Shown: positions 1 to 64,000 of the stretch, in pieces | Numbering within the stretch: the stretch's first letter is position 1 | Layout of the letters: the number at the start of each line of letters is the position of its first letter | Assembly: GCA_013388845.1 (NCBI GenBank) | Contig: JACAEN010000016.1 | Coordinates: 21,898 to 85,897, forward strand | Reading direction: 5' to 3' | DNA from: Chloroflexota bacterium | GTDB taxonomy: Bacteria > Chloroflexota > Dehalococcoidia > GIF9 > AB-539-J10 | Length of the DNA stretch: 64,000 nucleotides | Position numbers and translations under genes: made by a program | The notes under the pieces: generated by a model | What the model was told of the DNA's origin: nothing | The model's database searches: none | Seen by the model: only the letters and a program-made list of their open reading frames with translations

Positions 1-2
1 AA

Positions 3-1256
3 ATTTGCACTATCATACTTGGTCCGGCTGGCCCAGGATTCCTGGGAGCGCTGGGTGCCGAGGTTATTAAGTGCGAGTTGCCGCCCAGAGGAGACACAAT
101 GCGCCAGATGGTGCCCTTTGCCTACTTCTTCAGGGATCAGTCACTACCCATGATGCACAGTAATACTGACAAGTACTGGCTGGGCGTGGATTTACACAAA
201 CCGGAGGGACAGCAGATTTTCCGAGAACTGGCGGCTAAATCTGATATCGTGGAAGACAATTTCAGACCGGGCGTGCTGGAAAAATGGAACATAGGTTACC
301 GGCAGCTTAAGGAGATTAATCCGCATATTATCTATATCTCAAAGACCGGCTTTGGACAATGGGGGCAATATGCTGAAGAGAACAGGCCCTCTAACGATGG
401 TGGCGCCCAAGCATTTTCTGGCTATGCCTGGATGTCGAGTTTTCCCGGCCGACCGCCCCTGAAGAGTCGGTTGTATGTCTGTGACACCTTTGGTGCACTG
501 ATGGGTGAAGTGGCAGTGCTGGCAGCCCTTCATTATCGAGAAAGGACAGGCAAAGGACAGTTCATTGAATTGTCACAAACGGAGAATATCATGCGCGCAA
601 TGTCCTGGGTCTGGCCTTACCAGCAAATTACGGGCAAGGGCGCTATGCCGGCGGGGAACAGAGACGTGTCCATATGTCCTGCCGATACTTTCCGCTGCGC
701 TGATGATACCTTTGTAGCTATTGCAGCAGCGGCTCCAGAGGAGTTTAAGGGACTGTGTACCGCCATGGGCAAGCCAGAGCTAGCTGAAGACCCCCGATTT
801 AAAGACCACTTGGTCCGATTAAAGGAAGAAAATGCCACTGCTATTCTCAAGATTATTGCTGATTGGGTCAGAACCAAGAAACCTGAAGAGGTCGAGAAGT
901 TGGCTGAGGAGTACGGATTTGCGGCATCCCGCGTGTATACCAACAAGGACGTCGTAGAGGATACACAATTCCGCGAGCGAGATTTTATAACCACTATTGA
1001 CGATCCAGTGCTCGGTCCCTATGTTGAATATGAATTTCCAGTGATGATGTCCAAAAGCCCACCCAAAGTGAAGCGGGCTATGAGGCCGGTAGGCTTCGAC
1101 AACGAGTACATAATGAAATATATCCTAGGTAAAAGTGAAGACGAGATTAAGGAGTTGTATCGGTGTGGCGCCCTGGGCAAATGGGCGGACGTACAGGGAT
1201 GCCGACCTCCCCCCGAATGGGATGGCAAGGCCGGAGTGATTATGGCTAGGGAGTGA
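3..1256 (+). CDS. CoA-transferase family III (CaiB/BaiF), 5'-truncated by window edge
   Basis: Frame is open from base 3 (ICTIILGPAGPGFLGALGAEVIKCELP). Motifs DIVEDNFRPGVLEKWNIGY, SKTGFGQWG, catalytic-region CDT, GKGQFIELS. Confidence 0.9.
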   Translation: MCTIILGPAGPGFLGALGAEVIKCELPPRGDTMRQMVPFAYFFRDQSLPMMHSNTDKYWLGVDLHKPEGQQIFRELAAKSDIVEDNFRPGVLEKWNIGYRQLKEINPHIIYISKTGFGQWGQYAEENRPSNDGGAQAFSGYAWMSSFPGRPPLKSRLYVCDTFGALMGEVAVLAALHYRERTGKGQFIELSQTENIMRAMSWVWPYQQITGKGAMPAGNRDVSICPADTFRCADDTFVAIAAAAPEEFKGLCTAMGKPELAEDPRFKDHLVRLKEENATAILKIIADWVRTKKPEEVEKLAEEYGFAASRVYTNKDVVEDTQFRERDFITTIDDPVLGPYVEYEFPVMMSKSPPKVKRAMRPVGFDNEYIMKYILGKSEDEIKELYRCGALGKWADVQGCRPPPEWDGKAGVIMARE

Positions 1257-1306
1257 GCTTTGTTTTGTCAGCCGCAATTATAGAGACAGCCAGGTAATAA
1301 AGTAAG

Positions 1307-2638
1307 ATGGAACAGCAACGTTGGTCAGACTGGGTAAGGGAAAGGGACGATCCTCGGATTGCGCACACCAAGCCCGAGGCTTTGGATGACATAACTGTGT
1401 TAGATCTAAGCTACAAGAGTTTCGCGGGCTGCCTTTGTTCTTCGCTTTTAGCCGAGTTTGGGGCTGAAGTCGTGAGAATAGAACCTCCCAAGGGCGATTT
1501 CCTACGAACCTGCACACCGTACGGAATCCTATACAAGGGTGAAGGACTCAACTATCTAACCGAGGGCAGAAACAAGTTCCATATAACCCTTGACCTTAGT
1601 AAACCCGAAGGGAGGGAGATATTCAAAGAATTGGTGACGCATGCCGATGTGCTCATAGAGACCTACAGGCCAGGCACTATGGACGAATGGGGTATTGGCT
1701 ATGAACAACTGAAGCAAGTCAACCCTAGGTTGATATTTGCTTCCATAACAGGTTATGGACAGTTTGCAACTATGAGTCGGAGTCGGATGCCTGACTACGA
1801 TAGCATAGCTCAAGCTAGGTCGGGAGCACAATCGGCTACGGGGGAAATGTTGCCTGAGGGAAAGAGCTATGATGAGTGTCCTTGGGCAGTTCCTACCAAG
1901 GCTGGGCCCTGGATAGCCTGGTCTACAGCGGGGACATTTATGGCAGCAGGCATTCTGGCTACCTTGCATTGGAGAGGAATAACGGGAGAGGGGCAAGCCT
2001 TGGATGTGGCTACGGCTGAGGCTTATGCCCGTTTCGATGATTACGCGACGCTCTGGTATCAGGGAGCTGGCGTTGTTGCCGAGCGCTTTGGCAGCCTGGA
2101 CATCGCCGGCTGGCTGTATTGCTTCGCACCGACCAAGGATGGCGCTGTTTTCTTAGGCGGCTTAAGGTTGGAAATGTGGCAAGCTTTTGCTGACATGCTA
2201 GGAAAATGGGATGAGTGGGGTGCTGCCGAATGGAAAAGCATGGCGCCTTTTACGCAGAAAGAAGAGCAATTGAAATGGTCCTCTTTGGTCTTTGAGGAAA
2301 CGCGTAAGTACACCAACGAAGAACTCGTAAAAATGGCCGTGGAATATGGCAAGAAGGGGCGCCTGGCGCCGATTACTCCGGTGGTAGCACCAGTGTGCTC
2401 TCCTGAAGAGGCTATGAAAGATGCCAACTGGTTGGATAGAGGCATCTTTATGCCGATTCAAGACCCTATCTACGGCGAGCTTATCGTAGCTCAGGCACAA
2501 CACAAGATGACCGAAACTCCCATACGGACAAAGTGGGTATGCCGACCGGTAGGCTATGATAATCAGCATATCTATCTCAAGTATCTAGGGTGGGGACCCT
2601 CTAAGCTCAAGAAGCTGAAACGGAAAGGGATAATTTAG
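1307..2638 (+). CDS. CoA-transferase family III, second subunit
   Basis: LAEFGAEVVRIEPPKGD, DVLIETYRPGTMDEWGIGY, ITGYGQ motifs. Confidence 0.9.
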   Translation: MEQQRWSDWVRERDDPRIAHTKPEALDDITVLDLSYKSFAGCLCSSLLAEFGAEVVRIEPPKGDFLRTCTPYGILYKGEGLNYLTEGRNKFHITLDLSKPEGREIFKELVTHADVLIETYRPGTMDEWGIGYEQLKQVNPRLIFASITGYGQFATMSRSRMPDYDSIAQARSGAQSATGEMLPEGKSYDECPWAVPTKAGPWIAWSTAGTFMAAGILATLHWRGITGEGQALDVATAEAYARFDDYATLWYQGAGVVAERFGSLDIAGWLYCFAPTKDGAVFLGGLRLEMWQAFADMLGKWDEWGAAEWKSMAPFTQKEEQLKWSSLVFEETRKYTNEELVKMAVEYGKKGRLAPITPVVAPVCSPEEAMKDANWLDRGIFMPIQDPIYGELIVAQAQHKMTETPIRTKWVCRPVGYDNQHIYLKYLGWGPSKLKKLKRKGII

Positions 2639-2901
2639 AAGTTGCTCTGCAAGCTGAATTCTTGGCTAAAAGCGATAGTTAAATCTTATCAGCATCTCCT
2701 CCCAGCATTATTTATCTTCAGCGGTTAACCCCCCTTGAACTCTGCCCTCTCATATCGGAAAAATCTCTGGTTTCCCTAAATTAGGTATTTTAAATTATAA
2801 TTGGTGGAAATCGAAGGGAAATGAAAGCATCCTCATTAATTGAACAAGGAATCAAAAGAGAACAGCCTTGTAACCAACGTAGTGGAGAAGGCGAGAGCAC
2901 C

Positions 2902-4170
2902 ATGCCGCGCTATTTTATTTGGACCATTGGCTGCCAGATGAATAAGGCTGAATCCCAACGCATAGCTGGCTATCTGGATGCTGCTGGACATCAGGCAACA
3001 ACTTCTTTTTCCCATGCCGATTTAGTGATTCTCAATACATGTGTGGTAAGGCAAAGCGCTGAAAATAAGGTCTCGGGCACCTTGGGTTTATTAAAAGGGC
3101 TGAGGAATAAGCACCCCAATCTCCGCATACTTGTTACTGGATGCCTAGTCAATGCCGACACCCAAGAATTGAGGAGGCGATTTCCCTACGTTGACCTTTG
3201 GTTTAAGCCTGGTGACTACTCTGAATTAATCTCTTGGAGTCAGAAGCGAGGCATTCCCATAAAGCAAGGGGTAAACCTGCCTAGGGCTTTTTCACCATGT
3301 GCTCTTATCCCCATCATCCAGGGCTGTGATAATTTTTGCTCATATTGCATTGTCCCTTACAGAAGGGGAAGAGAGGTGAGTCGCCCTCTAGGGGAAATAG
3401 TCTGTGAAGCGGAGGAGCTAGTCAGACGCGGCGCAAAAGAGGTGACTTTGCTGGGGCAGAATGTTGATTCCTATGGACACGATCTGCCTGGGCATCCTGA
3501 CCTTGCTGATTTATTGAATGAATTAAGCAATATAGATGACCTTCTCAGGATTCGCTTTCTGACAAATCATCCCAAAGACATAACCTTGAAGCTGATTGAG
3601 ACTATGGCTTCCCTAGACAAAGTCTGTGAACATCTAGAGCTACCTGTTCAAGCCGGTGATGACGATATATTGCGGGCTATGAGGCGAGGGTATACTGTGG
3701 AACGATATAGAGAGCTTGTGCACACCATTCGCCGCAAGATCCCTCAAATATCTCTGAGCACAGATATAATCGTGGGGTTTCCTGGAGAAACGGAAGAACA
3801 GTTTGAGCGCAGCTTCACTCTAGTCCGGGAGACGAGGTTTGATGTTATTCATGTGGCAGCTTATTCGCCTCGCCCGGGCACGATTGCCTGGCGGGAATAT
3901 CAAGATAACATTCCTTCAGACATAAAGAAGGAAAGGCTCCATAAAATTGAAGAGCTTCAGACAGCTATAGCTAGCGAGATTAATTCACAACTTCAAGGCA
4001 AGCAGGTGGAGGTGCTGGTAGAAGGCAGGAAGAGGGAGAAATGGTTCGGACGCACCCGGAGCAACAAGCTGGTATTCTTTGAAGACGCTGGCGACTGGCT
4101 GGGCCAGTTAGCCAGAGTCCAGATTGAGAAAACAAGTCCCTGGTCACTGATAGGCAAAGTCAAAAAATAA
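2902..4170 (+). CDS. miaB: tRNA-2-methylthio-N6-dimethylallyladenosine synthase
   Basis: TIGCQMN UPF0004 N-terminus, GCDNFCSYCIVPY radical SAM motif, DIIVGFPGET, C-terminal TRAM domain. Start placed at MPRYFIW. Confidence 0.93.
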   Translation: MPRYFIWTIGCQMNKAESQRIAGYLDAAGHQATTSFSHADLVILNTCVVRQSAENKVSGTLGLLKGLRNKHPNLRILVTGCLVNADTQELRRRFPYVDLWFKPGDYSELISWSQKRGIPIKQGVNLPRAFSPCALIPIIQGCDNFCSYCIVPYRRGREVSRPLGEIVCEAEELVRRGAKEVTLLGQNVDSYGHDLPGHPDLADLLNELSNIDDLLRIRFLTNHPKDITLKLIETMASLDKVCEHLELPVQAGDDDILRAMRRGYTVERYRELVHTIRRKIPQISLSTDIIVGFPGETEEQFERSFTLVRETRFDVIHVAAYSPRPGTIAWREYQDNIPSDIKKERLHKIEELQTAIASEINSQLQGKQVEVLVEGRKREKWFGRTRSNKLVFFEDAGDWLGQLARVQIEKTSPWSLIGKVKK

Positions 4171-4189
4171 CTAGAGCAAAGGAGGACAT

Positions 4190-4477
4190 ATGGACCAAAC
4201 ATGGGTAATGCTTATCTTTTTGGTAGCGCTTTTTGCCATTATGTATTTCTTGATGATCAGACCGAGGCAGAAGCAACAAAAACAACATGAGGAGATGATG
4301 AAGCAACTAAGAGTGGGGGACAACGTGATTATAGCTGGGGGAATCTACGGACAAATTGAAAGGCTTGGCGAAGACACCGTAATTCTCAAGCTGGAATCAG
4401 GAGCAACAATGAGGGTTGCCAGAAGCAGCATACTCGGCAAACAAGAGGTTGAGGAAAGTAGTAAGGGAATATTCTGA
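4190..4477 (+). CDS. yajC: Preprotein translocase subunit YajC
   Basis: N-terminal TM, MYFLMIRPRQKQQK, L-x-VGD-x-V-x-x-x-GGIYG. Confidence 0.93.
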   Translation: MDQTWVMLIFLVALFAIMYFLMIRPRQKQQKQHEEMMKQLRVGDNVIIAGGIYGQIERLGEDTVILKLESGATMRVARSSILGKQEVEESSKGIF

Positions 4478-4608
4478 CATCGGAAACTTGAGACACAAGG
4501 TGGTTACCAGCAGACAAGTCGGGAATGTGATGCATTTTTGAAACCTGTTCAGCCTTTGTGAAGCCTTGCCTCTGTGTTTCCCTCTCAGCGAAGGGGGTGG
4601 TAGAGTAA

Positions 4609-6159
4609 ATGAACCACTATGACTATATTATAGTTGGCAGCGGTATTGCTGGGCTTTATGTTGCCCTGCTCGCTATAAAGCGGGGTAGTGTCCTTATCTT
4701 GACTAAGGGGAGCATAGATGACTGTAACACCAAATATGCTCAAGGCGGTATCGCTGTGGCTATGGGCAAGGATGATTCTCCTGAACTTCATTTCCGGGAT
4801 ACCATGGCCGCTGGAGATGGCTTGTGCGATGCTGAAGCAGTGCGCATTCTGACTGAGGAAGCGGCTGATTGCATCGCTGATTTAATCAAATTTGGAGTGC
4901 CCTTTGACACTCTGAATGGTGAAATTACCTTGACCAGGGAGGCAGCTCATAGCGTCCCGCGTATTATGCATGCCGGTGGGGACGCCACCGGGGAGCATAT
5001 TGAGGTTACCTTGAGTCGCCATGTGCGCTCCAGTCATATCAAAGTCCTGGAAAATTGCCTGGCTAGCAAAATTTTGGTTAAGAACGGCCAGGTCACCGGT
5101 GTGAAGTCTCTTGATTGCCACACGGGCTCTATAGAGGAGTATGGTTGCCGATTTCTTATCCTGGCTACTGGCGGCGCTGGGAGGTTATATAAATATACCA
5201 CTAACTCCGATGTGGTTACTGGTGATGGGATAGCTCTGGCTTTTGAAGCTGGCGCTGAAATAAGCGACATAGAATTCTTCCAGTTTCATCCCACTGTTCT
5301 TCGCCTGCCCGGAGTAGCTCCTTTCCTGATCTCGGAAGCGGTCAGGGGGGAAGGCGGCATACTCAGGAATGTGGAAGGCCATCGCTTTATGCCCGATTAT
5401 GTTGCCGAGGCTGACCTGGCGCCGAGGGACATAGTAGCTCGCAGTATCGTCTACGAAATGCAGAAAACACACAGCGATAGAGTTTTCCTGGACGTTACCC
5501 ACCTGCCACCGCGGTTGATTACCACTCGTTTTCCCCACATATATCGCTTTTGTCGGGAGCATGGTCTGGATATTACCAAAGGACTTATCCCGGTCGCCCC
5601 CGCCGCCCATTACCTTATGGGAGGGGTGAAGGTCAATACTTGGGGGGAGACAAATATCCCGGGGCTATTTGCTGCTGGCGAGATCGCCTGCACTGGAGTG
5701 CATGGTGCTAACCGACTGGCCTCAAATTCTCTGCTTGAATCTGTTGTTTTCAGCAAGAGGGTGGTGCAGAGAACTGAGATGCCTACTTCTCCTCGTCATT
5801 GCGAGGATCGGCGCGACGAAGCAATCTCCTATTGCCTCCCCGATAGAGAGGTACTACCCAAGGCCCCATCGCTTAATCTGCCCAACTTGCAGTCCCTTAT
5901 GTGGGACAAAGTAGGAATCGTTCGTTCTGGCAAGGGCCTCAAGGAGGCGGCAAATATTTTAGCCACCTGGGAAAAGCTCCTGCCCCAACCCACTGACCGC
6001 CCTTCCTATGAACTAAGCAACCTAGTATTATGCGCCAGGCTTGTGACTGAGGCTGCTTTGCTGCGCGAAGAAAGCCGGGGCGCTCACTTCCGCACAGATT
6101 TTCCACAGGCTTCGCCGGAATGGCAACGGCATATCGTTTTTAGGAAAAATGTCAAGTAA
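4609..6159 (+). CDS. nadB: L-aspartate oxidase
   Basis: GSGIAG FAD motif, AQGGIA, EAAHS, QFHPT, GVHGANRLASNSLLE, ESRGAHFRTD. Adjacent to nadC. Confidence 0.95.
   Translation: MNHYDYIIVGSGIAGLYVALLAIKRGSVLILTKGSIDDCNTKYAQGGIAVAMGKDDSPELHFRDTMAAGDGLCDAEAVRILTEEAADCIADLIKFGVPFDTLNGEITLTREAAHSVPRIMHAGGDATGEHIEVTLSRHVRSSHIKVLENCLASKILVKNGQVTGVKSLDCHTGSIEEYGCRFLILATGGAGRLYKYTTNSDVVTGDGIALAFEAGAEISDIEFFQFHPTVLRLPGVAPFLISEAVRGEGGILRNVEGHRFMPDYVAEADLAPRDIVARSIVYEMQKTHSDRVFLDVTHLPPRLITTRFPHIYRFCREHGLDITKGLIPVAPAAHYLMGGVKVNTWGETNIPGLFAAGEIACTGVHGANRLASNSLLESVVFSKRVVQRTEMPTSPRHCEDRRDEAISYCLPDREVLPKAPSLNLPNLQSLMWDKVGIVRSGKGLKEAANILATWEKLLPQPTDRPSYELSNLVLCARLVTEAALLREESRGAHFRTDFPQASPEWQRHIVFRKNVK
5794..5828. 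repeat. REP-like palindrome type I (GTCATTGCGAG...GAAGCAATCTC) in frame inside nadB
   Basis: cgtcattgcgaggatcggcgcgacgaagcaatctc matches intergenic copies at 9609, 12215, 18933 and 21874. Translates RHCEDRRDEAIS. Confidence 0.85.
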
Positions 6160-7000
6160 GGTCCAGATTGAAGAAATTATCGACCGCGCCTTAGCTGAGG
6201 ACCTTGGTAGAGGCGATGTCACCACTGACTCCTTGATACATCGTGACCAGCAAGGGACTGGCTTTATCGTGGCTAAGAAGGAAGGCATCCTAGCCGGTAT
6301 AAAAATAGCCAAAGAGGTCTTCCATCGAGTGGATCCAGAGTTAGAGGTGGAGATTCTTCAAGAAGATGGCGCTAGAGTCAAGCCGGGCAATAAAATAGCC
6401 AGAGTCTCAGGCAGCGTTGCCAGCATTCTTAAGGCAGAGAGGGTCGCCCTCAATTTTCTCCAGCGATTGAGTGGCATTGCCTCGGAGACCAATCGCTACG
6501 TGAAAAGCGTTGAAGGATTGCCCGTACGCATCATGGATACTAGAAAAACCACGCCGGGCTTAAGGTCTCTGGAAAAGTATGCTGTCCGCGTCGGTGGTGG
6601 CCAAAATCACCGCATGGATTTGGGCGATGGCATACTTATTAAGGACAATCACTTGGTGGCGCTCCGCAGCCAGGGATTGAATATCAAAGAGATTATAGCC
6701 AAAGCCAGACAAAATGCTCCACAGCGGCTGACAGTCGAGGTGGAGGTCAGGACCGTGTCAGAAGCTTTGGAAGCCGTGGAAGCTGGAGCTGATATCGTCA
6801 TGCTGGACAATATGAATCTCAAGGATATGCGTAAGGCGGTAAAATCCATCCGTGGCCGTGCTTTGGTTGAAGCCTCGGGGGGAATTACACTGGATAATGT
6901 TCGGGCTGTAGCTGAAACCGGCGTGGATTTTATCTCCGTCGGTGCCCTTACTCACTCCACCCGGGCTCTAGATATCAGCCTTGAGCTTGAATTTCCATGA
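6149..7000 (+). CDS. nadC: Nicotinate-nucleotide pyrophosphorylase (quinolinate phosphoribosyltransferase)
   Basis: EDLGRGDVTT, DTRKTTPGLR, HRMDL, IKDNH, EASGGI, ISVGALTHS. Confidence 0.96.
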   Translation: MSSKVQIEEIIDRALAEDLGRGDVTTDSLIHRDQQGTGFIVAKKEGILAGIKIAKEVFHRVDPELEVEILQEDGARVKPGNKIARVSGSVASILKAERVALNFLQRLSGIASETNRYVKSVEGLPVRIMDTRKTTPGLRSLEKYAVRVGGGQNHRMDLGDGILIKDNHLVALRSQGLNIKEIIAKARQNAPQRLTVEVEVRTVSEALEAVEAGADIVMLDNMNLKDMRKAVKSIRGRALVEASGGITLDNVRAVAETGVDFISVGALTHSTRALDISLELEFP

Positions 7001-7107
7001 TTAATAAGTGGTAGATAAGACAGGGATAACAAATGAACTTATTCCTGCTGTCACAGGTTTCAGTGTATAAGCCTACGACCAGTTGCCGCAATAATCTACA
7101 GTAGTCT

Positions 7108-7404
7108 TTAACCTCTCAAGGCTTTCCTTAAAGCTCCCTTGGGGTCGTTGACCACTAGCACGATTTCCCACACGAAGAGGGCGAAAACGATTACCGCAAC
7201 CCCCAGCAATGTGGCATCTAGATTTATTTCGAGAAACTCTCCCCCTTCGGTTACATAGGCCATCACGTGGTCAACTAACCACATGAGTGTTGCCCCCCAG
7301 AAAAACAAGCTCAACAAGCCCAACTTATATTTGTCTTCTGGAGCCTTTACATACCATATCGCCGTTGCGATTACTCCGGCCAGCGCCGTCATTATAAGCC
7401 ACAT
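7108..7404 (-). CDS. Hypothetical small membrane protein (3 TM)
   Basis: Hydrophobic segments with WGATLMWLVDH motif. Coupled to the upstream paralog-like ORF. Confidence 0.75.
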   Translation of the reverse strand: MWLIMTALAGVIATAIWYVKAPEDKYKLGLLSLFFWGATLMWLVDHVMAYVTEGGEFLEINLDATLLGVAVIVFALFVWEIVLVVNDPKGALRKALRG

Positions 7405-7805
7405 TAGACACCTCCCCTCACAAGGCTCTCCTTTACTTTGGGCATAGCGGCCTTAGCCTTCAGTTCAGCAACCAAAATCATTATTCCCCAGATGGCGGTT
7501 ACGGTTATAGCCATAGCCACGCCGATCGTCGCCATCTCACGAAGCATCGGACCTACGTCTGCCGGATTTTCCATTGCCGTCAAAAAAGGTGGCCAGGGGA
7601 CCACTTCTCCATGCCATACATGCTCCAATGCCAGCAGTGCAGTCCCACCCCACAATAGCTTATTGAGCCAGCTTAACCTCTGGCTCCAGCTTAACCCTAC
7701 TTTTTTAGTCCTTTCACCACCAACCTTCTTCTCTTTGTTCTCCACAACTTTCTGCACAACCGTGGTCACAATCGCCTCTCCCATTGGTACCAGAAAACAT
7801 GCCAT
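7404..7805 (-). CDS. Hypothetical membrane protein (MACFLVP N-terminus)
   Basis: AGGAGG RBS upstream, LWGGTALLALEHVWHGE motif, TM segments. Confidence 0.75.
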   Translation of the reverse strand: MACFLVPMGEAIVTTVVQKVVENKEKKVGGERTKKVGLSWSQRLSWLNKLLWGGTALLALEHVWHGEVVPWPPFLTAMENPADVGPMLREMATIGVAMAITVTAIWGIMILVAELKAKAAMPKVKESLVRGGV

Positions 7806-7914
7806 GTCTTTTCACCTCCTTACTGTATTTTCTAAGTGCTCAGGCGACTCTATACGCATGATATAGACTCTACGACATTTCTCACCCCCTGAATGTGCTG
7901 CAAGTGAATGCTGT

Positions 7915-7928
7915 TGCAATAAATTGCA
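7915..7928. promoter_or_regulatory. Candidate Fur-family operator TGCAAT-N2-ATTGCA
   Basis: Palindrome tgcaataaattgca upstream of the membrane-protein pair. Same motif at 11273 and, with mismatches, at 12179. Confidence 0.55.
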
Positions 7929-7977
7929 GCACAAATTAAAAAAATTGTCAATGTTTCAGAATTCATTACTTTAACCA

Positions 7978-8577
7978 TCAGCGCGCTATTTTCTCAGCAA
8001 TAACCAGATACCGCCCCGGGTTATCCTCAAAGCGGGTTATCTTCAATCCTGCCTGCTTTATCAGCCCTTTAAGCTGAGATTCGTCGGGTAGAAGGTCACT
8101 GGCAACTATGCCACCAATGGATTGATGAAGCTGATTAAGCATCTCCCGGCTCATAGTGTGGCAGATGACCAGCCTGCCATTATTCTTGAGCACCCTGGCT
8201 ATTTCCTTTACTGCCCTGACCTTGTCGTTGAAATGAGGAAAGACACTGTTGCATATAGCCAGGTCCACAGAATTATCAGCCAGGGGAATAGCGAGAACGT
8301 CAGCTTGAGCGAAATGAACGATGGGTGGGAAGTCTTTGGCTTTGGCCTGACCCAGCATCTCCGCTGAAAAATCCAGCGCGACAATTTTTCCTTCACCACC
8401 GAGCTCCGCGATCAGAAAAGGTAAAAGGGCACCCGTACCGCTGCCAATATCCAGCACATGATATCCAGGTTCGATGCCCAGTTCCTTCACGATGTTGCTC
8501 AGACACTCCAATTTTTTCGAGGTAAGCTCTTTATCCCAGGTCGGGGCTAGTTGGTCGAAATACTCTCGAAGCCGCAT
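7978..8577 (-). CDS. Class I SAM-dependent methyltransferase
   Basis: VLDIGSGTG motif I, ALDFSAEML, ADVLAIPL. Start placed at MRLREYF just after the permease stop. Confidence 0.85.
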   Translation of the reverse strand: MRLREYFDQLAPTWDKELTSKKLECLSNIVKELGIEPGYHVLDIGSGTGALLPFLIAELGGEGKIVALDFSAEMLGQAKAKDFPPIVHFAQADVLAIPLADNSVDLAICNSVFPHFNDKVRAVKEIARVLKNNGRLVICHTMSREMLNQLHQSIGGIVASDLLPDESQLKGLIKQAGLKITRFEDNPGRYLVIAEKIAR

Positions 8578-8579
8578 GG

Positions 8580-9419
8580 CTAACCTGCCAGTTGAATTTG
8601 CTGCCATCCCTTCACTTTTCTCTTAGGCGAAAATGCTGTGGCCAGACCGAAGATAATAGCGGAAGTTATCACTATGGAAGCACCTGAGGGAATGTCCAGC
8701 AAATATGAGGCTGCCAGTCCAGCCCAGCAAGAAATAACACCAAAAGCCACAGCTATAAGGAGCATCCGCTTCAAGCTATAAGTAAGTTGATAGGCGGCAG
8801 CAGAGGGATTGAGAATAAGGCTATAAATAAGCAAGCCACCAATACTTTGCAGCGAGGCAGTTACAGTCACCCCGGTGGAAAACAACAAGCCGTAGAAAAT
8901 GGCTGTGGCTGGTATGCCCACGGCTAGAGCTACCTGCCGATGGCAAATCACGGCTTGGATTTCCTTATAGAAAACGAGCACTAGCCCACCTATCACGCCT
9001 GTTATGGCAGCTAAGAAGATGATGTCCTGTCGCGTAACGGTCAATATACTCCCCCAGAACAGGTTTAAGGCTTCCGTCCTAGCCCCAGGCATCAGTCCCA
9101 TGAACAGGAAGGCCAATCCCAGCATCAATGAGAAAACAATACCTATGGAAGTATCGGGATTTAACTCCCCACGGTCGGCTATGGGTCCGATAATAGCCGC
9201 CGAGGCCAGGCTAAAGAGCAAGGCACCAATCAAGGGGTTAAACCCCAGCCAGAGACCCAAGAGCGCTCCGGCAAAAGCAGCGTGGGCAATACACACGCCA
9301 ATAAAGGAGAGATGCATGGTAACCACGAACACGCCTACCATAGAACAGGTTATGCCACCAAATAACCCAGCCAGAATGGCATTTTGCATGAAGTGGTATT
9401 GTAGAATAGACAAATCCAT
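8580..9419 (-). CDS. Metal ABC transporter permease (ZnuB/MntB family)
   Basis: MQNAILAG, HAAFAG, LFWGSILTV, IGGLLIYSLILNP. Multiple TMs. Confidence 0.9.
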   Translation of the reverse strand: MDLSILQYHFMQNAILAGLFGGITCSMVGVFVVTMHLSFIGVCIAHAAFAGALLGLWLGFNPLIGALLFSLASAAIIGPIADRGELNPDTSIGIVFSLMLGLAFLFMGLMPGARTEALNLFWGSILTVTRQDIIFLAAITGVIGGLVLVFYKEIQAVICHRQVALAVGIPATAIFYGLLFSTGVTVTASLQSIGGLLIYSLILNPSAAAYQLTYSLKRMLLIAVAFGVISCWAGLAASYLLDIPSGASIVITSAIIFGLATAFSPKRKVKGWQQIQLAG

Positions 9420-9550
9420 ATCGTCTTTACCTTAACTCCCCCTAGAAATTCTAAGAATCTTCAGGGAACCATTAATCCTCTCCCGTCAAGGCAGATAAGC
9501 TACTGAGACCGAAGCCTTGCATTACAATGTCAATAACCATCTCCTTTACC

Positions 9551-9642
9551 GAGATTGCCACGCCCCGACCCCGATTCATCGGGGGCTCGCAATGACACTC
9601 TCTCGTTTGTCATTGCGAGGAGTGAAGCGACGAAGCAATCTC
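9551..9642. repeat. Inverted doublet of REP-like type I elements (9551-9596 and 9609-9642)
   Basis: gagattgccacg...ctcgcaatgac, a 12-nt spacer, then gtcattgcgagg...gaagcaatctc. The left copy contains ccccgattcatcgggg. The right copy supplies the ATPase stop codon. Confidence 0.88.
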
Positions 9643-10389
9643 ACTTGGTACTGAGATTGGGATTCCGTAAAGCTCACTCAGCACCTCTTCTCGAAGCATG
9701 GACTCCGGGCTGCCTTGCTGCCATATCTTACCGTCCTTCATTAGAATCAGTCGTTGGCAAATAGAGGGCAGCGTTCTCAGGTCATGGGTGACAAATAGAG
9801 TGGTCGTATGATATTCCCTGTGAATGAGCTGTATCAGGCTTAAGATTTCGCGTTGAGCTTTTTGGTCTATTGAAGCTGTCGGCTCATCGAGAAGAAATAT
9901 CTCAGGCTGCTGAACTAAAGCTCGGGCAATGGCTGCCCTTTGGTATTCGCCCCCGGATAGATGCCCTATTGGGCGACCTGATAAATGAGCTATGCCCACC
10001 AGTTCCAATACCTTATCTACCGTTTCCCATTGAGCCCGTGTTGGCCGACGGAATAGTCCCAGGCGACCATAGCAGCCCACCATCACCGTTTCTCTAACAT
10101 TGATGGGCAACCTGGGGTCGATATTTTCCACCTGAGCCACATAGCCTATGCGCCTCCTTAAATTAATGCTATTTCTCCCATTAGGCCGTGACCCTAATAC
10201 CCAGGCTTGTCCATGAACCAGTTTGCCCAAGCCATTAATGACTGTGAGCAAGGTAGTTTTGCCAGCGCCGTTAGGTCCGATAATGCCAATGAATTCTCCT
10301 TTCCTGACCTCCAGAGACACACCCTGTAAAGCCACATCTTCTCGGTAGGACACCACAGCGTCTTGAATCTTGATGACTATATCATCCAT
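9610..10389 (-). CDS. Metal ABC transporter ATP-binding protein (ZnuC/MntA family)
   Basis: Walker A GPNGAGKTT, LSGGEYQR, LLDEPT, H-loop VTHDL. Confidence 0.92.
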   Translation of the reverse strand: MDDIVIKIQDAVVSYREDVALQGVSLEVRKGEFIGIIGPNGAGKTTLLTVINGLGKLVHGQAWVLGSRPNGRNSINLRRRIGYVAQVENIDPRLPINVRETVMVGCYGRLGLFRRPTRAQWETVDKVLELVGIAHLSGRPIGHLSGGEYQRAAIARALVQQPEIFLLDEPTASIDQKAQREILSLIQLIHREYHTTTLFVTHDLRTLPSICQRLILMKDGKIWQQGSPESMLREEVLSELYGIPISVPSEIASSLHSSQ

Positions 10390-11248
10390 GTTGTTCCCTC
10401 CATTCGTTCAGAGCGTCTAGCAGTAGATCAACGTTCTTATCTATTGCCTTTTCCCAAGTTTTGGTGTTCTCTAAGCCGCCCGGGAAGTTGGATATGGTTA
10501 CCTGTATGGCTCCGATATCCTGTGCCATAGTTTCACTCGTCGCCGTGGCACCACTCTGGAGATTATCAATGACCAGAGCTACCCCGGCTCCTCTAGCTTT
10601 ATCTATCAGCTCTTGCACTTGCGCCGGGGTTAAGTCTTCAGGTCTGCCATAGGTAGCCACAACATCGAAGCCAGCCCACCTCACAAATCCTTGTTGCATT
10701 TCCGCGCAGATTACCTTTACCCCCTCTAACCCGGCTCCCTGTAATCTATTTTTTACTTCTTCACCCTTAGCTAAAATAGCTTGTGCCCTATCTGTAGCTC
10801 TCTCGCGATAGTATGCGGCATTTTCTGGGTCTATTTCTCCCAAGATTTGAGCAATCTTGCTTACTGCCTCAGCTTGAACTGAGGGTACCATCCAGTTGCC
10901 TGTAACATTAACAGCCACGATAATAAGGTCGGGGTTTTCTGCCGCCTCAATCGCCCCTTGGACATTTTGAAAATTCGCTTGATAATCGTGGATGAAAAGG
11001 GCTCTGCAACTAGCTAGTGCCACAATATGGCTGGGCTTTATATCATAATGTCCTGGACACACACCGGGTGGTATAAGGGTGCCAGTTTCCAGTTTGCCGT
11101 CCGCTACATCCTGAATAATGTTGGTGATAAGGGAGCTCCCAGTCATGATATCAACTGAGAGTGGACCCTGTTGGGCACGAACCAGAAACACCACAGCAAC
11201 AACCACGATCACTGCCACCAATACGCCTATCAGAATTCTTCTTCTCAT
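10382..11248 (-). CDS. Metal ABC transporter substrate-binding protein (ZnuA/TroA-like)
   Basis: N-terminal anchor, SLITNIIQDVA, LIPPGVCPGHYD. Start placed at MRRRIL. Confidence 0.85.
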   Translation of the reverse strand: MRRRILIGVLVAVIVVVAVVFLVRAQQGPLSVDIMTGSSLITNIIQDVADGKLETGTLIPPGVCPGHYDIKPSHIVALASCRALFIHDYQANFQNVQGAIEAAENPDLIIVAVNVTGNWMVPSVQAEAVSKIAQILGEIDPENAAYYRERATDRAQAILAKGEEVKNRLQGAGLEGVKVICAEMQQGFVRWAGFDVVATYGRPEDLTPAQVQELIDKARGAGVALVIDNLQSGATATSETMAQDIGAIQVTISNFPGGLENTKTWEKAIDKNVDLLLDALNEWREQHG

Positions 11249-11272
11249 AATTCTTTCAGCACTCCATGCATG

Positions 11273-11286
11273 TGCAATTAATTGCA
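11273..11286. promoter_or_regulatory. Candidate Fur-family operator (perfect palindrome)
   Basis: tgcaattaattgca about 25 nt upstream of the substrate-binding protein start. Confidence 0.6.
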
Positions 11287-11302
11287 ATTATCGAGCAAAA
11301 AA

Positions 11303-11488
11303 TTAATCTTTTTCCAGTTGTATTTGAGACTTTAAGAAGTCTATCTGTCGGACCTTGCCCTGGAAGACCTTCTTTTCCCCAAACAGGGTCTGCACCTCTA
11401 CCTGCCCGTCAGTAATCGTCAGGCGAGCGATGTCCTCCAGAATTGGCTTGTCACCCTCTTTAACCTCATAAAGTTTCGCCATACACAT
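11303..11488 (-). CDS. CooT family nickel-binding protein
   Basis: 61 aa starting MCMAK with LEDI...LFGE..V.G.V..IDF pattern typical of CooT. Confidence 0.75.
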   Translation of the reverse strand: MCMAKLYEVKEGDKPILEDIARLTITDGQVEVQTLFGEKKVFQGKVRQIDFLKSQIQLEKD

Positions 11489-11489
11489 C

Positions 11490-11708
11490 CTAATGCCTCC
11501 CCTTGCTCTTTGGCAGAGCCTGTTTTGCTTTCATTAGTTCGTCGCTAGCCGCTGCCATCTTGGTGGCTGCCTTTTGTAGCTGTTGTGCTACCTCAGCGGA
11601 TAATGAAGCAACTTTGTCAGCCCAGTCACGAAACTCCTTCTCATGCTCGTTGTTATGTTCAATCCAGTAGTCAAGCAGAATGCGCAGTTTTTCTCTAACG
11701 TCATCCAT
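11490..11708 (-). CDS. Small helical protein with WIEHNNEH motif, putative metal-binding accessory
   Basis: EKLRILLDYWIEHNNEHEKEF. Tightly coupled between the Fur and CooT genes. Confidence 0.7.
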   Translation of the reverse strand: MDDVREKLRILLDYWIEHNNEHEKEFRDWADKVASLSAEVAQQLQKAATKMAAASDELMKAKQALPKSKGRH

Positions 11709-11714
11709 ATTTGG

Positions 11715-12143
11715 CTAAGCTTTGCTTCTCTTTTTTCTGCGGCACCCTTTGCACTCGCCGGAAATAGCCAAGTGCCTTAGATCAGCGTCGAAGCCATATT
11801 CTTGAAGTAAGGTATCTTCTAACGGATGTAGCACAGATTCTTTGAGGTCTATTACCTTGCCGCAGCTACGGCAAACAAGATGGTGGTGATGCCCTTTCTC
11901 AGCAACATGATAGCGGACACACCCTTCGCCAAAATCAGTTTCCGTAACTAAATTTAATTTCTTCAGCAGCTCTAGAGTGCGATAGACAGTAGATATATTG
12001 GCGTAGGGATAACGACTATGTAACTGCTCATAGATTTCCTCAGCGCTGATGTGCTCGTCGGCATTGTGAAGCGCTTCAATGACCAGCATGCGCTGGGGAG
12101 TTAACCGGTGCCCCTTTTCGCGAAGAACCTCGTGGCAGCTCAT
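11715..12143 (-). CDS. Fur family transcriptional regulator (Zur/Nur-like)
   Basis: RLTPQR, ISTVYRTLELL, HHHHLVCRSCG, CKGC. Confidence 0.92.
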   Translation of the reverse strand: MSCHEVLREKGHRLTPQRMLVIEALHNADEHISAEEIYEQLHSRYPYANISTVYRTLELLKKLNLVTETDFGEGCVRYHVAEKGHHHHLVCRSCGKVIDLKESVLHPLEDTLLQEYGFDADLRHLAISGECKGCRRKKRSKA

Positions 12144-12154
12144 TGCCGCAGGAT

Positions 12155-12192
12155 ATTATAACAAGGCAACAAAATTATTGCAACAAGTCGCA
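12155..12192 (-). promoter_or_regulatory. Sigma70-type promoter of the Fur gene with overlapping operator
   Basis: Minus-strand TTGCAA-17-TATAAT. Operator variant tgcaacaagtcgca (12179-12192) overlaps the -35 box. Confidence 0.6.
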
Positions 12193-12214
12193 AATGCAAT
12201 CATAACCCCATCCT

Positions 12215-12248
12215 GCCATTGCGAGGGGCGGAAGCCCGAAGCAATCTC
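12215..12248. repeat. REP-like type I element
   Basis: gccattgcgaggggcggaagcccgaagcaatctc. Confidence 0.8.
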
Positions 12249-12306
12249 GCGAAGTTCTGTAAGGTTTGATCTCTCATTTCGCACTTTGCATTTTGCATCT
12301 TGACTT

Positions 12307-12753
12307 TCACTTGTTCCTGCTTTCCAGTAATATCGTAACTGGGCCATCATTATAGATTTCCACCAGCATATGCTCCTGGAAAACTCCAGTCTCTACCTTG
12401 AGCCCTGTGGGGCGAACTTGCTCGACAAAAAACTCATATAGTTCCTTGGCAACGTCTGGCGGGGCGGCATCGGTAAAGTCGGGGCGTCTGCCCTTGCGCG
12501 TATCAGCCAGAAGAGTAAATTGGCTTACGATTAGAATATCTCCCTTTGTTTCCAGCGCTGAGAAGGAAAACTTGCTTGCCTCGTCGGCAAAAATACGCAG
12601 GTTAACCACTTTGTTGGCCAGATAAGTGGCGTCCTCCTTCGAATCGCCTTGAGCCACGCCCAGAAAAACCACCAAGCCCCGGCCAATCTTGCCCACTATT
12701 TTGTCATTCACGCTCACCGAGGCTCGAGAAACCCGCTGGACTAATGCTTTCAT
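12307..12753 (-). CDS. dtd: D-aminoacyl-tRNA deacylase
   Basis: MKALVQRVSRASV, SQFTL, NDGPVT. Confidence 0.96.
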   Translation of the reverse strand: MKALVQRVSRASVSVNDKIVGKIGRGLVVFLGVAQGDSKEDATYLANKVVNLRIFADEASKFSFSALETKGDILIVSQFTLLADTRKGRRPDFTDAAPPDVAKELYEFFVEQVRPTGLKVETGVFQEHMLVEIYNDGPVTILLESRNK

Positions 12754-13094
12754 CTTGATTCAGCTAATATAATTATGCCACCTTCTCAAATTTATTTCTG
12801 CTTGTGCCCAGCTTCTCGTGAGTATTCCGGGGATATAATACCTACTTCGTAGTAGGCCTAATCCTTCACCTTGCGAAAGATGGTGTCCCTAGAATTTAGG
12901 AGTGGAGAGACGGACGGAGTAGGGTGTTAGCTTTAGTTTCACCTCACTAATCCCTAAGGCAAAAATGAAGTGTGCCACCGGATACACTTTCTGGTAAGAA
13001 AATCCCCACCAACTCGTGTGGTCAGCCAGCACACTCAATTGAAAGCAAGCCCGTTTATACGCTATAATTGGCAATCCAGAAAAGGAGACTATCT

Positions 13095-14888
13095 TTGCTC
13101 AAAAGCCATAACTGTGGTGAACTGAGGAAAAGCCATGCCGGACAGAAGGTAACTTTAGCGGGTTGGGTGCACCGGCGTCGTGACCATGGCGGGAAGGTAT
13201 TCATTGACCTGCGTGACCGGGAAGGCATAGTTCAGGTGGTGTTCAATCCCCAAGTATCACAAGAGGCATACGAGGTAGCTGGTTCGCTCCGTAGTGAGTA
13301 CGTGATTCAGGTTACTGGAGAAGTGGCTCGCCGCCCTAAGGGGACGGAAAATCCCAAACTAGCCACCGGCGATATCGAAGTCATAGTCAAAGAAGCTGTC
13401 ATTCTTAATCCGTCGAAAACGCCGCCATTTTACATAACTGAAGATGAAGAGGTCGAAGAATCACTTTGCCTCAAAAACCGCTACCTGTACCTGAGGAGAC
13501 CCAGGCTGAAGGACAATCTTCTGTTACGCCACAGGATGATAAAGTTTATACGTGACTTCCTGGACGCTAGGGGATTTGTGGAAATTGAAACACCTATTCT
13601 GATTAAGAGCACGCCAGAGGGCGCCCGGGACTATCTTGTGCCCAGCCGTATCAATCCCGGCAAGTTTTATGCCCTTCCCCAATCTCCACAGCAGCTTAAA
13701 CAAATCCTCATGGTCGCCGGGTTTGACAAATACTTCCAGATAGCTCGTTGCTTCAGGGACGAAGACCTGCGGGCAGATCGCCAGCCTGAGTTTACTCAAC
13801 TTGACCTAGAAATGAGCTTTGTCGAAACAAAGGACATATTGCAACTCATGGAGGAACTTTTCACCTCGCTTGTGCAGACTATTAAGCCTGATATGCAGGT
13901 ATTAAAGCCCTTTCCGTATCTTTCCTATAAAGAAGCGATGGAGAGGTATGGCACAGATAAACCCGATATCAGGTTTGGCTTGGAGCTCAGGGATATGTCA
14001 GATATTGCTGCTAACACCGAGTTTCAAGTTTTCCGCTCAGCCCTCGATAAAAACGGCAAGGTGAAAGGAATATGCGTCCCTGGCTGTGGACATTATACGC
14101 GGCATCAGCTTGATGAACTAATTGATTTGGCGAAGAGTTGTGGTGCTCAGGGTTTGGTGACCATGGCTTTTACAGGAGAGGCAATAACTCCAGATGAGGT
14201 GAAATCGGCGGCTGCTAAATATTTAACTCCTCGTCAATTAGAAGAAATAGCTGGTAGATTCGAGGCAAAGCCTGGAGACCTATTACTTATCGTGGCTGAT
14301 AAGCTGAATGTGGTCAACAAAACACTGGATGAGTTGAGGCGCCAGATAGCACAGCAACTTAATCTAGCTGACGCTAAGCTATTGGCTTTTGCCTTTATAG
14401 TTGATTTTCCTCTATTGGAGTGGAATGAGGCTGAGAATAGGTGGGAACCTATGCACCATCCGTTTACCGCTCCCCGATGGGAAGATGTGGGGCTTCTTGA
14501 TACAGAACCAGCTAAGGTTCATGGTCAACATTATGATGTCGTGTGCAATGGCTGTGAACTTGGCAGTGGCAGTATCAGAATTCATAAACGTGAATTTCAG
14601 GAGAGGATGTTTAGCCTCCTCGGTTATAGCCAGGAAGAAATGGAAAGCCGATTTGGATGTCTCTTACAGGCACTGGAATATGGAGCGCCACCCCATGGCG
14701 GCATTGCGATAGGGCTGGATCGTTTGGCTATGATTTTTGCCGGGGAACGGAGTATCAGGGAGGTTATTGCTTTCCCGAAAAATCAGAATGCTGTGGATGT
14801 GATGTTTGACAGCCCTTCTTATATTGATAAGCATCAGCTTGATGAGCTAAACCTTCAGCTGAAGCGTGAGATTCTTCGCCCGCAGTAA
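13095..14888 (+). CDS. aspS: Aspartate--tRNA ligase
   Basis: GWVHRRRDHGG, EGARDYLVP, YFQIARCFRDED, PPHGGIAIGLDR. TTG start after AAGGAG. Confidence 0.96.
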   Translation: MLKSHNCGELRKSHAGQKVTLAGWVHRRRDHGGKVFIDLRDREGIVQVVFNPQVSQEAYEVAGSLRSEYVIQVTGEVARRPKGTENPKLATGDIEVIVKEAVILNPSKTPPFYITEDEEVEESLCLKNRYLYLRRPRLKDNLLLRHRMIKFIRDFLDARGFVEIETPILIKSTPEGARDYLVPSRINPGKFYALPQSPQQLKQILMVAGFDKYFQIARCFRDEDLRADRQPEFTQLDLEMSFVETKDILQLMEELFTSLVQTIKPDMQVLKPFPYLSYKEAMERYGTDKPDIRFGLELRDMSDIAANTEFQVFRSALDKNGKVKGICVPGCGHYTRHQLDELIDLAKSCGAQGLVTMAFTGEAITPDEVKSAAAKYLTPRQLEEIAGRFEAKPGDLLLIVADKLNVVNKTLDELRRQIAQQLNLADAKLLAFAFIVDFPLLEWNEAENRWEPMHHPFTAPRWEDVGLLDTEPAKVHGQHYDVVCNGCELGSGSIRIHKREFQERMFSLLGYSQEEMESRFGCLLQALEYGAPPHGGIAIGLDRLAMIFAGERSIREVIAFPKNQNAVDVMFDSPSYIDKHQLDELNLQLKREILRPQ

Positions 14889-14900
14889 CAAGGATGAGAC

Positions 14901-16193
14901 ATGAAAGTAAACACAGAAAATTTGGGGAATTGCCAGATAGCTCTTAATATCGAGGCTGAAGCCAGTGAATTAGATAAATCACTGGACGAGGCTTACCATC
15001 ACCTGGTGAATGAGGTATCCATACCCGGTTTCCGTAAGGGAAAAGCACCACGAGCCATTTTGGTACAGCACATAGGCAAGAAAACTCTGTTGGATGAGGC
15101 ACTGGAACATCTTGTACCACAGCTTTATAAGCAGGCAATCGAGTCTCAGAAAATCGACCCCATTGCCGGACCAGAAATAGAAATTATTCAAACCGAGCCT
15201 GTGGTTTTCAAAGCTGTAGTGCCTCTCAAACCCGAAGTTAAGCTTGGCGATTACCATAGTCTGAAGCTGGGGCCTAGCCCCAGAGCAGAAATCGCCGAGA
15301 AAGAAATTACTGCTGCCATAGAAGAGTTTCGGGAAAGACAAGGGGCGTGGGTGCCTGTAGACCGCCCTGTTGAGCTAGGTGATTTAGTTACTATGGACAT
15401 CCAAGCTAATGTGGGCGGGAGACCCTGGTTGAATCACAAAGGCATATTATATGAGGTAGATAAGGATTCACGTTCACCTGTGCCGGGATTTGCCTCTAAT
15501 TTGCCAGGTGCTGAGAAAAATAAGGAAAGGACTTTCAGCTTGACTATTCCAGATGACTACCCCATTAAAGAAATGCGTGGCAAAGAAGGCACTTTCAAAG
15601 TTACTGTTACCGAAATAAAGGTGAAACAGTTGCCAGAGCTTGACGATGAACTGGCTCGGAGCGCTGGCTACGATAACCTGACGGGTATGAAAAAGAAGGT
15701 GGCAGCCGATTTAAGAGCCCAAGCTGAAGCCAGGAATCGCTTAGAGTTGAGACAGAAGGCGCTGGATGCCCTGGTGGAAATCAGCGGGGTAAAGTATCCT
15801 CCTATTCTGGAGGACGAGGAAATTACCGAACTTCTTAGAGACGAGACACGGCGCCTGGGCTTTAGAGAGGTAGCGGATTACCTAAAGAAGACTGGGAAGA
15901 CGAAAGAGGAACTTAGACAAGAACTGTGCCCTATAGCAAAAAAGCGGCTTATTCAGCGTCTCGTCTTAGAGAAATTGGCCGAAGAGGAAAAGATTGAAAT
16001 TAGTTCCTCAGAGGTAGATAATAAAGCAAATGAGATTATCAATAATGCTGAGGATAAAGAAAACGCCAGGCAGTTTTTGGCGCTACCCCAAGTTAAGCAA
16101 TCAATTGAACAGTCTCTGCGTACTCAGAAGACGTTAGACCGATTGTTGGAAATAGCCATGGGTAATGTTGAGAATAAGACAAAGGGGGGATAA
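14901..16193 (+). CDS. tig: Trigger factor
   Basis: [10 protein letters not shown] ribosome-binding motif, FKBP-like middle domain. Upstream of clpP. Confidence 0.93.
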
Positions 16194-16798
16194 TGGAAAC
16201 AGTATCTCAATTAATAATTCCTACGGTGACTGAGACTAGTGCTCGAGGTGAACGTATTTTCGACATATATTCTCTCCTGCTGAGAGAGAGAATCGTTTTT
16301 TTAGGCACGCCGATTAACGACCAGGTAGCCAATCTTATTATTGCTCAGCTCCTCTACCTGGAGAGAGAAGACCCCGAAAAGGATATAAATCTTTATATTC
16401 ATTGTCCTGGCGGCATTATTAGCGCTGGGCTAGCCATTTACGATACTATGCAGATTCTTCGCTGCCCTATATCCACCATTTGTGTTGGTTTAGCAGCTAG
16501 CATGGGCACTTTGCTTCTTTGTGCCGGGACTAAGGGCAAAAGGTACGCTTTACCTAATTCAACTATCCATCTGCACCAGGCAGTTGGTGGTGCTCAAGGG
16601 CAGGCGGCAGATATTGAAATTGCTGCCAGAGAAATCATGAGACTCCAGGAAACAATACGTAACATCATAGCCAGGCACACGGGGCAGCCGGTGGAGAAAA
16701 TTGCCCACGACACTGACAGAGACTTTTATCTTAGCCCTGAACAAGCAGTGGAATACGGCATTATAGACGAAATACTTAGCAAACCAGCCAAGAAATAG
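16193..16798 (+). CDS. clpP: ATP-dependent Clp protease proteolytic subunit
   Basis: [21 protein letters not shown] (catalytic Ser), HLHQ, DRDFYLS. Confidence 0.96.
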
Positions 16799-16853
16799 AG
16801 TCAATCTTTCTCTTCAATGAAGAGGGATTTTATAAGGGTTTGGTTCAACTCTT

Positions 16854-17024
16854 TTGACTGGTGGGATCATAGCAGGCTGGATAGGAGTAAGTGCTACAGC
16901 TTATGCCGCAGGTGAAGCATTCGGTGGGCTGGGCAAAGCGGGCTTAATTACCGTCATCGTCGTTTCCATAATTGTTATTGTTACCTTTGTCTGGATCTTC
17001 CGTGAGACGGGAAAGCGAGACTAA
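16854..17024 (+). CDS. Possible small membrane protein (56 aa), below the ORF-track cutoff
   Basis: TTG start, LTGGIIAGWIGVSATAYAAGEAFGGLGKAGLITVIVVSIIVIVTFVWIFRETGKRD*. Two hydrophobic segments. Confidence 0.45.
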   Translation: MTGGIIAGWIGVSATAYAAGEAFGGLGKAGLITVIVVSIIVIVTFVWIFRETGKRD

Positions 17025-17101
17025 GTAATCTAAGGCAAACTCAGGAGTCCTATCACGTCTTTGAGACCCCGGATAAATATGATTTTACGTTAAGGGGGTC
17101 A

Positions 17102-17127
17102 CCACGAAAATCGCAAGATTTTCGTGG
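17102..17127. terminator. Perfect 11-bp hairpin between convergent genes
   Basis: ccacgaaaatc-gcaa-gattttcgtgg. No long U-tract, so its role as a terminator is uncertain. Confidence 0.45.
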
Positions 17128-17137
17128 GTTGTTTATA

Positions 17138-18127
17138 TCAGCCCAGTTTGGCCGCTTCCTCTCTAACCAGGCGGCGAATCCTTTTGTGGATTTCCAATGC
17201 AGGCGCTATGTTCTTAGTTCCATCTAGCCAATGAAAATGTTCTCTATCGCCGCTTCCTCCAGTTTTCTCCCTTTCCTCAGCCACCCTTTCCACTGCATGT
17301 CGCCTACCTTTCCCCCATGCTTCCAGAACCACCCATAAATCATACAAGCTTACCGATGCTAGGCCTATGGTGGAATAGGGCAGGACGTATTCATTAGCAT
17401 TGAAAGCAATGGCTAAGCCACCAGCTTTGTTCACAGCTTGAAGCATCTTGAAATCTGTGATGCTGTCTCCTACCGCCGTCCAATAAGAAAGCGGTTTTCC
17501 CATCCTGGTGCTAAACCGCTCCAGTGCCTCTACCTTGCGTCTTCCCCCTACCGGTTTCACCTGACCTATCATTCTTCCCGACCTTGTTTGAGGCAATTTC
17601 TGCCAGTAGAAATAGTCCAGATATTCCCTTATTTTGGTATCGTCAGTAACAGGATTAAGGTTCACAATTTCGCTTTCTGTTTGCTCCAGCAGGGCAAATT
17701 CATCCTGGCTTAATAGTTGACGAATCTGTGCTAGGGGAAAGGAAGTGCAAGTGACATTCTCACTGGGTATCCCCAATCTCTGTGTGACGGGGAAGGCATA
17801 TTGTTCATAACTAGTACTAATACAAAATACGTACCACCCTCGAGATTTGAGTTTGGAGATTAGTTCAGTTGCCCCTGGAGTTAGCCCAGCTTTCTGACCC
17901 ATAGCGGCGATTTGTTCCTCTTCTATTCCATGATAAGCAAGGAAGGGAGTGATGAGAGCAAGTGTGTCTCCGGGTTCATAATCCGGCCGACCTTCTAAAG
18001 TCAGCAAATCATCATAACGGCTAATGACTTCGAAAATTTTGCCGCCGCGGGGGAATAGTTTCATCAATTCATAGGCATTATCCTGAGGAGTTAAGGGTCC
18101 TTCCAGGTCAAAGCAAATCAAGTTCAT
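17138..18127 (-). CDS. HAD-superfamily protein of the archaeal-type COG4030/EhaR-like family
   Basis: CFDLEGPLTPQDNAYE, ISRYDDLL, YEPGDTL, VGDSITDFKML, AFNAN. Confidence 0.75.
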   Translation of the reverse strand: MNLICFDLEGPLTPQDNAYELMKLFPRGGKIFEVISRYDDLLTLEGRPDYEPGDTLALITPFLAYHGIEEEQIAAMGQKAGLTPGATELISKLKSRGWYVFCISTSYEQYAFPVTQRLGIPSENVTCTSFPLAQIRQLLSQDEFALLEQTESEIVNLNPVTDDTKIREYLDYFYWQKLPQTRSGRMIGQVKPVGGRRKVEALERFSTRMGKPLSYWTAVGDSITDFKMLQAVNKAGGLAIAFNANEYVLPYSTIGLASVSLYDLWVVLEAWGKGRRHAVERVAEEREKTGGSGDREHFHWLDGTKNIAPALEIHKRIRRLVREEAAKLG

Positions 18128-18882
18128 CTCAGACTTTTCTTTACCTCCTCGTCCACCTTCCTACTAAGGTCATAACCACTGATTAACTTTCCTTGAGCAT
18201 CAACGACTCTCTTGTCCTTTATGCTGACTTCGCCCCGGCTCAGGGCTTGTAATGTCATGATGATAAGAGGAAATTCTCTAGCAAGTTCGTGCTGGCGAAT
18301 AAGCCGAAACAGCATATCTTTGTTCTCCTTACGCCAATATTCGGCAAAGGGCTCACCTTTAATGGAAAAGAGGCAGTAGCTAACTGCCGGGCCTCTATCC
18401 AGTTCAGGGGTTACCACGTGCATCATTGCTCCGGCGGTATCGGCTCTATGTTGTATCAAAGTCCAGATTACCTCCTGCCAGCTACCTGTAGGTCCGCCGG
18501 GAGGTGCGGGATGAAGATTAATCATATCGTATTTCTGACATAGTTCTTCACTCACGATGAGCATATAGCCAGCAAGGACACAAAGGTCGGGAGCAAATGG
18601 TTCAATCCTCTTGTCTACCTCCCTATCGTATTTGATACGCCACTCTTTTCCCTCCCCGGCAGTCTCAAACTTTTTGTGAGATAAACAGACAAGAGGAATG
18701 TTGTAGCTCCGAACAAGCTCAAAGAACAGGTCGCTTTCCTTAGCCTCGCCAGGTTCTCGGTTGCTAAAAACAAAGCTAATTCTGCCGTTAAGGTCACCCC
18801 TGCGGGTCTTATCCTGCGCAGCTTGCAAAAGCTGTCGGGCAGCTTCATCTCTCCCTGTGGAAAACCAACCAATTTTCAGCAA
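18124..18882 (-). CDS. purN: Phosphoribosylglycinamide formyltransferase-like protein
   Basis: LCVLAGYMLIVS, INLHPAPP, MMHVVTPELDRGP formyltransferase motifs. Confidence 0.8.
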   Translation of the reverse strand: MLKIGWFSTGRDEAARQLLQAAQDKTRRGDLNGRISFVFSNREPGEAKESDLFFELVRSYNIPLVCLSHKKFETAGEGKEWRIKYDREVDKRIEPFAPDLCVLAGYMLIVSEELCQKYDMINLHPAPPGGPTGSWQEVIWTLIQHRADTAGAMMHVVTPELDRGPAVSYCLFSIKGEPFAEYWRKENKDMLFRLIRQHELAREFPLIIMTLQALSRGEVSIKDKRVVDAQGKLISGYDLSRKVDEEVKKSLR

Positions 18883-18909
18883 GAGCTTGCTTTACCTCCC
18901 TTGCCCTCT

Positions 18910-19004
18910 GTCATTCTGAGCCCTTCGCTTATTTCATTGCGAGTCCCGATTTATTGGGACGAAGCAATCTCCTATCGCTCAGGATAGACTCCGCGAAGGA
19001 TCTC
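18910..19004. repeat. Nested REP composite: type I element inside a type II (GTCATTCTGAG...GAAGGATCTC) element
   Basis: Outer halves 18910-18930 and 18975-19004. Inner 18933-18971 has a gtcccgat-tt-attgggac core. Confidence 0.8.
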
Positions 19005-19650
19005 CAAATATATGTTTCCTTACCTTGGCCCACGTGCTGGCAAAATGAGCGAAATAGGTAGATTTTTGCCCGAATATTTTGCCCTGAGCTAAAGAATTTA
19101 GGAAGTCGTCAGGCCTCTCAAAGTCGGGCATTTCCACATATGCTCGACCAATTTCACTCAAAGTATGGGCATCGCTGCCAGCGGCGGCAGCTTTTCCCTG
19201 CTCTTGGGCTAGTTTCCCTGCTCTGGCGTTGCTACTAGAAAATGGTGTCCGAGAATTAAAAGTTTCGATAATATCGACCTGGGATAAGACTTCCGTCGAG
19301 GTTAGAGTATTAGTATTCCAGGGCAGCGACCTGCCGAACGGGTGGGGGATAGCCACCAGACCACCCTGGCTTCGGATTCGAGATATTGTTTCCTGGGGAG
19401 ATAATCCTCGGGGGATTTTTTCACTTAGAAACAGCCCCATTATTTCACCCGCAGGGGTTAAGATCTCCTCAGCAACGATTACTTTAAATGGGGCGGTCTC
19501 TTTTAACTTTAAGGCACCGGCAATGGTGTTGTGGTCGGCTACAGCAATACAATTTATGCCTAGCTCAAGGCAACGCTCGATTATTCGCTCCAAGGGTGTG
19601 AGACAATCTGTAGAATAGCAGGTATGGACATGTAAATCAGCTTTTATCAA
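18979..19650 (-). CDS. PHP domain phosphoesterase
   Basis: DLHVHT, ADHNT, EEI, HPF, GSDAH. Confidence 0.9.
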   Translation of the reverse strand: MIKADLHVHTCYSTDCLTPLERIIERCLELGINCIAVADHNTIAGALKLKETAPFKVIVAEEILTPAGEIMGLFLSEKIPRGLSPQETISRIRSQGGLVAIPHPFGRSLPWNTNTLTSTEVLSQVDIIETFNSRTPFSSSNARAGKLAQEQGKAAAAGSDAHTLSEIGRAYVEMPDFERPDDFLNSLAQGKIFGQKSTYFAHFASTWAKVRKHIFGDPSRSLS

Positions 19651-19651
19651 A

Positions 19652-20212
19652 TTAGCTTACCTTCTCTAGGTATGCTCCACTACGTGTATCAACTTTGACG
19701 ATGTCGCCTACATTAATAAAAAGAGGGACCTGGACTGTGACCCCCGTTTCTAGCTTAGCTGGTTTGGTGCCCGCGGTAGCTCTATCCCCCTTGAAGCCTG
19801 GCTCTGTCTCTGTAACCCGAAGCTCCACCGAATTAGGTAGCTCTATGGTCACTGTATTCCCCTTACAGGTCAGAATCTCTAGCATCAGCCCTTCTTTTAG
19901 ATATTTTGTGCCCTCTCCTATTTGAGCTGAGGTTAACATGATCTGCTCATAACTCTCATTATCCATGAAGTAGTAGAGGTCGCCATCGCTATAAAGGTAC
20001 TGGACTGGGCGATGCTCCAGAAATACAGTTGTAACTTTATCCCCGGATTGGAAATTCCGCTCAGTGAAATTCCCACTACGAACATCACGAAGTTTCAACT
20101 TGACCACAGGCTGCCTCTGCTGCATCTTAACGTGCTGGTATTCCAGAATTTGGTATATTACGCCGTCTAGTTCTATGGCGACTCCCTTTCTCAATTCTCC
20201 AGCATCAATCAT
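19652..20212 (-). CDS. efp: Elongation factor P
   Basis: ELRKGVAI, EPGFKGDRA, KPAKLETG, VPLFINVGD. Confidence 0.95.
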   Translation of the reverse strand: MIDAGELRKGVAIELDGVIYQILEYQHVKMQQRQPVVKLKLRDVRSGNFTERNFQSGDKVTTVFLEHRPVQYLYSDGDLYYFMDNESYEQIMLTSAQIGEGTKYLKEGLMLEILTCKGNTVTIELPNSVELRVTETEPGFKGDRATAGTKPAKLETGVTVQVPLFINVGDIVKVDTRSGAYLEKVS

Positions 20213-20275
20213 TTAGAAACCTCCGTGTTTGTCAATAGAGAATTGTTACTTCGTCCTCTTCGTTCCCTGTTAGAA

Positions 20276-21382
20276 TCACAAATCCTTCTTGGTCTTGGTG
20301 AGCACTTTGGCCTTGCCCTTTTCTAGAACCACCATATCTTCAATCCTAACACCACCCTGCCCAGCAAGGTAAATTCCTGGTTCTATGGTAAAAACCATGC
20401 CGTCGGCCAGTGAATCAGAGGAGCTAGGATTAAGCGTGGGGGATTCATGCGTTGCCAGACCAACACCATGCCCTAAGCCGTGTCCAAAGGTATCTCCATA
20501 GCCAGCTTGTTCAATAACGCTTCGAGCTAATCGATCTGCTTCAGAGGCGTTCATGCCTGATTCAATTCTCTGTATGGCTGCAGCCTGTGCATTGATAACT
20601 ATATTATAAATTTCCCGGAAGATTTTGTCTGCTTTGCCCCAAAATAAGGTGCGACTAAAGTCGCTGGAATAACCGCTGATTCTAGCCCCCATATCAATCA
20701 ACACTGGCTCACCAGAGCTAATTAGTTTTTCTGTCGGTCTGGCATGAGGCAAAGCTGAATTTGCGCCTGAAGCCACAATGATTTCGAAGGGCATCCCTTC
20801 GCTTCCTGTCTGGCGAAGGAATTTTTCTATCTCCCAGGCTGCCTCCTTTTCTGTCATGCCCGGATGAATCATTTCCTTTACCTGTTCAAAGGCAGAAGTG
20901 GTTATCTGCGCCGCCCTCAGGATAAACTCTAATTCTTCGGGCTCTTTTATGGAACGAAGCTGCTCTACTACGCCGGTGGTGGGAACAAGCTCAAGCTTTA
21001 CTTGCTTGACTTTTATGGCCTCGCTGAGTTTGTGATAACCTTCATAGGAAACAACATTTGCCTCGAAGCCTAATTTGCGCCACCCAAAATTAGAGACCAG
21101 ACCGGGAAGCCAGGCATGCAGCTCTTGCCTAGTCTGGATGATTTCAAAATCTGGCGACTCACTCTTAGCTTGCTCCACATAGCGAAAGTCAGTAGCTAAA
21201 ATAGCATTTTTTTCTGAAATGAGTAGCCATCCAGAAGAGCCGGTAAATCCCGAGAGGTAACGAAGGTTTTCCGGCTGGGAAATCAGGAGAGCGTCTAACC
21301 CCTTTTCGCCGATCGACGTTCGCAGCTTCTGCAATCGCTTTATTCCTGACTTTTTCCTCGGGCCTTTAGCAATTCTGTTCAT
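20276..21382 (-). CDS. Xaa-Pro aminopeptidase (M24B)
   Basis: Creatinase-like N-domain, IDMGA, SDFSRT, HGLGHGVG, TIEPGIY, GVRIEDMV. Confidence 0.93.
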   Translation of the reverse strand: MNRIAKGPRKKSGIKRLQKLRTSIGEKGLDALLISQPENLRYLSGFTGSSGWLLISEKNAILATDFRYVEQAKSESPDFEIIQTRQELHAWLPGLVSNFGWRKLGFEANVVSYEGYHKLSEAIKVKQVKLELVPTTGVVEQLRSIKEPEELEFILRAAQITTSAFEQVKEMIHPGMTEKEAAWEIEKFLRQTGSEGMPFEIIVASGANSALPHARPTEKLISSGEPVLIDMGARISGYSSDFSRTLFWGKADKIFREIYNIVINAQAAAIQRIESGMNASEADRLARSVIEQAGYGDTFGHGLGHGVGLATHESPTLNPSSSDSLADGMVFTIEPGIYLAGQGGVRIEDMVVLEKGKAKVLTKTKKDL

Positions 21383-21492
21383 CGTTTCGAGTTTCCCTCT
21401 ATCTATAAACTTCTCTAGCTTGCTTCAATAAGCTGATTACAATGCTTCCAATGTCAGCCTACCAGGAAAATTTGGCCATGTTTCAGATAAAC

Positions 21493-21519
21493 AAAAACCC
21501 ACGTCCGGTGGGACGTGGG
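21493..21519 (-). terminator. Intrinsic terminator in the leader of the peptidase-efp operon
   Basis: Minus strand cccacgtcc-cacc-ggacgtggg followed by TTTTT. Confidence 0.8.
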
Positions 21520-21547
21520 GCACACACGCCTCAATCACAGACCTACA

Positions 21548-21631
21548 CTAAAGGAAGTCCCACCACCATCGAACGAAGATGATGCTCCGTCGGCATTCAT
21601 GGTCGGGGTCTAAGGATGATTTCATTTTCAT
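21548..21631 (-). CDS. Putative Trp-rich attenuator leader peptide
   Basis: MKMKSSLDPDHECRRSIIFVRWWWDFL*, located between a consensus promoter and a terminator. Confidence 0.6.
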   Translation of the reverse strand: MKMKSSLDPDHECRRSIIFVRWWWDFL

Positions 21632-21654
21632 AGGTACATCTCGTTCCAAAAGGG

Positions 21655-21683
21655 ATTATAGCCTGCTCATACAAGCATGTCAA
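21655..21683 (-). promoter_or_regulatory. Consensus sigma70 promoter
   Basis: TTGACA-17 bp-TATAAT, exact match. Confidence 0.8.
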
Positions 21684-21873
21684 TTTAAGAACGCTGAGAT
21701 GGCAACAAGAGATGGTTTATTGTTTAACGAGAATTGTATCAATTAATCCAAGCTATATTTTGTACAATTTGTTAAGAAAAGTCTAGGTGAAGGAAGTCCT
21801 ACATCCGGGCTGATCTAGTTCAGATCGATGGGTGACACTTTATATGTTTGTAACGTTGGGTAATAACCTCTCT

Positions 21874-21974
21874 GTCATTGCGAGCCCCGACTTGTCGGGG
21901 CGTGGCAATCTCTATCCCCCTCAGCCAACAAGATTGCTTTATCGCCCCGATTCATCGGGGCTCCTCGCAATGAC
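21874..21974. repeat. Inverted doublet of REP-like type I elements
   Basis: gtcattgcgag-ccccgacttgtcgggg-cgtggcaatctc ... agattgctttatcg-ccccgattcatcgggg-ctcctcgcaatgac. Confidence 0.88.
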
Positions 21975-22013
21975 AAAAAAAGTGTCACTATCCATATGCA
22001 CGAGTACAAGGGC

Positions 22014-22041
22014 TTGACAGGTGCCATTGAAGTAGTATAAA
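22014..22041 (+). promoter_or_regulatory. Probable sigma70 promoter
   Basis: TTGACA-16-TATAAA. Confidence 0.5.
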
Positions 22042-22068
22042 GTACTAGCCCAAAAGTACTATACCAGG

Positions 22069-22902
22069 GTGCCGGGTGGCGTAATACAAGTCAGGAATCT
22101 TGAACAAACCAAATTATTAATCAACACGAGCAAGGGTGTGCACAGGAAGAGGCGCTTCTTAATATTTTTGACCTATGTGACCACACTTGTCTTGCTCATC
22201 GCATCCGGGTTGAGCTGCTCCAGCGGCGTCGCTGCTCGCGATGTCTCGGCTGCTAACGGGCTCCCGAAGACGGAGTCTGAATTCAAGTCCTACATCACGC
22301 CCCGGTGTCCTCAGGTTGTGGGAACCTTGCGAAGTATTCTCGGTGATCCTCCATACGAAATTTCTCAAACTGGCTTCGACGATATCCGAACCTGGGTCGC
22401 TAATGAAATAGATTATATCTCTGATGAAAAGCGATTGGGCGGAGACCATTGGCAAACCCCTGAGGAAACCCTGCGCCTGGGCACCGGAGATTGCGAGGAC
22501 TTTTCTATCCTGCTGTGCTCTCTTCTTAGAGCTTATGGCATCGATGCAGAGCGGGTCTATGTCGCTATTGGCATTAACGATGAGAAAGATGAACACGCTT
22601 TCCTGATAGAGGATTGGAATTGCGACGGAGAATGGCGGAGGATAGAGCCCCAAGCTCCTGCCCAAACCCCTTCTTCATATCCCCTGCTCAGCTTTCTGAT
22701 GTCGCACCCAGATTCCAGACTAGACAAATACAAGATTACCGCAGCCTTTAATGACCTCTATTACCATAATGATGAACCTTTTTCACGGAGCGAAGGTCAA
22801 GCAAACGTTTGGACATTAGCTAAGACAATAAGCACTGTCGGCAATACTGTGCAGCGATTGATACGACTCGCGCGGTATCTGTTGGGACTCGTATTCAGCT
22901 AA
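22069..22902 (+). CDS. Transglutaminase-like cysteine peptidase domain protein, probably exported (start uncertain)
   Basis: WQTPEETLRLGTGDCEDFSILL, EHAF. Hydrophobic segment ending LSC. Confidence 0.8.
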   Translation: MPGGVIQVRNLEQTKLLINTSKGVHRKRRFLIFLTYVTTLVLLIASGLSCSSGVAARDVSAANGLPKTESEFKSYITPRCPQVVGTLRSILGDPPYEISQTGFDDIRTWVANEIDYISDEKRLGGDHWQTPEETLRLGTGDCEDFSILLCSLLRAYGIDAERVYVAIGINDEKDEHAFLIEDWNCDGEWRRIEPQAPAQTPSSYPLLSFLMSHPDSRLDKYKITAAFNDLYYHNDEPFSRSEGQANVWTLAKTISTVGNTVQRLIRLARYLLGLVFS

Positions 22903-22924
22903 GACCAACAGGATATATCCTGGA

Positions 22925-23530
22925 CTAATAGCAATACCTCGATTTCGAAAACCTTTCCAGCTTTTGTCTCAACGCCATCAGATTGACGACATCTTCCTTG
23001 TTGTATTCCAGCAACAAATCCAACGCCTTTCGGTCATTGTGAATCTGATATCTCCACCAAAGTATCACCGCCTCAGCTCCACCGATATCCCGCAGCCGTC
23101 GAGGAATACCTAACTGCCGCTCTATGGCTTTGAAGCCGCCATACAAATCATTCTTCCAGCAATCATGCATCAGGTCATGATGACGAAAATGTTCTCTCAG
23201 ATTTACCCCCAGACGGAACCTGATAAAGGGGAGGTCAAAACGGCTGCCATTGTACGTATAAATTGTGCCCACAAAACGCAAGGTCCTGAGCAAGTTAGAC
23301 CTGGTTACATCTGCCCCAACAAGTTGAACCAATTCATGTTCACTGCCGTTGGCCAGACAAATACCGACAACAGTTATCTCATCATAGAACGAGCATAACC
23401 CTGTGGTTTCAATATCGAGATAAGCATCAAATAGCTGTCCCAATCTGTTGCCTGCCTTTTCAACACTGTTATTCTGACATATGATAGCATATATAGGGAA
23501 GGTGGCGCAGCTTCGTGGTCTTACGTTCAC
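22925..23530 (-). CDS. RNase H-like exonuclease (YprB/RNase_H_2 family). True start may be TTG 23443
   Basis: YLDIETTGL, TYNGSRFDLPF, YNKEDV. Confidence 0.85.
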   Translation of the reverse strand: MNVRPRSCATFPIYAIICQNNSVEKAGNRLGQLFDAYLDIETTGLCSFYDEITVVGICLANGSEHELVQLVGADVTRSNLLRTLRFVGTIYTYNGSRFDLPFIRFRLGVNLREHFRHHDLMHDCWKNDLYGGFKAIERQLGIPRRLRDIGGAEAVILWWRYQIHNDRKALDLLLEYNKEDVVNLMALRQKLERFSKSRYCY

Positions 23531-23598
23531 TACATGGTATCATTGCGATTTAGGAGCAAAGAGGCATTTAGCTAAACAATTGGAGAAGGAGAGCGAAT

Positions 23599-23808
23599 AT
23601 GAGAGAGTGCACCGTGGAGCAAAATAAGGAAAAATGTAATTGCACCTATGAGCCATGCAGCAGGAAAGGCATTTGCTGCGAATGTATAAGATACCATTGG
23701 CGGTCAGGCGAGTTGCCAGCCTGCTTTTTCCCCGACGATGTGGAGAAGACGTATGACCGCTCTATCAAAAGATTTATCGAGACCTGTCAAAAAAGAGGAC
23801 GGCGGTGA
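23599..23808 (+). CDS. Small Cys-rich hypothetical protein (DUF6485-like)
   Basis: [18 protein letters not shown]...ELPACFF...TYDRS. AGGAG RBS. Confidence 0.75.
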
Positions 23809-23866
23809 ATAACGACCCCAAAATAGACAAGCAGATTGCTGGATAGTTTGATATACTTTTTCTAAT

Positions 23867-24580
23867 ATGGCCAGGATAGATAACCGAGCTGACAACGAGC
23901 TTCGCCCTGTGCGCATAATCTTGGGCTACCAGAGTTTTGCGGAAGGCTCAGCTCTAATTGAACTGGGGCAAACAAGGGTGTTGTGCTCTGTAAGCCTGGA
24001 AGAAAAGGTGCCCACCTTTCTGAAAGGTGGCAGCCAGGGTTGGGTTACTGCGGAGTATGCTATGTTGCCTCGCTCCACAGTTACTCGCACACCACGCGAC
24101 AAGGCAGAAGGAAGAAGCCAAGAAATCCAACGCCTGATTGGTCGCAGTTTAAGAGCAGTGACTAACTTAGCCATTCTGGGAGAAAAAACATTTATAGTAG
24201 ATTGTGATGTCTTGCAAGCAGACGGCGGCACCAGAACCGCAGCGATAACAGGTGGATATGTTGCTCTGTATCACGCTTTTCATAATTTAAGAAAACAGGG
24301 CGTCTTGCCTTTTATGCCATTAACTAAAATGATAGCCGCCACCAGCGTGGGCATTGTGAATGGCAATATGCTACTTGACCTTTGTTACGAAGAGGATTAC
24401 CAAGCGGAAGTTGATTTCAACGTAGTCATGACCGACAAAAATGAGTTTGTGGAAATTCAGGGAACTGCCGAGGGCAAGCCTTTCTCGAAAGAAACTGCCG
24501 ATGCCTTACTTTCTTTAGCCCAGCAAGGGATAGCTAAATTGTTCAAAATTCAAAAGGAAACCTTAAGGGCTTTGTCTTAA
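23867..24580 (+). CDS. rph: Ribonuclease PH
   Basis: [40 protein letters not shown]. Confidence 0.96.
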
Positions 24581-24698
24581 ATTTACCTGTAGGTCCCTCG
24601 CTTTTGCCTGTCTTATTATCGCTGGGTTGCGTTTGCATTGACAATCACCCTGTTTTATACTTTAGTTTTGCTACGACTCATACGAGGTTTTTAGTAAG

Positions 24699-25994
24699 AT
24701 GACCCAGATGAAGTTAGCACGGAAGGGCACTGTTTCACCCCAGATAAAGCACGTGGCTGAAAAGGAAGGTATAGAGACTGATTTCGTCCTTCGAGGCCTG
24801 ACTGAGGGTGAAATCATAATACCGGCTAACATTAATCACACAAATTTAATTCCCTGTGGCATAGGCAAGGGGCTGAGGACCAAGGTCAATGCTAACATAG
24901 GCACATCCTCAGATTTTTGCGATTTGAACACGGAATTAAGGAAATTACAGACCGCCATTGACTTTGGTGCGGACACTGTGATGGACCTGAGTACTGGAGG
25001 CGATATTTCAGCTATCAGGAGAGCTATCATGCGGGCTAGCACCTTGCCCGTGGGGACAGTGCCCATTTACCAGGCAGGTATTGAAGCTATCGAGAATCAT
25101 GGAGCCATCGTAAACATGAGCGTGGACGAGATTTTCGCGGTAATCGAAGAACATGCTAAAGACGGTGCTGATTTTATGACCGTCCACTGCGGAGTGACCC
25201 AGGAATCTCTAGCCAGACTTAAAAAGCAAGGTAGGAAGACGGACATAGTGTCTCGGGGGGGAGCTTTTCTCATCGGCTGGATGCTCCACAATGATAAAGA
25301 AAATCCCTTATATCAATATTATGACCGCCTGCTGGATTTGGCTCTGGAATACGATTTTTCTTTAAGTTTGGGCGACGGTTTGCGTCCCGGATGCTTAGCT
25401 GATGCCACCGACAGGGCTCAAATCCAGGAATTGATTATCCTTGGCGAATTGGTAGAACGCGCTAGAGAAGCCGGTGTTCAAGCTATGGTGGAAGGGCCTG
25501 GCCATTTACCACTGCATCAAATCGCCGCCAATGTTCAATTGGAAAAAAGTCTTTGCCGTGGGGCACCTTTCTACGTCCTCGGTCCTTTAGTGACTGACAT
25601 AGGTGCTGGCTACGACCACATTACTGCTGCTATCGGAGGAGCAGTTGCTGCTGCCGCTGGCGCAGATTTTTTGTGCTATGTTACGCCCACTGAGCATCTT
25701 TCCCTCCCCGCCGCAGAGGATGTTAAAGTTGGGGTAATCGCCTCTCGTATAGCTGCTCATGCTGCCGATATTGTTAAGGGCATAAGAGGTGCCCAAGAGT
25801 GGGATGAGCGAATGTCCAAGGCGCGCAAGGCCCTTGACTGGGAAACCCAAGCTAAGCTATCTCTTGACCCGGAACTTTCCCGGCAAGTCCATAGTAAGAT
25901 ACCGGCTAGTGGAGTGACTTGCAGCATGTGCGGTAAGTATTGCGCCATGGCAATAGTAGAGAAATACCTCGGCATCTCAGCAACCAAATGCTGA
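24699..25994 (+). CDS. thiC: Phosphomethylpyrimidine synthase
   Basis: [39 protein letters not shown] BzaA/B/F paralog is not excluded. Confidence 0.88.
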
Positions 25995-26002
25995 AGCAAC
26001 CG

Positions 26003-26019
26003 TCCCGATGGAGTCGGGA
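26003..26019. repeat. CCCGA-N-TCGGG short hairpin, intergenic
   Basis: tcccgat-gga-gtcggga. Confidence 0.55.
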
Positions 26020-26036
26020 TAGTTTATAGCTGAAAA

Positions 26037-27257
26037 ATGAAAGCGGAAATCATACCTGTTGGCACAGAAATTTTGCTGGGCAATATAGTTGATACTAATT
26101 CCTGCTTCCTAGCCAATCAATTACCTCTGCTGGGAATTGACTTATATTTTATCTCTACAGTGGGCGACAATGAGAAGAGATTAGTCGATACCTTAAAACG
26201 AGCCTGGAGGAGAGCAGACCTTATTATCACCACAGGCGGATTGGGACCTACCGAAGATGATATTACCCGCGAGGCCATTGGCAAACTGGTAGGTGAGGAG
26301 CTGAAAGTTGATGACAAGTTATGGCAAGAATTAAAAGACTGGCTCCGCCGCTACCCTGGGAAAATGCCGCAAAGCAATATGAAACAGGCAACTATCATCC
26401 CTTCGGCTCGAGTAATTCCTAACCGTATGGGGACAGCCCCTGGTTGGTGGGTTGAGAAAGACAACCACATAATTATAGCTCTCCCCGGACCACATGATGA
26501 GATGAAATTGATGTGGCAGGAAGGCGTGTTGCCCAAGCTGGAGCAAAAAGTAACCGGAGAGGTTATCCTATCTAGAGTAATTAAGACTTTTCGACTAGCC
26601 GAAGCTAAGGTAGAGGAACTAGTAGCTCATCTTTCTAAACTATCCAACCCTACTTTGGCTACTTACATCAACCCCGACGGTGTTTATCTACGTATCACAG
26701 CCAAAGCAAAAAACAAAACAGAGGCTCAACGCCTTATTTCCCAAAGCGAAGAACAAATTCAAACCATCCTTTGTCCCTATATTTGGGGGGTAGACGATGA
26801 TACTCTGGACTCAGTTGTTGGGAAGTTGCTCAGAGCTAGAAACTTGAGTCTAGCCACCATGGAATCTTGCACCGAGGGGCTTCTCTGCAGTACTATTGCC
26901 AGTGGTCCGGAAAGCCATACTTATTTCAAGGGCGGATTGCTAGCCTGTTGCAATGAAGCTAAGACAGCTTATGGTGTGGAGACCTCCATTATGGAGCGCT
27001 ACGGCAATGAGAATACCCAGGTAGCTAAGGCCATGGCTGAGACGGCACGCAGGAAATTGAAAACCGATATCGGCCTGAGCGTGGGGGGTAACCTGAATCC
27101 CGATAAAAATTCCGGCGATGCCTTCGTAGGCCTGAGCAGTGATAAATTTGAGCAAACGTTCACCCATATACTCCGCGGAAATCGCTCAAGAATGAAGCAA
27201 AGAGCAGTTTTTGCTGCCCTTTTTGATTTAAGAAATATGTTGCTCGAGGAGGTCTAA
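26037..27257 (+). CDS. cinA: CinA family protein (MoCF/PPase plus NMN deamidase domains)
   Basis: VGTEILLGNIVDTNS, TGGLGPTEDDITRE, GTAPG, ESCT, NEAK. Confidence 0.9.
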   Translation: MKAEIIPVGTEILLGNIVDTNSCFLANQLPLLGIDLYFISTVGDNEKRLVDTLKRAWRRADLIITTGGLGPTEDDITREAIGKLVGEELKVDDKLWQELKDWLRRYPGKMPQSNMKQATIIPSARVIPNRMGTAPGWWVEKDNHIIIALPGPHDEMKLMWQEGVLPKLEQKVTGEVILSRVIKTFRLAEAKVEELVAHLSKLSNPTLATYINPDGVYLRITAKAKNKTEAQRLISQSEEQIQTILCPYIWGVDDDTLDSVVGKLLRARNLSLATMESCTEGLLCSTIASGPESHTYFKGGLLACCNEAKTAYGVETSIMERYGNENTQVAKAMAETARRKLKTDIGLSVGGNLNPDKNSGDAFVGLSSDKFEQTFTHILRGNRSRMKQRAVFAALFDLRNMLLEEV

Positions 27258-27661
27258 TGCACTTAATTATAGATGGCTATTCCAGCAACCAAAAAATTCT
27301 CCGGGACGAAGATTTCCTTCGGAAGTGGTTGGAAAATTATCCCGCCAAGATTGGAATGACCAGGATTTCACCGCCATATGTGATCAAATATATCGGACCA
27401 GTGCTGGAGGATTGGGGGATATCAGGATTTGTTTTCATAGCAGAAAGCCACATTGGCATCCATACCTTTGTTGAACGGAATTACGTTAACATCGATGTTT
27501 TCTCTTGTAAGGATTTTGATACTGAGAAAGCAATAAAAGATTTTCGAGAGGGATTTCAGCTGGCTAAATTGCGAACCTGCCTGATTGACAGAGAATGGCC
27601 CAAAAACTCCGATTTCATCGGAGCAATGGCCAACCCCCAAAGTTTTGTTTACCATGAATGA
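27257..27661 (+). CDS. speD: S-adenosylmethionine decarboxylase proenzyme
   Basis: GISGFVFIAESHIGIHT pyruvoyl site, IDVFSC. Confidence 0.88.
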   Translation: MHLIIDGYSSNQKILRDEDFLRKWLENYPAKIGMTRISPPYVIKYIGPVLEDWGISGFVFIAESHIGIHTFVERNYVNIDVFSCKDFDTEKAIKDFREGFQLAKLRTCLIDREWPKNSDFIGAMANPQSFVYHE

Positions 27662-28577
27662 CTACGACTACCATCCTGAGCCTTTCACCTGGGGGCATGA
27701 AGAAAAATTTCTGCCAAATCGGGTGTTTGCTGGATTAGAACCACCTTATTCAAATCTACAGCAAGCCAAGACTGCAATTCTGCCTGTCCCCTACGACGGC
27801 ACCAGTGAATGGCGGGGCGGATCTCGCCACGCCCCGCAGGCTATTATCGACGCCTCCCAGTATTTAGAGCTTTATGATTTAGAACTGGACCGCGAGATAT
27901 ATAAGGTTGGCATTTCTACCCTGCCCGAGGTAGAACCTTTGCTGAGCAGCCCCCAGGACATGATTGACAGGGTTTATCAAGTGATTAAAGGCTTAATACA
28001 AAAGGAGAAATTTGTAGTGTTGCTTGGCGGAGAACACTCCCTGGCTTGGGGAGCGGTCCGGGCTTTCAAAGAAACATTCCCCGGACTTTCTGTGTTGCAA
28101 CTGGATGCTCATGCTGACCTTCGAGATGAATATCTGGGAACTAAATATAGCCAGGCTTGTGTTATGCGCCGCATCTTTGAGCTTTGTCCTATTACTCAAG
28201 TGGGAATACGCAGTCTGAGCCAGGAAGAAAAACAATTCTTAACGCAGAACAAGCTGACGCCTTTCTACATGTCTGATTTGGCATCAAATACAGCCTACAT
28301 ACAGCAGATAGTGAACTCAGTTAGCGAGGATGTATATATCACCATAGATGTAGATGCCCTAGACCCCTCCATTATGCCAGCAGTAGGCACTCCCGAGCCC
28401 GACGGCATGTCCTGGCGGCAAGTGTTGGATATAATAAAATCGGTCGCCCTTCACAAGCACGTAGTGGGCTTCGATTTAATGGAATTTTGTCCTGCCGAGG
28501 GGCCAGGATCTTGCGCTTTTCTACTGGCTAAATTGGCTTACAAGCTTATCGGTTACGCTGTGCCGCAAGAAGGATGA
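27654..28577 (+). CDS. speB: Agmatinase
   Basis: GGEHS, DAHADL, IDVDALDP, GTPEPDG. Start placed at MNDYDY. Confidence 0.92.
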   Translation: MNDYDYHPEPFTWGHEEKFLPNRVFAGLEPPYSNLQQAKTAILPVPYDGTSEWRGGSRHAPQAIIDASQYLELYDLELDREIYKVGISTLPEVEPLLSSPQDMIDRVYQVIKGLIQKEKFVVLLGGEHSLAWGAVRAFKETFPGLSVLQLDAHADLRDEYLGTKYSQACVMRRIFELCPITQVGIRSLSQEEKQFLTQNKLTPFYMSDLASNTAYIQQIVNSVSEDVYITIDVDALDPSIMPAVGTPEPDGMSWRQVLDIIKSVALHKHVVGFDLMEFCPAEGPGSCAFLLAKLAYKLIGYAVPQEG

Positions 28578-29713
28578 TGAGGGGCAATATAAGTCTAGGC
28601 AAGATCTTCGGTATTCCTCTGCGACTCCATTATACCTGGTTTATCATCTTTGCTCTGGTAACCTCTTCTCTCGTACTTTACCCCTTAGTAGAGCCTCCTT
28701 ACCCTCCTATAGAACAGAGGATAATTTCGGGCATATTAACCAGCCTCCTCTTTTTTGCTTCCATCATTACCCACGAGCTAGCCCACAGCATCTTAGCCAT
28801 TCGTAACAATATCCCGGTTAAAGAAATTACCCTCTTTGTTTTCGGCGGTGTTTCTCAGATAACTAAAGAGGCGACCCACCCCCGAGCAGAACTTTTAATA
28901 GCCATAGTCGGCCCTTTAACCAGCCTGGCCCTAGCCGGTATTTTCTACGGATTGCATCTTTTACTGGCTGGAACCCAGCAAATCCTAGCTGCCAGCTTAA
29001 TGCAATGGCTAGCTTGGATAAATGTGTTTTTAGCTGCATTCAACTTAATCCCCGGTTTTCCCTTAGACGGAGGCAGAATATTCCGTGCCCTTGTCTGGCG
29101 AAAGACTCAGGATTACCACAAGGCAACCCGCATCGCCACCAAGGTGGGGCAGGGGATAGCTTATGCCCTTATCGCCGGAGGCATCGCCCTGATCCTTATC
29201 TTCCGTCTATGGTCTAACGGCATGTGGCTAATATTCATCGGCTGGTTTCTTAGCGATGCAGCCAGAGCTAGCTATCAGCAGATTTTGCTCCGAGATGCCC
29301 TTGCTGGTGTCACAGCACGCCAGGTTACGGATTACGGTTCTCCCTTGATCCCACCCCATATGAATCTAATGGAGCTAGTCCAGCAATATGTATTGCCCAC
29401 AGGACGAACTTGCTTCCTAGTAAGCTGGGGAGCTGAATTAGAAGGCATGGTCACACTGCAGCAGATAAAGAAAGTCCCCCGCACCCGTTGGGCAATTACT
29501 TCTGTGCAGGATATCATGACCCCCGCCAGCAAATTAAAGGTAGCCTATGCCGACGAGGATCTCTTGAGTGTGCTCCAAGACATGAACGGTGAAAGTGCCG
29601 AGCACATACCAGTAATAGAAGCCGGGAATGTTGTTGGAATAATAAACCGAGAGGATATAGCTCGCTTCCTTCGCACCCGAGCCGAGTTCGGGGCAAGTTC
29701 AACGCCTAGATAG
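28574..29713 (+). CDS. Site-2 protease (M50) with CBS domains
   Basis: HELAH, NLIPGFPLDGG, C-terminal CBS pair. Confidence 0.92.
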   Translation: MMRGNISLGKIFGIPLRLHYTWFIIFALVTSSLVLYPLVEPPYPPIEQRIISGILTSLLFFASIITHELAHSILAIRNNIPVKEITLFVFGGVSQITKEATHPRAELLIAIVGPLTSLALAGIFYGLHLLLAGTQQILAASLMQWLAWINVFLAAFNLIPGFPLDGGRIFRALVWRKTQDYHKATRIATKVGQGIAYALIAGGIALILIFRLWSNGMWLIFIGWFLSDAARASYQQILLRDALAGVTARQVTDYGSPLIPPHMNLMELVQQYVLPTGRTCFLVSWGAELEGMVTLQQIKKVPRTRWAITSVQDIMTPASKLKVAYADEDLLSVLQDMNGESAEHIPVIEAGNVVGIINREDIARFLRTRAEFGASSTPR

Positions 29714-29769
29714 CTGTTATCGAGACGCTAGAATAATATTCCCCATCCAGGAATGTTCATCATCTGATG

Positions 29770-29842
<73 letters not shown>

Positions 29843-29931
29843 AGGGTAATAATGTTAGCATTAAGTAACGGTGCCGACAAGTAGAGCCATAACGAATGAA
29901 CTGACTTTATGGCTTATGGTAGAATGAGCTT

Positions 29932-30513
29932 TTGCTAATGAAAATTCTTCGTGAAATCGTCATAACTGTTCTTATCGCCGTAGCTGTCTTTTTTGCCCTT
30001 CGGCTAAATATACAGACTTATACCGTGGTCATGTCCAGCATGGAGCCTAGTTTTCAGCAAGGCGAGTGTATTATAGTTAACAAGGTGACTTACCACTCCT
30101 CCGGCCCACAGCGAGGGGATGTAATAATCTTCGACCCGCCGTTTGATTCCCCACACCCTTTTATCAAACGCGTTATTGGCTTGCCCGGCGAGACCGTAGA
30201 GATTAAAGATGGCAAGGTTTTTATTGACGGCGCCCCCTTAGAGGAGGGATATATCATGGCGCCGCCAGATTATACGATGGCAGCCACGAAGATTCCCGAG
30301 AACGAATACTTTGTGCTCGGCGATAATCGCAACTACAGCAACGACTCACATACTGGCTGGACCGTGCCCCGGGATAATATCATCGGCAAGGCCTGGTTCA
30401 CCTACTGGCCGCCAAGCAAGTGGGGAATAGTCAAGCATTACAGCTACCCTGAGTTACCTGAAACTGAGGGACAGGAAACGGTACTCTGTCAGTCGCCTGG
30501 AGGTGCAACTTGA
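29932..30513 (+). CDS. lepB: Signal peptidase I
   Basis: SSMEP (Ser), FIKRVIGLPG (Lys), GDNRNYSNDS. Confidence 0.93.
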   Translation: MLMKILREIVITVLIAVAVFFALRLNIQTYTVVMSSMEPSFQQGECIIVNKVTYHSSGPQRGDVIIFDPPFDSPHPFIKRVIGLPGETVEIKDGKVFIDGAPLEEGYIMAPPDYTMAATKIPENEYFVLGDNRNYSNDSHTGWTVPRDNIIGKAWFTYWPPSKWGIVKHYSYPELPETEGQETVLCQSPGGAT

Positions 30514-31076
30514 GTGACAAGGTGCTAGAGATATTTAAGACGGCTGGAGCAATAAAAGAAGGACATTTCTTGCTCGCCTCAGGATTACATTCGCCTGTTT
30601 ACTGGGAAAAGTTCCGCATCTTGCAACACCCCCACCTTACCACGAAACTATGTCGCCTTATCGTCCAGCACTTTAAAGGGCAAAAAATAGACGTAGTGGC
30701 TGGCCCAACCACTGGCGGTATTATTCTAGCCTTTGAAACCTCTCGCCAGTTAGGAGTGAGGGGCATCTTTGCTGAAAAAGTGGGGGACGTGAGGGTCTTC
30801 CGGCGTGATTTTGAAATTGCGCCTGGCGAACATGTCCTTATTGTGGATGACATCCTGACCACAGGGAGCTCGCTCAGAGAGACCGTAAGTGCTGTGGATA
30901 AACTGGGAGGGATTATCATTGGCATCGGAGTGCTTGTCGACCGCAGTGAGAAAAGTCTGGACTTCAACCTGCCCTTCTTCAGCTGCCTTCGTGCCCCCAC
31001 TATAGCCTATTCACCTCAAGAATGTCCCCTTTGTGCTGCTCACATCCCCCTGGTCAAGCCAGGTGCCCCAAGCTAG
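30510..31076 (+). CDS. pyrE: Orotate phosphoribosyltransferase
   Basis: GHFLLASGLHS, LIVDDILTTGSS PRPP motif. Confidence 0.93.
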   Translation: MSDKVLEIFKTAGAIKEGHFLLASGLHSPVYWEKFRILQHPHLTTKLCRLIVQHFKGQKIDVVAGPTTGGIILAFETSRQLGVRGIFAEKVGDVRVFRRDFEIAPGEHVLIVDDILTTGSSLRETVSAVDKLGGIIIGIGVLVDRSEKSLDFNLPFFSCLRAPTIAYSPQECPLCAAHIPLVKPGAPS

Positions 31077-31136
31077 CAACTTGTTTAGCACCCCCTTTGC
31101 TCAAGGTGATGGTTAAGCAATCACGAGTGCATTTGC

Positions 31137-31165
31137 TTGACACTAGAATAGGGAAAACCTACAAT
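31137..31165 (+). promoter_or_regulatory. Sigma70 promoter for the tRNA cluster
   Basis: TTGACA-17-TACAAT, 9 nt before tRNA-Phe. Confidence 0.7.
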
Positions 31166-31174
31166 ATCCTCGAT

Positions 31175-31250
<76 letters not shown>

Positions 31251-31353
31251 GCTCTGAAATTGTAGAGCAGAGCGAGGTTAACGATGGAACACCTCCAATT
31301 CACAGGGAGGTGTGAGAATGTTTAAATGGGATTAAAGCTTCCACGGTAAATGC

Positions 31354-31441
31354 GCCGAAGTGGCGGAATGGTAGACGCGACAGTCTCAAAAACTGTTGGG
31401 GGGCAACCCCCGTGTCGGTTCGAATCCGACCTTCGGCACCA
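31354..31441 (+). tRNA. tRNA-Leu(CAA)
   Basis: Loop CT-CAA-AA, long variable arm, CCA. Confidence 0.96.
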
Positions 31442-31454
31442 AAACCTGACAAGC

Positions 31455-31528
31455 TGCCGGGTTGTGTAGCGGTAGCACAGAGGACTTTGGATCCTTTAGC
31501 CCAGGTTCGAATCCTGGCCCGGCAGCCA
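31455..31528 (+). tRNA. tRNA-Gln(TTG)
   Basis: Loop CT-TTG-GA, GGTTCGAATCC, CCA. Confidence 0.96.
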
Positions 31529-31586
31529 ACTGAAAACAGAAAAGATGTCAAAAACTCGGTATCTCGATGCCAAAACAAAAACTACA

Positions 31587-32075
31587 ATGAAAAAAACTAA
31601 GCACGTGACTATATATACCGATGGCGCATGCCTGGGAAATCCTGGCCCCGGCGGGTATGGGGTCATACTCCTCTATCGCGGTCACAAAAGAGAGCTATCA
31701 GGGGGGTATGACAAAACTACCAACAATCGAATGGAAATAATGGCTGCGATTGTGGGATTAGAGGCTCTAAAAGAGAAATGCCAGGTGACGCTATACAGTG
31801 ATTCCGAGTACTTAGTCAAGGCGATGTCCAGAGGATGGGCTCAAAGATGGCGAGCAAACAGATGGCAGCGCAGTAAACGGGAAAAGGTGTTGAACCCTGA
31901 CCTCTGGGAGAGGCTTTTGCAACTATGCGACCATCATGAGATAAAGTTTAGCTGGGTTAAGGGTCATGCCGGAACCCTGGAAAATAGACGCTGCGACGAG
32001 CTAGCCATGCAAGCTGCCCAGCAACCGAACTTGCCTGATGATGAGGGTTACATATCCCAGAATAAAACAAGGTAA
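31587..32075 (+). CDS. rnhA: Ribonuclease HI
   Basis: [35 protein letters not shown]. Confidence 0.96.
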
Positions 32076-32229
32076 ACAGTATGGTACCAGACTATAAATT
32101 CACTGCGACAACAGAGCGAGATGAAGATGGGCTTGGAGGCAGAGACCTAGGAAAACTCATCTTGAGAAAAATCCTAAAAAATGTCAAAATCAATGCTGGC
32201 GACATAAGCAATCGTGCGAAGGTATTCAT

Positions 32230-32304
32230 TCCCCGGTAGCTCAATGGTAGAGTGGGCGGCTGTTAACCGCTTGGTTGCAGGTTCGAGTCCTGCCCGGGGA
32301 GCCA
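32230..32304 (+). tRNA. tRNA-Asn(GTT)
   Basis: TCCCCGG acceptor, loop CT-GTT-AA, CCA. Confidence 0.96.
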
Positions 32305-32326
32305 GGTTCAGACTTGTGACTTGCCA

Positions 32327-32584
32327 ATGGATAAAACTTTGTACTTCGTCTATGTCCTGCGAAATCCTCAAGGTCGATTGTACGTGGGCTTTACCACCGA
32401 CTTAGAGAGGCGTGTCCGTCAACATCAGGAAGGCGAGGGTGGCTGGACTCATAGCCGTGGTCCATGGGAGTTAGTTCACTTTGAGGGCTTCACCACGCGG
32501 GCAGAGGCTCTGCGGCGAGAGCGTAATTCGAAGCGTGGTAAAACAAACCAAGAACTTCGGGAGCGTTTTAGCGGAGTTAGGTAG
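32327..32584 (+). CDS. Stand-alone GIY-YIG nuclease (85 aa), linked to tRNA-Asn
   Basis: VYVL...LYVGFTTDLERRVRQH...EALRRE. Stop codon lies in the D-loop of the downstream tRNA copy. Confidence 0.9.
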   Translation: MDKTLYFVYVLRNPQGRLYVGFTTDLERRVRQHQEGEGGWTHSRGPWELVHFEGFTTRAEALRRERNSKRGKTNQELRERFSGVR

Positions 32585-32658
32585 AGTGGGTCCTTCTGTA
32601 GAAGGATTAACCGCTTGGTTGCAGGTTCTCCTTCCAAAGAAAGGACTGCCCGAGGAGC
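32569..32658 (+). pseudogene. Degenerate tRNA-Asn copy with two hairpin substitutions
   Basis: ggtagagtggg-[tccttctgtagaagga]-ttaaccgcttggttgcaggttc-[tccttccaaagaaagga]-ctgcccgaggagc aligns to tRNA-Asn 32230-32304. Confidence 0.88.
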
Positions 32659-32807
32659 TTGGAATTCACCCAAGGCTTTCATAATCACTCCTCGGGAAAA
32701 TTGTCCTCATTCGTCTCCTGTTTGCTTGACAGTGTGGGGGGTGATATAGTACAAGTTATGATTTGAGTGAGACTCAAGAAATTAGCGCCAGAAAGGGAGC
32801 GAGCAAA

Positions 32808-33047
32808 ATGAGTGAGAACCAAACCTTTGAACAGTTAAAAAAGTTAATCGTGGAGCTGTTGGAGGTTGACGAATCCAAAGTGGTCCCCGAGGCGTCATTT
32901 GCTGATGACTTCAATGCTGATAGCCTGGACTTCATTGAATTGATTACGGCGGTGGAAGACACCTTCAAAATCGAAATTCCTGATGAGGACGCGGAAAACT
33001 TGCAAACCGTTCAGGACGCAATTGACTACATCGAATCAAAAATCTAG
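32808..33047 (+). CDS. acpP: Acyl carrier protein
   Basis: [14 protein letters not shown] phosphopantetheine site, EIPDEDAE. Confidence 0.94.
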
Positions 33048-33160
33048 AAGGTAGCCACCACTGGAATAAGCCTTCATACCTCCTTACTACTTATAATTAG
33101 CTAGGAGCGGAGATTTAGCTTAAAAAGCTTTTTAGACTAGACAGCAAGTATTGAGCAAGC

Positions 33161-34408
33161 GTGAACAGTGCACTTAAAAGAAGAGTAGTAATCACTGGAC
33201 TTGGTGCCGTTACCCCTTTAGCCACAGGTGTTGAGGAATCTTGGCGAAAGCTGTGCCAGGGCAAATCAGGGATAGCCAGAATCACTAAATTTGACCCCTC
33301 TGGTTTTAACGTCCAAATCGCTGCCGAGCTTAAGGATTTTCATCCTGAAGATTTTCTGGATAGGAAAAAGATTAGAAGGACAGACCCCTTCATACAGTAT
33401 GCGCTAGTGGCCGCTCGCATGGCAATAGATGATGCCTCGTTGACTATAAATGAGAATAACGCCAGCAGGGTAGGAGTAGTGCTGGGTTCTTGTGCTGGCG
33501 GCATGAACATGTATGAAAAGAACCTTTTCGCCCTTCATAACGAGGGGCCAGAGAAGGTTTCCCCTTTCTTCATTCCTGGATTCATAGCCAATATGTCGGC
33601 AGGGGAAGTCTCCATGGCTTTTGGTGCCCGGGGACCCAGCAAATGCGTGGTTACTGCCTGTGCCACCGGAAACAATTGTATTGGTGATGCTTTCAGACTT
33701 ATACAGTATGGTGAAGCCGATGCCATGATTGCCGGTGGAAGCGATGCCTACATCCTCCCCATTGCCATTGCCGGATTCGACAAAATGAGAGCCCTCTCCC
33801 GAAGAAATAATGAGCCCGAGAAGGCGAGCCGCCCTTTTGATAAAGACCGTGATGGTTTTGTAATCGGCGAAGGTGCGGGAGTTGTTATCTTAGAGGAGAT
33901 GGAATCAGCTATACGAAGGGGAGCCAAAATCTATGCTGAGCTCGCCGGCTACGGCTCCAATATCGATAGCTTTCATATAACCGAGCCTGACTGGGAAAAT
34001 CAAGCCCGGTGTCTTAAGTTAGCCTTGAGCGACGCCGCCATCTCGCCTAGCGATGTTGACTACATCAACGCCCATGGAACATCTACTATTCTCAATGATG
34101 CATCAGAGACCAGAGCCATAAAGGCAGCCTTGGGAGAGCACAGCAAAAAGGTGCCCATAAGCTCCAATAAATCTATGATCGGTCACTTATTGGGCGCAGC
34201 AGGTGTAGTAGAAGCTATTTTCACTGTTCTTACTATCAGGGATGGCATTATACCGCCTACCATAAATTACGAGACTCCAGACCCCGAGTGTGACTTAGAT
34301 TATGTCCCTAATATCGCCAGAAAAGCAGAGGTGAATGTAGCTCTTTCCAACTCCTTTGGCTTCGGCGGCGTCAACGCTGCCCTAGTTTTTAAGAAGTTTA
34401 AGGAATAG
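33161..34408 (+). CDS. fabF: 3-oxoacyl-ACP synthase II
   Basis: [33 protein letters not shown]. Confidence 0.96.
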
Positions 34409-34952
34409 TAATCCCCAAGGCGTTGTTCAGGGCATCCCACAATTCCGCTTCACTCCTGAACGCCCCAATTTTGACGTACGTCACTATACCTTCGCTATCG
34501 ATAAAGAATGTAAATGGAATCTTCCCTGGGTTACCGTAGACCTGGCAATAGTTCACAAAAACCTGTCCATTAATATCCAGAGCTACTATCATCGGTTCGT
34601 AGTCGCCGAGGAGGTTTTCCAAGAACTTTTGTACCGTCGAAGCGTTTTGACCAATATTAACAGCGACTACTTCTATCTTTCCTGCGCCTTGTTGAGCTGT
34701 AGACTCAAGGTAGGGCAGTTGCTGGACACAATAGAAACAAGTTGTAGTCCAGAAATTGAGCACTACCGGGGTGCCTTCCAGCTCAGACAGGGTTATGTTA
34801 GCCCCTGTTAAGGTAGGCAATGTGAAGTCCGGCGCCTCAGTTCCCCATGGACTGAGAGAATTACAACCCAGAGCGATTCCCACCAGAGCCAGAATCGCGA
34901 TAATCACGGTTATCATTCTTAACGAAGCCTTCTTTGGCATTCTACTGGCCAT
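34398..34952 (-). CDS. TlpA/ResA-like thioredoxin lipoprotein
   Basis: Lipobox [22 protein letters not shown]. Confidence 0.88.
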
Positions 34953-35643
34953 ATTGATAACCTCCTGTCATAAGCCCACTGAGATACTTTAGGTAACCCG
35001 TCAACATCAGAATTCCCATGCTGATAAGCAGCACTCCGGCTATTACGGAAATGACGAGAGCATGGCGGCTCAGCCATCTCAGGTACCGCGATGCAGACTC
35101 CCACGCCAGCCCCACAGCGATGAAAGGCAGCCCCAATCCTAAACAATAAGCAAGTAAAAGATAAGCTTTCTGCCACGCTGTTTGCGAGTTTGCAACCATG
35201 GTCAATACGCCCCCAAGCTGCGGGCCAGTGCACGAAGTCCAGCCCAAGGCAAATATTATACCTATTAGCAGTGACCTTAGATAGCCTGAGCCTTTAACTA
35301 TGGTGAAATTGAGGCGTTTCTCATAGTTAAGCCACGGTACCTTAGTTGCAGCTATTAGGAATATGCCGAACACGATTAACAGAGCGCCAGCTACTTTTTC
35401 TAAAACTCCTCGCGGCACCACAGCTCCCAATAAGCCAAGAAGACCTCCTAAAGCGATGTAAATCAGAGAAAAACCAACTACGAAGCTAATGGTATGGAGG
35501 AGAACATATCTTCGGTCGGGAGGCTCTGGAGTAAGAACTGATGTTCCAGCTATATTAGCCAGATATGCCGGAACCAGTGGCAAAATACAAGGTGATAAGA
35601 AAGATGAAATCCCTAAGCCGAGAGCGGCTAAGATGTCTAGCAT
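34942..35643 (-). CDS. ccdA: Cytochrome c biogenesis protein CcdA
   Basis: SFLSPCILPLVPAY, GWTSCTGP, YCLGLGLPF. Confidence 0.9.
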   Translation of the reverse strand: MLDILAALGLGISSFLSPCILPLVPAYLANIAGTSVLTPEPPDRRYVLLHTISFVVGFSLIYIALGGLLGLLGAVVPRGVLEKVAGALLIVFGIFLIAATKVPWLNYEKRLNFTIVKGSGYLRSLLIGIIFALGWTSCTGPQLGGVLTMVANSQTAWQKAYLLLAYCLGLGLPFIAVGLAWESASRYLRWLSRHALVISVIAGVLLISMGILMLTGYLKYLSGLMTGGYQYGQ

Positions 35644-35739
35644 CTCTAGATCCTTTTTGCTTAGTATAGCAATTCTGCCATAAATTCAACAGCATAAAGC
35701 TTTTGCTAGCACACAGTATTTGATACAATAATTAACGTT

Positions 35740-35812
35740 GGGGCTGTAGCTTAGCTGGGAGAGCGCCTGCTTTGCAAGCAGGAGGTCAGGGGTTCGAATC
35801 CCCTCAGCTCCA
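35740..35812 (+). tRNA. tRNA-Ala(TGC), CCA not encoded
   Basis: GGGGCTG/CAGCTCC acceptor with G3:U70, loop TT-TGC-AA. Confidence 0.97.
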
Positions 35813-35823
35813 TTCACGTCGAT

Positions 35824-36072
35824 ATGTTTTATGCATATATTCTTCAAAGTGAGACAGGTAATCGATATTACATTGGTTCTACAAAGGATCTATCTCGTAG
35901 AGTAATTGAGCATAATCGAGGAAAAAGCAACTCAACAAAGCCTTATCGTCCCTGGAAGCTGGTGTATTGCGAGTGTTTTCAAACTCTGGCCGAAGCCAGA
36001 CAAAGAGAACAAGAGATTAAATCGTGGAAAAGTCACGAATATCTGAGAAAAACGCTTGGATTGAACGCTTAA
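35824..36072 (+). CDS. Stand-alone GIY-YIG nuclease, copy 1 (82 aa)
   Basis: FYAYILQS...YYIGSTKDLSRRVIEHN...PWKLVY.E.F....EARQREQEIK. Confidence 0.92.
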   Translation: MFYAYILQSETGNRYYIGSTKDLSRRVIEHNRGKSNSTKPYRPWKLVYCECFQTLAEARQREQEIKSWKSHEYLRKTLGLNA

Positions 36073-36131
36073 TCAGGCAGAGCGTCCCGATTGCATCGGG
36101 GAGGTCAGGGGTTCGAATCCCCTCAGCTCCA
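36057..36131 (+). pseudogene. Degenerate tRNA-Ala copy 1 with rewritten anticodon stem
   Basis: D-arm gctt-aatcaggca-gagc, arm tcccg-attgcat-cgggg, T-arm and 3' acceptor identical to tRNA-Ala. Confidence 0.85.
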
Positions 36132-36142
36132 TTCACGTCGAT

Positions 36143-36375
36143 ATGTTTTATACATATATCCTTCAAAGTGAGACAAGTAATCGATATTACATTGGTTCTA
36201 CAAAGGATCCATCCCGTAGAGTAATTGAGCATAATCGAGGAAAAAGCAACTCAACAAAGCCTTATCGTCCCTGGAAGCTGGTGTATTGCGAGTGTTTTCA
36301 AACTCTGGCCGAAGCCAGACAAAGGGAGCAAGAGATTAAATCGTGGAAAAGTCACGAATATCTGAGAAAAACGCT

Positions 36376-36391
<16 letters not shown>
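36143..36391 (+). CDS. Stand-alone GIY-YIG nuclease, copy 2 (82 aa)
   Basis: Near-identical to copy 1 (A4T, G12S, L23P). Confidence 0.92.
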
Positions 36392-36453
<62 letters not shown>

Positions 36454-36454
36454 C

Positions 36455-37045
36455 TCACAAATCCGCAAACACTTGGGGGGCTATTTCCTTCACTATTCTT
36501 CGTATTTCCTCGGCAACAGCTCTAAACTCCGGAAGCGCTCGTTTGGATGTGCGCAACTTGATGATGTGGCGAATTTCGCGGAAATTCCAGGTGCAGATTA
36601 TTTGGCTCTCGCAGGCGTTGGGGAGAACATAGCGAGCAATTTCAGCTTTTATCCCCTTGGCTAATAAGTCACCATAGGCTCGCCAGCAAGTTGCCATTAC
36701 TTCCTTGAATTGCTTATGGGCGGATTCGTCGTCCTTAATTGGAGGCGGCTCGATATATCTGGGCTCGGTTTCCTTCACATAGCGCTGGCTTCTCTGGCTA
36801 TAACTTGCCAATCTGTGCCGCACAAGCTCGTGGGTCAGGACGCGGCTGGCACGGATATAGAAGGTAGCACAAGCATGTTCAATCATTGATTCATGCCCGA
36901 CCTCCAGCCACTTCTGAATTCGGTCGGGCACTGTGCCTGTTTTATCCTGTGTGTCCCAGCACAGCCTGCCTGCCGTCTCTATCAATCTTTCGGCGTCAGG
37001 GGTGACGGCAAGTAGCTTCACCTCTATGTCATACCTATCGGTCAT
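36455..37045 (-). CDS. thyX: FAD-dependent thymidylate synthase
   Basis: GHESMIEH, THELVRHRLASYSQRSQRY, EIARYVLP. Confidence 0.95.
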   Translation of the reverse strand: MTDRYDIEVKLLAVTPDAERLIETAGRLCWDTQDKTGTVPDRIQKWLEVGHESMIEHACATFYIRASRVLTHELVRHRLASYSQRSQRYVKETEPRYIEPPPIKDDESAHKQFKEVMATCWRAYGDLLAKGIKAEIARYVLPNACESQIICTWNFREIRHIIKLRTSKRALPEFRAVAEEIRRIVKEIAPQVFADL

Positions 37046-37074
37046 CGCCTATTTGCTAAAGCACAGGTTTACCC

Positions 37075-37151
37075 TGGCGTCCCTGGAGGGATTCGAACCC
37101 ACGACCCGCTGCTTAGAAGGCAGCCGCTCTATCCAGCTGAGCTACAGGGAC
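37075..37151 (-). tRNA. tRNA-Arg(TCT)
   Basis: GCTGC-CT-TCT-AA-GCAGC arm, CCA. Confidence 0.96.
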
Positions 37152-37321
37152 AACCAAATTAAGTATAACATGATAGAGCTGGAATGATAAGAATATAGGG
37201 GTGAGTTAGTCTTTGTGAGCCTGTGCTACGTGCTTCCGCCAGCATTTCTCGTGCACATAGACGGCACACTTGGCGCAGTAATAAATATGGGCTCTGGCTT
37301 CCTTGCTGCAGACAGGACATC

Positions 37322-37579
37322 TCATCTCTTATCAGCTCCACTATCCTTTTCTTTCTTCCTTAATCCTTCAGGATTTTCAGGATTAGCCCTTTTTTGTCTC
37401 TCCTCCCGGGAGTCAGTTACATAAAAGCCCGGCCCGTTAAATATGACAGGGACCGGAGAGAAAAGGCGACGGGCAATTCCGTGGCAGCTAGGACAATCAG
37501 CTATTAGCTTATCAGAAAAGCTCTGCTTAAGCTCAAATTGCAGATTACAATCCAGGCAGCGATACTGATAAGTGGGCAT
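37322..37579 (-). CDS. FmdB family zinc-ribbon regulatory protein
   Basis: MPTYQYRCLDC...CPSCHG...FNGPGFYVTD. Confidence 0.9.
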   Translation of the reverse strand: MPTYQYRCLDCNLQFELKQSFSDKLIADCPSCHGIARRLFSPVPVIFNGPGFYVTDSREERQKRANPENPEGLRKKEKDSGADKR

Positions 37580-37591
37580 TGATATCCTCCT

Positions 37592-37843
37592 TTATTCCAA
37601 AAGAGGCGTCTGCTCTTCTGGGCTTTGCTCGCCTGAGACTTGTGCCTTGGAGACCTGCTCCTCTTTCTTATCCTCTCTAGCTTTAAACTCTCCATCCAGA
37701 TTGACTGTGCCTATCTCAAAAGGCGGCTTATGAGCTTGCAATACATGCTCATCCCAACAGTAGGCGTGTATAAAGACACCACAAGAACAATGGAAAACAA
37801 TCCTGTCATAAAGCAACGGATTCCCGCATACAGTACAATTCAT
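37592..37843 (-). CDS. Hypothetical Cys/His-rich zinc-finger-like protein
   Basis: CTVC...CSC...HAYC...H. AGGAGG RBS. Confidence 0.7.
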   Translation of the reverse strand: MNCTVCGNPLLYDRIVFHCSCGVFIHAYCWDEHVLQAHKPPFEIGTVNLDGEFKAREDKKEEQVSKAQVSGEQSPEEQTPLLE

Positions 37844-38007
37844 CTACTTACCTCCTACTAGCACTCCTAATCCCGAAGTGCTAATTATAGCGTGCTGATA
37901 GAGTTTCATCAAGCTTTTCGTTGGTAATTATCCTGTACATCGCGGCTACCCTTGGCAGCAAGGCACAAAGCCTACCTAGTTGACAATCTGTTTTCTTAGC
38001 CGTTAAT

Positions 38008-39057
38008 ATGGACTCGTTTTTTATGAGCATAAAAGGTAGCCTGCCTGAGTCCTTCACGTCTTATCGCACTCCAGTGCGAGCTGAGTTAAGAAAGGTTGTC
38101 GACAGTTGCCCCCCAGTTCTTCGTAACATGCTACGATATCACATGGGCTGGCAAGATGAGCACGGACATTCCTGCCAGAGAGAATCGGGCAAATTCATTC
38201 GCTCTGCCCTTTGCCTTCTTAGCTGCCAAGCGGTGGGGGGTGACACATCGCAGGTAATGCCCGCCGCCGCCGCCGTTGAGCTTATCCACAATTTTTCCTT
38301 AATCCATGATGATATAGAAGATGCCAGCCATGAGCGTCATCACCGGCCAACCGTATGGAGATTGTGGGGCCAGTCTCAAGCAATAAACGCCGGCGATGCC
38401 ATGTTTACTCTAGCTTATTTAGCGTTGCTTAAGCTAAAAGAGAAAGGGATAACTGATGAAAAGATCATTGGTTCGACTAAAATGTTGAGCCGGGCTTGTT
38501 TGGAGCTTTGTGAGGGGCAATACTTAGACATCGAATACGAGAACCATCTCGACACCACCATCGAGGATTACCTTAACATGGCAGTCAAGAAGACAGCAGC
38601 TTTGTTTGCCGCATCGACCTCTTTGGGAGCATACCTAGGCAGTGAAGATAGTAAGTTGGTGGAATTTTTTCGCCTGTTCGGCAAAGAATTAGGCATAGCC
38701 TATCAGATTTGTGATGACATATTAGGAATCTGGGGAATGGAGGAAAGCGTTGGCAAATCTGTTAGCGATATCTTTCAGAGGAAGAAAACTTTGCCTGTAG
38801 TTTACGGATTGCAAACTAGCGGGGGGGAGGCAAGAAAGAGGCTAAAGAAGCTTTATTCTCAAAAGTCCATCGAGGGCGAAGATATCACAGAGGTTATGAA
38901 AATTCTGAACCGATTGGGCGCCAGGGGTTATGCTGAGAATCTGGCTGAGCAGTACTATTACAAAGCTCTGGCACACCTCGAGGCTACCGGTCTTGACACA
39001 TCCAGGCAAGCTCCACTTAAACAGACAGCTCAGTTTCTACTAAAGCGCGACTTCTAG
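38008..39057 (+). CDS. Polyprenyl diphosphate synthase (GGPP synthase type)
   Basis: GKFIRS, IHDDIED..ER, GQYLDI, KKTA, QICDDILG. Confidence 0.92.
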   Translation: MDSFFMSIKGSLPESFTSYRTPVRAELRKVVDSCPPVLRNMLRYHMGWQDEHGHSCQRESGKFIRSALCLLSCQAVGGDTSQVMPAAAAVELIHNFSLIHDDIEDASHERHHRPTVWRLWGQSQAINAGDAMFTLAYLALLKLKEKGITDEKIIGSTKMLSRACLELCEGQYLDIEYENHLDTTIEDYLNMAVKKTAALFAASTSLGAYLGSEDSKLVEFFRLFGKELGIAYQICDDILGIWGMEESVGKSVSDIFQRKKTLPVVYGLQTSGGEARKRLKKLYSQKSIEGEDITEVMKILNRLGARGYAENLAEQYYYKALAHLEATGLDTSRQAPLKQTAQFLLKRDF

Positions 39058-39065
39058 GAGGAAAA

Positions 39066-40256
39066 ATGCCGAAAAAGACTGTTGAAGATATACAGGTCAA
39101 GGGCAAGAGGGTTCTACTCAGAGTCGATTTTAACGTCCCACTGGATATAAACACTGGCGCTATCAGCGACGATAGCCGCATTCGAGCTTCACTACCTACT
39201 ATTAAATATCTCGTTGACCATGAAGCCAAGGTAATCATTTGCTCTCATTTAGGACGCCCTGGGGGCAAAGTGGTGGAAACCTTGCGGATGGCGCCAATAG
39301 CGGAGAGATTGTCACAACTTATGGGATTGCCTATCAGCACAGCATCGGATTGCATAGGGCAAAAAGTAGAAAGCCAAGTAAGGACACTTAGAGAGGGCGA
39401 TATTCTGGTTTTGGAAAATCTGCGCTTTCACCCCGAAGAGGAAGCAAATGATCCCAGCTTTGCCCGGAAGCTAGCTAAGTTAGCTGATATTTACGTTAAT
39501 GATGCCTTTGGCACTGCTCACCGGGCTCATGCTTCTACCGTGGGCGTCGCTAAACACTTGCCAGCAGTGGCTGGCTTTTTAATGAAGAAAGAGCTAGAGG
39601 TTATGGAGAGGCTCTTGCATAATCCAGAGCGACCCTCAGCCTGCCTTATCGGCGGCGCTAAGGTGAGCGACAAGATAGAGCTATTGCAAAATATGCTGAG
39701 AAAGGTTGACAAGTTGCTGGTTGGTGGTAGCATGGCTGCTACTTTCTTTAAGACGCAGGGGTATGAAGTGGGACATTCTTTGATAGAGGATGACAAGTTA
39801 GGACTGGCTAAGAAGTTGCTACAGGAAGCCAAGATGTGGAAGGTACCATTTCTACTGCCCATTGATGCAGTTGTGGCGGAAGAAATTATAGCCGGAGCCT
39901 CAACGAGAGTAATGCCAATAAGTAATATACCGTCTGGTAGCCATATCGTAGATATTGGCCCTCAATCCGTTGAGCTTTTCTGCAACGAACTGAAAAAATG
40001 TCGCACTATCATGTGGAATGGTCCTATGGGTATTTATGAAATACCTCAATTTGCTCATGGAACCAAAGCTATAGCTAGGTTCTTATCTACACTAAATGCC
40101 ACCACTGTCATCGGCGGTGGCTCCTCTGCCGAAATAGTTCAGGAAATGGGGCTAGCTGATAAAATGACCCACGTTTCCACAGGGGGGGGTGCCAGCTTGA
40201 GGTTCTTGGAAGGCGCTAAACTACCTGGTGTGGAGGTTTTGTTAGATAAGAAATAG
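39066..40256 (+). CDS. pgk: Phosphoglycerate kinase
   Basis: RVDFNVP, SHLGRP, ENLRFH, NDAFGTAHRAH, STGGGASL. Confidence 0.97.
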   Translation: MPKKTVEDIQVKGKRVLLRVDFNVPLDINTGAISDDSRIRASLPTIKYLVDHEAKVIICSHLGRPGGKVVETLRMAPIAERLSQLMGLPISTASDCIGQKVESQVRTLREGDILVLENLRFHPEEEANDPSFARKLAKLADIYVNDAFGTAHRAHASTVGVAKHLPAVAGFLMKKELEVMERLLHNPERPSACLIGGAKVSDKIELLQNMLRKVDKLLVGGSMAATFFKTQGYEVGHSLIEDDKLGLAKKLLQEAKMWKVPFLLPIDAVVAEEIIAGASTRVMPISNIPSGSHIVDIGPQSVELFCNELKKCRTIMWNGPMGIYEIPQFAHGTKAIARFLSTLNATTVIGGGSSAEIVQEMGLADKMTHVSTGGGASLRFLEGAKLPGVEVLLDKK

Positions 40257-40270
40257 CGGGAGGTTGTGAA

Positions 40271-41077
40271 ATGCGAATGCCTTTTGTTGCTGGCAACTGG
40301 AAAATGAATACCACTGTTACTGAAGGTGAACAACTTGTTTTAGAGATGATTGTGAAACTGGACAGGATAGAAGGAGTGGAGAAGGTGCTTTGTCCGCCAT
40401 TTGTATCCTTAATTGCCATAAATATGATGCTCCAAGGTTCATCTATCAAGCTCGGTGCTCAGAATATGTATTTTGAGACTGCAGGGGCATACACCGGTGA
40501 GATATCCCCACTAATGCTCCGTGAGTTGTGTGAATTTGTCATACTGGGACATTCTGAACGGAGAGGGTATTTTGGGGAAACTGACGAAATAGTTAACAAA
40601 AAGGTAAAAGCGGCTTTGGCAAACAACCTTAAGCCTATCTTATGCGTTGGGGAGAGGCTTGAAGAGAATGAAGCTGGCAAGACAGAGGAGGTGGTCAATA
40701 GGCAAGTAATGGCAGCATTGAATGGTATAGAGCCTGTCGTTCTGAGCCGAAGCTCTGAGCGAAGCGAGGAGACAGCGAAGAATCTAGTTATTGCCTACGA
40801 GCCGGTTTGGGCTATTGGCACAGGTAAGGCAGCCAGTGGCAAGCAGGTAGCAGCTACTATCCAGTTTATCCGTGACGTTGTGGCTAAGATATGGAATAAG
40901 AGTATAGGTCAAGACTTACGCATCCTTTACGGAGGCAGTGTTACCAGTGCTAACATCGTTGAATTCATTTCCCAGCCGGAAGTCGATGGTGCCCTGGTTG
41001 GCGGAGCCAGCCTCAAAGCCGAAGAGTTCGTGAGTATTGTTAAGCAAACCGCTGAAATCAAGGGGAGAAAGAAGTAG
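40271..41077 (+). CDS. tpiA: Triosephosphate isomerase, with in-frame REP insertion
   Basis: AGNWKMN, GHSERR, AYEPVWAIGTG, YGGSV, LVGGASL. Confidence 0.97.
   Translation: MRMPFVAGNWKMNTTVTEGEQLVLEMIVKLDRIEGVEKVLCPPFVSLIAINMMLQGSSIKLGAQNMYFETAGAYTGEISPLMLRELCEFVILGHSERRGYFGETDEIVNKKVKAALANNLKPILCVGERLEENEAGKTEEVVNRQVMAALNGIEPVVLSRSSERSEETAKNLVIAYEPVWAIGTGKAASGKQVAATIQFIRDVVAKIWNKSIGQDLRILYGGSVTSANIVEFISQPEVDGALVGGASLKAEEFVSIVKQTAEIKGRKK
40736..40785. repeat. REP-like type II element in frame inside tpiA
   Basis: gtcgttctgagc...ctctgagcgaagcg...agcgaagaatct. Translates VVLSRSSERSEETAKNL. Confidence 0.78.
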
Positions 41078-41087
41078 TCAGTAGTCA

Positions 41088-42014
41088 GTGATCGCCATCG
41101 TTGGTCCCACCGCTGTAGGGAAAAGTGAGCTTGCTCTGCACCTAGCTCAATACTTTCCTATAGAGATAATAAGCGCCGATAGCCGTCAGGTCTATCGGCA
41201 TATGGATATCGGCACTAATAAGCCCACTTTGGCTGAGAGGGCAGCGGTCACTCACCATGTCATTGACGTAGTCGAGCCTGATGAAAATTTCAGCCTGGCT
41301 ATGTATCATCGACTAGCCATTGAGGCGCTGGATGCCATTCATCAGAAGGGCAAGTTGCCACTACTGGTCGGTGGCAGCGGACTTTACGTATGGTCGTTGG
41401 TGGAGGGATGGGAAATACCTCGCGTGCCACCCAATCAGCAGCTAAGACGCCGGTTAGAAGTCAGAGCAAAGCAAGAAGGTAGCCATACTCTCTATCAGGA
41501 ATTGCAGGATATTGACCCTGTGGCGGCAGAAAAAATCAATCCCAGCAATATCCGACGCATAATCAGGGCACTGGAAATCTACCAGGCGACCGGGCAGCCT
41601 CCTTCTCAATTACAGCGTAAACGGGCACCATGTTTCTCTGTTTTGATCATCGGTTTAACCCTGGAAAGAAGCGAACTATATAGAAAGATTGATTGGCGTG
41701 TTGATAGAATGATACAGAGGGGATTGGTTGAGGAAGTAGAACAGCTATTGAAAAAAGGTTATAGCCCTTCCCTGCCTTCTATGTCGGGGATAGGTTACAA
41801 GGAAATAGGACAGTTTCTGCGAGGCGAGATGACTTTGCCCGAGTCTATTGATAAAATAAAATATGAAACCCATCGACTGGCTCGTCATCAGTATGCCTGG
41901 TTTCGCCTCAACGATAGCCGGATTCATTGGTTTGATACCGGCGAGGCGGAAGCCAAAGGTACGATTGTCGCACTAAACAAGGTGAAGGGTCTCATAGAAG
42001 GTTTCCTATCATGA
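41088..42014 (+). CDS. miaA: tRNA dimethylallyltransferase
   Basis: GPTAVGKS, ISADSRQVY, VGGSGLY, IGYKE. Confidence 0.96.
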   Translation: MIAIVGPTAVGKSELALHLAQYFPIEIISADSRQVYRHMDIGTNKPTLAERAAVTHHVIDVVEPDENFSLAMYHRLAIEALDAIHQKGKLPLLVGGSGLYVWSLVEGWEIPRVPPNQQLRRRLEVRAKQEGSHTLYQELQDIDPVAAEKINPSNIRRIIRALEIYQATGQPPSQLQRKRAPCFSVLIIGLTLERSELYRKIDWRVDRMIQRGLVEEVEQLLKKGYSPSLPSMSGIGYKEIGQFLRGEMTLPESIDKIKYETHRLARHQYAWFRLNDSRIHWFDTGEAEAKGTIVALNKVKGLIEGFLS

Positions 42015-42901
42015 AATTCTCCAAGTTACAAGGCACAGGCAATGATTTCATCTTGGTTGACGCCAGAACCACGGAAAGGGAATGGTCAAAGCTGGCTCGA
42101 GTTACGTGTGACCGTCACTTTGGAGTAGGAGCCGACGGCTTGATACTAGTGCAGGACTCGACCATCGCTGATTTAAAGATGCGTATTTTTAATTCCGATG
42201 GTTCTGAGGCTGAGGTTTCCGGCAATGGGCTGAGATGTTTTGCTAAGTATGCTATTGAGAAGGGCTTGGCTGGCAAAATATCATCGCCAGCAGAGTCCCG
42301 ATTGCATCGGGACAATCGCTCTCTGACCGTAGAAACTTTGTCAGGCGTAAGAAAGGTTAAAGCTTATATGTCAGGAGATAAGGTCAACCGAGTCGAGGTA
42401 GGTATGGGTCTGCCTCAGTTTCAGCCGCAGCAAATCCCTGTTAAAGTTGACATCCCGATTGCATCGGGACCAATATTAGATTATCGTTTAATAATAGACG
42501 GAAAAGAGTTGACCTTATCTATTCTATCCATGGGTAATCCCCACGCCGTGAGCTTCTCATCGCAACCGGTTGCTGATTTTCCTTTAACTGAAATAGGACC
42601 AAAAGTGGAGAGGCACCCTGTGTTCCCCAAAAAGACCAATTTTGAGATAGCCAGAGTCTTGAACAGGGGAAAGATAGAAGCCAGGGTGTGGGAGCGAGGT
42701 GTTGGAGAAACTCTGGCCTGTGGAAGCGGCGCTTGCGCCATAGCTGTGGCTGCTCAGTTATTAGACCACGTGGATGAACAAGTTGACATAATACTCGAAG
42801 GTGGGACTCTGACCGTATCCTGGGATAGGGTAGGGGAGGTGTTGCTTACCGGTCCCGTGGAGGAAGTTTTCACTGGCGAATGGCCTGGAGGAAAGAGCTG
42901 A
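42011..42901 (+). CDS. dapF: Diaminopimelate epimerase
   Basis: GTGNDF, DRHFGVGADG, NSDGSEAEVSGNG, MGNPH, ERGVGETLACGSG. Confidence 0.94.
   Translation: MKFSKLQGTGNDFILVDARTTEREWSKLARVTCDRHFGVGADGLILVQDSTIADLKMRIFNSDGSEAEVSGNGLRCFAKYAIEKGLAGKISSPAESRLHRDNRSLTVETLSGVRKVKAYMSGDKVNRVEVGMGLPQFQPQQIPVKVDIPIASGPILDYRLIIDGKELTLSILSMGNPHAVSFSSQPVADFPLTEIGPKVERHPVFPKKTNFEIARVLNRGKIEARVWERGVGETLACGSGACAIAVAAQLLDHVDEQVDIILEGGTLTVSWDRVGEVLLTGPVEEVFTGEWPGGKS
42295..42313. repeat. CCCGATTGCATCGGG hairpin in frame in dapF (SRLHRD)
   Basis: gtcccgattgcatcgggac. The 15-nt core is identical to the pseudo-tRNA-Ala anticodon arm. Confidence 0.8.
42452..42470. repeat. Second CCCGATTGCATCGGG hairpin in dapF (IPIASG)
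   Basis: atcccgattgcatcgggac, read in a different frame from the first copy. Confidence 0.8.
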
Positions 42902-44070
42902 TGAAATTAGCCAAACGACTTAATAGATTGCCTCCGTATCTTTTCGTGGAAATAAATCAAAAAATCGCTGAACTGCGGGCTAGGGGAGAGGATATAATCA
43001 GCTTCGCTATTGGCGACCCTGATTTACCCACGCCCTCTCATATCATCGAATATATGTGCCAGGCAGCACATGACCCGGCAAACCATCGTTATCCTGAAAC
43101 CGCTGGCTTGCCTGAACTTCGACAGGCCATTGCTGAGTGGTATGAGGAACGCTTTGGCGTTACCCTGGATCCGTCTAAAGAGGTCTTGCCGCTTATTGGC
43201 TCCAAGGAGGGGATCGGGCACATAGCTTTATGCTTTATCGAGCCTGGTGACCTAGCTTTGGTTCCTGACCCAGGCTACCCACCATATTCTCTAGGCACCA
43301 TATTAGCCGGTGGCGAGCCTTACTTTATGCCTTTGCAAGAAGAGAACGACTTTCTGCCCGATTTTAAAGCTATTCCAGACAAGGTCGCCAGTAAGGCAAA
43401 GCTTATGTGGCTTAACTATCCCAACAATCCCACCGGCGCTATAGCTAGCCTCGACTTGTTTGAGCAGGCAATCCATTTTGCCCGAAAGCACAATCTAGCC
43501 ATTTGCCACGATGCTGCTTATACTGAGGTTACTTTCGATGGCTATACAGCACCAAGCTTTCTGCAGATAGCCGGGGCAAAGGAGATAGGTGTGGAATTTC
43601 ATTCCCTGTCCAAAACCTATCACATGACAGGGTGGCGAATAGGCATGATGGTAGGCAATGCCGATATGATAAGGACCTTATTTCAAGTTAAATCCAATCT
43701 GGATTCAGGCATTCCCCAAGCAATTCAACATGCCGCTGTGGAAGCTCTGCGTGGCTCCCAGGAACATATCGCTGAGCGTAATGCTATCTTTCAACGGCGC
43801 CGGGATAAGTTAGTAAATGCCCTTAATGAGATAGGGCTGAAGGCCAGGATACCCAAGGCAACCTTTTATATCTGGGCTAAGATTCCACAGGGATATACAT
43901 CTATAGACTACGCCAAGAAATTGCTGGACGAAGTTAAGATAGTAGTGACACCGGGAATCGGTTATGGGAAGGAGGGAGATGGTTACATCAGATTTTCCCT
44001 GACCATTTCCGATGACCATCTGGAACAGGGTATGGGTCGTTTATTGGCTTGGCACAGGAGGAGGAGATAA
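42901..44070 (+). CDS. dapL: LL-diaminopimelate aminotransferase
   Basis: RLPPYLF, GDPD, NYPNNPTG, SLSKTYHMTGWR. Follows dapF. Confidence 0.9.
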   Translation: MKLAKRLNRLPPYLFVEINQKIAELRARGEDIISFAIGDPDLPTPSHIIEYMCQAAHDPANHRYPETAGLPELRQAIAEWYEERFGVTLDPSKEVLPLIGSKEGIGHIALCFIEPGDLALVPDPGYPPYSLGTILAGGEPYFMPLQEENDFLPDFKAIPDKVASKAKLMWLNYPNNPTGAIASLDLFEQAIHFARKHNLAICHDAAYTEVTFDGYTAPSFLQIAGAKEIGVEFHSLSKTYHMTGWRIGMMVGNADMIRTLFQVKSNLDSGIPQAIQHAAVEALRGSQEHIAERNAIFQRRRDKLVNALNEIGLKARIPKATFYIWAKIPQGYTSIDYAKKLLDEVKIVVTPGIGYGKEGDGYIRFSLTISDDHLEQGMGRLLAWHRRRR

Positions 44071-45230
44071 AGCAGAAATTTTTTACTACTGAAGCCAAAG
44101 TAGAACAAGCATTCCTGGTAGGAGTAGGAGGCAAGGTCTCCAACCACGATTGGTCAGTTACAGACTCCTTAGAAGAGCTATCCTATCTGACGAAAACAGC
44201 GGGCGCCAATATAGTAGGTATGTTAACTCAAAAACTGGATGCCCCTTCGCCTACCTCTTATATAGGTAAAGGCAAAATTGAGGAGCTAATTAGCCTCAAA
44301 GAGAAAACTCACTACGACACCGTGATTTTTGATGACGAGCTATCACCGCGGCAGCAAAGAAATCTGGAAGAGGCATTGGGAGTCAAAGTTATTGACCGCA
44401 CCGCTTTGATTTTACATATCTTCGCCCGAAAAGCTCGAACCCACGAAGGAAAACTCCAGGTTGAACTGGCTCAACACCAATATCTTTTGCCCCGGCTTGT
44501 CGGGCAGTGGAGCCATTTAGAGCGACTCGGTGGCGGCATCGGCACCAGAGGTCCTGGAGAGTCACAGTTGGAAACTGATCGCCGCCTTATCCGTAAGCGT
44601 ATCAACCTCCTTCAGCAAAAAATAGAAAGCGTCAGGAAACACCGAGCTCTTTACAGGAGGCAGCGTAAGGAGACTGGCATGCCCGTTGTAGCTCTAGTGG
44701 GCTATACTAATGCCGGGAAGAGCACTCTATTCAACACCCTAAGCAAAGCCGGCGTGGATGTGGAGGATAAACTTTTTTCCACTTTGGACCCTGTGACTCG
44801 GCGGGTAGCTCCAGCCACCGGGAAGCAATTTTTAATCACTGATACCGTTGGTTTTATCCACAAACTTCCGCCTTCAATTATTGCCGCCTTCCACGCCACT
44901 CTAGAGGAACTGGATGAAGCTGATTTACTTCTACATATAGTTGACATAACACACAAGAATGCCGCTAATCAATGCCTCACAGTAGAAAAGATACTCACTG
45001 AGCTGAATCTGGAAAACAAACCAAAAATCACCGTGTTCAACAAGCTAGACTTAGTTCTAAGCGGCGAATCGGAGTTGAAAACACTGACCACTATCCATCA
45101 CTTCGAGGGGAAAATCTTGTTGCCGGCCAAGGACATCGCCTTCATCTCCGCCGCCAAAGGATGGGGAATGGACGAGCTTCTAAATAAGATAGCCCGTCAT
45201 TTAGGGGAGAAAATAGGCAAAGTCAACTGA
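44049..45230 (+). CDS. hflX: GTPase HflX
   Basis: GIGTRGPGESQLETDRR, GYTNAGKST, DTVGF, NKLD. Confidence 0.95.
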   Translation: MAQEEEIKQKFFTTEAKVEQAFLVGVGGKVSNHDWSVTDSLEELSYLTKTAGANIVGMLTQKLDAPSPTSYIGKGKIEELISLKEKTHYDTVIFDDELSPRQQRNLEEALGVKVIDRTALILHIFARKARTHEGKLQVELAQHQYLLPRLVGQWSHLERLGGGIGTRGPGESQLETDRRLIRKRINLLQQKIESVRKHRALYRRQRKETGMPVVALVGYTNAGKSTLFNTLSKAGVDVEDKLFSTLDPVTRRVAPATGKQFLITDTVGFIHKLPPSIIAAFHATLEELDEADLLLHIVDITHKNAANQCLTVEKILTELNLENKPKITVFNKLDLVLSGESELKTLTTIHHFEGKILLPAKDIAFISAAKGWGMDELLNKIARHLGEKIGKVN

Positions 45231-45237
45231 ATTATGA

Positions 45238-45906
45238 CTAGTCTCTTTGCCCAAATATCTTGGTGCCTATTCTAATTATATTGGCGCCTTCCTCCAGAGC
45301 CACTTTATAGGAATTGGTCATACCCATAGAAAGATATCTCATCTCGACATTGGGCAACTTCAGCCCTCTAATTTTTTCAAATATCCTTCTTGTCTGTGCA
45401 AAATAAGGCCGGGAACCCTCAGGGTTGCCAAAACGAGGTCCCATGGTCATAAGACCCATTACCTTGATATTCTTAAGATTAGATATTTCTCTTATTAGCT
45501 GTTCCACATCCTCCGGGAGCACTCCCGATTTCTGTGGCTCTCGGCCACTGTTCACCTCAATCAATACTGGCATTATTTTGCCAATTTGGGCACATTTTCT
45601 ATCAATTTCCCTGGCTATTTCTAAAGAATCAACAGTCTCTATCATGTCGAACATTTCCAGTACTTTTCTCCTGACATTGTGCTTCTGCAGAGTTCCAATA
45701 AAATGCCATTTCGCTCTTTTTCCCACGAGTTCATAGGCCGCTTTGGCTTCTTTGACATAATTCTCGCCAATGATTTGTATTCCCGCCTGAACAGCTTCCA
45801 GGACTTCTTCAGGCGTTCTCGCCTTCGCCGCTGCCACCACCTCGACTCCATCAGAGATTTCCGCTAATAATTCGGCAACGTTTTGTTTAATCAGCTCGCT
45901 GGCCAC
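45238..45906 (-). CDS. yggS: PLP homeostasis protein (YggS/PLPBP). Start uncertain, GTG chosen
   Basis: AAAKAR, IGENYVKE, WHFIGTLQ, GLMTMG, LSMGMTN, IRIGT. Confidence 0.9.
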   Translation of the reverse strand: MASELIKQNVAELLAEISDGVEVVAAAKARTPEEVLEAVQAGIQIIGENYVKEAKAAYELVGKRAKWHFIGTLQKHNVRRKVLEMFDMIETVDSLEIAREIDRKCAQIGKIMPVLIEVNSGREPQKSGVLPEDVEQLIREISNLKNIKVMGLMTMGPRFGNPEGSRPYFAQTRRIFEKIRGLKLPNVEMRYLSMGMTNSYKVALEEGANIIRIGTKIFGQRD

Positions 45907-46086
45907 ATCATGATTGTAGTCCGTTGAGCTTAGCAACATCAAGGATACGAAATCCGAAAAATCGGTAAGTCTGGGAGAATCTCTGGTTACAAAGTTGTCC
46001 ACGAGGACAAAGAGCTTCTGGTTTCCCTAATTAACCTCAGTTCGTAAGGTATAGCCGGCATAGCTATCATACCACTCTTGCCGCTG

Positions 46087-47430
46087 TTATCGGTCTCTCT
46101 TCCGGGACAATGTATTCTGTTTCGCCCTTTCCCATTCTTCCCAGACTGGGCCGTAAATCCGATGGACCTCCTGAGAATATTTGTCCAAAGCATCCTTCAA
46201 ATCTTCAATTAGGGTTAAGGCTTGAGGATGAGTGGGGTAAACCCCTGGGGCTTTAAGGAAAGTTCTACTTTCCCAGGGATTATCAATTAGGGGGCAGGGA
46301 AGGAAAAGATTTTTATTGAATGGCTGACGAGACCTTATTTCTTTGAAGAATTCACAGTTAAGAGCTTCTTTCAAGGAACAATTTTTAACGTTGACCTGGG
46401 AAAAGTGAGTAAAGATGCAAGGCTCAACGTCGCCAAAATTATTAATATGGCAATAATACTTTGCAGAAATGCAGCCACCAACATAAGGGGCATCGTTCCA
46501 AAAATCAATGATTAGAATTGGATAATGAGTTCTAATATAGTCTCTTCTTTCTTTCATTAATTTTCTTTGCTCCGGGAGAGGCATTAGGTTAGTGTTTCTA
46601 TCGCCACAGACTGGCATATAAAGAAAATACCAACCAACGAGCGCTCCTTTCTGTATCATTAATTCCACAAATCGGTTGCTCATTACTTCTTCAACATTTT
46701 CTCTTGTAACGCAAACTGAATAGCCAAAGGGAACTCCTTGGTCATTGCAAATATCCATTGCTGTCATTACTTTTTCAAAGTGCCCCTCCCCCCTTCTCTT
46801 ATCATTTACTTTCTTGAGGCCCTCAATGCTACATTGGACAGCCATATTACCCACTTCAGCCAATTTTTTGACCGCCTCTTGGTTTAATAAAGTAGAGTTA
46901 GTGAAAACCTGGAAATAAGCATCGGAGTGTTTCTCAAAAAGTGAAAACAAATCGTCTCTCAAAAAAGGTTCTCCTCCCAAAATGGTGAAAAACGCAACCC
47001 CAATTTCTTTCCCTTCCTTCACAACCCTGTCAATTATTTCAAACGGTAAATCATCCTTTTTCTGGTAGCTCTTTGCATAGCAACCACCACAACTTAAATT
47101 GCACCTCATTGTTGGAGAAATCAAAATTGTATACAAGGGAGGCAAACCGGCTCTCCTCCCCTCGTCCCTTATTCGCTGATTTTCAATCAAACCTTTAAAG
47201 GCAAGGTCCAAAAGTCTTTCTTGACAGTTCTTGTTGGTATTCTCTGAGAATCTCTTCACCGAGGCCAAGATTTGGCTTAGGTTCGCTATTTTCTGGCGCC
47301 AGATTCTTTCCATAACCACTCTGACGAGTGCCTCACTTACCCTATTTTGAGGAAATTTGGGCAGAAGTTGAAGAATACACCTTGCTACCCTTCTTCTTAA
47401 TTTCTGCTTAATTCCCATATGAGTAAACAT
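46087..47430 (-). CDS. Radical SAM protein with SPASM/twitch-like C-terminus
   Basis: CNLSCGGCY, GGEPF, FWNDAPYVGGC...GDVEPC...PCPLID. AT-richer than the flanks. Start at MFTHMG after GAGGG. Confidence 0.88.
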   Translation of the reverse strand: MFTHMGIKQKLRRRVARCILQLLPKFPQNRVSEALVRVVMERIWRQKIANLSQILASVKRFSENTNKNCQERLLDLAFKGLIENQRIRDEGRRAGLPPLYTILISPTMRCNLSCGGCYAKSYQKKDDLPFEIIDRVVKEGKEIGVAFFTILGGEPFLRDDLFSLFEKHSDAYFQVFTNSTLLNQEAVKKLAEVGNMAVQCSIEGLKKVNDKRRGEGHFEKVMTAMDICNDQGVPFGYSVCVTRENVEEVMSNRFVELMIQKGALVGWYFLYMPVCGDRNTNLMPLPEQRKLMKERRDYIRTHYPILIIDFWNDAPYVGGCISAKYYCHINNFGDVEPCIFTHFSQVNVKNCSLKEALNCEFFKEIRSRQPFNKNLFLPCPLIDNPWESRTFLKAPGVYPTHPQALTLIEDLKDALDKYSQEVHRIYGPVWEEWERAKQNTLSRKRDR

Positions 47431-47751
47431 ATAACCCTCAAAGAATATTTCTGTCAAGAGACGCTGCTTTTCCCAGTGTTTTTGGTGTTGTTGCTGCCAC
47501 CACCTCAACTTCGTCGACCACATTATGATTGTAATCAATAAACTTGCCAGCCTCAAGGGCATAGAATTTCGCCGGTATCAAAGATGTTCTTGTCTTCAAC
47601 CAAAATTGGAACGTTTGAGAGAAGCTTGGGACAACTCATTATTCAGAAGATAAGAAGCGAAGAGCCCGCAACGAGTTGGTAGAGGACAGTGTGACACAAA
47701 GTGAAAGATTCCAAATGATAGGCTGGTAAGCGGCCTCAGGTGGGCAGGGGG

Positions 47752-47780
47752 TTGACAAAAAGGATATTTGTAGGCATAAT
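47752..47780 (+). promoter_or_regulatory. Sigma70 promoter for the recombinase
   Basis: TTGACA-17-CATAAT. Confidence 0.6.
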
Positions 47781-47836
47781 TGGATTGAGTATAATATTCC
47801 TTACACTCATTTAAACGATGCAAGGAGCTAAAACCG

Positions 47837-48775
47837 ATGCTACCGCATGTTGATGATTTTTTACTAAATCTACAAGCCAATAAATACTCTTCGGAGACAA
47901 TTTATAACTATGAACGGGATTTAAATGTTTTCAGTAATTTCTTAGATGAAAGCAATATCGAGTTTGCTAAGGTTGATAAACGCGCTATCACCTACTATAA
48001 AGCCTATTTGGTTTCGCGTGACCGCAAAACAGCCAAGCTGACGAAGCAAGGCGAAAAACTTCTTGATTCCCGCTCTATAAACCGCATGCTCTCGGCGCTG
48101 AGAGCTTACTTGCGCTACTTAATTGACATTGATTACCCCTGTCCCCTGCCGCCTGAAGCAGTGAAATTAACCAAAGCTGGGAGAAAACATCCCCAAGTAG
48201 CCGAGCTTGAGGATTTAATCAGACTGATTGAAGCGCCAAGCTCCTTAGAGGCAAATATCAAAACAGCTTTAAGGAACCGTGCCATGCTGGAAGTGCTATT
48301 TGCTACTGGCATGCGCATCTCTGAGCTCTGCAATCTAAATCGCAGTCAAATCGACGATACCGGGCGGATTTTTATTACTGGTAAAGGCAGAAAACAACGC
48401 TTCGTTTACTTAACTCCACGAGCTAAACAGCACCTGGATGCGTATTTAGCAACTCGACAGGATGATTGTCCAGCCCTTTTTATCCCCTATGCCGGTCGAA
48501 ATGTTGCCAAATCAAAGAAAAGGATTTCCACTAATTATCTTCAGGATAGAATTAAGAGATACCGTGAGAAATTAAAGATCAACGTCCCTACTTCAGCACA
48601 CTCCCTGAGACACGGTTTTGCCACTTATCTGGCTGAACAAGGTGCTAATCCGGCAGCTCTGCAAATTCTTCTGGGTCATGAATCCTTGGATACCACCACC
48701 CGCTATGTCCATGCCTCCGATAAGTATGCTGAAGAGACTCACCGCAAATACCATCCCTTAGCTAAACCAGATTAA
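47837..48775 (+). CDS. Tyrosine recombinase (XerC/XerD-like)
   Basis: N-terminal SAM-like domain. Catalytic R (TGMRISE), K (GKG), HSLRH, LGH, Y (TTTRY) all present. Confidence 0.92.
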   Translation: MLPHVDDFLLNLQANKYSSETIYNYERDLNVFSNFLDESNIEFAKVDKRAITYYKAYLVSRDRKTAKLTKQGEKLLDSRSINRMLSALRAYLRYLIDIDYPCPLPPEAVKLTKAGRKHPQVAELEDLIRLIEAPSSLEANIKTALRNRAMLEVLFATGMRISELCNLNRSQIDDTGRIFITGKGRKQRFVYLTPRAKQHLDAYLATRQDDCPALFIPYAGRNVAKSKKRISTNYLQDRIKRYREKLKINVPTSAHSLRHGFATYLAEQGANPAALQILLGHESLDTTTRYVHASDKYAEETHRKYHPLAKPD

Positions 48776-48938
48776 TCACGCTTGTAGAGCATTATGTCAA
48801 CTACCATAGAGGAGGTTGCCTGCAAATGGTAGAGCTAGCGTTGCCGCGGGCGCTGTCACTAATAACGAATCGCAAGGAAATTGATTTCCTTTATATCAAG
48901 AAAAGGTGCTAAAATGACGTTAACCAGGAGAACCAAAA

Positions 48939-49265
48939 ATGGGTGATATTTTGGATGAAGTCACGGCGCTTATCAGATGTAAGGAATGTCCGTGGTACAA
49001 AAACTGCCTAACTCCGGTTCAGGTTAGCATTGAGGATATCGCACAGTTCAGGATAGCGATGCAGGGGACAAATTTACCTGAGCAAGCCAAAAACGAACTG
49101 GACCAGATTATGGAAAGTGTGGCCTCCATGAGTCAAGAAATGATTCTTCAGAGCTGCCCTGTATTTACTCAGCGTCTCAAGGAGGATCCCAAACTTGCCC
49201 AGCAAATCAAGAAGATGATGCAGAACTGGGGCAAAGAAGAAGAGCCTGATAAGCAATACCCATGA
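48939..49265 (+). CDS. Hypothetical protein with CxxC
   Basis: [18 protein letters not shown]. Confidence 0.75.
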
Positions 49266-49360
49266 AAAGTTTGCTTTGCTCTTTCCCACTTAAGCCCATC
49301 TCCATATAAGGTGCCTGAGGCCTTAGAGGACTTCTTTTTTGGGGAGCTGAATAAACAGCC

Positions 49361-50074
49361 ATGCCAGAGCAATTAGGCAAAATAGAGAGGCTTGAAGTTG
49401 AGCGCTTCAAAAAAGGAAAAAAACTTTACCTCGTCCCACTTATATATTCTGGAGAAGAAGCTCCTGATGAATACAAAGAAAAATGTAGTCGTTACTGGCA
49501 ACAAGTAGCAGAACACCTAACCAATTTGGCGTCAAAGATTGGGAAAGTAAACCGGGTTTACCACGAATCAATATTTCAATCTGGTGAGGACGGCATGAAG
49601 GCTATGGAGAGGTTGAGTCCAAGCAGTTACCGAATTGCTAAAACTCAGTGTGATAATGGCGCTATCTTTGAAGTAATTGAAGAAAGGGAACTATTCGAGG
49701 AAGTAACGGACTGGCAGAGGTGCCTGATGCTTGGCTTTATAAGTGATAACGTAGCAAGTAGAGTTTCTGAATTTTACGTTGAGGCGGCAAAGAAGAGAAA
49801 TGAATTTATAGCTAAAAAGATAAGCGAAACACTTAAAGACAATGAAGCTGGGCTTCTATTCATTAGAGAGGAACACTCTGTGCAATTTCCTAGCGATATA
49901 GAGGTGTTCAGCATCTTCCCACCAGCTCTGGATGAGATACACCGCTGGTACCGAGACCAAGCTGCTCCAGGGATGGAGAAGCGCACCAAAGAGAGCAAAG
50001 GAGAGAGTGTGGGAGAAACTGAGGAGGTTGAGAAAAAGACTAGGAAAATGACGCAGGAAGGGCCTAAAGAGTAA
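49361..50074 (+). CDS. Hypothetical protein
   Basis: 237-aa ORF in operon context. Confidence 0.75.
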   Translation: MPEQLGKIERLEVERFKKGKKLYLVPLIYSGEEAPDEYKEKCSRYWQQVAEHLTNLASKIGKVNRVYHESIFQSGEDGMKAMERLSPSSYRIAKTQCDNGAIFEVIEERELFEEVTDWQRCLMLGFISDNVASRVSEFYVEAAKKRNEFIAKKISETLKDNEAGLLFIREEHSVQFPSDIEVFSIFPPALDEIHRWYRDQAAPGMEKRTKESKGESVGETEEVEKKTRKMTQEGPKE

Positions 50075-50096
50075 CCCTGCTTCGTGGGGGTGTTTC

Positions 50097-50930
50097 ATGA
50101 AGATAAGAAAACCTGCTGTTTCTGGTATGTTTTACGCCGGCACTGCCGCAGAATTAGAAGAACAAATTGAATGGTGCTACAAGCATGAGCTTGGACCAGG
50201 AGCTATACCTCAGGTGAATAACAAAGGAACGAGGGAGATTGTGGCTATTGTTGTCCCCCACGCTGGCTATTATTACTCAGGACCAGTAGCCGCCCATGCG
50301 TATAAGGAGCTTGCTAAGGATGGGATATTCGATACCGCAGTGATACTTGGCCCTAACCACACCGGGTATGGGTATCCTGTCTCTCTATGGACAGGAGGTA
50401 GCTGGAACACGCCCTTGGGTGAGGTAGAAATAGACGAAGAGCTTAGCCAGAGGCTGTTGGGGAAGGTAATCAAAGCAGACGAGATTGCTCATATACATGA
50501 GCACAGTATTGAAGTGCAATTACCCTGGCTTCAGCACCTCTATAAAAAGGTAAAAATTGTACCCATAACTATGCTGGCTCAAGACATAGAAACAGCCCGG
50601 ACGGTGGGCAAGGCTATTTCTCAGGCAGGCGATAACTTAGTAATTATCGCCAGCAGTGATTTCACACATTATGAACCCTACTCTGTGGCTATGGAAAAGG
50701 ACAACGCTGTAATCGAGGCTATAGTGGACCTTGATGAGGAAGAGCTATATGAGCGCTGTGAGAGTCTTAATTGTACCATGTGCGGGTATGGTGCGGTTGC
50801 TTCAGCTATTGTTGCAGCCAAAGAAATGAAAGCCAAGAAGGCAAGTTTATTGAAATATGCCACCAGCGGAGACACGAGTGGCGATTTCTCCCGTGTGGTC
50901 GGCTATGGCTCTATCGTGATAAAACGGTAA
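50097..50930 (+). CDS. MEMO1 family protein (AmmeMemoRadiSam protein B)
   Basis: RKPAVSGMFY, VPHAGYYYSG, LGPNH, EHSIEVQLP, SSDFTHY, CGYG. Confidence 0.92.
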   Translation: MKIRKPAVSGMFYAGTAAELEEQIEWCYKHELGPGAIPQVNNKGTREIVAIVVPHAGYYYSGPVAAHAYKELAKDGIFDTAVILGPNHTGYGYPVSLWTGGSWNTPLGEVEIDEELSQRLLGKVIKADEIAHIHEHSIEVQLPWLQHLYKKVKIVPITMLAQDIETARTVGKAISQAGDNLVIIASSDFTHYEPYSVAMEKDNAVIEAIVDLDEEELYERCESLNCTMCGYGAVASAIVAAKEMKAKKASLLKYATSGDTSGDFSRVVGYGSIVIKR

Positions 50931-50934
50931 ACAA

Positions 50935-51402
50935 TCACCATCGAGAGCTAATTATTTCTCCTTGGGCCTCTCTGTCGATCGTGAGAATGCCAAAAGAATC
51001 TGCAGCCTTGCCGGGATTGAACAAGAGAATATTATCGATGACCTTATTGTGGGAGTGGTGAGAATGGCCATAGACGATAATATCAACACAGTCTGACTCA
51101 AACATTTTCCTTACCCTCTCTTCCATTCCCCAAGGACCGCCAGAGCCATGAGTTATGCCAATTCGTTTATTTCCTATTTCGACTATTTCCTTGACCGGTA
51201 GCACAGTCTTTAGCTCCGTAGAATCCATATTACCATGGACGGCTTTTACCTCTCTTAACCGTCTCAAGTCCTTAAGCAGTTGGACATCGGTGAAGTCTCC
51301 AGCGTGGATTATTAAATCTATAGTGGAGAGGGCGTCAATTATCTTTTTAGGAAGGTGTTCAAGCCTGTTTACATGGGTATCGGCAAGCACGGCTATCCGC
51401 AT
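50935..51402 (-). CDS. Metallophosphoesterase (YfcE/MJ0936 family)
   Basis: ADTH, HAGD, GNMD, THG, GHSH, NPG. Confidence 0.92.
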   Translation of the reverse strand: MRIAVLADTHVNRLEHLPKKIIDALSTIDLIIHAGDFTDVQLLKDLRRLREVKAVHGNMDSTELKTVLPVKEIVEIGNKRIGITHGSGGPWGMEERVRKMFESDCVDIIVYGHSHHSHNKVIDNILLFNPGKAADSFGILTIDREAQGEIISSRW

Positions 51403-51488
51403 AACAAGCCTCCCGGCAGTGACGCAGAGAGAACACCCCGCAGTTTCAAAAATGCTACCATCTCAGACGAAAAACTGCAAAATGTTTC

Positions 51489-51716
51489 TCATTGATGGTT
51501 TTGGGAGATAACCTGCTTCACCAATTGGATGGTTTTGTCCATGTTAGATAAAGAGAAGGATAACCCTAGTTGCCTAAGGTCTTTGTAGCCCAGTCCTTCG
51601 AATAGTTTCCTCCCGGCTACTCTAGTCATTTCGTCGTAAATAGCCGGCCACTCTGGGCTTCGCCTTTGGGCACAAAAAAGAATAAAATCCCGAAGCTTGG
51701 GAGGAATGTCATCCAT
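51489..51716 (-). CDS. Hypothetical small protein
   Basis: 75-aa ORF, no recognised motif. Confidence 0.6.
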   Translation of the reverse strand: MDDIPPKLRDFILFCAQRRSPEWPAIYDEMTRVAGRKLFEGLGYKDLRQLGLSFSLSNMDKTIQLVKQVISQNHQ

Positions 51717-51870
51717 ACATTATTATTTTATGGCCAGGACTCTAGTTTAACAAACTTGTTTATGGCCGCTGGGATGGTATCCTCTCCCTTATTTTCCCTT
51801 GGATAACCCCTTGGGGCAAGGCTTGAGTCTCATCCCTGTCCTTTGCCAAATATAAGCCGGAAAAAATTTT

Positions 51871-52278
51871 CGGGCAAGCAAACCTGTAAGCCGAGTTCTG
51901 TCCCCCGACCGAGTCGGGGTGGTGACCATCCATCTAGCCCCGATGTTACCATCGAGGTCAAGCGACCAACCCGAGGGCTTCGGCCGAGCGCCTTAGACTC
52001 ACCCCAGAGTCTTGAGACTTTGGAGCAGTTGAGCCCTCTTATTCGGTCTTGCTCCGGGTGGGGTTTGCCCAGCCAGCCAGTTTCCTGGTTGCTGGTGAGC
52101 TCTTGCCTCACCATTTCACCCTTACCCGCACCCCGATGCCATCAGGGCCGCTGGCGGTATGTTTCTGTGGCACTTTCCGTAGGGTCTCCCCTCCTGGGTA
52201 TTACCCAGCACCCTGCTCGGTAGAGCTCGGACTTTCCTCCCCGATTGTATCGGGGCGGTCACCCGGTTTACTTGCCCG
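51871..52278 (-). ncRNA. rnpB: RNase P RNA (type A)
   Basis: GAGGAAAGTCCGAGCTC, GAAAGTGCCACAGAAA, ACAGAACTCGGCTTAC. P1 cgggcaagtaaacc/ggtttgcttgcccg. Confidence 0.96.
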
Positions 52279-52525
52279 AGTCTATTTTATAGTTAACTAG
52301 ACTAAAGGTCAAATTCTCGAATTCACCAAAACAAGATTGCCCGCTGGTAACAACCACTCCCAAGCAGTTTATAGCCAACTTTTGAGCTTTGGGTTGACGC
52401 TAAGGGACAAATGTGAATTATGGCACAACAAAACGCATCCCCGAGGTATAATATATAAGAGGATAATGGCAAGGCCCAACAATAATGGCATAGTCTGGGC
52501 CAAAAGTATAACTGGAGGTGAACCG

Positions 52526-52828
52526 ATGCAACCACGAAACATGAACTGGGTTGTCGCAGGTAAGCGATACCGCACAGACACAGCCACACTAATAGCCCAC
52601 GACTCATACTGGAACGGACACAACTGGGAGCAAGGTGGCCGTAATATATTCTTATTCAAAACGCCAAAGGGCAATTTCTTTGCCCAGCATCAAACGCTAT
52701 TGCCAGGCGAATTTGACAAAATCACCCCCCTGGACACAAACGAAGCCATATCTCTGTATCAATCTCTACCCAAAAAAGAGGTTCCTTTCGGAGTGGCTTT
52801 CCCGTGTGTCAAAGTAGAGGACGCCTGA
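52526..52828 (+). CDS. Hypothetical protein (GKRYRTDTATLI motif)
   Basis: GGAGG RBS before ATG 52526. Confidence 0.7.
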   Translation: MQPRNMNWVVAGKRYRTDTATLIAHDSYWNGHNWEQGGRNIFLFKTPKGNFFAQHQTLLPGEFDKITPLDTNEAISLYQSLPKKEVPFGVAFPCVKVEDA

Positions 52829-52861
52829 TTTATTGCTGTCGCAGAGCTCCAGTTGCCTAAA

Positions 52862-53176
52862 CTACGGTTTGAGCCTACTGTATGCCCATCCTGATGTGGG
52901 CACTACCTCATATATTGTTATCCTAGGCTTTGACACCAAGATTGCCTCTGCCCCTTGCAGTGTCTGTTTTCTAAGCTTTGAACTCTCCCATATCGCCCAA
53001 TTCTCAAGTTTATCCCAATCGTATAACAGAGCAGAAATAGGACTGCCTTTCACACTTTTGATATGCTCAGCACCAATGAAACCTGGAAATGTCATAGCAT
53101 GTGACCTGAGCTTTAGAAATACAGGTTGTATATCGGCACCCTTCTTCAATTCATAACCTTCGATAACCTTTATCAT
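52862..53176 (-). CDS. ABM-like (antibiotic biosynthesis monooxygenase fold) protein
   Basis: AMTFPGFIGAE...WDKLENWAIWESSK.R pattern. Confidence 0.7.
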   Translation of the reverse strand: MIKVIEGYELKKGADIQPVFLKLRSHAMTFPGFIGAEHIKSVKGSPISALLYDWDKLENWAIWESSKLRKQTLQGAEAILVSKPRITIYEVVPTSGWAYSRLKP

Positions 53177-53565
53177 TTCCCTTCTTCCCTTCGACGACGA
53201 GTAACAAATTATACCGCCTATGCCGCCCGAAGTCTACCACGCAGGTTGTCATTGTTTCAGCGGCATTATTACAGCCTATCTCACACCCTCTCAAAGACAA
53301 AAATCTGACAAAAGCATAACTAAGCCACCTGGCAAAGAGGATAGGGTGAACCTTGGATGTTGAAGCAACGAGACAGGGTGCATGCAAAAATCCCTCGCCA
53401 GCTGAAACACCTGCCTTTTTGAGCCTCTCAGAGCGTGGTTTATTGTAAAGTAGAGCCAGAGCATGTCCCCTAGTTGTCCATGTTGGATTAAAGTCTGGTA
53501 GAGATGCCAACCAAAGGTCGACAGGATTGCCTGAAGGGGTCGTTTTGAAGTAGAATTCGATGCCA

Positions 53566-53656
53566 GGAGGGGTGACCGAGTGGCTTATGGTGGCGGTCTT
53601 GAAAACCGCTCCCCGACAAAGTCGGGGCGTGGGTTCGAATCCCACCCCCTCCGCCA
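53566..53656 (+). tRNA. tRNA-Ser(TGA)
   Basis: GCGGT-CT-TGA-AA-ACCGC, variable arm ccccgac-aaa-gtcgggg, CCA. Confidence 0.96.
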
Positions 53657-53778
53657 TTTGAGAGATGGCTTGACCTTGAGCATGTGTTGAGAGTAGTCTA
53701 TGAGGAACATACTGACGAAACTGTTATAACTACTTTCTTAGTGAGCGCAAAGCTTGGTTCGTGAAAGCAAGTTAGCTA

Positions 53779-55239
53779 ATGAATCGCTATCCTCTGGTCG
53801 AAGAAGTCTCTACTTCCTTAACTGCTCCGGAGCTTTTCGAGCTAATCAAGGACAGACCCTATAGCTTCTTTTTAGACAGCGGCATGGATCCTCAAAGGCT
53901 CGGGCGATATTCCTTTCTGGGCAGCGAGCCATTTCTGGTAATGAGCAGTCGAGGCTCTGAAATCACCTTGGTTCGTGGACGAGAGTACGCAGTGCAGCAT
54001 GATAACCCTTTCGATGTTATTGGCAAGCTACTGGAGATATATAAGTTAGACCGTTGCCCAGCACCCGTACCCTTCACGGGCGGAGCAGTTGGCTATTTCA
54101 GCTATGACCTGTGCCACTTTATTGAAGATCTACCATCTACAGCCATAGACGATCTCAAACTCCCTGAGAGTTATTTTGCCTTCTATGATGCGATTATGGC
54201 CTTCGATCACCTGGAAGAGAAAACTTACCTTGTTGCCACGGGCTTTCCCGAGACAGAGGAAGAGCAAAGGCTAAGGCGGGCTAGGATGAGGCTTGAGGAA
54301 ATGAGGGACTGGCTTTATAGTGCCTCCCATAGCCAACAACCCTCTTTCCTCCGAGAGAAAGCTGAATTTCAATCAGGCCAGAGAAATAGAGAAATCCTGC
54401 TCAAGTCCAATTTTACCGCTGAGCAATACTTCAAAGCTGTAAATAGAGTGCGAGAGTATATTGCCGCTGGCGATGTCTTTCAAGTTAATCTTTCTCAAAG
54501 GTTTGAGGCTGATTTGGAAATTTCGCCCTATGAGCTTCATAAACGACTAAGGAAGGTCAATCCTGCTCCCTTTGCCAGCTATCTCAATTTCCCTGACGTG
54601 GCCATCGTCAGTGCCTCTCCTGAAAGATTCCTCAAAGTCCAAGACGACCGGGTAGAGACAAGACCGATAAAAGGCACGAGACCACGAGGCGGAGACCCCG
54701 CTGAAGATGAGCAGCTAGCTCACGAGTTGACACACAGCAGCAAGGACCGTGCAGAGAACATCATGATTGTTGATTTAGAGAGGAACGATTTGGGACGAGT
54801 TTGCCGGTATGGCACAGTAAAAGTCACTGAACTGGCTATCCTGGAGACCTTCCCCACCGTATTTCATCTCACCTCTACCGTTGTGGGCAGGCTACGCCGA
54901 GGCAAAAGCAACATTGACTTGCTTAAGGCTACTTTCCCCGGCGGCTCTATTACTGGCGCTCCTAAGGTGCGGGCTATGGAGATTATTGATGAACTGGAGC
55001 CAACCAAGAGGAGTGTCTATACTGGCTCCCTAGGTTACCTAAGCTTTAACGGGGACATGGATATCAACATCGTTATTCGCACTTTTTTAATAAAAGAAGG
55101 TAAAGCTTACTTTCAGGTAGGCGGAGGCATTATTTACGACTCTGATTCGGAAGCTGAATATAGGGAAACTCTGGACAAAGCCAAGGCTCTGATGCAAGCT
55201 TTGCAGTTAGCACTAGAGGTGATTGTAGCAACAAAATGA
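53779..55239 (+). CDS. pabB: Aminodeoxychorismate synthase component I (PabB/TrpE family)
   Basis: FFLDSG, GGAVGYFSYD, SASPERF, PIKGTRPR, IMIVDLERND, FPGGSITGAPK. Confidence 0.85.
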   Translation: MNRYPLVEEVSTSLTAPELFELIKDRPYSFFLDSGMDPQRLGRYSFLGSEPFLVMSSRGSEITLVRGREYAVQHDNPFDVIGKLLEIYKLDRCPAPVPFTGGAVGYFSYDLCHFIEDLPSTAIDDLKLPESYFAFYDAIMAFDHLEEKTYLVATGFPETEEEQRLRRARMRLEEMRDWLYSASHSQQPSFLREKAEFQSGQRNREILLKSNFTAEQYFKAVNRVREYIAAGDVFQVNLSQRFEADLEISPYELHKRLRKVNPAPFASYLNFPDVAIVSASPERFLKVQDDRVETRPIKGTRPRGGDPAEDEQLAHELTHSSKDRAENIMIVDLERNDLGRVCRYGTVKVTELAILETFPTVFHLTSTVVGRLRRGKSNIDLLKATFPGGSITGAPKVRAMEIIDELEPTKRSVYTGSLGYLSFNGDMDINIVIRTFLIKEGKAYFQVGGGIIYDSDSEAEYRETLDKAKALMQALQLALEVIVATK

Positions 55240-55491
55240 GGAACGCTCAGAAATCATAGATTCCTCACGGCAAAACAGTAATATTCAGCCAGGAGTTGTG
55301 CCTTCGCCTTCCCGAGCCCAAGTTGGAATATTGAAAAGCTGGCGCTTATGCCATATAATAGCAGGACTGAGCAGGAGCAATTGCTTTTATATAGCGTTCC
55401 GCGTAATTTCGCACAAGAATCCCTTCCTGAAAGGGGAATCATCATAAAGAGCTCCGCAGTTAATTGTAGTCACTAATAAGGAGGCTTAATT

Positions 55492-57066
55492 ATGGCTGAT
55501 GAATCTGACAAAGATCTGAAGAAAACTGAAGAACTAATGGAAGAACTGAAGAGAAAACGAGAACACATCTTGCAAATGGGAGGACCAAAGGCGATTGAAG
55601 AGCGCCATAAGAAAGGGCAGATGTCAGCTCGGGAGAGGATAGAATATTTCTTTGACTCCGGCACATTCACGGAAATAGGTTTGTTCGTTAAGCATAGAAC
55701 GACTGCGTTTGGCATGAGTAAAAGGGAGGTGCCTGCTGAAGGAGTAATCACTGGCTTCGGCAAAGTGAATGGCCGGTACGTTGTGGTTGCGGCTGAAGAT
55801 TACACGGCAATGGCGGGAACCTTTGGCGAATATCATGGTAAGAAATTTGTTCGTGCTATAGAGTTCGCTAAGGATAACGGATGGCCATTTATAGGCATGA
55901 ATGACTCCGGAGGTGCTCGACTGCAAGAAGGAATTGATACCTTGGAAGCCTACGGATGGCTTTTCAGAGCTCAAATACTGGCGTCAGGGATAATACCCCA
56001 GATAGCCCTGCTTATGGGCCCTTGTCTCGGGGGACAGGCATATCATCCTATAATGCAAGATTTCCTCATTCAAACCAAGCACACAGGATTTATGGGTATT
56101 GCTGGCCCGGCTTTTGTCAAAACTCAAACCGGCGAGGAAATATCCCTGGAGGAACTTTCTGGCTACAAAGCTCATGCCATCAAATCCGGACAAACACACA
56201 TCGTGGCTGAAGATGATGCCGATTGCCTAGATAAGTGCAAGGAACTTTTATCCTTTTTGCCTTCCAGCAACCGTGAGAAACCGCCTCGCATCCCAACGGA
56301 TGATGACCCAGAAAGGAAAGAGGATTTGCTTAGCTTGATGCCCGAACATCCTTATGAACCTTTCGATATGTACGAAGTCATCACAAAAATAGTTGACCAG
56401 GGTTATTTCTTTGAGACCTTGGGACTCCACGCTCGCAATATAATCACAGGTTTTGCTCGCTTCAACGGGCGTCCTGTGGGAATAGTAGCCAACCAACCAA
56501 AGTGGATGGCTGGTTGCTTAGATATTGATGCGTCCGACAAAGCAGCTAGGTTTATCAGGTTTTGCGACCTGTTCAACATCCCCCTGCTCACTCTGCAGGA
56601 TTGCCCGGGGTATCTGATAGGTTCTCAGCAAGATTGGGGTGGAATCCTGCGCCATGGCGCTAAGCTACTTTTTGCCTGGGCTGATGCCACCGTGCCCCTG
56701 ATTTCCATCATACTTAGAAAATCCTATGCTGGCGCTCATTATGGCATGCTGGACAAATCTATTGGTGCTGATTTCGTCTTCGCCTGGCCTACCGCCCGAA
56801 TTACCATTGTCGGCGCCGAAACTGCTGCCAGTGTTATCTTCGCCAAGGAAATAAAGGAGGCAGACAAGCCTGATGAAATGCGAGAAAAAAGGATAAAGGA
56901 ATATTCGGAGCTCTACGAAAATCCTTACCGCGCTGCTGAGAGAGGTTATGTCGACGATGTAATAGACCCTGCGGATACCAGAAAATTCATAAACAAGGCA
57001 TTGGATAGTCTAGAGAATAAGTGTGTGGTCAGGCCTTGGAGGAAGTATTCCAACATCAATCTCTAA
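55492..57066 (+). CDS. Acyl-CoA carboxylase/decarboxylase carboxyltransferase subunit (PccB/MmdA family)
   Basis: MSARERI, DSGGARLQEG, KAARFIRFCD, GILRHGAKLL. Confidence 0.9.
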   Translation: MADESDKDLKKTEELMEELKRKREHILQMGGPKAIEERHKKGQMSARERIEYFFDSGTFTEIGLFVKHRTTAFGMSKREVPAEGVITGFGKVNGRYVVVAAEDYTAMAGTFGEYHGKKFVRAIEFAKDNGWPFIGMNDSGGARLQEGIDTLEAYGWLFRAQILASGIIPQIALLMGPCLGGQAYHPIMQDFLIQTKHTGFMGIAGPAFVKTQTGEEISLEELSGYKAHAIKSGQTHIVAEDDADCLDKCKELLSFLPSSNREKPPRIPTDDDPERKEDLLSLMPEHPYEPFDMYEVITKIVDQGYFFETLGLHARNIITGFARFNGRPVGIVANQPKWMAGCLDIDASDKAARFIRFCDLFNIPLLTLQDCPGYLIGSQQDWGGILRHGAKLLFAWADATVPLISIILRKSYAGAHYGMLDKSIGADFVFAWPTARITIVGAETAASVIFAKEIKEADKPDEMREKRIKEYSELYENPYRAAERGYVDDVIDPADTRKFINKALDSLENKCVVRPWRKYSNINL

Positions 57067-57082
57067 GAAAGGAGAAGGAAAG

Positions 57083-58240
57083 ATGGATTTCAGCTTCACA
57101 GAAGAGCAGAACAGGTTTAGACAGGAGGTACGCAACTTTTTAGAGGACGAGATAAAGAAAGGGTATTGGGAACCTGCTTGTGACGCCTGGATACAAGGCT
57201 TTGACCCAGGATTTACCAAACGAGTGGCGCAGCGGGGCTGGATAGGTCTGACCTGGCCCAAAGAGTATGGCGGGCAAGGGCGTAGTTATGTAGACCGGCT
57301 CATACTCACCGAGGAAATGCTGAGATACGGGGCACCAGCAGCTTGTCACTGGTTTGCCGACCGCCAGATAGGTGGCTCTATTGCCGCCTTTGGCACTGAG
57401 GAGCAAAAGAAGGAGTTATTACCTAAGATTATAAGAGGGGAAGCTTATATTGGTCTGGGAATGAGCGAACCAGGAGCTGGCTCTGACTTAGCCTCATTGC
57501 AAACTAGAGCTATTGAAGACGGAGACAGCTATATAATTAATGGACAAAAGACATGGACCAGTGGTGGCTCGTTTGTAAATTATTTCTACCTATTAGCTAG
57601 AACTGACCCCGAGGCACCTAAACACAGAGGCATTAGCGAATTCATTATTCCCGCAGATTTACCTGGGATTAAACGCATCCCCATGATAGATATTACTGGT
57701 ACTGAAGCTTGGAACGATGTCTTTTTTGACGAAGTACGCGTCCCCAGGACATGTTTGATAGGGGAGAAAAACCGTGGTTTCCTGCAAGCCCTCCAACAGC
57801 TTGATTATGAGAGAAGCGGGATGGAGCGACTCATGGGCAACTATCCCCTCTTTGAAGCCCTTATACAGTTTACCAAAGAGCATAAATTGTCCCAAGAACC
57901 TGTAATTCGCAATAAGCTAGCTCAGCTCCAGATTGAATTTGAAGTTGGGCGGCTACTTATTTATCGGGTGGCGTTGGTCATGGACGAGGGACGGGCTCCC
58001 AATCGGGAAGCAGCCATGTCCAAAGCATATTCCACCGCGTTTGAACAACGGTTAGCCAACACCGCTATGGAAATACTCGGGCCTTATGGGCAACTGCTCG
58101 GCGACTCTAAACTAGCTCCTATTCGAGGGCTAGCAGTGTATTCCTACCTGGGTTCCAAGGGTTATAGCCTCCAGGCAGGTACATCTGAGATACTAAAGAA
58201 TATCCTGGCTACCAGGGGACTGGGCTTACCAGCCTCGTAA
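57083..58240 (+). CDS. Acyl-CoA dehydrogenase, catalytic-type subunit
   Basis: GMSEPGAGSDL, INGQKTWTS, LDYERSG, AGTSEILKNI. Confidence 0.92.
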   Translation: MDFSFTEEQNRFRQEVRNFLEDEIKKGYWEPACDAWIQGFDPGFTKRVAQRGWIGLTWPKEYGGQGRSYVDRLILTEEMLRYGAPAACHWFADRQIGGSIAAFGTEEQKKELLPKIIRGEAYIGLGMSEPGAGSDLASLQTRAIEDGDSYIINGQKTWTSGGSFVNYFYLLARTDPEAPKHRGISEFIIPADLPGIKRIPMIDITGTEAWNDVFFDEVRVPRTCLIGEKNRGFLQALQQLDYERSGMERLMGNYPLFEALIQFTKEHKLSQEPVIRNKLAQLQIEFEVGRLLIYRVALVMDEGRAPNREAAMSKAYSTAFEQRLANTAMEILGPYGQLLGDSKLAPIRGLAVYSYLGSKGYSLQAGTSEILKNILATRGLGLPAS

Positions 58241-58273
58241 TACGCTCTTGAACGAAGGACCCCGTGACTCAAG

Positions 58274-58300
58274 GATTCTTCGCCGATGTTAAGAATGACA
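58274..58300. repeat. REP-like type II element, short
   Basis: gattcttcgccgatgttaagaatgaca (reverse orientation of GTCATTCT...GCGAAGAATC). Confidence 0.6.
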
Positions 58301-58329
58301 CTGGAAATGTCGGAAACAGAAGGATAGCA

Positions 58330-59454
58330 ATGAAGTTAACTCTTACTGAAGAACAAGAAATGCTAAAAAAGACAGCTCGCGACTTCCTGACTGAGAAGTG
58401 CCCGAAAAAATTTGTTAAACAGATTGAACAAAGCGAGACAGGCTATTCCAGAGAACTTTGGCAGGAGATGGCTGAGCTGGGCTGGATGGGCTTGGCTTTC
58501 CCCGAGAAATACGGCGGCGGCGACATGAATTTTCTCGACCTAGCAGTGTTGCTAGAAGAGATGGGACGAGCTTGTCTACCTGGCCCTTTTTTCTCCTCGG
58601 TCGTTCTCGCAGGCTTAACCATCTTGGACCTGGGCACCGAGGAGCAAAAACAAGAATACCTGCCCAAGCTAATCCGTGGGGAGAAAATCTTTACCTTAGC
58701 CCTAACCGAACTTGGCTATCACAATTACGATGCCTCTTCAATCGCAGTCGAGGCTACCGCCCGTGATGGCAACTATATTATCAAGGGCACGAAATTGTTT
58801 GTGCCTGATGCTCATATTGCTGACTACTTGCTATGTGTCGCCAGAACCAAACCCAAAGACGGAATCACCGTATTCCTGACCGATGCTAAGAGTCCCAAGA
58901 TAAATTGCACCCTTTTAAAAACTATCGCCCGTGACAAGCTATGCGAGGTAGTTTTTGACCAAATGCCAGTACCTAAAGCCAATGTTTTGGGACAACCGAA
59001 CCAGGGGTGGAATGCAGTGCAAAGGATAATTGAGCGGGCGGCGGTGGGAAAATGTTGCGAGATAGTCGGCAATCTTCAGCGAGTTTTGGACATGACCGTG
59101 GACTACGCCAAAGAAAGGAAACAGTTTGACCGTCCCATTGGTAGCTTTCAGATTATACAGCACTATTGCGCCGACATGGCCACCGATGTTGATGGCGCCC
59201 GATTTAGCACCTACCAAGCAGCCTGGATGCTAAGCGAAGGATTGCCCTGCACCAGAGAAGTAGCCATAGCCAAGGCCTGGGCAAGCCAAGCCTCCCAGCG
59301 CGTTATTGCTCTGGCACACCAAATTCATGGAGCTATTGGCGTTACCATAGAACATGACCTACACTACTACACCAGGCGCGCTAAAGCCGCCGAGATTGCC
59401 TTCGGCGATGCCAATTTCTACCGGGAGATAGTGGCCAAAGAGATGGGATTGTGA
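58330..59454 (+). CDS. Acyl-CoA dehydrogenase, partner subunit
   Basis: LEEMGRACLPGPF, ERKQFDRPIGSFQ, QIHGAIG. Start at MKLTLTEEQ. Confidence 0.9.
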   Translation: MKLTLTEEQEMLKKTARDFLTEKCPKKFVKQIEQSETGYSRELWQEMAELGWMGLAFPEKYGGGDMNFLDLAVLLEEMGRACLPGPFFSSVVLAGLTILDLGTEEQKQEYLPKLIRGEKIFTLALTELGYHNYDASSIAVEATARDGNYIIKGTKLFVPDAHIADYLLCVARTKPKDGITVFLTDAKSPKINCTLLKTIARDKLCEVVFDQMPVPKANVLGQPNQGWNAVQRIIERAAVGKCCEIVGNLQRVLDMTVDYAKERKQFDRPIGSFQIIQHYCADMATDVDGARFSTYQAAWMLSEGLPCTREVAIAKAWASQASQRVIALAHQIHGAIGVTIEHDLHYYTRRAKAAEIAFGDANFYREIVAKEMGL

Positions 59455-59501
59455 CCATCTATTGGACAGTGAACTTACTAAGGCCTTGGCACAAGTCAGG
59501 A

Positions 59502-60131
59502 TTAGCCGAGATCGTCAAGCTTCGTTTCTAATTTCTTTTGCCCTAGGGCTACTGTTAAATCCCCTCGAGTCCTTTCTATAATGCCTCGCACGGCGTCTGT
59601 GGTTCGCCTCAAGCCATGAGCGAGCAATTCCGGGAAGTCCATAGTTATCAATATTCCGTAGATTTCATCCATTATGGTCAGCAGCTCTTCGCAACGGGAA
59701 AAATCCCCTCGCCTCAGACTATCTAATATATACCTCCGCAATTCTCCTACAGACTCGCCCAAACCATCTAGATAGGCGGTATTGCTTACTCCCAGCGTTT
59801 CTGGCTTAGGCAAGTCCTCCCCAGCAATCAAAGCTAAGGTTATATAGCCTTCAGCTAACTCCTTTTGAGCATCGTGAATAAAACCTGAATGAAGTAGCCT
59901 GCCATGTTCAGCCAGATCGTGGTTTAGCTCTCGAAGTAATTCATGAGCTGAACCAAGGAGTTGCCTTGCCTTATCATGCTCCTGGCGATGCACAGCACGT
60001 ATGGCATCAGCGCTATGGCGGATTACCTGACGGCAACTACGCAAAGCTTTCTCCCGAGCTTCATCCTCAGCCACGAATTGGGGGCGAAGCTCCGCAGCAA
60101 TAGCCTCTAAATCTTCTACAGGTTTTGACAT
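59502..60131 (-). CDS. Translin/TRAX-like protein
   Basis: EAREKAL...AIRAVH, QKELAEG, YLDGLGESVGELRR, LRRTTD. Confidence 0.75.
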   Translation of the reverse strand: MSKPVEDLEAIAAELRPQFVAEDEAREKALRSCRQVIRHSADAIRAVHRQEHDKARQLLGSAHELLRELNHDLAEHGRLLHSGFIHDAQKELAEGYITLALIAGEDLPKPETLGVSNTAYLDGLGESVGELRRYILDSLRRGDFSRCEELLTIMDEIYGILITMDFPELLAHGLRRTTDAVRGIIERTRGDLTVALGQKKLETKLDDLG

Positions 60132-61210
60132 TCTCCCTTTGCCAAGTCCATTTTTGCAATCAATTTCTGCACAGCTTCCCTAACATCTTCCCCGCCCAGA
60201 ACAGCGCTAATTACAGCTACAGCATCAGCACCCGCAGACACCACTTCACCAATATTGCTCTGATTGATGCCACCAATAGCTACCACAGGGATTGATACAC
60301 TGCCTTTGAGCTCCTTAATCCTATCCACACCAACCACAGTAGCCTCCCTTTTTGTTGCCGTGGGAAATATAGAGCCCACAGCAACATAATCGGCTCCTTC
60401 TCTTTGAGCTTTCTTGCCTTGGGACAGCGTCGTGACCGAGCAGCCAACTATTTTATCTATGGGCAATTCCCTGCGGATTACCGGCAAGGGCAGATCCTCC
60501 TGTCCAACGTGAAGCCCATCAGCATCGACAGCCATAGCTAAGTCGAGGTAATCATTTATTATAAATAGAACGCCTGCTTGACTACAGAGAGCTTTGAGCT
60601 TTTGCGCTACAAGTAACAATTCCCCTTTTTTGTCCCGATAAAATCGGGACTTATCGCGAAGCTGAATTACCCCGGCACCTCCCTCAATAATTTGGCCAGC
60701 AATGACCAGCTCATCCCTGCCAGCTAAAAATTGCCTATCCAGAATAACGTAAAGCCCAGTCATCCTCTCCATTTTGTCCCGACGTGATATTCTGGAAACT
60801 AAATCTCGCTCCAAGGTATAAAGGGCAAACCTCATCTGCTGGAAGCTGGCTGAATTCAGTATTGAACTTATCTCTGGCAGTTTAGCTAGCTCTTCTATTA
60901 CACGAAGGGACTCTTCCACTCTTTTAGCATTGGCTGTAACCAGGCCCGAGAGGTCCCGCGCAGACTGCTCCGCTTCTGACTCGTAGCTAGCGCCTGTACG
61001 AGCGCCGACATCACGTTCGGAATCTCTGTGAGATAAGAGCCCTATGTTCAACGATTTAGTCTCCCGGGCTAAATCATGGCGTAGAGTTTTTAACCGCTGG
61101 CTCAGTTCAGCATCGTTGAGCAGAAAGCGAGCGACATCTTCCAGAACTCGCAGGCCTTCACTGGAGCGGTTCAGATTGGCATCAATCACACGCAACAGTT
61201 GATGAGACAC
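60116..61210 (-). CDS. thiE: Thiamine-phosphate synthase with N-terminal extension (ThiD2-like)
   Basis: RVIDANLNRSSEGLRVLED N-domain, IQLRDK, INDY, HVGQEDL, GSIFPT, AIGGI. Confidence 0.9.
   Translation of the reverse strand: MSHQLLRVIDANLNRSSEGLRVLEDVARFLLNDAELSQRLKTLRHDLARETKSLNIGLLSHRDSERDVGARTGASYESEAEQSARDLSGLVTANAKRVEESLRVIEELAKLPEISSILNSASFQQMRFALYTLERDLVSRISRRDKMERMTGLYVILDRQFLAGRDELVIAGQIIEGGAGVIQLRDKSRFYRDKKGELLLVAQKLKALCSQAGVLFIINDYLDLAMAVDADGLHVGQEDLPLPVIRRELPIDKIVGCSVTTLSQGKKAQREGADYVAVGSIFPTATKREATVVGVDRIKELKGSVSIPVVAIGGINQSNIGEVVSAGADAVAVISAVLGGEDVREAVQKLIAKMDLAKGECQNL
60632..60650. repeat. CCCGA-N-TCGGG hairpin in frame in thiE (SRFYRD)
   Basis: gtcccgat-aaa-atcgggac. Confidence 0.75.
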
Positions 61211-61274
61211 TTTAACTTAGGGCAGACAAAGCCAGAAATGGCACGGGATAAGTTGGTATTGCCGCAAGCCGCCT

Positions 61275-61685
61275 TCAGACCCTTTGAAACTCGTAACCAA
61301 TCCTATCGCCGGGCAATCTTACCGGAAGTACCTTTAGCTTCATTCCCGGCTTAATATCGCCCTCCTTAATACCCTTGCTTAACCGACCAAAGACCCTCAC
61401 CTTATCAAAATCAACTATAGCCAGAGTATATGGGGCATCGTTCTCAAACCCAGTTGGACCATAGTTTACTACTGTGTAGGTAACTAGTTTACCCTCCCCC
61501 TTAATCTCAAACCACTCCACATCACTGCTCAAACATTTTGAGCAATCCATCCTCGGGGGGAAGTAATTAGTCCCACACTTTCGACACCTGGTTGCCATTA
61601 CCTGACCCTTCTCTAAGTAACTCACAAAATCAGATGCCTTAGTTTCGGCGGTGAAGCTAACAATGCCAAAATTCTCAAAGCTCAC
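61275..61685 (-). CDS. Zn-ribbon/OB-fold protein (DUF35/ChsH2 family)
   Basis: CRKCG..YFPP..DC..C, GKLVTYTVV. Directly downstream of the thiolase. Confidence 0.9.
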   Translation of the reverse strand: MSFENFGIVSFTAETKASDFVSYLEKGQVMATRCRKCGTNYFPPRMDCSKCLSSDVEWFEIKGEGKLVTYTVVNYGPTGFENDAPYTLAIVDFDKVRVFGRLSKGIKEGDIKPGMKLKVLPVRLPGDRIGYEFQRV

Positions 61686-61688
61686 TGG

Positions 61689-62840
61689 CTACCTCCTTAG
61701 AATGGTCACATTACCATATTGTCCGACGCCGCCTATATTATGAACTAAGCCTATTTCCGCTCCCTTCACCTGGGTTTCACCAGCCTCCCCTCTGAGCTGC
61801 TTTACAATTGTTCTAATCTGCGACCCCCCCGTAGCGCCAATAGGATGACCTTTGGATAACAAGCCACCATCAACATTCACCGGTATCTTTCCACCCACAT
61901 ATGTCTCTTTGTCCTCAATCAATCCCACCCCCTCCCCAGGTTTGGCAAAGCCCAAGTCTTCGTAAGCCATAAGCTCAGCAATAGTGAAACAGTCGTGAAC
62001 CTCAGCAACATCGATATCCTTCGGTCCCACGCCGGCCATCTTATATGCTTGCTTGGCTGCCTCCTGGGCACACCTCAAACCGGTAAGCGATTCTCTACCA
62101 GACATTGTCATTGTATCTGTGGCTGCGCCCAGACCTATTATCCAAATCGGAATGTTAGTTATTCTCTTAGCTATGTCCCTGCTAGCTATTATGATGCAGG
62201 AGGCACCATCAGCGTTGGCGCAGCAATCAAACTTCTTCAGCGGGCTAGCTATTACCTCTGACCCTAAAATCTCTTCTAGACTCAACTCTTTACGATAAGT
62301 AGCCTTAGGATTTGCCGCACCATAGTGTGAATTTTTGACCCGCACCTTGGCCAGTTGCTCCTCGGTGGTTCCATATTTAGCCATATGGGCCCGGGCGTAC
62401 ATAGCATAACCAGCAGGCATGCTTATGCCAAAGGGAGATTCCCATATAATGTCCCCTCCTCGACTCATCCTCTCCGCAGCATCCCGAGAGGTCAAGTCTG
62501 ACATCTTCTGAAAGCCTATCACTGCTACTACTTTATGAAGACCCGCCTTTATTAACGACCAACCTACTCTTAGCCCTGTGCTACTGGAAGAGCACACAGT
62601 CTCAACATAGAAACTCGGCTTAGGGGTTAGCTTCAAGTACTCTGAGATTGACCCAGCTGGTGAGCGCTGCTTGTCATATTCTGGCGCAGAACAAATAATG
62701 GAGGCATCTATACCATTGTTGGTAATATCCAGCCCCTCCATTGCCTCAGTATAGGCTTCAAAGCACAATTCCCTGATAGATACACCACACTTGCGAGAAA
62801 AGACACTTTGACCTACTCCCACAATAGCCACGTCTTGCAT
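61689..62840 (-). CDS. Thiolase (SCP2/archaeal type)
   Basis: ETVCSSS, EVHDCFTIAE, NVDGGLLSKGHPIGATG. Confidence 0.92.
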   Translation of the reverse strand: MQDVAIVGVGQSVFSRKCGVSIRELCFEAYTEAMEGLDITNNGIDASIICSAPEYDKQRSPAGSISEYLKLTPKPSFYVETVCSSSSTGLRVGWSLIKAGLHKVVAVIGFQKMSDLTSRDAAERMSRGGDIIWESPFGISMPAGYAMYARAHMAKYGTTEEQLAKVRVKNSHYGAANPKATYRKELSLEEILGSEVIASPLKKFDCCANADGASCIIIASRDIAKRITNIPIWIIGLGAATDTMTMSGRESLTGLRCAQEAAKQAYKMAGVGPKDIDVAEVHDCFTIAELMAYEDLGFAKPGEGVGLIEDKETYVGGKIPVNVDGGLLSKGHPIGATGGSQIRTIVKQLRGEAGETQVKGAEIGLVHNIGGVGQYGNVTILRR

Positions 62841-63043
62841 AAAGCAACCTCCTATAATCGTAAGAGTTTAGTTTTTACAGAATTTTAGTATGCTATATCA
62901 CCCGCCCTTGCACTGTCAAGCTCTTCCCGAGATTCTTTTCACCTCAAAATTGGAGCAACGCAGCTACATTACTTTGCCCAGGCACTGAACTCCTAGATGA
63001 AAATTATGCGGAAGTGTTTGCCCCGAACGGTATTCTGTATAAG

Positions 63044-63739
63044 CTACTCCAGGTAGAGTATCCGGCTGCAACTATTGCATTGGATTAAATCGCCAGCTTT
63101 GGCTTTCTGCCATTGGCTAGTCGGCACGGTTATATGGCATCCTTGACATTTTCCCCTCTCTACCTTGACCACAGCTTGCCCCTTCGTTAGCCTGAGCCGT
63201 TCATAAGTGTCGAGGACTTCAGGGTAAATTTGCTGCGCTAATCCGTTACGGTCCTCCTTGAGCTTAGCCAGCACGGTTTCAACCTCTTTTTTCCTTTGCC
63301 CCAAAGATTCTTGCTTCTGCTCCCATTCTTGCTTCAATTGCTTGACATCTTCGGCGGTACATTTTACCCCGGCTTCTAGCTCTTCCACCTGACTCATTAA
63401 TCCTAAGAGGGCGTCTTCCTTCGGCCTGATCTGGCTCTTCAGGCTTTTGACTTCTTTCTCAAGGTTAACCAGTTCTTTAGGATCCTTGGTTTTGCCACCA
63501 TAAAGTTTACTATCAATCTGCCTGACTTTCTCTTGAAGGTCTTCCAGTTCCCATTCAGCGCCCTTTTGCTTTTTCCTCACATCTTCCAGTTGCTCTTTCT
63601 GTGAAGCAAGTTTAGATTCGGCAGCAACCAAGGCTTTATCGTCGCTTAACTGATTTTCAACATCATTTAGCTCTTGCTGCTTTCTTTGAAGCTCCAGGTC
63701 AAGCTGCTGCAACTTATAAAGGTGCCCTACCAAACTCAT
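63044..63739 (-). CDS. Coiled-coil C4 zinc-ribbon protein (COG1579-like)
   Basis: Long coiled coil, CQGCH...CNSCSRIL. Confidence 0.88.
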   Translation of the reverse strand: MSLVGHLYKLQQLDLELQRKQQELNDVENQLSDDKALVAAESKLASQKEQLEDVRKKQKGAEWELEDLQEKVRQIDSKLYGGKTKDPKELVNLEKEVKSLKSQIRPKEDALLGLMSQVEELEAGVKCTAEDVKQLKQEWEQKQESLGQRKKEVETVLAKLKEDRNGLAQQIYPEVLDTYERLRLTKGQAVVKVERGKCQGCHITVPTSQWQKAKAGDLIQCNSCSRILYLE

Positions 63740-63813
63740 ACCGAGGTTTATTGTAGAAGCGAAGTGTAGATATTGTCAAAAAATACAGGTAGCTTTGCGG
63801 GAAAACCAGGAGG

Positions 63814-64000
63814 CTAAAGTTTCACGACCCTGGGCTTCACACGGCATTTTTCGGCAGCAACAATGGCATCTATCTGGGACACAACTTCATCAAGCTTATT
63901 TTGGTGGCTTGTTATCACATAATCGAAAAGCGGCAGGCTTTCTATTTCCTCTTTAGCCCTTTTCAACCTTAGAGCCAAATCCGCTGAAGACTCGCTGCGC
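63814..64000 (-). CDS. gmk: Guanylate kinase C-terminus (partial, cut by window edge)
   Basis: Manual translation RSESSADLALRLKRAKEEIESLPLFDYVITS...AEKCRVKPR*. Confidence 0.8.
   Translation of the reverse strand, partial: RSESSADLALRLKRAKEEIESLPLFDYVITSHQNKLDEVVSQIDAIVAAEKCRVKPRVVKL

Follow-up and report, generated by a model that had tools for sequence, protein, structure and literature searches.

A short hairpin probably spread as a self-propagating DNA repeat over RNA helix tips and coding loops in one group of Dehalococcoidia

The DNA analysed here, referred to as the window, was a 64-kb stretch of a Chloroflexota bacterium (Dehalococcoidia; GIF9; AB-539-J10; contig JACAEN010000016.1) and was the sole part of the genome covered. 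Copies of one short hairpin lie between its genes, in REP-like units, in GIY-YIG cassettes beside a tRNA-Ala gene, and in the genes for RNase P RNA, tRNA-Ser, dapF and thiE. The REP-like, intergenic and cassette features, together with two copies in other open reading frames, were as follows.

9569..9584, unstranded: micro-hairpin CCCCGATTCATCGGGG, apex of a REP-like unit at 9551-9594 (minus-strand orientation)
18935..18971, plus strand: REP-like unit CATTGCGAG-TCCCGATTTATTGGGA-CGAAGCAATCTC, its apex (18944-18959) a one-change hairpin variant
21876..21912, plus strand: REP-like unit with a C-G-type hairpin at 21885-21900; an identical unit occurs in L195 and L205
21931..21972, minus strand: REP-like unit with a T-A-type hairpin at 21945-21960
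26003..26019, unstranded: intergenic copy TCCCGATGGAGTCGGGA between thiC and cinA
27607..27623, unstranded: variant CTCCGATTTCATCGGAG in the tail of the 27257-27661 ORF, with a compensated C-G to T-A change
29676..29692, unstranded: CCCGAGCCGAGTTCGGG at the end of an M50/CBS protease gene, with a 7-nt loop
35739..35813, plus strand: resident tRNA-Ala(UGC), target of the GIY-YIG cassettes, with its own anticodon arm CCTGCTTTGCAAGCAGG
35824..36131, plus strand: cassette copy 1, comprising an 82-aa GIY-YIG ORF (35824-36072) and a tRNA-Ala look-alike (36058-36131) with the hairpin (36085-36101) as its anticodon arm
36143..36450, plus strand: cassette copy 2, comprising a GIY-YIG ORF (36143-36391) and a tRNA look-alike (36377-36450) with the hairpin at 36404-36420

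The core motif, CCCGA-N3-7-TCGGG, was counted against a shuffled model, as an earlier note on this DNA had proposed, and proved far above chance in the window. Thirteen exact matches were found (starting at 9570, 21886, 21946, 26004, 29676, 36086, 36405, 42297, 42454, 51904, 52240, 53612 and 60634) against 0.21 expected and a maximum of 2 in 100 dinucleotide shuffles, or 0.30 expected from pentamer counts, and among the 291 kinds of 5-bp hairpin in the window it was by far the commonest. The full unit is longer than this core and reads YCCCGAY-N2-3-RTCGGGR, that is, 7 bp with a 2-3-nt loop; it occurred 12 times in the window and never in 300 Markov simulations, and its copies were predicted to fold as DNA at -6.4 to -7.6 kcal/mol. 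Two relatives with a single change were confirmed at 18944-18959 (TCCCGATTTATTGGGA) and 27607-27623 (CTCCGATTTCATCGGAG). All the copies listed in the earlier note were present, at coordinates shifted by 1-2 nt because the flanking pair had been counted in. The copy at 29676 has neither the sixth nor the seventh pair and is probably a chance match.

The REP-like element is about 40 nt long and carries the hairpin at its apex, as GTCATTGCGAG-hairpin-CGWRGCAATCTC, also written GTCATTGCGAG-hairpin-CG(AA/TG)GCAATCTC. Seven GTCATTGCGAG...GCAATCTC units were found in the window, all of them intergenic, with many more in relatives; as an imperfect palindrome of 20-40 nt, present in many copies chiefly between genes, the element matches REPs and REPINs in structure and distribution. 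It resembles them further in being lineage-restricted and often arranged as inverted pairs (PMC3116915; PMC3733652). By definition, however, a REP lies outside genes, and REPINs are moved by RAYT transposases as doublets of 100 nt (PMC3116915; PMC3733652), whereas here the 15-19-nt apex alone lies inside RNA and protein genes. The hairpin had previously been taken to colonise REP cores. Instead, the same composite recurred in 22 IMG/VR contigs of 49-62% G+C, which indicates that the hairpin is the native apex of a REP subfamily, and this subfamily is a likely source of the dispersed copies.

The second setting of the hairpin is the GIY-YIG cassette. Beyond the window, four further metagenomic contexts (L164, L165/166, L168 and L169) had the same stem, as a conserved part of tRNA-Ala-linked cassettes, 3' of a homologous GIY-YIG gene. 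The loops of both tRNA-Ala look-alikes in the window and of L169 retain the anticodon of the target tRNA (TGC, GGC), which hints at a different process, in which the stem may be rewritten around a kept loop. The only Pfam match of the cassette ORF was PF01541, its nearest PDB entries were the UPF0213 proteins 1zg2 and 1ywl, and a search of NCBIfam with the protein gave no family above the cut-off.

The remaining copies lie in essential RNA and protein genes. The RNase P RNA gene occupies 51871-52274 on the minus strand (292.7 bits).

42287..42328, plus strand: dapF site 1, a 42-nt in-frame insertion absent from the closest relative (L001), with the hairpin at 42296-42312 read as SRLHRD
42453..42469, plus strand: dapF site 2, an exact 15-mer where L001 has AAT, with the same flanks on either side (GTTGACAT|..|ACCAATA); net +12 nt, translated IPIASG
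51903..51919, minus strand: CCCCGACUCGGUCGGGG as the RNase P helix in P19 position, where ACUCCAUGUGGAGU is found in many relatives
52131..52147, minus strand: RNase P P12 tip, CCCUGAUGGCAUCGGGG, with one wobble change; perfect in L152, and CUGGCUUAGCCAG in unfilled relatives
52239..52255, minus strand: RNase P P3, CCCCGAUACAAUCGGGG; relatives have a long P3, CCCUGGAUUUAAUCUGCCAGGG
53610..53627, plus strand: variable arm of tRNA-Ser(UGA), TCCCCGACAAAGTCGGGG, with the hairpin as the arm
60632..60649, minus strand: thiE copy, TCCCGATTTTATCGGGA(C) replacing CAAAG(C), net +12 nt, read as SRFYRD where relatives have QS

Comparison with relatives separated the hairpins sharply from the sequence around them. 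When the RNase P RNAs of L095 and L105 were aligned, 34 of 56 columns differed in the three helix tips and 8 of 304 elsewhere. The P3 hairpin, read on the plus strand, matched the cassette hairpin at 14 of 15 positions. The P12 and P19 loops showed a three-base difference between near-identical strains, which goes beyond simple copying; at these two helices the most distant relatives (L152-L155) are filled as well, and the polarity there is uncertain. The P12 tip is a third RNase P copy that the earlier note had not listed.

Outside its variable arm, tRNA-Ser was essentially identical among some 50 relatives. The 18-nt arm itself existed as two unrelated alleles separated by up to 12 simultaneous changes with no intermediates, about 36 relatives carrying TTTCGCCTTTTTGGCGAA in an otherwise identical tRNA. 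The filled arm and its flank matched the core and 3' flank (cCCCGACTTGTCGGGgcgtgg) of the REP-like unit at 21876 over 21 of 22 nt. In L161 the arm was CTCCGATTCATCGGAG, nearly identical to the 27607 variant with a loop one base shorter, and the loop was found inverted, AAA in the window against TTT in relatives. With their hairpins in place, both tRNA-Ser and the RNase P RNA still scored as full-length genes.

Within the protein genes, the additions (+42 and +12 nt in dapF, +12 nt in thiE) were in frame and fell at indel-variable positions of the protein alignments, which bore out the view that coding copies are frame-neutral and sit at tolerated sites. The two dapF hairpins are read in two different frames, and both are the cassette 15-mer, giving four exact copies of it with the two cassettes. 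An ultra-short insert, as formerly proposed, describes the 15-mer of dapF site 2 and not the 42-nt insertion of site 1, which is no bare hairpin; the loop of site 1 in a relative of about 90% identity differs by a flip plus one transition. The thiE alleles were discrete, AAG|CAAAG|C when empty and AAG|TCCCGATTTTATCGGGA|C when filled, and three separate clades had a perfect filled copy, eight others a decayed one.

Across a wider sample, enrichment of the strict motif YCCCGAY-N2-3-RTCGGGR was restricted to certain lineages: 31 copies were counted in 201 kb from 12 related loci as against none in 748 kb from 68 equally related loci, and there were none in 344 kb of other Dehalococcoidia loci or in 982 kb from other phyla. 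In some lineages the hairpin was present in the variable arm of tRNA-Ser, at P3, P12 and P19 of RNase P, at one site in thiE and at two in dapF; at the same sites close relatives had unrelated native sequence between flanks that were nearly identical, filled or empty. The earlier note had held that the same residues and stems in orthologues from genomes without the cassettes would speak against an inserted element; the opposite was found, and the comparison supports its view of a hairpin that enters or overwrites existing sequence where this is tolerated. Hairpin states formed a stepwise mosaic in one shallow clade, with none in L099, one in L100, two in L098, four in L101, L103 and L104 and five in L095, and strain-to-strain recombination could account for much of this pattern. 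Each site carried a single subtype (T-A or C-G closing pair) throughout all lineages, which fits a single origin per site better than repeated hits. Target-site duplications were absent at thiE, dapF site 2 and tRNA-Ser, where 3-18 nt of target had been replaced instead; this differs from a MITE, which has terminal inverted repeats and such a duplication.

We consider it likely that YCCCGAY-N2-3-RTCGGGR is a self-propagating DNA repeat that has been copied over helix tips and coding loops in one Dehalococcoidia group. The exact 15-mers, the 14/15 match of P3 and the 21/22 match of tRNA-Ser to the REP-like unit argue for copying rather than convergence. The repeat would have two home contexts, the REP-like apex and the arm standing in for the anticodon arm in the tRNA copies with which the cassettes end. 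From these, copies of the hairpin, at times with a few flanking bases, would overwrite the tips of RNase P P3, P12 and P19 and the tRNA-Ser arm, and would also enter stretches of dapF and thiE that encode loops, as in-frame additions of 12 or 42 nt. Copying between extruded hairpins would probably proceed by replication- or repair-associated template switching or by short-patch conversion. Microhomology of a few bases at the foot of the stem may aid it, and selection may retain only those copies that land at tolerant places. Later, loops would invert and mutate, with stems kept perfect in some lineages and decayed in others. No mechanistic scar was visible at the filled sites, and copying itself was never caught directly.

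Parts of this behaviour have counterparts elsewhere. Rickettsia palindromic elements are reportedly 100-150 bp long and add 30-50 residues; they share the in-frame entry of palindromic repeats into protein genes, the presence in RNA genes and the tolerated positions. The units here are, as had been pointed out, much shorter, 15-19 nt (42 nt at dapF site 1), and add 4 or 14 residues or swap a tip of equal size. The small dispersed repeats (SDRs) of cyanobacteria, which have a palindromic core, measure about 20-27 nt, lie nested within other repeats and vary in presence between related genomes, are likewise mobile-looking short palindromic repeats, of another phylum and another sequence; we know of no link between them and GIY-YIG cassettes. 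Hairpin-associated small inversions and quasi-palindrome template-switch mutation (chloroplast loop inversions; the Ripley and Lovett models) act within one hairpin. As in those processes, loops flip here between perfect arms and hairpin-templated correction would keep the arms complementary; the same stem at many unrelated sites, however, lies beyond within-hairpin processes.

The best-surviving alternative, which we nevertheless regard as doubtful, makes the cassette the engine: its 82-aa GIY-YIG protein would recognise the hairpin or single-stranded hairpin tips and nick them, and repair would insert the cassette or REP hairpin, the predicted target being single-stranded DNA with GTCCCGATTGCATCGGGAC. 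Its more specific form, a micro-homing system of a minimal GIY-YIG nuclease and a cognate 17-19-nt hairpin, in which the nuclease attacks single-stranded hairpin tips and repair copies the hairpin in, seems rather unlikely. The stem lies about 12-13 nt past the GIY-YIG stop codon in five contexts involving three different tRNA-Ala isoacceptors, both copies in dapF are identical to the 15-mer of the cassette, the site-1 variant seen there in run X4 is the cassette hairpin of L168, and hairpins differ by cassette lineage (CCCGAT, CCCGT, CCTTC), as would be expected of cognate nuclease-site pairs. According to Chenal et al. 2025 (PMC11893778), single-domain GIY-YIG proteins of the Ssn family can be hairpin-specific single-strand nucleases, and their binding depends critically on a C immediately 3' of the palindrome; GTCCCGAT-N3-ATCGGGAC has such a C. 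Further likenesses to the NTS, dRS3 and SRM repeats are the hairpin repeat with oriented flanks (GTCATT...AATC) and the CCCG-type stem, and, for SRM and NTS, a hairpin beside a single-domain GIY-YIG gene of 80-95 aa, as here in the window cassettes and in L164, L165/166, L168 and L169. The cassettes described here are, in contrast, embedded in tRNA genes and not flanked by SRMs, and the available text reports neither NTS nor SRM in essential genes or structural RNAs (PMC11893778). The published SRM pattern HGTCWYN(0-2)YYVSBRHN(0-5)WNVSBRGN(0-2)RNCYNB had no match on either strand of the window (0.27 in simulations). SegB of phage T4, a free-standing and preferentially inherited GIY-YIG homing endonuclease encoded in a tRNA gene cluster, is similarly lodged among tRNA genes but is larger, has a DNA-binding part, cuts double-stranded DNA and has no dispersed hairpin (PMC2330249).

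Against a nuclease-driven spread, neither the 20 kb surrounding hairpin-rich relatives nor the contigs with the REP-like unit yielded a GIY-YIG gene, no cassette of the window carries a hairpin of the C-G type, and the nearest solved structures are UPF0213 proteins, membership of the Ssn clade being putative. The link to GIY-YIG cassettes raised in the earlier note gained from the recurrence of the stem after homologous genes in four other contexts and lost from two cassettes, the more distant L167 and the tRNA-Asn cassette of the window, which have other hairpins that are not dispersed. Co-occurrence alone suggests that a GIY-YIG nuclease may drive the spread.

Ordinary REP or MITE transposition of whole units of about 40 nt, by a RAYT-type or other transposase encoded elsewhere and followed by erosion to the stable apical hairpin in genes, appears improbable. 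It would account for dapF site 1, whose 42 nt are about the length of a whole REP unit and keep GAG before and C..AATC.C after the hairpin, and for the hairpin being a native REP apex. At thiE, dapF site 2 and tRNA-Ser, however, flanks are conserved up to the hairpin edge and the replacements are of +12 nt or equal length, leaving no room for eroded arms; at the RNA sites the entire hairpin has been exchanged from the base of the stem, and a scan of 38 ORFs of the window turned up no RAYT (IS200/IS605-like) or other transposase.

A functional motif, with a host factor binding the stem as DNA or RNA and sites gaining it independently, is very improbable. In RNase P the stems stay perfect between lineages whose RNAs are 7-9% divergent elsewhere, the thiE palindrome is perfect in its three clades at about 80% gene identity, and in L101 the stem arose by two point substitutions in conserved coding sequence. 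Copies nevertheless lie in two reading frames, on both gene strands, in spacers and in REPs, the alleles are discrete, most close relatives have no YCCCGAY stem, and copies decay freely in several lineages. Chance combined with native G+C-rich stems of a hot-spring organism deserves virtually no credence: P3, P12, P19 and the tRNA-Ser arm are native helix positions and the 29676 copy looks accidental, but the enrichment counts and strict-motif simulations, one 7-bp stem at four RNA helices, exact 15-mers and empty alleles in syntenic relatives refute it.

Were micro-homing true, it would be the smallest structure-targeted mobile element known, of less than 20 bases and present in structural RNAs, REPs and coding loops; tRNA genes would serve as landing pads for its cassettes, and it would provide a new route by which essential-RNA helices are rewritten. 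On the preferred reading, that of a copied repeat, selfish DNA would have spread into essential genes at the unusually small scale of a 15-19-base hairpin, tying together REP-like repeats, tRNA-embedded GIY-YIG cassettes and in-gene hairpins. The clean natural pairs of filled and empty sites, with a mobile unit of 12-19 nt, make the copying mechanism testable as template switching versus nuclease priming. Hairpins of this kind are also a practical hazard, since alignments, the annotation of tRNA and RNase P, and strain phylogenies can all be misled by them. Among closely related strains, RNase P RNA appears able to exchange its peripheral helices, and tRNA-Ser its long arm, wholesale for a selfish hairpin; the usual covariation models take variation in RNA structure from this source for slow compensatory change.

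The motif CCCGA-N3-7-TCGGG was found 13 times in the 64-kb window. In dinucleotide shuffles the mean was 0.21 and the maximum 2, and the number of copies expected from pentamer frequencies was 0.30. The 5-bp hairpins in the window with loops of 3-7 nt fall into 291 kinds, of which CCCGA...TCGGG was clearly the most frequent. The flanks extended the unit to YCCCGAY-N2-3-RTCGGGR, equivalent to seven pairs and a 2-3-nt loop, and this strict form occurred 12 times, against 0 in 300 Markov simulations, with a DNA folding energy of -6.4 to -7.6 kcal/mol. Two subtypes were distinguished, a T-A type, frequently GTCCCGAT-N3-ATCGGGAC, and a C-G type, CCCCGAC-N3-GTCGGGG. All of the hairpin coordinates in the earlier note were right to within the flanking pair and all of its sites exist, those at 18944 and 27607 being one-change relatives of the canonical form. 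The 29676 copy, however, which is devoid of the outer pairs, is probably a chance match, and the note lacks the copy at the P12 tip of RNase P (52131-52147, one wobble change), the third in that RNA. The RNA-like contexts of the hairpin in the window were as follows.

51871-52274, minus strand: RNase P RNA (292.7 bits), with hairpins as the P3 tip, the P12 tip and the helix at the P19 position
53610-53627: variable arm of tRNA-Ser(UGA), a copy of the hairpin
Two tRNA-Ala look-alikes, in which the 'anticodon arm' is the hairpin: each ends a 319-nt cassette

Each cassette contained an 82-aa GIY-YIG ORF and was positioned behind the genuine tRNA-Ala(UGC). Two exact cassette 15-mers were present in dapF in differing reading frames, translated as SRLHRD and IPIASG, while thiE contained one copy, read as SRFYRD. 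The hairpin also formed the apex in four of the seven REP-like GTCATTGCGAG...GCAATCTC units of the window.

Orthologous loci of relatives were used to compare filled sites with empty ones, in which unrelated native sequence occupies the same position, and this second check of the earlier note gave discrete alleles at dapF, thiE, tRNA-Ser and RNase P. L001, the genome nearest to the window among those of the species collection, encodes a DapF 77% identical to that of the window, is collinear with it over 8.8 kb and contained no hairpin copies in 20.8 kb; farther along, its contig is without synteny to the RNase P/tRNA-Ser part of the window. The 42-nt stretch of dapF with the first hairpin was missing from L001, and this insertion, as long as a REP unit, retains GAG ahead of the hairpin and C..AATC.C behind it. 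At the second dapF site the flanks GTTGACAT and ACCAATA were kept right up to the hairpin, the 15-mer in the window standing against AAT in L001. Both positions are length-variable columns of the DapF alignment, and both copies were retained in a relative (~90% identical) from the hot-spring metagenome run X4, with a site-1 loop of GTA versus TGC in the window, that is, a loop inversion plus one transition. Codon 70 of the window dapF (42218-42220) encodes Ser (TCC) in place of the first catalytic Cys found in the other 11 aligned DapF, changing VCGNG to VSGNG; because this change and two hairpin insertions fall in the same gene, the function of DapF in the window may be impaired or altered. 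Synteny with L001 ended at a XerC/D-type tyrosine recombinase gene (47837-48775), of which L001 has two in tandem (17131-19603).

In thiE, the empty allele AAG/CAAAG/C corresponded to a filled allele AAG/TCCCGATTTTATCGGGA/C, which is 12 nt longer. In the window and in two relatives (L095 and L123) the palindrome was perfect, and it had decayed in eight (L084, L122, L127, L130, L136, L137, L146 and L162). Target duplications were not seen at the coding-loop sites. A further match, at 8805-8821 of the relative L101, is orthologous to window position ~57290 within the ORF at 57023-58240, and was ruled out as an insertion, since CCCAAGATTATAGCGGG had become CCCGAGATTATATCGGG by two point substitutions (K to E and A to S) and no indel. 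The related locus L104 represents a one-step intermediate of this stem, and the L101 lineage is hairpin-rich.

The RNA genes were analysed in 80 loci from metagenomes. These surround the adjacent carboxyltransferase gene, 82-96% identical at the protein level, and contain syntenic tRNA-Ser, RNase P and thiE. Outside its variable arm, tRNA-Ser was essentially invariant in ~50 loci, and the arm itself was one of two alleles that are unrelated but have the same length: TTTCGCCTTTTTGGCGAA was present in ~36 loci, the most distant ones included, and TCCCCGACTTTGTCGGGG in L095-097 and L101-104. The window carried the TCCCCGACTTTGTCGGGG allele with its loop inverted (AAA); L127 and L130 had the same allele with one decayed pair, and L161 a related CTCCGA variant. 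Paired alleles were likewise found at the three RNase P sites.

RNase P, P3 tip: CCCUGGAUUUAAUCUGCCAGGG versus CCCCGAUAUAAUCGGGG
RNase P, P12 tip: CUGGCUUAGCCAG versus CCCCGAUAGCAUCGGGG
RNase P, P19 position: ACUCCAUGUGGAGU versus CCCCGACGCAGUCGGGG

Between L095 and L105, the RNase P sequences differed in 34 of 56 columns at the tips and in 8 of 304 elsewhere. Empty alleles displayed slow, ordinary compensatory substitutions that tracked the gene tree, while in filled alleles the stem was nearly constant and the loops highly variable. Gradual compensatory evolution, which did account for the empty alleles, was thus ruled out as the source of the hairpin stems, as filled alleles arose in one go. 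On the carboxyltransferase gene tree the filled states were scattered, and a stepwise filling was apparent in one shallow clade, with no filled site in L099, P19 alone in L100, P12 and P19 in L098, four RNA sites in L101, L103 and L104, and four plus thiE in L095. All 31 strict hairpins in the relatives' 949 kb lay within 12 loci, and none was present in the 748 kb of the other 68. The polarity of change is clear at tRNA-Ser, thiE and dapF and uncertain at P12 and P19, because the most distant relatives are filled there too. Recombination between strains certainly contributes to the mosaic of filled states. RNase P RNA also showed discrete helix polymorphism of another kind: a 34-nt helix segment UCAACUGCUCCAAAGUCUCAAGACUCUGGGGUGAG (51998-52032, minus strand), which the window shares with many relatives, was cleanly missing from L090, L095-098, L101-104 and L123.

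Viral-labelled contigs were scanned for the composite CATTGCGAG-N-CCCGA-N3-7-TCGGG, which was present in 22 of them, with G+C contents of 49-62%. One architecture was common to all 22, namely tGTCATTGCGAG, the hairpin (of either subtype) and then CG(AA/TG/CG)GCAATCTC, and some units were identical to those of the window, for example those of contigs L195 and L205 to the REP-like unit at 21876-21912 (REP 21876). The hairpin therefore belongs natively at the apex of a REP-like family of wide occurrence and did not enter REP cores later. The earlier note, which had the hairpin colonising REP cores, was largely right in its interpretation, in that filled and empty alleles have the hairpin written into and over sites, but the direction with respect to REPs is the reverse. 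Taken together with its 3' flank, the filled arm of tRNA-Ser (cCCCGACTTTGTCGGGgcgtgg) equals cCCCGACTTGTCGGGgcgtgg of REP 21876 but for one loop base, and the CGTGG common to both pre-exists in the empty tRNA, the outcome expected from a microhomology-based template switch at the stem base.

A scan of the viral contigs for bare GTCCCGAT-N3-ATCGGGAC gave 27 loci, near a rough chance estimate in which the collection size was assumed, and only L171, L188, L189 and L195 were relevant. About ten were GTCCCG/CGGGAC iteron arrays with the 19-mer at their centre, in unrelated IMG/VR contigs (L173-L176, L179-L181, L185, L187 and L193); such arrays resemble the repeats of origins or operators and probably have no relation to the hairpin family. 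In L095, L096, L105 and L118 the REP-like family occurred with another nested apex, CACCTGAAAGGTG before CGTGGCAATC, and also as plain GAGCAGCAGCGACGAA cores, and inverted doublets were common. In the window unit at 9551-9594, TCGGGGCGTGGCAATC, which corresponds to a C-G-type unit's 3' arm and flank, comes immediately after a T-A-type hairpin, CCCCGATGAATCGGGG, and it looks as if one hairpin had been written over another's 5' arm and loop.

Homologues of the 82-aa protein, whose nearest solved structures are UPF0213 members, were traced to contigs, and each lay directly behind a tRNA gene and was followed by a tRNA copy with a perfect-hairpin anticodon arm.

Cassettes homologous to those of the window (contig, protein identity, tRNA, arm)
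L164, 77%: tRNA-Ala(CGC), arm TCCCGATTATATCGGGA
L165/166, 78%: tRNA-Ala(UGC), window-syntenic, arm TCCCGGTTACATCGGGA
L168, 65%: tRNA-Ala(GGC), arm CCCCGATGTAATCGGGG and a decayed T-loop copy
L169, 61%: tRNA-Ala(GGC), arm TCCCGATTGGCATCGGGA
L167, 62%: tRNA-Pro, arm TCCCGTCTTGAAACGGGA

L165/166 carried one tRNA-Ala cassette versus two in tandem in the window. The window also contained a tRNA-Asn cassette (32230-32660), encoding an 85-aa paralogue with 41% identity, whose tRNA copy is patched with two hairpins of the type TCCTTC...GAAGGA; L166 (205-395) provided the syntenic empty site, tRNA-Asn followed directly by the acpP region. The stem is thus a conserved element of the cassettes and co-varies with the lineage of the nuclease. 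Dispersed copies of the L167 or Asn-type hairpins were not found, and neither the REP-bearing contigs nor the 20-kb loci from hairpin-rich relatives contained a GIY-YIG gene. The link between nuclease and hairpin is one of co-occurrence, not of demonstrated cause, which qualifies the suggestion of the earlier note that the cassettes possibly drive the hairpin.

Exact 15-mers, common flanks and identity with the cassette and REP copies establish that the hairpin is copied. In RNAs it swaps out entire hairpins at their base; in coding loops 15-17 nt take the place of 3-5 nt without target duplication. Loops invert, and stems have decayed in some lineages and are perfect in others. Several observations are unexplained by, or contrary to, copying: the P12 and P19 loops differ by three bases among near-identical strains, the subtype is constant per site, the look-alike loops keep the anticodon of the target tRNA (TGC in the window, GGC in L169), and the L101 stem arose by point changes. 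These give a hint that stems are sometimes rewritten around an existing loop, or near-matches drawn to the canonical stem. Copying itself probably proceeds by template switching during replication or repair, or by short-patch conversion, between extruded hairpins, after which selection would filter for frame-neutral or structure-neutral results.

Known systems were then considered. In the Ssn system (PMC11893778) the flanks are GTCATT...AATC, the stem is CCCG, the palindrome is followed by a C, and the ssDNA nuclease is a single-domain GIY-YIG protein of 94 aa; the resemblance to our hairpin and cassette set is real in form. The SRM pattern published there had no match in the window, which by that pattern ruled out the long REP as an SRM. 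A literature search found no account of this phenomenon. The hairpin behaves as a REP-derived repeat, although no RAYT gene was seen among the 38 window ORFs scanned. Like Rickettsia palindromic elements, it enters genes at tolerated places; unlike them, it is five to ten times shorter and free of target duplication. The closest size class is that of cyanobacterial small dispersed repeats. We file the hairpin as a kind of small palindromic mobile repeat.

Follow-up and report, generated by a model that had tools for sequence, protein, structure and literature searches.

What is a short GIY-YIG nuclease gene doing between an intact tRNA-Asn gene and a copy of that gene in which two arms are broken up by hairpins? 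The arrangement lies in a 64,000-nucleotide stretch of DNA from a Chloroflexota bacterium, here called the window. An earlier note, made from the letters of this DNA, described it as a second, independent cassette with its own nuclease paralog, tRNA and hairpin family. Our analysis suggests that it is probably a selfish cassette: a minimal nuclease paired with a cognate hairpin, embedded in a duplicated tRNA and spread by recombination through tRNA homology.

The Asn cassette and its empty sites

The intact tRNA-Asn(GTT) gene occupies positions 32230..32304 of the plus strand (ARAGORN; Rfam tRNA, 68.9 bits). It is followed on the same strand by a 22-nt spacer (32305..32326) and an 85-aa ORF of the Asn-linked clade of GIY-YIG nucleases (32327..32584; ATG at 32327, TAG at 32582-32584). 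The recognisable pseudo-tRNA-Asn, a copy of the local tRNA with two disrupted arms, extends from the D-loop to the discriminator base plus C (32580..32658, plus strand). ORF and pseudo-tRNA overlap: the 5′ part of the pseudo-tRNA supplies the C-terminal codons of the ORF together with its stop, and the TAG, in the context ggTAGagtggg, falls in the D-loop/D-stem equivalent of the downstream copy. Both the layout of tRNA, 22 nt and 85-aa ORF and the stop codon within the D-loop, as read in the earlier note, were reproduced in every coordinate and sequence detail.

In the alignment with tRNA-Asn, positions 32580-32590 of the pseudo-copy (GGTAGAGTGGG) match the tRNA. Hairpin 1 (TCCTTC-TGTA-GAAGGA, TCCTTCTGTAGAAGGA, 32591..32606, plus strand) then takes the place of cggctg, which in the tRNA forms the 5′ half of the anticodon stem and two bases of the loop. 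The next 22 nt (32607-32628, TTAACCGCTTGGTTGCAGGTTC) are identical to tRNA-Asn; hairpin 2 (TCCTT-CCAAAGA-AAGGA, TCCTTCCAAAGAAAGGA, 32629..32645, plus strand) replaces gagtc of the T-loop, and the last segment (32646-32658, CTGCCCGAGGAGC) differs from the tRNA-Asn sequence (CTGCCCGGGGAGC) in one base. Local alignment of tRNA-Asn to the downstream stretch scored 52, whereas the best of 20 shuffles reached 22. Among the 8 tRNAs of the window, only those for Asn and Ala have such copies. Hairpin 1 is found at the same tRNA position throughout the Asn clade. The double substitution holds for the window, but the T-loop hairpin is an inconstant feature: hairpin 2 is present in L173, L003, L004, L005, L006, L009 and L011 and absent from the closest relatives, L171 and L172, as well as from L001, L002 and L010.

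Seven syntenic relatives (L162-L168) have the gene order RNase H, tRNA-Asn, ACP, FabF without the cassette. The alignment with these empty sites revealed that the native tRNA-Asn ends in GGGGAGC, followed by TTGG, with no encoded CCA, and that the terminal CA of the window's tRNA-Asn (32303-32304) is part of the insertion. The native flank, GAGC followed by TTGGAATTCA, comes after position 32658 of the pseudo-copy in the window and directly after the tRNA in the relatives. Segment 32303..32658 (plus strand) is therefore a 356-bp insertion consisting of CA, the spacer, the nuclease ORF and the hairpin pseudo-tRNA (alignment with L162-L167); because the tRNA sequence is duplicated, its boundaries can slide in register. 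The spacer is element sequence and is kept in the relatives L171-L173, whose Asn site is also occupied. Between L172 (occupied) and L165 (empty) the flanks are 100% and 97.3% identical, and the 344-bp difference is a copy of the cassette. Thus, the cassette is polymorphic for presence and absence at a conserved site, in this pair as well as between the window and L162-L168. The earlier note had put forward no mechanism; the empty sites establish an origin by insertion. Logan contigs from the source hot spring and from three further samples contained neither an empty allele of the same strain nor a circular junction at 80% likeness, a level at which the contig layout is noisy because many organisms share the tRNA.

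Integrative elements typically target the 3′ ends of tRNA genes and leave a direct repeat of the 3′ part of the tRNA. The cassette resembles such islands and prophages in its tRNA target, the regenerated intact tRNA and the partial tRNA repeat at the far end, and could be read as the att-site duplication of an integrase-driven element in which the nuclease gene is a mere passenger. We consider this origin extremely unlikely, as it is already contradicted by how small the insert is: the whole insert measures 344-356 bp (about 350 bp), its sole gene is the nuclease, it encodes neither a tyrosine nor a serine recombinase, and no integrase lies beside either locus in the window. Conserved hairpins interrupt the repeat, which often spans the whole tRNA, in contrast to the repeats of integrase islands.

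The Ala cassettes and related loci in other bacteria

The Ala locus, 3.4 kb downstream of the Asn cassette, consists of two tandem 319-bp units with a TCCCGA..TCGGGA hairpin. The intact tRNA-Ala(UGC) gene (35739..35813, plus strand; ARAGORN, Rfam) is directly followed by the element sequence TTCACGTCGAT, in the place where the empty tRNA-Ala site of the relative L170 has an encoded CCA. Unit 1 (35814..36132, plus strand, 319 bp) comprises a 10-nt spacer, the ORF of an 82-aa GIY-YIG protein (35824-36072) and a pseudo-tRNA-Ala (36058-36131), which has its anticodon arm exchanged for TCCCGA-TTGCA-TCGGGG and scores 35.6 bits as a tRNA (Rfam). Unit 2 (36133..36450, plus strand; ORF 36143-36391, pseudo-tRNA 36377-36450), at a unit spacing of 319, adjoins the native CCA (36451-36453), after which the native flank resumes. 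Identity between the Asn-linked ORF and the two Ala-linked 82-aa ORFs is 41%. The Ala units represent the same kind of element but an independent, second lineage in which nuclease paralog, tRNA and hairpin family all differ from those of the Asn cassette, as the earlier note had maintained from the side of the Asn locus. Their number varies: there are two in the window and one in L081 (94% amino acid identity, same flank). A CCA is encoded in six of the window's eight tRNAs; as a marker of the native copy it was decisive once empty sites were compared, and the Ala clade follows no fixed rule.

In the Infernal alignment the acceptor of the Ala pseudo-copy is one 5′ base short, and the identity pair G3:U70 is changed to A3:U70. 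Closely related ORFs at tRNA-Ala(UGC) and tRNA-Ala(CGC) each have the local 3′ half. The idea that the anticodon is kept in the loop of the Ala hairpin (TTGCA resembles UGC) was rejected, as the loops of relatives vary freely (TTATA, TCACA, TGGAA and others).

The layout proved to be general rather than a one-off. In 55 of 80 species-representative loci a tRNA gene lay on the same strand within 130 nt of the ORF, and in none on the opposite strand. A modified second copy of the same tRNA was present at 94 of the loci scored (160 fetched loci plus the two window cassettes), and 82 of these 94 pseudo-copies extended to 3 nt or less from the 3′ end of the tRNA. The second copies aligned with scores far above those of shuffles, and the spacers between tRNA and ORF measured 2-22 nt. 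The triplet of tRNA, nuclease and hairpin pseudo-tRNA on one strand is seen in about two thirds of the 160 related loci and recurs across many phyla, in hosts ranging from Chloroflexota and Acidobacteriota to ultra-small CPR bacteria. The nuclease clades largely follow the host phyla.

At 13 of 14 Asn loci the pseudo-copy was closest to the local tRNA. That this match persists while the synonymous sites of the ORF are saturated indicates that the pseudo-copy is maintained and not decaying. Truncated ORFs and ORF-less arrays occur among the related loci. Being absent from close relatives and recurring at many tRNA genes, the cassette looks like a small, widespread selfish DNA element with an apparently undescribed layout; the literature searched, beyond whose reach most subscription journals lie, held no description of a tRNA-nested GIY-YIG cassette.

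The nuclease and its cognate hairpin

The ORFs of the window scored 62.4, 62.7 and 64.4 bits with PF01541 (GIY-YIG; cut-off 22.6), the match of the Asn-linked ORF having an E-value of 4.9e-17. Twenty diverse members all share Y9, Y19, G21, R29, H33 and E65, so that the catalytic residues of the fold (two Tyr, Arg, His/Tyr, Glu) are in place. A PDB search returned the UPF0213 protein BH0048 (1zg2, E 9e-12), 1ywl (9e-9), Slx1 (2e-6) and UvrC (0.87), which puts the minimal single domain of 82-85 aa nearest to UPF0213/Slx1 rather than to UvrC or the homing endonucleases. Phage (PHROGs) and defence (PADLOC) libraries gave no meaningful match, a PHROG homing-endonuclease match being marginal. We read the protein as a minimal Slx1/UPF0213-like nuclease, probably Ssn-like and specific for single strands. 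The ORFs are under purifying selection, with dN/dS values of 0.05-0.32 (0.07 for the Asn ORF versus L001; synonymous sites saturated), which together with the invariant residues suggests that the protein is functional.

Strong purifying selection would also be expected of a domesticated module that serves the host, in which the hairpins and their Ssn-like nuclease influence recombination or transformation, or serve to protect or process the tRNA locus, and in which the tRNA duplication is a by-product. Such a module would be inherited mainly vertically, with occasional loss. The clades that largely follow host phyla and the occupied locus of L171-L173 agree with it, as does the modulation of natural transformation by the Ssn/NTS pair of Neisseria (PMC11893778). 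We nevertheless give it little weight, since seven close syntenic relatives lack the cassette, a near-identical pair differs only by the insert, copy number varies, and some loci have truncated ORFs or ORF-less arrays; moreover, closely related nucleases sit at different tRNA genes, and only two of the eight tRNA genes of the window carry a cassette.

Whether the phylogeny of the nuclease tracks tRNA identity or hairpin type had been left as a question by the earlier note. It tracks both: on the nuclease tree the hairpin class required 13 changes, versus 36-41 in shuffles, and tRNA identity 32 changes, versus at least 63. Closely related nucleases were found at different tRNA genes, and the same hairpin class recurs with many tRNAs. 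TCCGCC hairpins belong to elements at Ile, Val, Met, Asn, Arg and Phe genes, and TCCCGA hairpins to elements at Ala, Val, Ile, Pro, Asp, Lys and Leu genes. As one hairpin class serves at many tRNAs, the cognate pair is made up of nuclease and hairpin, with a looser choice of tRNA; of the proposal that each paralog has a cognate tRNA and a cognate hairpin, the second half stood and the first had to be relaxed. Both an Asn-type and an Ala-type nuclease/hairpin pair, which do not cross-match, are present in the one window.

The stems fall into compensated classes: TCCTTC/GAAGGA, TCCGCC/GGCGGA, TCCCGA/TCGGGA, TCCCGC/GCGGGA and GTCGCC/GGCGAC. The loops were 3 to 9 nt long in one scan, and longer ones were also seen elsewhere among the loci. 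Hairpins lie 9-75 nt beyond the end of the ORF and occur in the upstream or the downstream tRNA copy. In the 64 kb of the window there are two TCCTT..AAGGA hairpins versus 0.81 expected, a number that was reached in 20 of 100 shuffles and is not significant; the significance of this hairpin comes from relatives in the Asn-linked clade, where it occupies the same two positions of the tRNA. The Ala-type hairpin is present in 13 copies versus 0.26 expected, and several copies lie at a great distance from nuclease genes; for this hairpin the frequency comparison proposed in the earlier note thus gave the reverse of a refuting outcome.

Pairing was perfectly Watson-Crick in 36 of 39 distinct 7-bp stems, and G.T occurred in none. 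Because the stems are perfect palindromes without G.T, the hairpin appears to work at the level of DNA; for a bias between G.T and A.C mismatches, which would tell the folding strand, there were only 3 imperfect stems among the 39.

The pseudo-tRNA might instead act as RNA, either as an RNase P/RNase Z element that releases or stabilises the nuclease mRNA or as a guide to the matching tRNA gene. The spacer 32305..32326 has no Shine-Dalgarno motif and no room for a promoter of its own, and a scan for promoters and terminators found nothing exceeding shuffles. With the ORF only 22 nt behind the tRNA (2-22 nt among the loci), the gene is probably read from the tRNA transcript, which fits an RNA role. 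The RNA fold is more stable than that of shuffles (z = -3.1), the insert ends at the discriminator base, where RNase Z cuts, and the Ala pseudo-copy, with its 35.6 bits, has counterparts in relatives that ARAGORN calls as tRNA. However, stems free of G.U point to DNA, and the discriminator junctions are equally expected from the end of the tRNA homology. The anticodon stem of the Asn pseudo-copy is destroyed, not replaced, and the 5′ acceptor strand is degenerate; neither Rfam nor ARAGORN matched this copy, and neither the Asn nor the Ala downstream copy can form a full cloverleaf in which the acceptor stem is paired and the anticodon loop has 7 nt. Ssn, furthermore, does not bind RNA. We regard an RNA role as very unlikely to be the explanation of the layout; a role in RNA processing could coexist with a DNA mechanism.

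According to a further reading, the ORF encodes a free-standing homing endonuclease whose target is the intact tRNA gene, as double-stranded DNA, in genomes without the element; the cassette would be copied in during repair of the double-strand break. The hairpins would then only make the copy uncuttable and break up the homology, preventing loss by repeat recombination; the identity blocks left by the hairpins in the Asn pseudo-copy are indeed only 11, 22 and 13 nt long. GIY-YIG is a classic homing-endonuclease fold, and SegB of phage T4, a free-standing GIY-YIG enzyme encoded in a tRNA cluster, cuts a tRNA gene of related phages (PMC2330249). Pairs of occupied and empty sites, and junctions at the end of the tRNA homology, fit gap repair. 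The catalytic domain, however, covers the whole 82-85-aa protein and leaves no DNA-binding module, which the Seg and Tev enzymes need; a Seg/Mob-type combination of nuclease and dsDNA-binding domain was not found (TIGR01453, 19-20 bits versus a cut-off of 56), and the best matches are Slx1/UPF0213, the PHROG homing-endonuclease match being marginal. In addition, the intact tRNA beside the gene would stay a target. The disrupting palindrome is conserved, co-varies with the nuclease clade and also occurs solo, which suggests that it is itself the site of the enzyme. On balance homing is unlikely.

Proposed life cycle and comparison with known systems

The selfish cassette that we consider probable would have as its parts a GIY-YIG nuclease of about 85 aa, one or two clade-specific perfect hairpins and a tRNA-copy scaffold. 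The scaffold that carries the hairpins is copied from the host tRNA and keeps the sequence of the local tRNA wherever no hairpin takes the place of a native arm. An Ssn-type nuclease would bind its own hairpin in single-stranded DNA and nick beside it. Single strands could be supplied by the heavily transcribed tRNA gene, as its non-template strand, and possibly by the lagging-strand template in replication. A nick between two stretches of tRNA sequence would then lead to homologous recombination or template switching with another tRNA copy: the neighbouring intact gene, the sister chromosome, an isoacceptor gene or, after DNA transfer, the tRNA gene of a recipient. Such repair could continually homogenise the pseudo-copy with the local tRNA, and the same repair may give rise to tandem arrays, changes in copy number and hairpins in the upstream or the downstream copy. 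It may also allow jumps between tRNA genes and insertion into empty ones, with the conserved tRNA as a portable homology arm. Since an intact copy of the tRNA is always retained, the cost to the host would be low.

Several points go against this reading. No excised, circular or single-stranded form of the element was found, and Logan contigs from the source sample contained no empty allele. The hairpins of the window lie outside the published SRM consensus. Hydrolytic cutting of the element by its own nuclease is not enough to account for the gain of new sites, the recombination step being conjecture. The homology beyond hairpin 2 is 13 nt, below that of ordinary RecA exchange. Passive unequal crossing-over between direct repeats could produce part of the pattern, namely the arrays and the movement of hairpins between copies.

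A bolder version, which we put forward tentatively as possible rather than probable, is that the cassettes form a new class of mobile elements of about 0.32-0.36 kb, in which an 80-aa ssDNA nuclease, a hairpin and a tRNA decoy replace transposase and ends. In this 'nick-and-copy' scheme the hairpin would be nicked in a transcribed or replicating tRNA gene, and the flanking tRNA sequence would steer host repair to any matching tRNA gene; hairpins could also spread solo, even within the reading frame of protein-coding genes, dapF among them.

If the selfish reading is correct, the recently discovered Ssn-type single-strand nucleases would be tied to a concrete selfish life cycle, and tRNA genes would serve as portable homology arms for a recombinase-free element that is among the smallest to encode its own enzyme. 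The nuclease/hairpin pairs would constitute a natural library of orthogonal, sequence-specific ssDNA cutters. In annotation, hairpin pseudo-tRNAs can be mistaken for extra tRNA genes (the Ala copies are called by ARAGORN and Rfam), and the cassettes alter the CCA status of the host tRNA gene. They also break metagenome assemblies. Many of the homolog contigs were shorter than 1 kb.

With the IS200/IS605 and REP/RAYT systems the cassette shares a small nuclease gene, cognate subterminal hairpins and dispersed non-autonomous copies. Those systems rely on tyrosine enzymes of the HUH type, which bind the DNA covalently during the reaction and rejoin it, and they involve no tRNA duplication. As GIY-YIG enzymes only hydrolyse, any movement of the cassette must rely on host recombination or repair. 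Single-strand action is documented for IS200/IS605; for the cassette it is inferred.

The UPF0213/Slx1-like proteins (BH0048, 1zg2; EF2693, 1ywl) are the best sequence matches with a solved structure, and like them the cassette protein is a minimal GIY-YIG enzyme without the C-terminal Asn of the UvrC type. UPF0213 proteins differ in having no assigned site or genomic context. A survey in 2006 treated stand-alone Slx1-like proteins as vertically inherited repair factors and reported no tRNA linkage (Dunin-Horkawicz et al. 2006, PMC1564403).

SegB of phages T4/T6, free-standing in a tRNA cluster, promotes its own inheritance and the amplification of the tRNA region via DNA breaks (PMC2330249; PMC13096335). 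The cassette likewise has a GIY-YIG gene between tRNA genes and no intron. By published descriptions, however, SegB is a larger, multi-domain dsDNA cutter of element-free phages, with neither tRNA duplication nor hairpin, and it is a phage gene, whereas the cassette is chromosomal.

Ssn is a single-domain GIY-YIG protein of about 94 aa that binds a hairpin repeat flanking its own gene (Chenal et al., Nat Commun 2025, PMC11893778). It cuts ssDNA a few nucleotides 5′ of the hairpin, and cuts neither dsDNA nor RNA (PMC11893778). The cassette agrees with Ssn in its single-domain GIY-YIG protein within the range of 80-95 aa, in a gene-flanking hairpin that co-varies with the protein and in solo hairpins dispersed in the genome; in addition, the TCCCGC..GCGGGA class of the relatives is the core of the Neisseria NTS repeat (NTS/dRS3). 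It differs in that GGGTCCTTC.. and GCGTCCCGA.. have, by inspection, a C after GTC, where the SRM consensus HGTCWYN(0-2)YYVSBRH... needs W; its membership of the Ssn family (cd10448) is putative. tRNA is never mentioned in PMC11893778; in the cassette the hairpin replaces a native arm of a tRNA copy, and the gene is wedged between this copy and the intact tRNA.

The Asn cassette and its empty sites

All features ascribed to the locus in the earlier note are present. tRNA-Asn(GTT) (32230-32304, plus strand; ARAGORN, 68.9 bits in Rfam) is separated by 22 nt from an 85-aa ORF on the plus strand (ATG at 32327, TAG at 32582-32584), which encodes a GIY-YIG protein (PF01541, E 4.9e-17). The ORF stops within ggTAGagtggg, which corresponds to the D-loop in a second tRNA-Asn copy (the pseudo-copy). 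In this copy two plus-strand hairpins, identified by alignment to tRNA-Asn, replace native segments: hairpin 1 (TCCTTCTGTAGAAGGA, 32591-32606) stands in place of cggctg of the anticodon arm, and hairpin 2 (TCCTTCCAAAGAAAGGA, 32629-32645) in place of gagtc of the T-loop. GGTAGAGTGGG, a 22-nt block and CTGCCCGAGGAGC are still aligned between the two copies; the alignment scores 52, and shuffles reach 22 at most. Among the eight tRNAs of the window only tRNA-Asn and tRNA-Ala have such a copy. The Asn-type protein is 41% identical to both 82-aa proteins encoded behind tRNA-Ala, and is a different paralog, as had been proposed. A 52-aa ORF between the RNase H gene and tRNA-Asn (32081-32239) has no Pfam match; its DNA, partly conserved in the empty-site relatives, is probably the promoter/leader region of the tRNA, not a gene.

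Contigs encoding close homologues (82-86% identity) of the upstream RNase H gene of the window were compared with it. In seven places (L162-L168) the gene order is that of the window (Phe-Leu-Gln tRNAs, RNase H, tRNA-Asn, ACP, FabF, redoxin, DsbD), and a nuclease gene is absent from all seven. In the alignment the native tRNA-Asn of these sites ends with CCCGGGGAGC, followed directly by TTGGAATTCA (or TTGCAATTCA, TGAAATTTCA). In the window the native 3′ flank starts only at 32659, after the pseudo-copy, and the intact tRNA-Asn is followed by element sequence (CAGGTTCAG). Because of this placement the 356 bp from 32303 to 32658 are inserted DNA. As a side effect of the insertion, CCA is now encoded by the tRNA-Asn gene. 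Occupied L172 and empty L165 have flanks of 100% and 97.3% identity and differ by a 344-bp block.

The same holds for tRNA-Ala: an empty gene (L170) ends with CAGCTCCA-CCA, whereas in the window TTCACGTCGAT comes after the intact tRNA-Ala, with CCA and the native flank behind the last pseudo-copy. The window has two 319-bp units and the relative L081 has one, with an ORF 94% identical to the Ala-type ORF of the window and a common downstream flank. The cassettes are thus insertions of 0.32-0.36 kb with a nuclease gene, polymorphic in presence and copy number. Derivation from an integrase att repeat was considered, and is ruled out by the insert size.

One occupied relative, L171, has an 'intact' tRNA-Asn (1385-1470) made of a 5′ half of another type (TCCTCGA) and a local 3′ half (CCGGGGA); its upstream genes differ as well. 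Either metagenome assembly joined two sources at the shared tRNA, or the hybrid reflects genuine recombination at the cassette.

Spread of the layout and hairpins of the pseudo-tRNAs

A pattern scan with one genome per species yielded 250 confirmed relatives of the Asn-type protein. The best 80 of the 250, which were examined, come from Chloroflexota, Acidobacteriota, Bacteroidota, Verrucomicrobiota, Planctomycetota, Nitrospirota, Spirochaetota, Pseudomonadota and several CPR phyla. Among these 80, a tRNA ends at most 130 nt upstream of the ORF in 45 loci and starts at most 130 nt downstream in 10; all 55 tRNAs share the strand of the ORF, so co-orientation is strict. They represent ten or more identities. 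Nearly all tRNA-linked loci have, across the ORF, a modified second copy of the same tRNA, with scores far above shuffles; the modified copy is the downstream or, less often, the upstream one. Eighty metagenome relatives of the Ala type gave the same picture, nearly all close ones lying 8-11 nt behind tRNA-Ala (UGC, CGC or GGC). Over both sets (160 loci and the two window cassettes) the pseudo-copy was found in 94 loci, and in 82 of these it reaches to 3 nt or less from the tRNA 3′ end. The layout is general, as the earlier note had argued, and extends over many phyla; the Asn cassette is one example of a tRNA-nested form of nuclease-plus-hairpin systems that is very widespread.

Every modified copy contains at least one short perfect palindrome, which replaces a native arm or sits inside it. 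By gapped alignment 22 inserted hairpins were assigned to the anticodon arm, 17 to the T arm and 6 to the D arm; this method overlooks anticodon-arm swaps of equal length, such as those in the Ala clade, and the counts exclude them. The Ala-clade swap is exact (GAGCG-anticodon arm-AGGTC to GAGCG-TCCCGA-loop-TCGGGA-AGGTC), and some copies are for this reason still called tRNAs by Rfam and ARAGORN. The Ala pseudo-tRNA at 36058-36131 passes the Rfam gathering score (35.6 versus 29), and the second copy (36377-36450) is unlisted; the corresponding copy of relatives is reported by ARAGORN as tRNA-Ala(UGC), in one case as tRNA-Thr, and in another clade as tRNA-SeC. Annotation pipelines will count hairpin pseudo-tRNAs as additional tRNA genes.

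The palindromes are clade-specific, and their stems fall into classes related by compensated changes (TCCTTC/GAAGGA, TCCGCC/GGCGGA, TCCCGA/TCGGGA, TCCCGC/GCGGGA, GTCGCC/GGCGAC, TCGGCC/GGCCGA). Since the loops vary in length and sequence, the hairpin would act as a folded single strand rather than as a dimer site on duplex DNA; the rival reading, classical homing, would have the nuclease act on duplex tRNA DNA. Another rival is an RNA-level role for the pseudo-tRNA. Pairing is perfectly Watson-Crick in 36 of 39 distinct 7-bp stems and G.T occurs in none, and this lack of wobble pairs argues for a hairpin working as DNA rather than RNA.

On a tree of 151 nucleases, tRNA identity changes 32 times (shuffles: minimum 63, mean 70.5) and hairpin class 13 times (minimum 36, mean 41.3), so the phylogeny tracks both. 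The Asn protein of the window falls inside a Chloroflexota clade with uniformly Asn and TCCTTC, and its Ala proteins inside a 36-member clade (support 97) with Ala and TCCCGA. The proposed cognate pairing holds for nuclease and hairpin and is looser for the tRNA: TCCGCC hairpins occur with Ile, Val, Met, Asn, Arg and Phe tRNAs, and TCCCGA hairpins with Ala, Val, Ile, Pro, Asp, Lys and Leu tRNAs. The original observation is confirmed, its interpretation partly supported.

In this genome the Ala-type hairpin is also a dispersed repeat, with 13 occurrences of CCCGA-N3-8-TCGGG in the window (0.26 expected; 13 reached by none of 100 shuffles). Two exact TCCCGATTGCATCGGGAC copies (42296-42313 and 42453-42470), with the stem and loop of the Ala pseudo-tRNA hairpin, lie in different reading frames of dapF (diaminopimelate epimerase, 42011-42901), the first within an insertion of 9 residues compared with solved DapF structures. 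They look like in-frame hairpin insertions into a coding gene and recall Rickettsia palindromic elements. Solo hairpins, distant from any nuclease gene, include TCCCGA..TCGGGA(C) at 26003-26019 (intergenic) and 60633-60650 (within a 364-aa minus-strand ORF) and CCCCGA..TCGGGG at 52240-52254 (intergenic); further CCCGA-loop-TCGGG positions are 9570, 21886, 21946, 29676 and 51904. A longer nested palindrome, GTCATTGCGAG..CCCCGA-loop-TCGGGG..CTCGCAATGAC, has three intergenic copies (9540-9640 and 21860-21990) and could represent a distinct REP- or MITE-like family with the inner hairpin in common.

Maintenance of the pseudo-copy and a nick-and-repair reading

The ORFs are under purifying selection (dN/dS 0.05-0.32), and a domesticated host function is a further rival reading. 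Between the window and the Asn-type relative L001 synonymous sites are saturated. The tRNA duplicate is nevertheless maintained: of 14 Asn loci, 13 have a pseudo-copy whose tRNA-derived segments match the local tRNA strictly better than any other of 14 distinct tRNA-Asn sequences, and in Ala-type elements that are close relatives of each other the 3′ half is the local one, at UGC as at CGC genes. Hairpin 2 is present in the window and L173; L171 and L172, which are closer to the window, lack it and have a T arm identical to that of the tRNA. This match, despite the saturation, and the gain or loss of hairpin 2 require ongoing exchange between the two tRNA copies or re-creation of the pseudo-copy at each insertion; they rule out a decaying relic.

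Two loci have ORF-less tandem arrays, which immediately precede the intact tRNA and the nuclease units: L064 (1162-1441; 3.3 units of 84 nt, hairpin TCCCGA, local tRNA-Val) and L038 (680-1024; 4.4 units of 79 nt, then 3.1 ORF-bearing units of 365 nt). An ORF-less unit consists of the 5′ half of the local tRNA, the clade hairpin replacing the anticodon arm, and unrelated sequence of about 35 nt.

We infer that these data are best read as nicking followed by repair. The nuclease would nick beside its own hairpin while the strand is single, a state that the non-template strand would often adopt in an actively transcribed tRNA gene. With tRNA sequence on both sides of the nick, repair would use another copy of that tRNA. 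Such a scheme would explain homogenisation, the gain and loss of hairpins, arrays, isoacceptor switches and, following DNA transfer, the occupation of empty tRNA genes. The insert junctions lie at the discriminator base, where homology between donor and recipient would end. Against nick-and-repair, a hydrolytic enzyme is unable to join DNA, and only 13 nt of homology extend past hairpin 2; no mobility intermediate was seen in Logan contigs of the source hot-spring sample and three others.

Known relatives and precedents

The nearest solved structures are stand-alone UPF0213/Slx1-like GIY-YIG domains (1zg2, E 9e-12; also Slx1), described in a 2006 survey as minimal, vertically inherited repair nucleases, without a link to tRNA genes (PMC1564403). 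No description of a tRNA-nested cassette was found in the literature searched, and the variant is apparently undescribed. T4 SegB is the known GIY-YIG gene in a tRNA cluster; its published description, however, is that of a homing enzyme with several domains whose substrate is duplex DNA (PMC2330249). The nearest functional precedent is the Ssn family, 94-aa single-domain GIY-YIG enzymes that bind a hairpin repeat (NTS/SRM) beside their own gene and cleave single-stranded DNA a few nucleotides to the 5′ side of the hairpin, leaving duplex DNA and RNA uncut (PMC11893778). The hairpin class TCCCGC..GCGGGA of the fetched loci is the NTS core of the Ssn system, whereas the hairpins of the window do not fit the published SRM consensus. 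The Ssn paper makes no mention of tRNA (PMC11893778); here the hairpin is built into a tRNA copy.

Follow-up and report, generated by a model that had tools for sequence, protein, structure and literature searches.

The substrate of Ssn nucleases is single-stranded DNA, in which they bind NTS/SRM hairpin repeats and cleave immediately upstream (Chenal et al., Nat Commun 2025, PMC11893778). According to the same study the number of repeats goes with the presence of the nuclease gene and NTS are rarely located in genes (2%), and in Neisseria cleavage needs an oriented GTCATT flank (PMC11893778). Palindromic repeats of another kind, the Rickettsia palindromic elements (RPE), are in-frame MITEs of approximately 100-150 bp with a conserved peptide (reviewed in PMC10969869).

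In the window (the whole stretch of DNA that was analysed, 64,000 nt), a 15-mer, CCCGATTGCATCGGG, is present in four exact copies, all on the + strand: two in dapF (42297-42311 and 42454-42468, 157 nt apart) and two in partial copies of a tRNA-Ala gene (36086-36100 and 36405-36419). The first-pass annotation had placed two copies 157 nt apart in dapF and one in the arm of each of two pseudo-tRNA-Ala copies, had considered a chance origin unlikely and had suggested that all genomic copies be listed; these placements were confirmed, and the list amounted to five exact copies in the genome (an uncultured Dehalococcoidia bacterium, designated G000, other G numbers denoting compared genomes; 1.38 Mb in 52 contigs, 48.6% G+C), all on the + strand of one contig and within 42 kb, the fifth being in a MutS-like ORF (mutS). 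When up to two mismatches were allowed, eight matches were obtained against 0.12 expected, and none of 100 shuffles reached eight, in agreement with the earlier judgement on chance.

The host of two of the copies, dapF (diaminopimelate epimerase, 296 aa; 42011..42901, + strand), is an intact ORF. DapF chains in the PDB match its product at E=1e-61 over residues 2-290, and the AF2 model (pLDDT 93.6, pTM 0.91) has the two-domain DapF fold, with similarity over the full length. The position of the first catalytic Cys is occupied by Ser70 (SGNG, not CGNG), where at least 90% of 34 aligned sequences have Cys, while the second is present (C237, in the ACG(S/T)G motif); the catalytic pair is thus incomplete.

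Both dapF copies belong to an identical 17-mer, TCCCGATTGCATCGGGA, located at 42296..42312 (site 1; + strand, with a stem reaching 42295-42313), where it codes for S96-D101, and at 42453..42469 (site 2; + strand), where it codes for I148-G153. Site 1 is translated E-S-R-L-H-R-D and site 2 I-P-I-A-S-G, so that the two copies are read in different frames, as had been noted before. A codon alignment was made with 20 orthologues (15 from genomes of the same genus and 5 from other families). Compared with same-genus orthologues lacking the hairpin, the change at site 1 reads GAG[CAAGG]CAAT to GAG[ TCCCGATTGCATCGGGA ]CAAT: most genus members have GAG CAA GGC AAT, and the window has GAG TCC CGA TTG CAT CGG GAC AAT, as does its nearest relative, G022 (85% amino acid identity in DapF). 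These two were the only carriers of the site 1 hairpin among the 20 aligned orthologues. At site 2 the change reads GACA[TAATA]CCAAT to GACA[ TCCCGATTGCATCGGGA ]CCAAT; the site is filled in the window, G022 and G013 (GAC ATC CCG ATT GCA TCG GGA CCA) and holds a decayed copy in G017, and the empty form (GTT GAC ATA ATA CCA ATA) is kept in 12 of 16 genus-clade dapF rows and in the outgroup rows G028 and G029. By this alignment, the dapF hairpins are true insertions that have no counterpart in most orthologues, and both sites fit a 17-mer replacing 5 nt (TAATA at site 2), for a net gain of 12 nt, or four codons. The first-pass annotation had described them as 18-nt insertions of six amino acids; the insertion stands, as most same-genus orthologues are without the hairpins, and the size has to be corrected.

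In the AF2 model, residues 96-101 form a loop between helix 71-83 and strand 102-109 and are the lowest-confidence block (pLDDT 56), and residues 148-153 form a loop preceding strand 155-162. DapF chains in the PDB show a gap at site 1, where the loop was already at least 11 residues longer in the genus than in other families. Within the model, therefore, both patches are in loops of the fold, outside regular secondary structure, in line with the loop location anticipated from the first reading, and they have persisted across species.

Searches of the whole genome showed the stem CCCGA(Y)...(R)TCGGG to be by far the commonest short hairpin. With a spacing of 3-8 bases between CCCGA and TCGGG, the family numbered 126 copies; in 113 of these the spacing was 4-5 bases, relative to 1 match for a reversed control pattern (1.38 Mb). 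As the two bases flanking the stem covary (GC...GC, GT...AC, AT...AT), the unit was defined as YCCCGAY-N2-3-RTCGGGR, of 16-17 nt. Loops were diverse, the commonest 5-nt loop, TTGCA, accounting for 5 of 47; judged by its letters, the dapF 15-mer is one variant of a genome-wide hairpin family with many loops. Around 40 copies (approximately one third) constituted the apical core of a longer repeat, tGTCATTGCGAG(G)AGY-hairpin-RCGA..GAAGCAATCTC, and the remainder were solo; the 5' GTCATT flank was present in the approximately 40 composite copies and absent at both the dapF and the cassette copies. About half of the copies fall within ORFs coding for 150 aa or more, where they occupy every reading frame and either strand, and solo copies were found in intergenic DNA, in RNA genes, in the pseudo-tRNA of a GIY-YIG cassette and in frame in protein genes. 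Within the window, family hairpins also form the cores (21886-21899 and 21946-21959) of two composite NTS/SRM-like repeats (GTCATTGCGAG-hairpin-...GCAATC; 21886..21959, unstranded), and further members were located at 9570-9583 (a composite core), 26004-26018 and, with the sequence TCCCGATAAAATCGGGA and a net gain of 12 nt, at 60633..60649 (unstranded) in a ThiE-like ORF (60116-61210, - strand).

The footprint left by the hairpins was resolved by searching 26 solo sites against 24 genomes of the genus, in which 40 orthologous stretches were compared, providing 14 filled/empty comparisons in addition to the dapF sites. In seven coding-sequence inserts with 5-nt loops, 17 nt stood in place of 5, always for a net gain of 12 nt: both dapF sites, thiE (the ThiE-like ORF, CTTTG replaced) and positions 100414 (TATCA), 90863 (CCAAT) and 67543 (AGATA) of contig C42 and 9792 (TGTTA) of contig C50. 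The thiE site is filled in G000, G022, G016, G018 and G023 and empty (CTTTG) in G001 and G004. Two other coding sites with 5-nt loops had 11 nt (mutS) and 14 nt (C28:29934) replaced, 16-mers with 4-nt loops replaced 7 nt at two sites (+9) and 10 nt at two others (+6), and at non-coding sites 5-6 nt were replaced; for footprints of 10, 11 or 14 replaced nt, the 'empty' genomes may hold decayed hairpins instead. The net length of the coding-sequence inserts (both in dapF, those in the ThiE-like and MutS-like ORFs and others) was always a multiple of three. No target-site duplication was present at the compared filled/empty orthologous sites, and the hairpin loop did not match the target's own three bases at any of seven sites checked. 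The same replacement was observed inside longer repeats: a base repeat, GTCATTCTGAG[CGAAG]CGAAGAATC (13 copies), also exists as GTCATTCTGAG[C-CCCGACTTGTCGGG-G]CGAAGAATC, and the repeat upstream of a small GIY-YIG gene on contig C6 reads GGAG[CGTAG]CGAC in G022 and G003 and GGAG[ TCCCGACGAAATCGGGA ]CGAC in G000; SRM-like repeats show the 5-nt replacement in their apical loop (GAA or GTA) as well.

These comparisons bear on whether the hairpins have moved at all. If mutation and selection had shaped the motif where it now stands, for instance to bind a protein or to act like a terminator, stems somewhat better conserved than their flanks would be expected, and this is what was found (see below). 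However, empty orthologous sites differ from filled ones by clean blocks of 12, 9 or 6 nt and not by substitutions, and identical 15-17-mers are present in unrelated contexts, in numbers far above the chance expectation (0.12) and the control pattern (1 versus 113). Evolution in place, or chance, is accordingly ruled out for practical purposes by the shuffles, the control pattern and the clean indels, and we regard it as highly improbable.

Family hairpins were also identified in structural RNAs. The RNase P RNA gene (51871..52274, - strand; Rfam RF00010, 292.7 bits) carries three, in P3 (52240-52254), at the tip of P12 (52132-52146, a variant) and in the helix near the 3' end (51904-51918), and another family member, CCCCGACAAAGTCGGGG (53612..53626, + strand), forms the variable arm of tRNA-Ser(TGA), the arm being read as CCCCGACAAAGUCGGGG. 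In G001, unrelated hairpins of similar size are present at all four places, that in the tRNA-Ser arm being UUCGCCUUUUGGGCGAA; the event in RNA genes was therefore a replacement of hairpin by hairpin, as in the pseudo-tRNA-Ala copies. The 23S rRNA of G000 carries tCCCGATTTTATCGGGa at a site that, from the conserved flanking sequence, we take to be helix 25, and at the same point G010 has a stem-flanked insert of approximately 300 nt with a GIY-YIG ORF.

The two remaining copies of the 15-mer in the window belong to a cassette beside a true tRNA-Ala gene (35739-35813), the only one of the tRNA-Ala copies called by ARAGORN. The cassette contains a single-domain GIY-YIG gene (35824..36072, + strand; 82 aa; PF01541 at E=4e-17 over residues 1-71, no other domain), followed 14 nt past its stop codon by a hairpin (36085..36101, + strand) at the anticodon-arm place of a partial tRNA-Ala, and a second 319-bp tandem unit contains a 96% identical GIY-YIG copy (36143-36391) and a second hairpin (36404..36420, + strand). 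The best PDB matches of the 82-aa protein are the UPF0213 proteins 1zg2 and 1ywl (E=1e-5). Orthologues of the nuclease with 70-74% identity are located in tRNA-Ala cassettes of G013, G016, G017 and G024, and a CCCGAT-NNN-ATCGGG hairpin comes after every one of them. In total, the genome has four small, single-domain GIY-YIG genes. The tRNA-Ala cassette accounts for two; a third, at tRNA-Asn, is adjoined by other hairpins, and the fourth, on contig C6 (C6:1349-1549), has composite repeats on either side, with a family hairpin as their core.

Within the genus, hairpin density was 44 per Mb in genomes where a small GIY-YIG gene was present and 11 per Mb where none was (Mann-Whitney p=3e-4), or 54 and 17 when genomes were divided by the presence of a cassette-type orthologue (p=8e-4), kinship and MAG completeness being ignored in both tests. 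Going by gene content, hairpin density thus tracks small single-domain GIY-YIG (Ssn-like) genes inside the genus. Exceptions were G012 (37 hairpins per Mb and no GIY-YIG gene found), G022 (74 per Mb and only a distant GIY-YIG paralogue) and, in another family, G037 (75 hairpins and only a weak match). The missing cassette nuclease of G022 is uninformative, since its contig ends 335 nt past the tRNA-Arg, where the cassette would lie.

Given the shared 15-mer, the cassette could have been the direct source of the inserts, its anticodon hairpin having been copied into dapF and mutS with the loop TGC as a relic of the Ala anticodon. All five genomic copies are identical, on one strand and within a 42-kb stretch around the cassette, a TGC loop is found in the tRNA-Ala(TGC) cassette of G000 and in that of G016, and the mutS loop, which is TGC next to this cassette, is TGT or CGT-type at the orthologous sites of G013 and G017, as would fit conversion towards the cassette. 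The four loci with the TGC-loop variant in G000 are indeed clustered around the cassette (approximately 0.001 by resampling, post hoc), and together with the mutS loops this fits local copying or conversion; genome-wide, however, identical hairpin variants were not significantly clustered (p=0.10), and only the TGC variant clusters. Furthermore, G024, G013 and G017 hold 17, 12 and 11 exact copies, respectively, despite cassettes with TGT or CGA loops, which accompany a tRNA-Ala with the anticodon CGC. Another family holds 19 (12 in G039, 6 in G040 and 1 in G038), all of them cores of composite GTCATT...AATC repeats with no tRNA context; solo copies (in dapF, priA and others) were found within the genus only. 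The hairpin is therefore older and more widespread than the cassette, and a direct transfer from the cassette seems unlikely to us, the more so as G013 and G017 also carry the dapF site 2 insert, which is hence old. The reading of the loop as an Ala anticodon, put forward in the first-pass annotation, is weak for similar reasons: the rewritten arm has a loop of 3-5 nt, not 7 nt, orthologous cassettes have TGT or CGA, and the TGC 15-mer is common without a tRNA. What survives of the sequence link between cassette and insertions that had been proposed is a common sequence, at the level of family membership and with local clustering, possibly by local copying or conversion; a donor relation from cassette to dapF was not supported.

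The age of site 2 is apparent from its distribution: it is common to four species at approximately 76% nucleotide identity in dapF, and the insert is thus old. Between G000 and G013, dapF has 76% nucleotide identity and 59% at third positions, while the site 2 15-mer is identical. In a three-gene tree (dapF minus the hairpin columns, plus both neighbouring genes), site 2 needs two changes, the empty G021 grouping with G013 and G017 (support 99/96); an independent double gain is not claimed, as a grouping of the four carriers was not rejected (AU p=0.13).

Since site 1 is limited to G000 and G022, site 2 may have come from outside and site 1 may have been copied from it, over 157 nt, by a local template switch. 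An identical stretch of 18 bases (TCCCGATTGCATCGGGAC) is present at both sites and runs on into CAAT or CCAAT, and loops otherwise vary widely among the copies of the family. Yet no other 5-nt loop is as frequent as the TGC variant (5 of 47), which puts a chance match at roughly 5-10%, and no independent mark of a local event was seen at the two sites; we look on such a copy within dapF as a possibility, to be held tentatively.

Once in place, stems and loops have had different fates. Over 19 orthologous filled pairs, stems differed by 10%, flanks by 16% (p=0.025) and loops by 18%. Contigs from another hot-spring metagenome (X4) represent a relative at approximately 91% identity, in which site 2 is identical and site 1 has kept its stem with all three loop bases changed (TGC to GTA), and whole-loop differences with intact stems were observed also at other orthologous sites and in the RNase P RNA of G022. 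Stems that are conserved while loops are swapped suggest either that the stem is constrained at the DNA level or that copies convert one another. No joints were seen in the assembled contigs.

Taken as a whole, the evidence leads us to regard the dapF 15-mers as solo copies of a lineage-specific micro-hairpin repeat of 16-17 nt, YCCCGAY-N2-3-RTCGGGR, an explanation that we consider, with its nuclease and repair steps included, to be probably correct though by a modest degree. The small single-domain GIY-YIG proteins of this genome, as Ssn-like single-strand nucleases, would recognise the hairpin, and one lineage of them sits directly beside it in the tRNA-Ala cassette. A nicked or gapped single-stranded loop might then be repaired or copied from another copy of the hairpin, by template switch or short-patch conversion, and the survivors would be limited to in-frame events in permissive protein loops and to hairpin-for-hairpin swaps in RNAs. 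The TGC loop shared by the cassette, dapF and mutS copies would probably reflect local copying or conversion among neighbours on the same strand. A bolder version, on which we remain doubtful, holds that the 16-17 nt hairpin is an autonomous mobile DNA unit, among the smallest known, which would be written into the single-stranded loops of any gene by a 'hairpin-for-loop' replacement dependent on an Ssn-like GIY-YIG nuclease; it would have remodelled P3 and P12 of RNase P, helix 25 of 23S rRNA, the variable arm of tRNA-Ser and surface loops of proteins, with neighbouring copies kept alike by conversion.

Mobilisation could also be ascribed to a Y1 transposase (RAYT, IS200/IS605-like), as for REP/REPIN repeats, the hairpins being short GC-rich palindromes in about a hundred copies and in this respect REP-like. 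But around half of the copies are inside long ORFs, unlike REPs, and no match to Y1_Tnp (PF01797) was obtained in G000, G022, G013 or G024, the four most hairpin-dense genomes, while control genomes were positive; this result contradicts the REP/RAYT reading, to which we attach next to no credence.

With the Ssn/SRM systems the locus shares a small protein that consists of a GIY-YIG domain only (82 aa, relative to approximately 80-100 aa for the Ssn type), a hairpin repeat flanking the nuclease gene (in the tRNA-Ala cassette, at the C6 paralogue and in the four orthologous cassettes), and approximately a hundred or more dispersed copies, the abundance of which goes with the presence of the gene. 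The Ssn clade corresponds to cd10448; the 82-aa protein is likened to it by domain, size and flanking hairpin, its PDB neighbours being UPF0213 proteins. The base repeat of the genome, GTCATTCTGAGCGAAGCGAAGAATC, parallels the NTS, CGTCATTCCCGCGMAVGCGGGAATC, position by position (GTCATTC-5 nt-GAA-GCG..-AATC). The published degenerate SRM motif, on the other hand, gave 9 matches, relative to 3 in the reversed genome and 3-9 in shuffles, and is thus not enriched, and the base repeat itself fails the motif; the repeats are therefore called NTS-like and not members of the SRM. Further differences are that the dapF unit is the inner hairpin of 16-17 nt alone, without the oriented GTCATT flank, that approximately half of the hairpins are in long ORFs and several in RNA genes, whereas NTS are rarely genic, and that one nuclease lineage is here located inside tRNA genes.

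The hairpins resemble RPE in being palindromic repeats inserted in frame, at tolerated positions, in unrelated housekeeping genes, and also in RNA genes. They differ in having 16-17 nt, in being read in all frames, and in replacing approximately 5 nt and adding only 2-4 codons; the size (approximately 100-150 bp or more), terminal inverted repeats and target-site duplication that characterise MITEs and RPE were not found, bases being replaced instead. Small dispersed repeats (SDR) of heterocystous cyanobacteria are reportedly around 20 nt long and hairpin-forming, and an RNA intermediate is said to have been proposed for them; we know of no nuclease partner described for SDRs. Like these, the hairpins studied here are very small and dispersed, occur nested in other repeats and are possible examples of the smallest mobile DNA, while sequence and phylum are unrelated, and a 5-nt replacement footprint and in-frame copies in coding sequences are documented for the hairpins here but are not known to us from SDRs. 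REP/REPIN-RAYT repeats (PMC3116915) are likewise short palindromes that have multiplied in a genome and are presumed to act as hairpins of single-stranded DNA; here, no Y1/RAYT transposase was found in the genomes searched, and the hairpins occur in genes as well as in extragenic DNA.

Neither the footprint of replacement nor the spread of such hairpins into proteins and RNAs is described in the literature examined; the mechanism of spread is one that we infer. The case also illustrates how short peptide loops can be added to housekeeping enzymes, and peripheral RNA helices rewritten, by a selfish DNA motif. Hairpin repeats linked to Ssn nucleases were described only in 2025 and, by that account, keep out of genes. 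The version in this genome is minimal (17 nt), and its footprint can be read directly (approximately 5 bases replaced, no duplication); copies stand in proteins, essential RNAs and further repeats alike, and filled and empty sites are available for comparison between sister species. How such hairpins spread, and whether the nuclease is the agent, can therefore be put to a direct test here.

In the window dapF, two 17-mer inserts belong to a CCCGA...TCGGG micro-hairpin family, and the protein loop encoded at the first (site 1, 42296-42312) has received hairpins more than once. In a dapF relative from another hot spring (~91% identity; assembled contigs of metagenome run X4), the site-1 stem was unchanged and all three loop bases differed, TGC (42303-42305) being replaced by GTA, while the second insert (site 2, 42453-42469) was identical to the window copy. 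A variant hairpin, CTCCGATGAAATCGGAG or CTCCGATTTCATCGGAT, was found a few codons 5' of site 1 in two species (G022, stretch L082, and G017, stretch L090), and this single protein loop has therefore received hairpins repeatedly. The window DapF also carries Ser (TCC, 42218-42220) at residue 70, the position of the first catalytic Cys in the CGNG motif, with the second catalytic Cys retained; SGNG was present in 11 of 16 genus-clade orthologues and CGNG in the other five. Judging from this substitution, the epimerase chemistry may be altered or lost.

A second abundant hairpin family, CCTCTTA-NNN-TAAGAGG, was represented by ~33 copies genome-wide (for example, contig C20:23240-23275 and C50:1075-1110). 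At intergenic position C50:8941 the window genome carries a CCCGA hairpin, and the orthologous spot in G022 a CCTCTTA-NNN-TAAGAGG member. Two further species in this genus (G016, L118 1347; G013, L204) also carry an insert of the exact TGC-loop 15-mer in a PriA-like ORF, close to its N-terminus.

The tRNA-Asn cassette (32339-32563 and downstream as far as ~32660) encodes a distinct GIY-YIG paralogue (41% identity), and its partial tRNA copy holds another hairpin type, TCCTTC...GAAGGA, which suggests that nuclease and hairpin specificities are paired.

In structural RNA genes, family hairpins form P3, the P12 tip and a 3' helix of RNase P RNA (window 51871-52274) and the tRNA-Ser variable arm (53566-53656); in G001, of the same genus, unrelated hairpins occupy all four points (L186 13908-14307 and 15160-15247, respectively). 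The putative 23S rRNA helix-25 site, placed by conserved flanking sequence, is occupied by a 17-mer hairpin in the window genome (C17:34977-34993). At this point G010 (L106 1460-1870) carries a ~300-nt insert, flanked by a stem and containing a GIY-YIG ORF with one TAG, which looks like an intervening sequence bearing a nuclease gene.

Follow-up and report, generated by a model that had tools for sequence, protein, structure and literature searches.

The RNase P RNA gene analysed here carries the same GC-rich stem, CCCCGA/UCGGGG, in two of its helices, P3 and P19, and this stem is also that of a short hairpin repeat dispersed through the genome. The locus therefore raises the question of whether copies of a genomic repeat have taken the place of helices in an essential RNA, or whether these helices came to resemble the repeat through ordinary sequence change. 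The window, i.e. the whole 64,000-nucleotide stretch of DNA that was analysed, belongs to a 1.38-Mb metagenome-assembled genome (MAG) of an uncultured Dehalococcoidia in 52 contigs, referred to here as G000, with the genomes used for comparison numbered in the same way. Its minus-strand rnpB gene (51871..52274) encodes a full-length RNase P RNA of bacterial class A and matches Rfam RF00010 at 52274-51871 with 292.7 bits over model positions 1-367 (E 1e-94), as compared with a gathering score of 100. Both P4 strands of the class, GAGGAAAGUCC and ACAGAAC-CGGCUUA, were found and aligned to RF00010, and the score over the full model together with these conserved strands places the gene in class A as a normal and functional-looking RNase P RNA. 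The P3 hairpin, CCCCGAU-ACA-AUCGGGG (52239..52255, minus strand), aligns to the P3 pairs of RF00010 directly 5' of GAGGAAAGUCC, and the P19 hairpin, CCCCGAC-UCG-GUCGGGG (51903..51919, minus strand), falls between P2-3' and ACAGAACUCGGCUUAC (P4-3'), as P19 does in type-A RNAs. Each folds into a stem of 7 bp capped by a 3-nt loop, at -11.2 kcal/mol for P3 and -13.1 kcal/mol for P19. The RF00010 alignment and the folds thus bear out the original prediction that these are two same-stem hairpins within RNase P RNA, helix assignments included.

Within the window, the pattern CCCCGA-N5-TCGGGG occurs four times, at P3, at P19, in the variable arm of a tRNA-Ser and in the anticodon stem of a tRNA-Ala-like sequence, as compared with no occurrences in 100 shuffles. 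Across G000, the pattern CCCGA-N2-6-TCGGG was found 125 times and the reversed control pattern 5 times, and the 404-nt rnpB contains two hairpins where random placement predicts 0.037 (P ~7e-4). Based on these shuffle, genome-control and random-placement comparisons, the P3 and P19 hairpins exceed chance expectation. The family unit is 15-17 nt long and GC-clamped, with the core CCCGAY-loop-RTCGGG. Approximately 25 of the G000 copies are embedded as cores in longer nested palindromes of the form GTCATT[CG]..core..[CG]AATCTC, and approximately 100 are solo hairpins; the 17-mer of one nested copy (G000:C42:26224) is identical to P3. The hairpin family is real and lineage-specific. Among the 52 species of the genus, hairpin counts range from background to 125 with many congeners enriched, and all 67 genomes from the family's remaining genera were at background, without enrichment. 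Only seven genomes of a second family are clearly enriched (G141, G168, G037, G180, G196, G197 and G200).

With family membership taken as CCCGA/TCGGG arms, a 2-6-nt spacer and usually a 7-bp stem, P3 and P19 are exact members, and sequence comparison and folding add the tip of P12 (CCCUGAU-GGC-AUCGGGG, 52131..52147, minus strand) as a family-type hairpin with one U.G wobble. This tip and the tRNA-Ser variable arm are further copies that the original prediction overlooked. P18 of G000 (window 51938-51957) reads CCUCGAU-GGUAAC-AUCGGGG, as compared with CCCUGAU..AUCAGGG in congeners; it was considered as a family hairpin and rejected, since this is a conserved helix with a GGUAAC loop in which one pair has changed in a compensatory manner, i.e. 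ordinary covariation, which brings the stem nearer to that of the repeat. Between P15 and P18 lies a helix extension of ~34 nt (CUCAACUGCUCC...GGGGUGAGU, window ~51990-52030, minus strand) that is found in most rnpB genes of the genus and is missing from G063, G053, G048 and nearly all other genera, and which is thus another block that is either present or absent in rnpB. No nuclease ORF or long insert was found in any rnpB of the order, all of which are ~350-410 nt in length.

Across the 47 rnpB sequences extracted from the genus, P3 occurs in two discrete forms, a 22-nt form (CCCUGG-10 nt-CCAGGG) and the 17-nt hairpin. A long P3 of 20-22 nt is found in most congeners and in all outgroups, whether these belong to the same family or to other families, and the hairpin P3 is therefore the derived state. 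The exact form fused to the P4 strand (CCCGA-N-TCGGGG followed by AGGAAAGTC) was found in 6/202 genomes of the order, five of which are hairpin-rich and spread over three genera, namely G000 (125 hairpins), G056 (41), G063 (56), G141 (61) and G180 (118). Of these, G141 and G180 represent two other genera in another family, and hairpin-poor congeners of G141 (G145, G039 and G029) and of G180 (G179) have the old P3. The loops of the hairpin P3 vary (ACA, AUA, AAA and GAU), which argues for independent events. The sixth genome, G190, has 20 hairpins as compared with 26 matches for the control, and its rnpB locus (G190:C45:55080-55560, locus L171) has family-type P3 and P12 tips despite this background count. 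This rnpB is 91% identical to that of the hairpin-rich G037, placed in another genus by GTDB, and its tips may be either the relic of a lost hairpin family or part of a mis-binned contig.

When 'rich' genomes were defined, post hoc, as those with at least 40 copies and at least three times the control count, exact P3 was found in 5/25 rich and 1/177 other genomes (Fisher P = 1e-4, or P = 0.007 with one event counted per genus). In a comparison restricted to the genus, whose members are phylogenetically non-independent, the median hairpin count was 56 where the P3 or the P12 tip is of the exact family type and 27 in the remaining genomes (Mann-Whitney P = 0.002). The relation between P3 form and hairpin load is an association and is not deterministic; G013, G017, G024, G049 and G001 are hairpin-rich congeners that still have the long P3. 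The derived state, the concentration of exact copies in rich genomes and the old P3 of their poor congeners are as anticipated by the original prediction that the repeat stem replaced P3 in repeat-rich lineages.

The P12 tip likewise occurs in two discrete forms within the genus, a 13-nt form (CUGGCUUAGCCAG) in 34/46 rnpB genes and the family-type CCCCGAU-NNN-AUCGGGG in 12 members, with the exact CCCCGAU-GGC-AUCGGGG found in G013 and G017. Outgroup P12 tips are short or unrelated, some resembling the 13-nt form, and the hairpin P12 tip is therefore also derived. Family-type P12 tips are found in G037 and G190 of another family as well, where the tips of their relatives are unrelated. At both P3 and the P12 tip, occupancy by the hairpin is derived, lineage-specific and absent in hairpin-poor relatives.

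Beyond rnpB, the hairpin is found in tRNA and 23S rRNA. A tRNA-Ser(UGA) gene identified by ARAGORN (53566..53656, plus strand) lies ~1.3 kb from rnpB and is syntenic with it in most congeners; its variable arm (53611-53627, plus strand), located by pattern match, reads CCCCGAC-AAA-GUCGGGG. Outside the variable arm this tRNA is nearly invariant in the genus, and the arm occurs in three discrete forms (CCCCGAC..GUCGGGG, CUCCGAU..AUCGGAG and UUCGCC..GGCGAA), the family hairpin being found in G000, G065, G018, G063 and a few more. A recent swap of the arm between G013 and G017 was considered and rejected, as the loci are only 93% identical. Outside the window, a 1.8-kb piece of 23S rRNA (RF02541; G000:C52:9250-11063, locus L173) has three family-type helix tips, CCCCGAUUUAAUCGGGG, CUCCGAUAAUAUCGGAG and CCCCGAUUAUUAUCGGGG, one of which is a CUCCGA variant. 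In G061, G004 and G048, at an overall identity of 94%, each of the three sites has a different sequence that these genomes have in common, so that the family type is found only in G000, where one of the tips is 11 nt shorter. Since the 23S tips and the tRNA arm also have the hairpin, helix-tip replacement is not peculiar to rnpB but is general in G000.

The best explanation for these observations, to which we assign a probability of roughly 60%, is that the distal parts of P3 and P12 were exchanged en bloc for genomic copies of the hairpin. The sequence comparisons show that the hairpin form at these two sites arose repeatedly and independently in hairpin-rich lineages. The event proposed is a DNA-level process that would turn a short stem-loop already in place into a copy of the family hairpin and remove the old tip, as opposed to a simple insertion. 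There was no added length of the kind left by miniature transposable (MITE) or Rickettsia palindromic (RPE) elements: the old tip is gone and length often drops, from 22 to 17 nt at P3 and by 11 nt at the one 23S tip, so that the change is not a MITE-like insertion. Selection would then act such that only swaps at structurally permissive tips survive, and the resulting helices would go on to evolve by ordinary compensatory change, as in the P3 of G003 and G014, which reads CCCCAAU..AUUGGGG. The evidence fits tolerated replacement at permissive helix tips and does not extend to a gain of function or to the 'domestication' originally proposed. There are caveats to this reading. The order's ancestral P3 and P19 stems (CYCYGR.../...YCRGRG) were already hairpin-like, and a few substitutions with loop shortening could yield part of the similarity; further, recombination of rnpB alleles within the genus could spread a single origin.

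The pattern at P19 is different. Here too there are two discrete forms in the genus, a 12-nt form (CUCC-AUGU-GGAG) and CCCCGAC-NNN-GUCGGGG, with the long 17-nt P19 found in 32/46 rnpB genes and the exact stem in 20/47. The latter include hairpin-poor genomes in which the hairpin count is at background when compared with the control (8 as compared with 9 in G002, 4 with 11 in G015, 14 with 12 in G005 and 15 with 10 in G021), and intermediates of the stem with U.G pairs (CUCCGAC..GUCGGGG) are found in G023, G003 and G014. In the remaining genera of the family, P19 is mostly a short helix of 4-5 bp, the hairpin-poor G082 has CCCUGA-UAUUU-UCGGGG, and the second family has 6-7-bp stems of the type CYCYGN/NCRGRG, such as CUCCGA..UCGGAG and CCCUGAC-UCU-GUCAGGG; stems of this type occur in hairpin-poor genera of two families. 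The CUCCGA form of the outgroups was considered as a member of a hairpin family of their own and rejected, as CTCCGA-N-TCGGAG is not enriched there. With the exact stem found in hairpin-poor congeners and related stems elsewhere, P19 lacks the derived and lineage-specific distribution seen at P3. Given the stems of this type in hairpin-poor lineages, the P19 stem is therefore a widespread and probably older stem type of the order, in which a single compensatory change of a base pair would give the exact match to the repeat, and it needs no replacement. The original proposal that P19 was also replaced by the repeat stem is accordingly not supported by the exact stems at background hairpin levels and the related stems of hairpin-poor genera. 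The check proposed with the original prediction was whether this stem is adopted at P3 and P19 only where the lineage is rich in the repeat, with the same stems in relatives lacking the repeat named as the counter-evidence; this is supported for P3, where five of the six exact copies are in rich genomes, and fails for P19, where the stem is found in repeat-poor relatives as well.

The observations at P19 also speak for an alternative in which all of these helices arose by ordinary helix evolution, i.e. compensatory drift and loop deletion leading to a stable, GC-clamped triloop, with the match to the repeat being ancestral resemblance or coincidence. The P19-like stems CUCCGA/UCGGAG and CCCUGA/UCAGGG of hairpin-poor genera, the U.G intermediates, the exact P19 of the four hairpin-poor congeners and the compensatory change in P3 after its acquisition in G003 and G014 are each consistent with such a process. 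However, it leaves unexplained the presence of one 7-bp stem at P3, the P12 tip, three 23S tips and the tRNA arm of one genome, the occurrence of exact P3 almost exclusively in hairpin-rich genomes of three genera, and the existence of rnpB backbones that are 97.6% identical and yet differ simultaneously at all tips. As an account of the whole pattern, ordinary helix evolution is therefore unlikely.

The last of these points concerns the mosaic arrangement of the tips. Of the eight P3/P12/P19 tip combinations, six were seen within the genus, and G063, with three family-type tips, is 97.6% identical outside the tips to G044 and G001, which have none. On 1000 bootstrap trees of the tip-masked rnpB backbone, the minimum numbers of state changes were four for P3, six for P12 and seven for P19. 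These changes, taken with the near-identical backbones, show that whole tips are exchanged far more rapidly than the backbone itself changes, either through repeated conversion or through short-patch recombination. There were no observed instances of a swap between near-identical relatives; in the nearest relative, G065, with a backbone identity of 94%, P3, P12 and P19 are already near-family. The mosaic is an argument for a second alternative, in which each family-type tip arose once and was then spread or removed via short-patch homologous recombination among co-occurring species, with no role for the repeat family. Consistent with this are the six combinations with at least four switches per tip on the backbone tree, the apparent 'reversions' to an identical long P3, which require a donor allele, and the identical P3 17-mer found in G000 and G056, which are in different clades. 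However, the hairpin also appears independently, with different loops and in very different backbones, in genera g6 and g42 and in the G037/G190 lineage, and shuffling of alleles leaves unexplained the identity of the stem across helices and RNAs, such that we regard it as improbable.

We consider about equally improbable a third alternative, in which selection acts at the level of RNA and the hairpin is a protein-binding or protective motif that was convergently recruited into stable RNAs, the genomic copies being other targets. The excess of hairpins in stable RNAs over the prediction from random placement and the conservation of the stem relative to the variable loops could both be expected in this case. 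However, most G000 copies occur, in both orientations, in DNA that is protein-coding or intergenic, and the ~25 nested palindromes are of a DNA type; further, many hairpin-rich genomes have no hairpin in rnpB, and no candidate RNA-binding partner was found.

The polarity of the tip changes rests on the rnpB backbone tree and on contrasts between genera. The MAGs G049, G048 and G011 each have two different rnpB genes, one of the G049 copies being of another family's type, which signals mis-binned contigs and means that species-tree comparisons within the genus need care. An RpoB tree (FastTree) was considered for polarising the tips and was not relied on because of its several weak backbone nodes and the mis-binning of MAGs; discordance between RpoB and rnpB, as in G053 and G059, which have nearly identical RpoB and different rnpB, is unsafe to interpret. 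Artefacts of metagenome assembly or binning, to which the two-copy genomes and the G053/G059 pair might point, are very improbable as the source of the pattern, given that the hairpins are part of the sequence proper in dozens of independent assemblies and that the mosaic is found inside a single 400-nt gene and is thus independent of binning.

Returning to the block exchange of P3 and P12 tips for hairpin copies, a candidate partner for such a process is found in the small stand-alone GIY-YIG nucleases. Four small ORFs of this type (~82-87 aa, PF01541) are present in G000, three of which are within the window on the plus strand: an 87-aa ORF at 32321..32584 (E 5e-17), a candidate partner nuclease, and two 82-aa ORFs at 35824..36072 (E 4e-17) and 36143..36391 (E 1e-17). 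The latter two belong to an array (window 35739-36450) in which a tRNA-Ala is followed by two tandem units, each of an 82-aa GIY-YIG ORF and a weak tRNA-Ala-like copy. In these copies the anticodon stem is the family hairpin and the UUGCA loop is kept, as in the low-scoring copy at 36377-36450 (tRNA model 38.1 bits), whose family-type hairpin lies at 36404..36420 on the plus strand; the family hairpin with a UUGCA loop is found at five places on the contig of the window. On contig C6, a GIY-YIG ORF (1334-1552) lies between two nested SRM-like CCCGA-core repeats (1204 and 1591; G000:C6:1204-1610). Within the genus, hairpin count correlates with the number of GIY-YIG matches (Spearman 0.58, among related genomes); across the order, genomes poor in hairpins, G039 and G029 among them, commonly have small GIY-YIG genes too. 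A link between the hairpin family and small stand-alone GIY-YIG nucleases, as candidate Ssn-like enzymes, is plausible. The conversion is probably linked to these nucleases and to the longer SRM-like repeats with the same core, and probably acts on the single-stranded DNA of heavily transcribed RNA genes. The broader proposal, that GIY-YIG-linked hairpins spread by hairpin-to-hairpin conversion, with the terminal helices of essential and highly transcribed RNAs among their preferred targets, and selfishly rewrite tips of RNase P RNA, 23S rRNA and tRNA across genera, is put forward tentatively, as a possibility that we consider less likely than not. If true, it would be a way of propagating repeats that has so far gone undescribed.

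Several known systems share features with the one described here. Short repeats are not without precedent in variable helices of RNase P RNA: Vioque reportedly described, in 1997, STRR heptamer repeats in helix P12 of the RNase P RNA of heterocyst-forming cyanobacteria. In both cases, lineages with a genome-wide short repeat have it built into a variable helix of RNase P RNA; however, the cyanobacterial repeats are tandem heptamers that lengthen P12, whereas here single hairpins replace P3 and P12 tips and are also found in rRNA and tRNA. A reading of the present gene as a cyanobacterial rnpB with HIP/STRR-type repeats was considered and rejected, as the genome is that of a Dehalococcoidia MAG of 1.4 Mb. 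Rickettsia palindromic elements have been described within the M1 RNA (RNase P RNA) gene and the tmRNA gene (Ogata et al. 2002, reviewed in PMC2229807), and are similarly a dispersed palindromic family found inside an essential RNA gene and protein genes and apparently tolerated there (PMC2229807). They differ in being ~100-150 nt long and in adding length, whereas the unit here is 15-17 nt, the old tip is replaced (with P3 becoming 5 nt shorter) and the same helices are hit in several genera. The nested repeats can be compared with NTS/SRM hairpin repeats, which are present in hundreds per genome and often flank the small gene of a single-strand-specific Ssn GIY-YIG nuclease with which they occur (Chenal et al. 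2025, PMC11893778). The GTCATT[CG]...[CG]AATC arms of the ~25 nested G000 repeats resemble the NTS consensus, and the GIY-YIG gene of contig C6 is placed between two nested repeats as is the case for ssnA homologues (PMC11893778). However, the rnpB hairpins are bare cores without the GTCATTC...GAATC arms and lack the oriented flanks given there for such hairpins of ~30 nt, and the sections of that paper drawn on here describe no replacement of helices in RNA genes (PMC11893778). Finally, non-intron insertion sequences encoding GIY-YIG proteins have been found in CPR bacteria, inside rRNA genes (Tsurumaki et al. 2024, PMC11270868), where a GIY-YIG-linked sequence likewise lies at the tip or the base of stem-loops in structural RNA genes; these inserts are hundreds of bases long and carry an ORF, in contrast to the Chloroflexota RNA gene studied here, which has neither an ORF nor added length (PMC11270868). 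What is new relative to these systems is the very small unit, replacement as opposed to insertion, the same helices being hit in several Dehalococcoidia genera, and the quantitative link to hairpin load.

The usual view of variable helices, in RNase P RNA as in rRNA, is that they change through slow compensatory drift or through insertion. Here, the tips of three essential RNAs appear to have been swapped as blocks for one genomic repeat, in a manner that tracks repeat load. If this reading is correct, it would provide a concrete and testable route from selfish hairpin repeats to core RNA structure. Helices of this kind would then be poor phylogenetic characters, and the combination of a tiny nuclease and a 17-nt hairpin would offer a natural system in which the spread of repeats could be studied.
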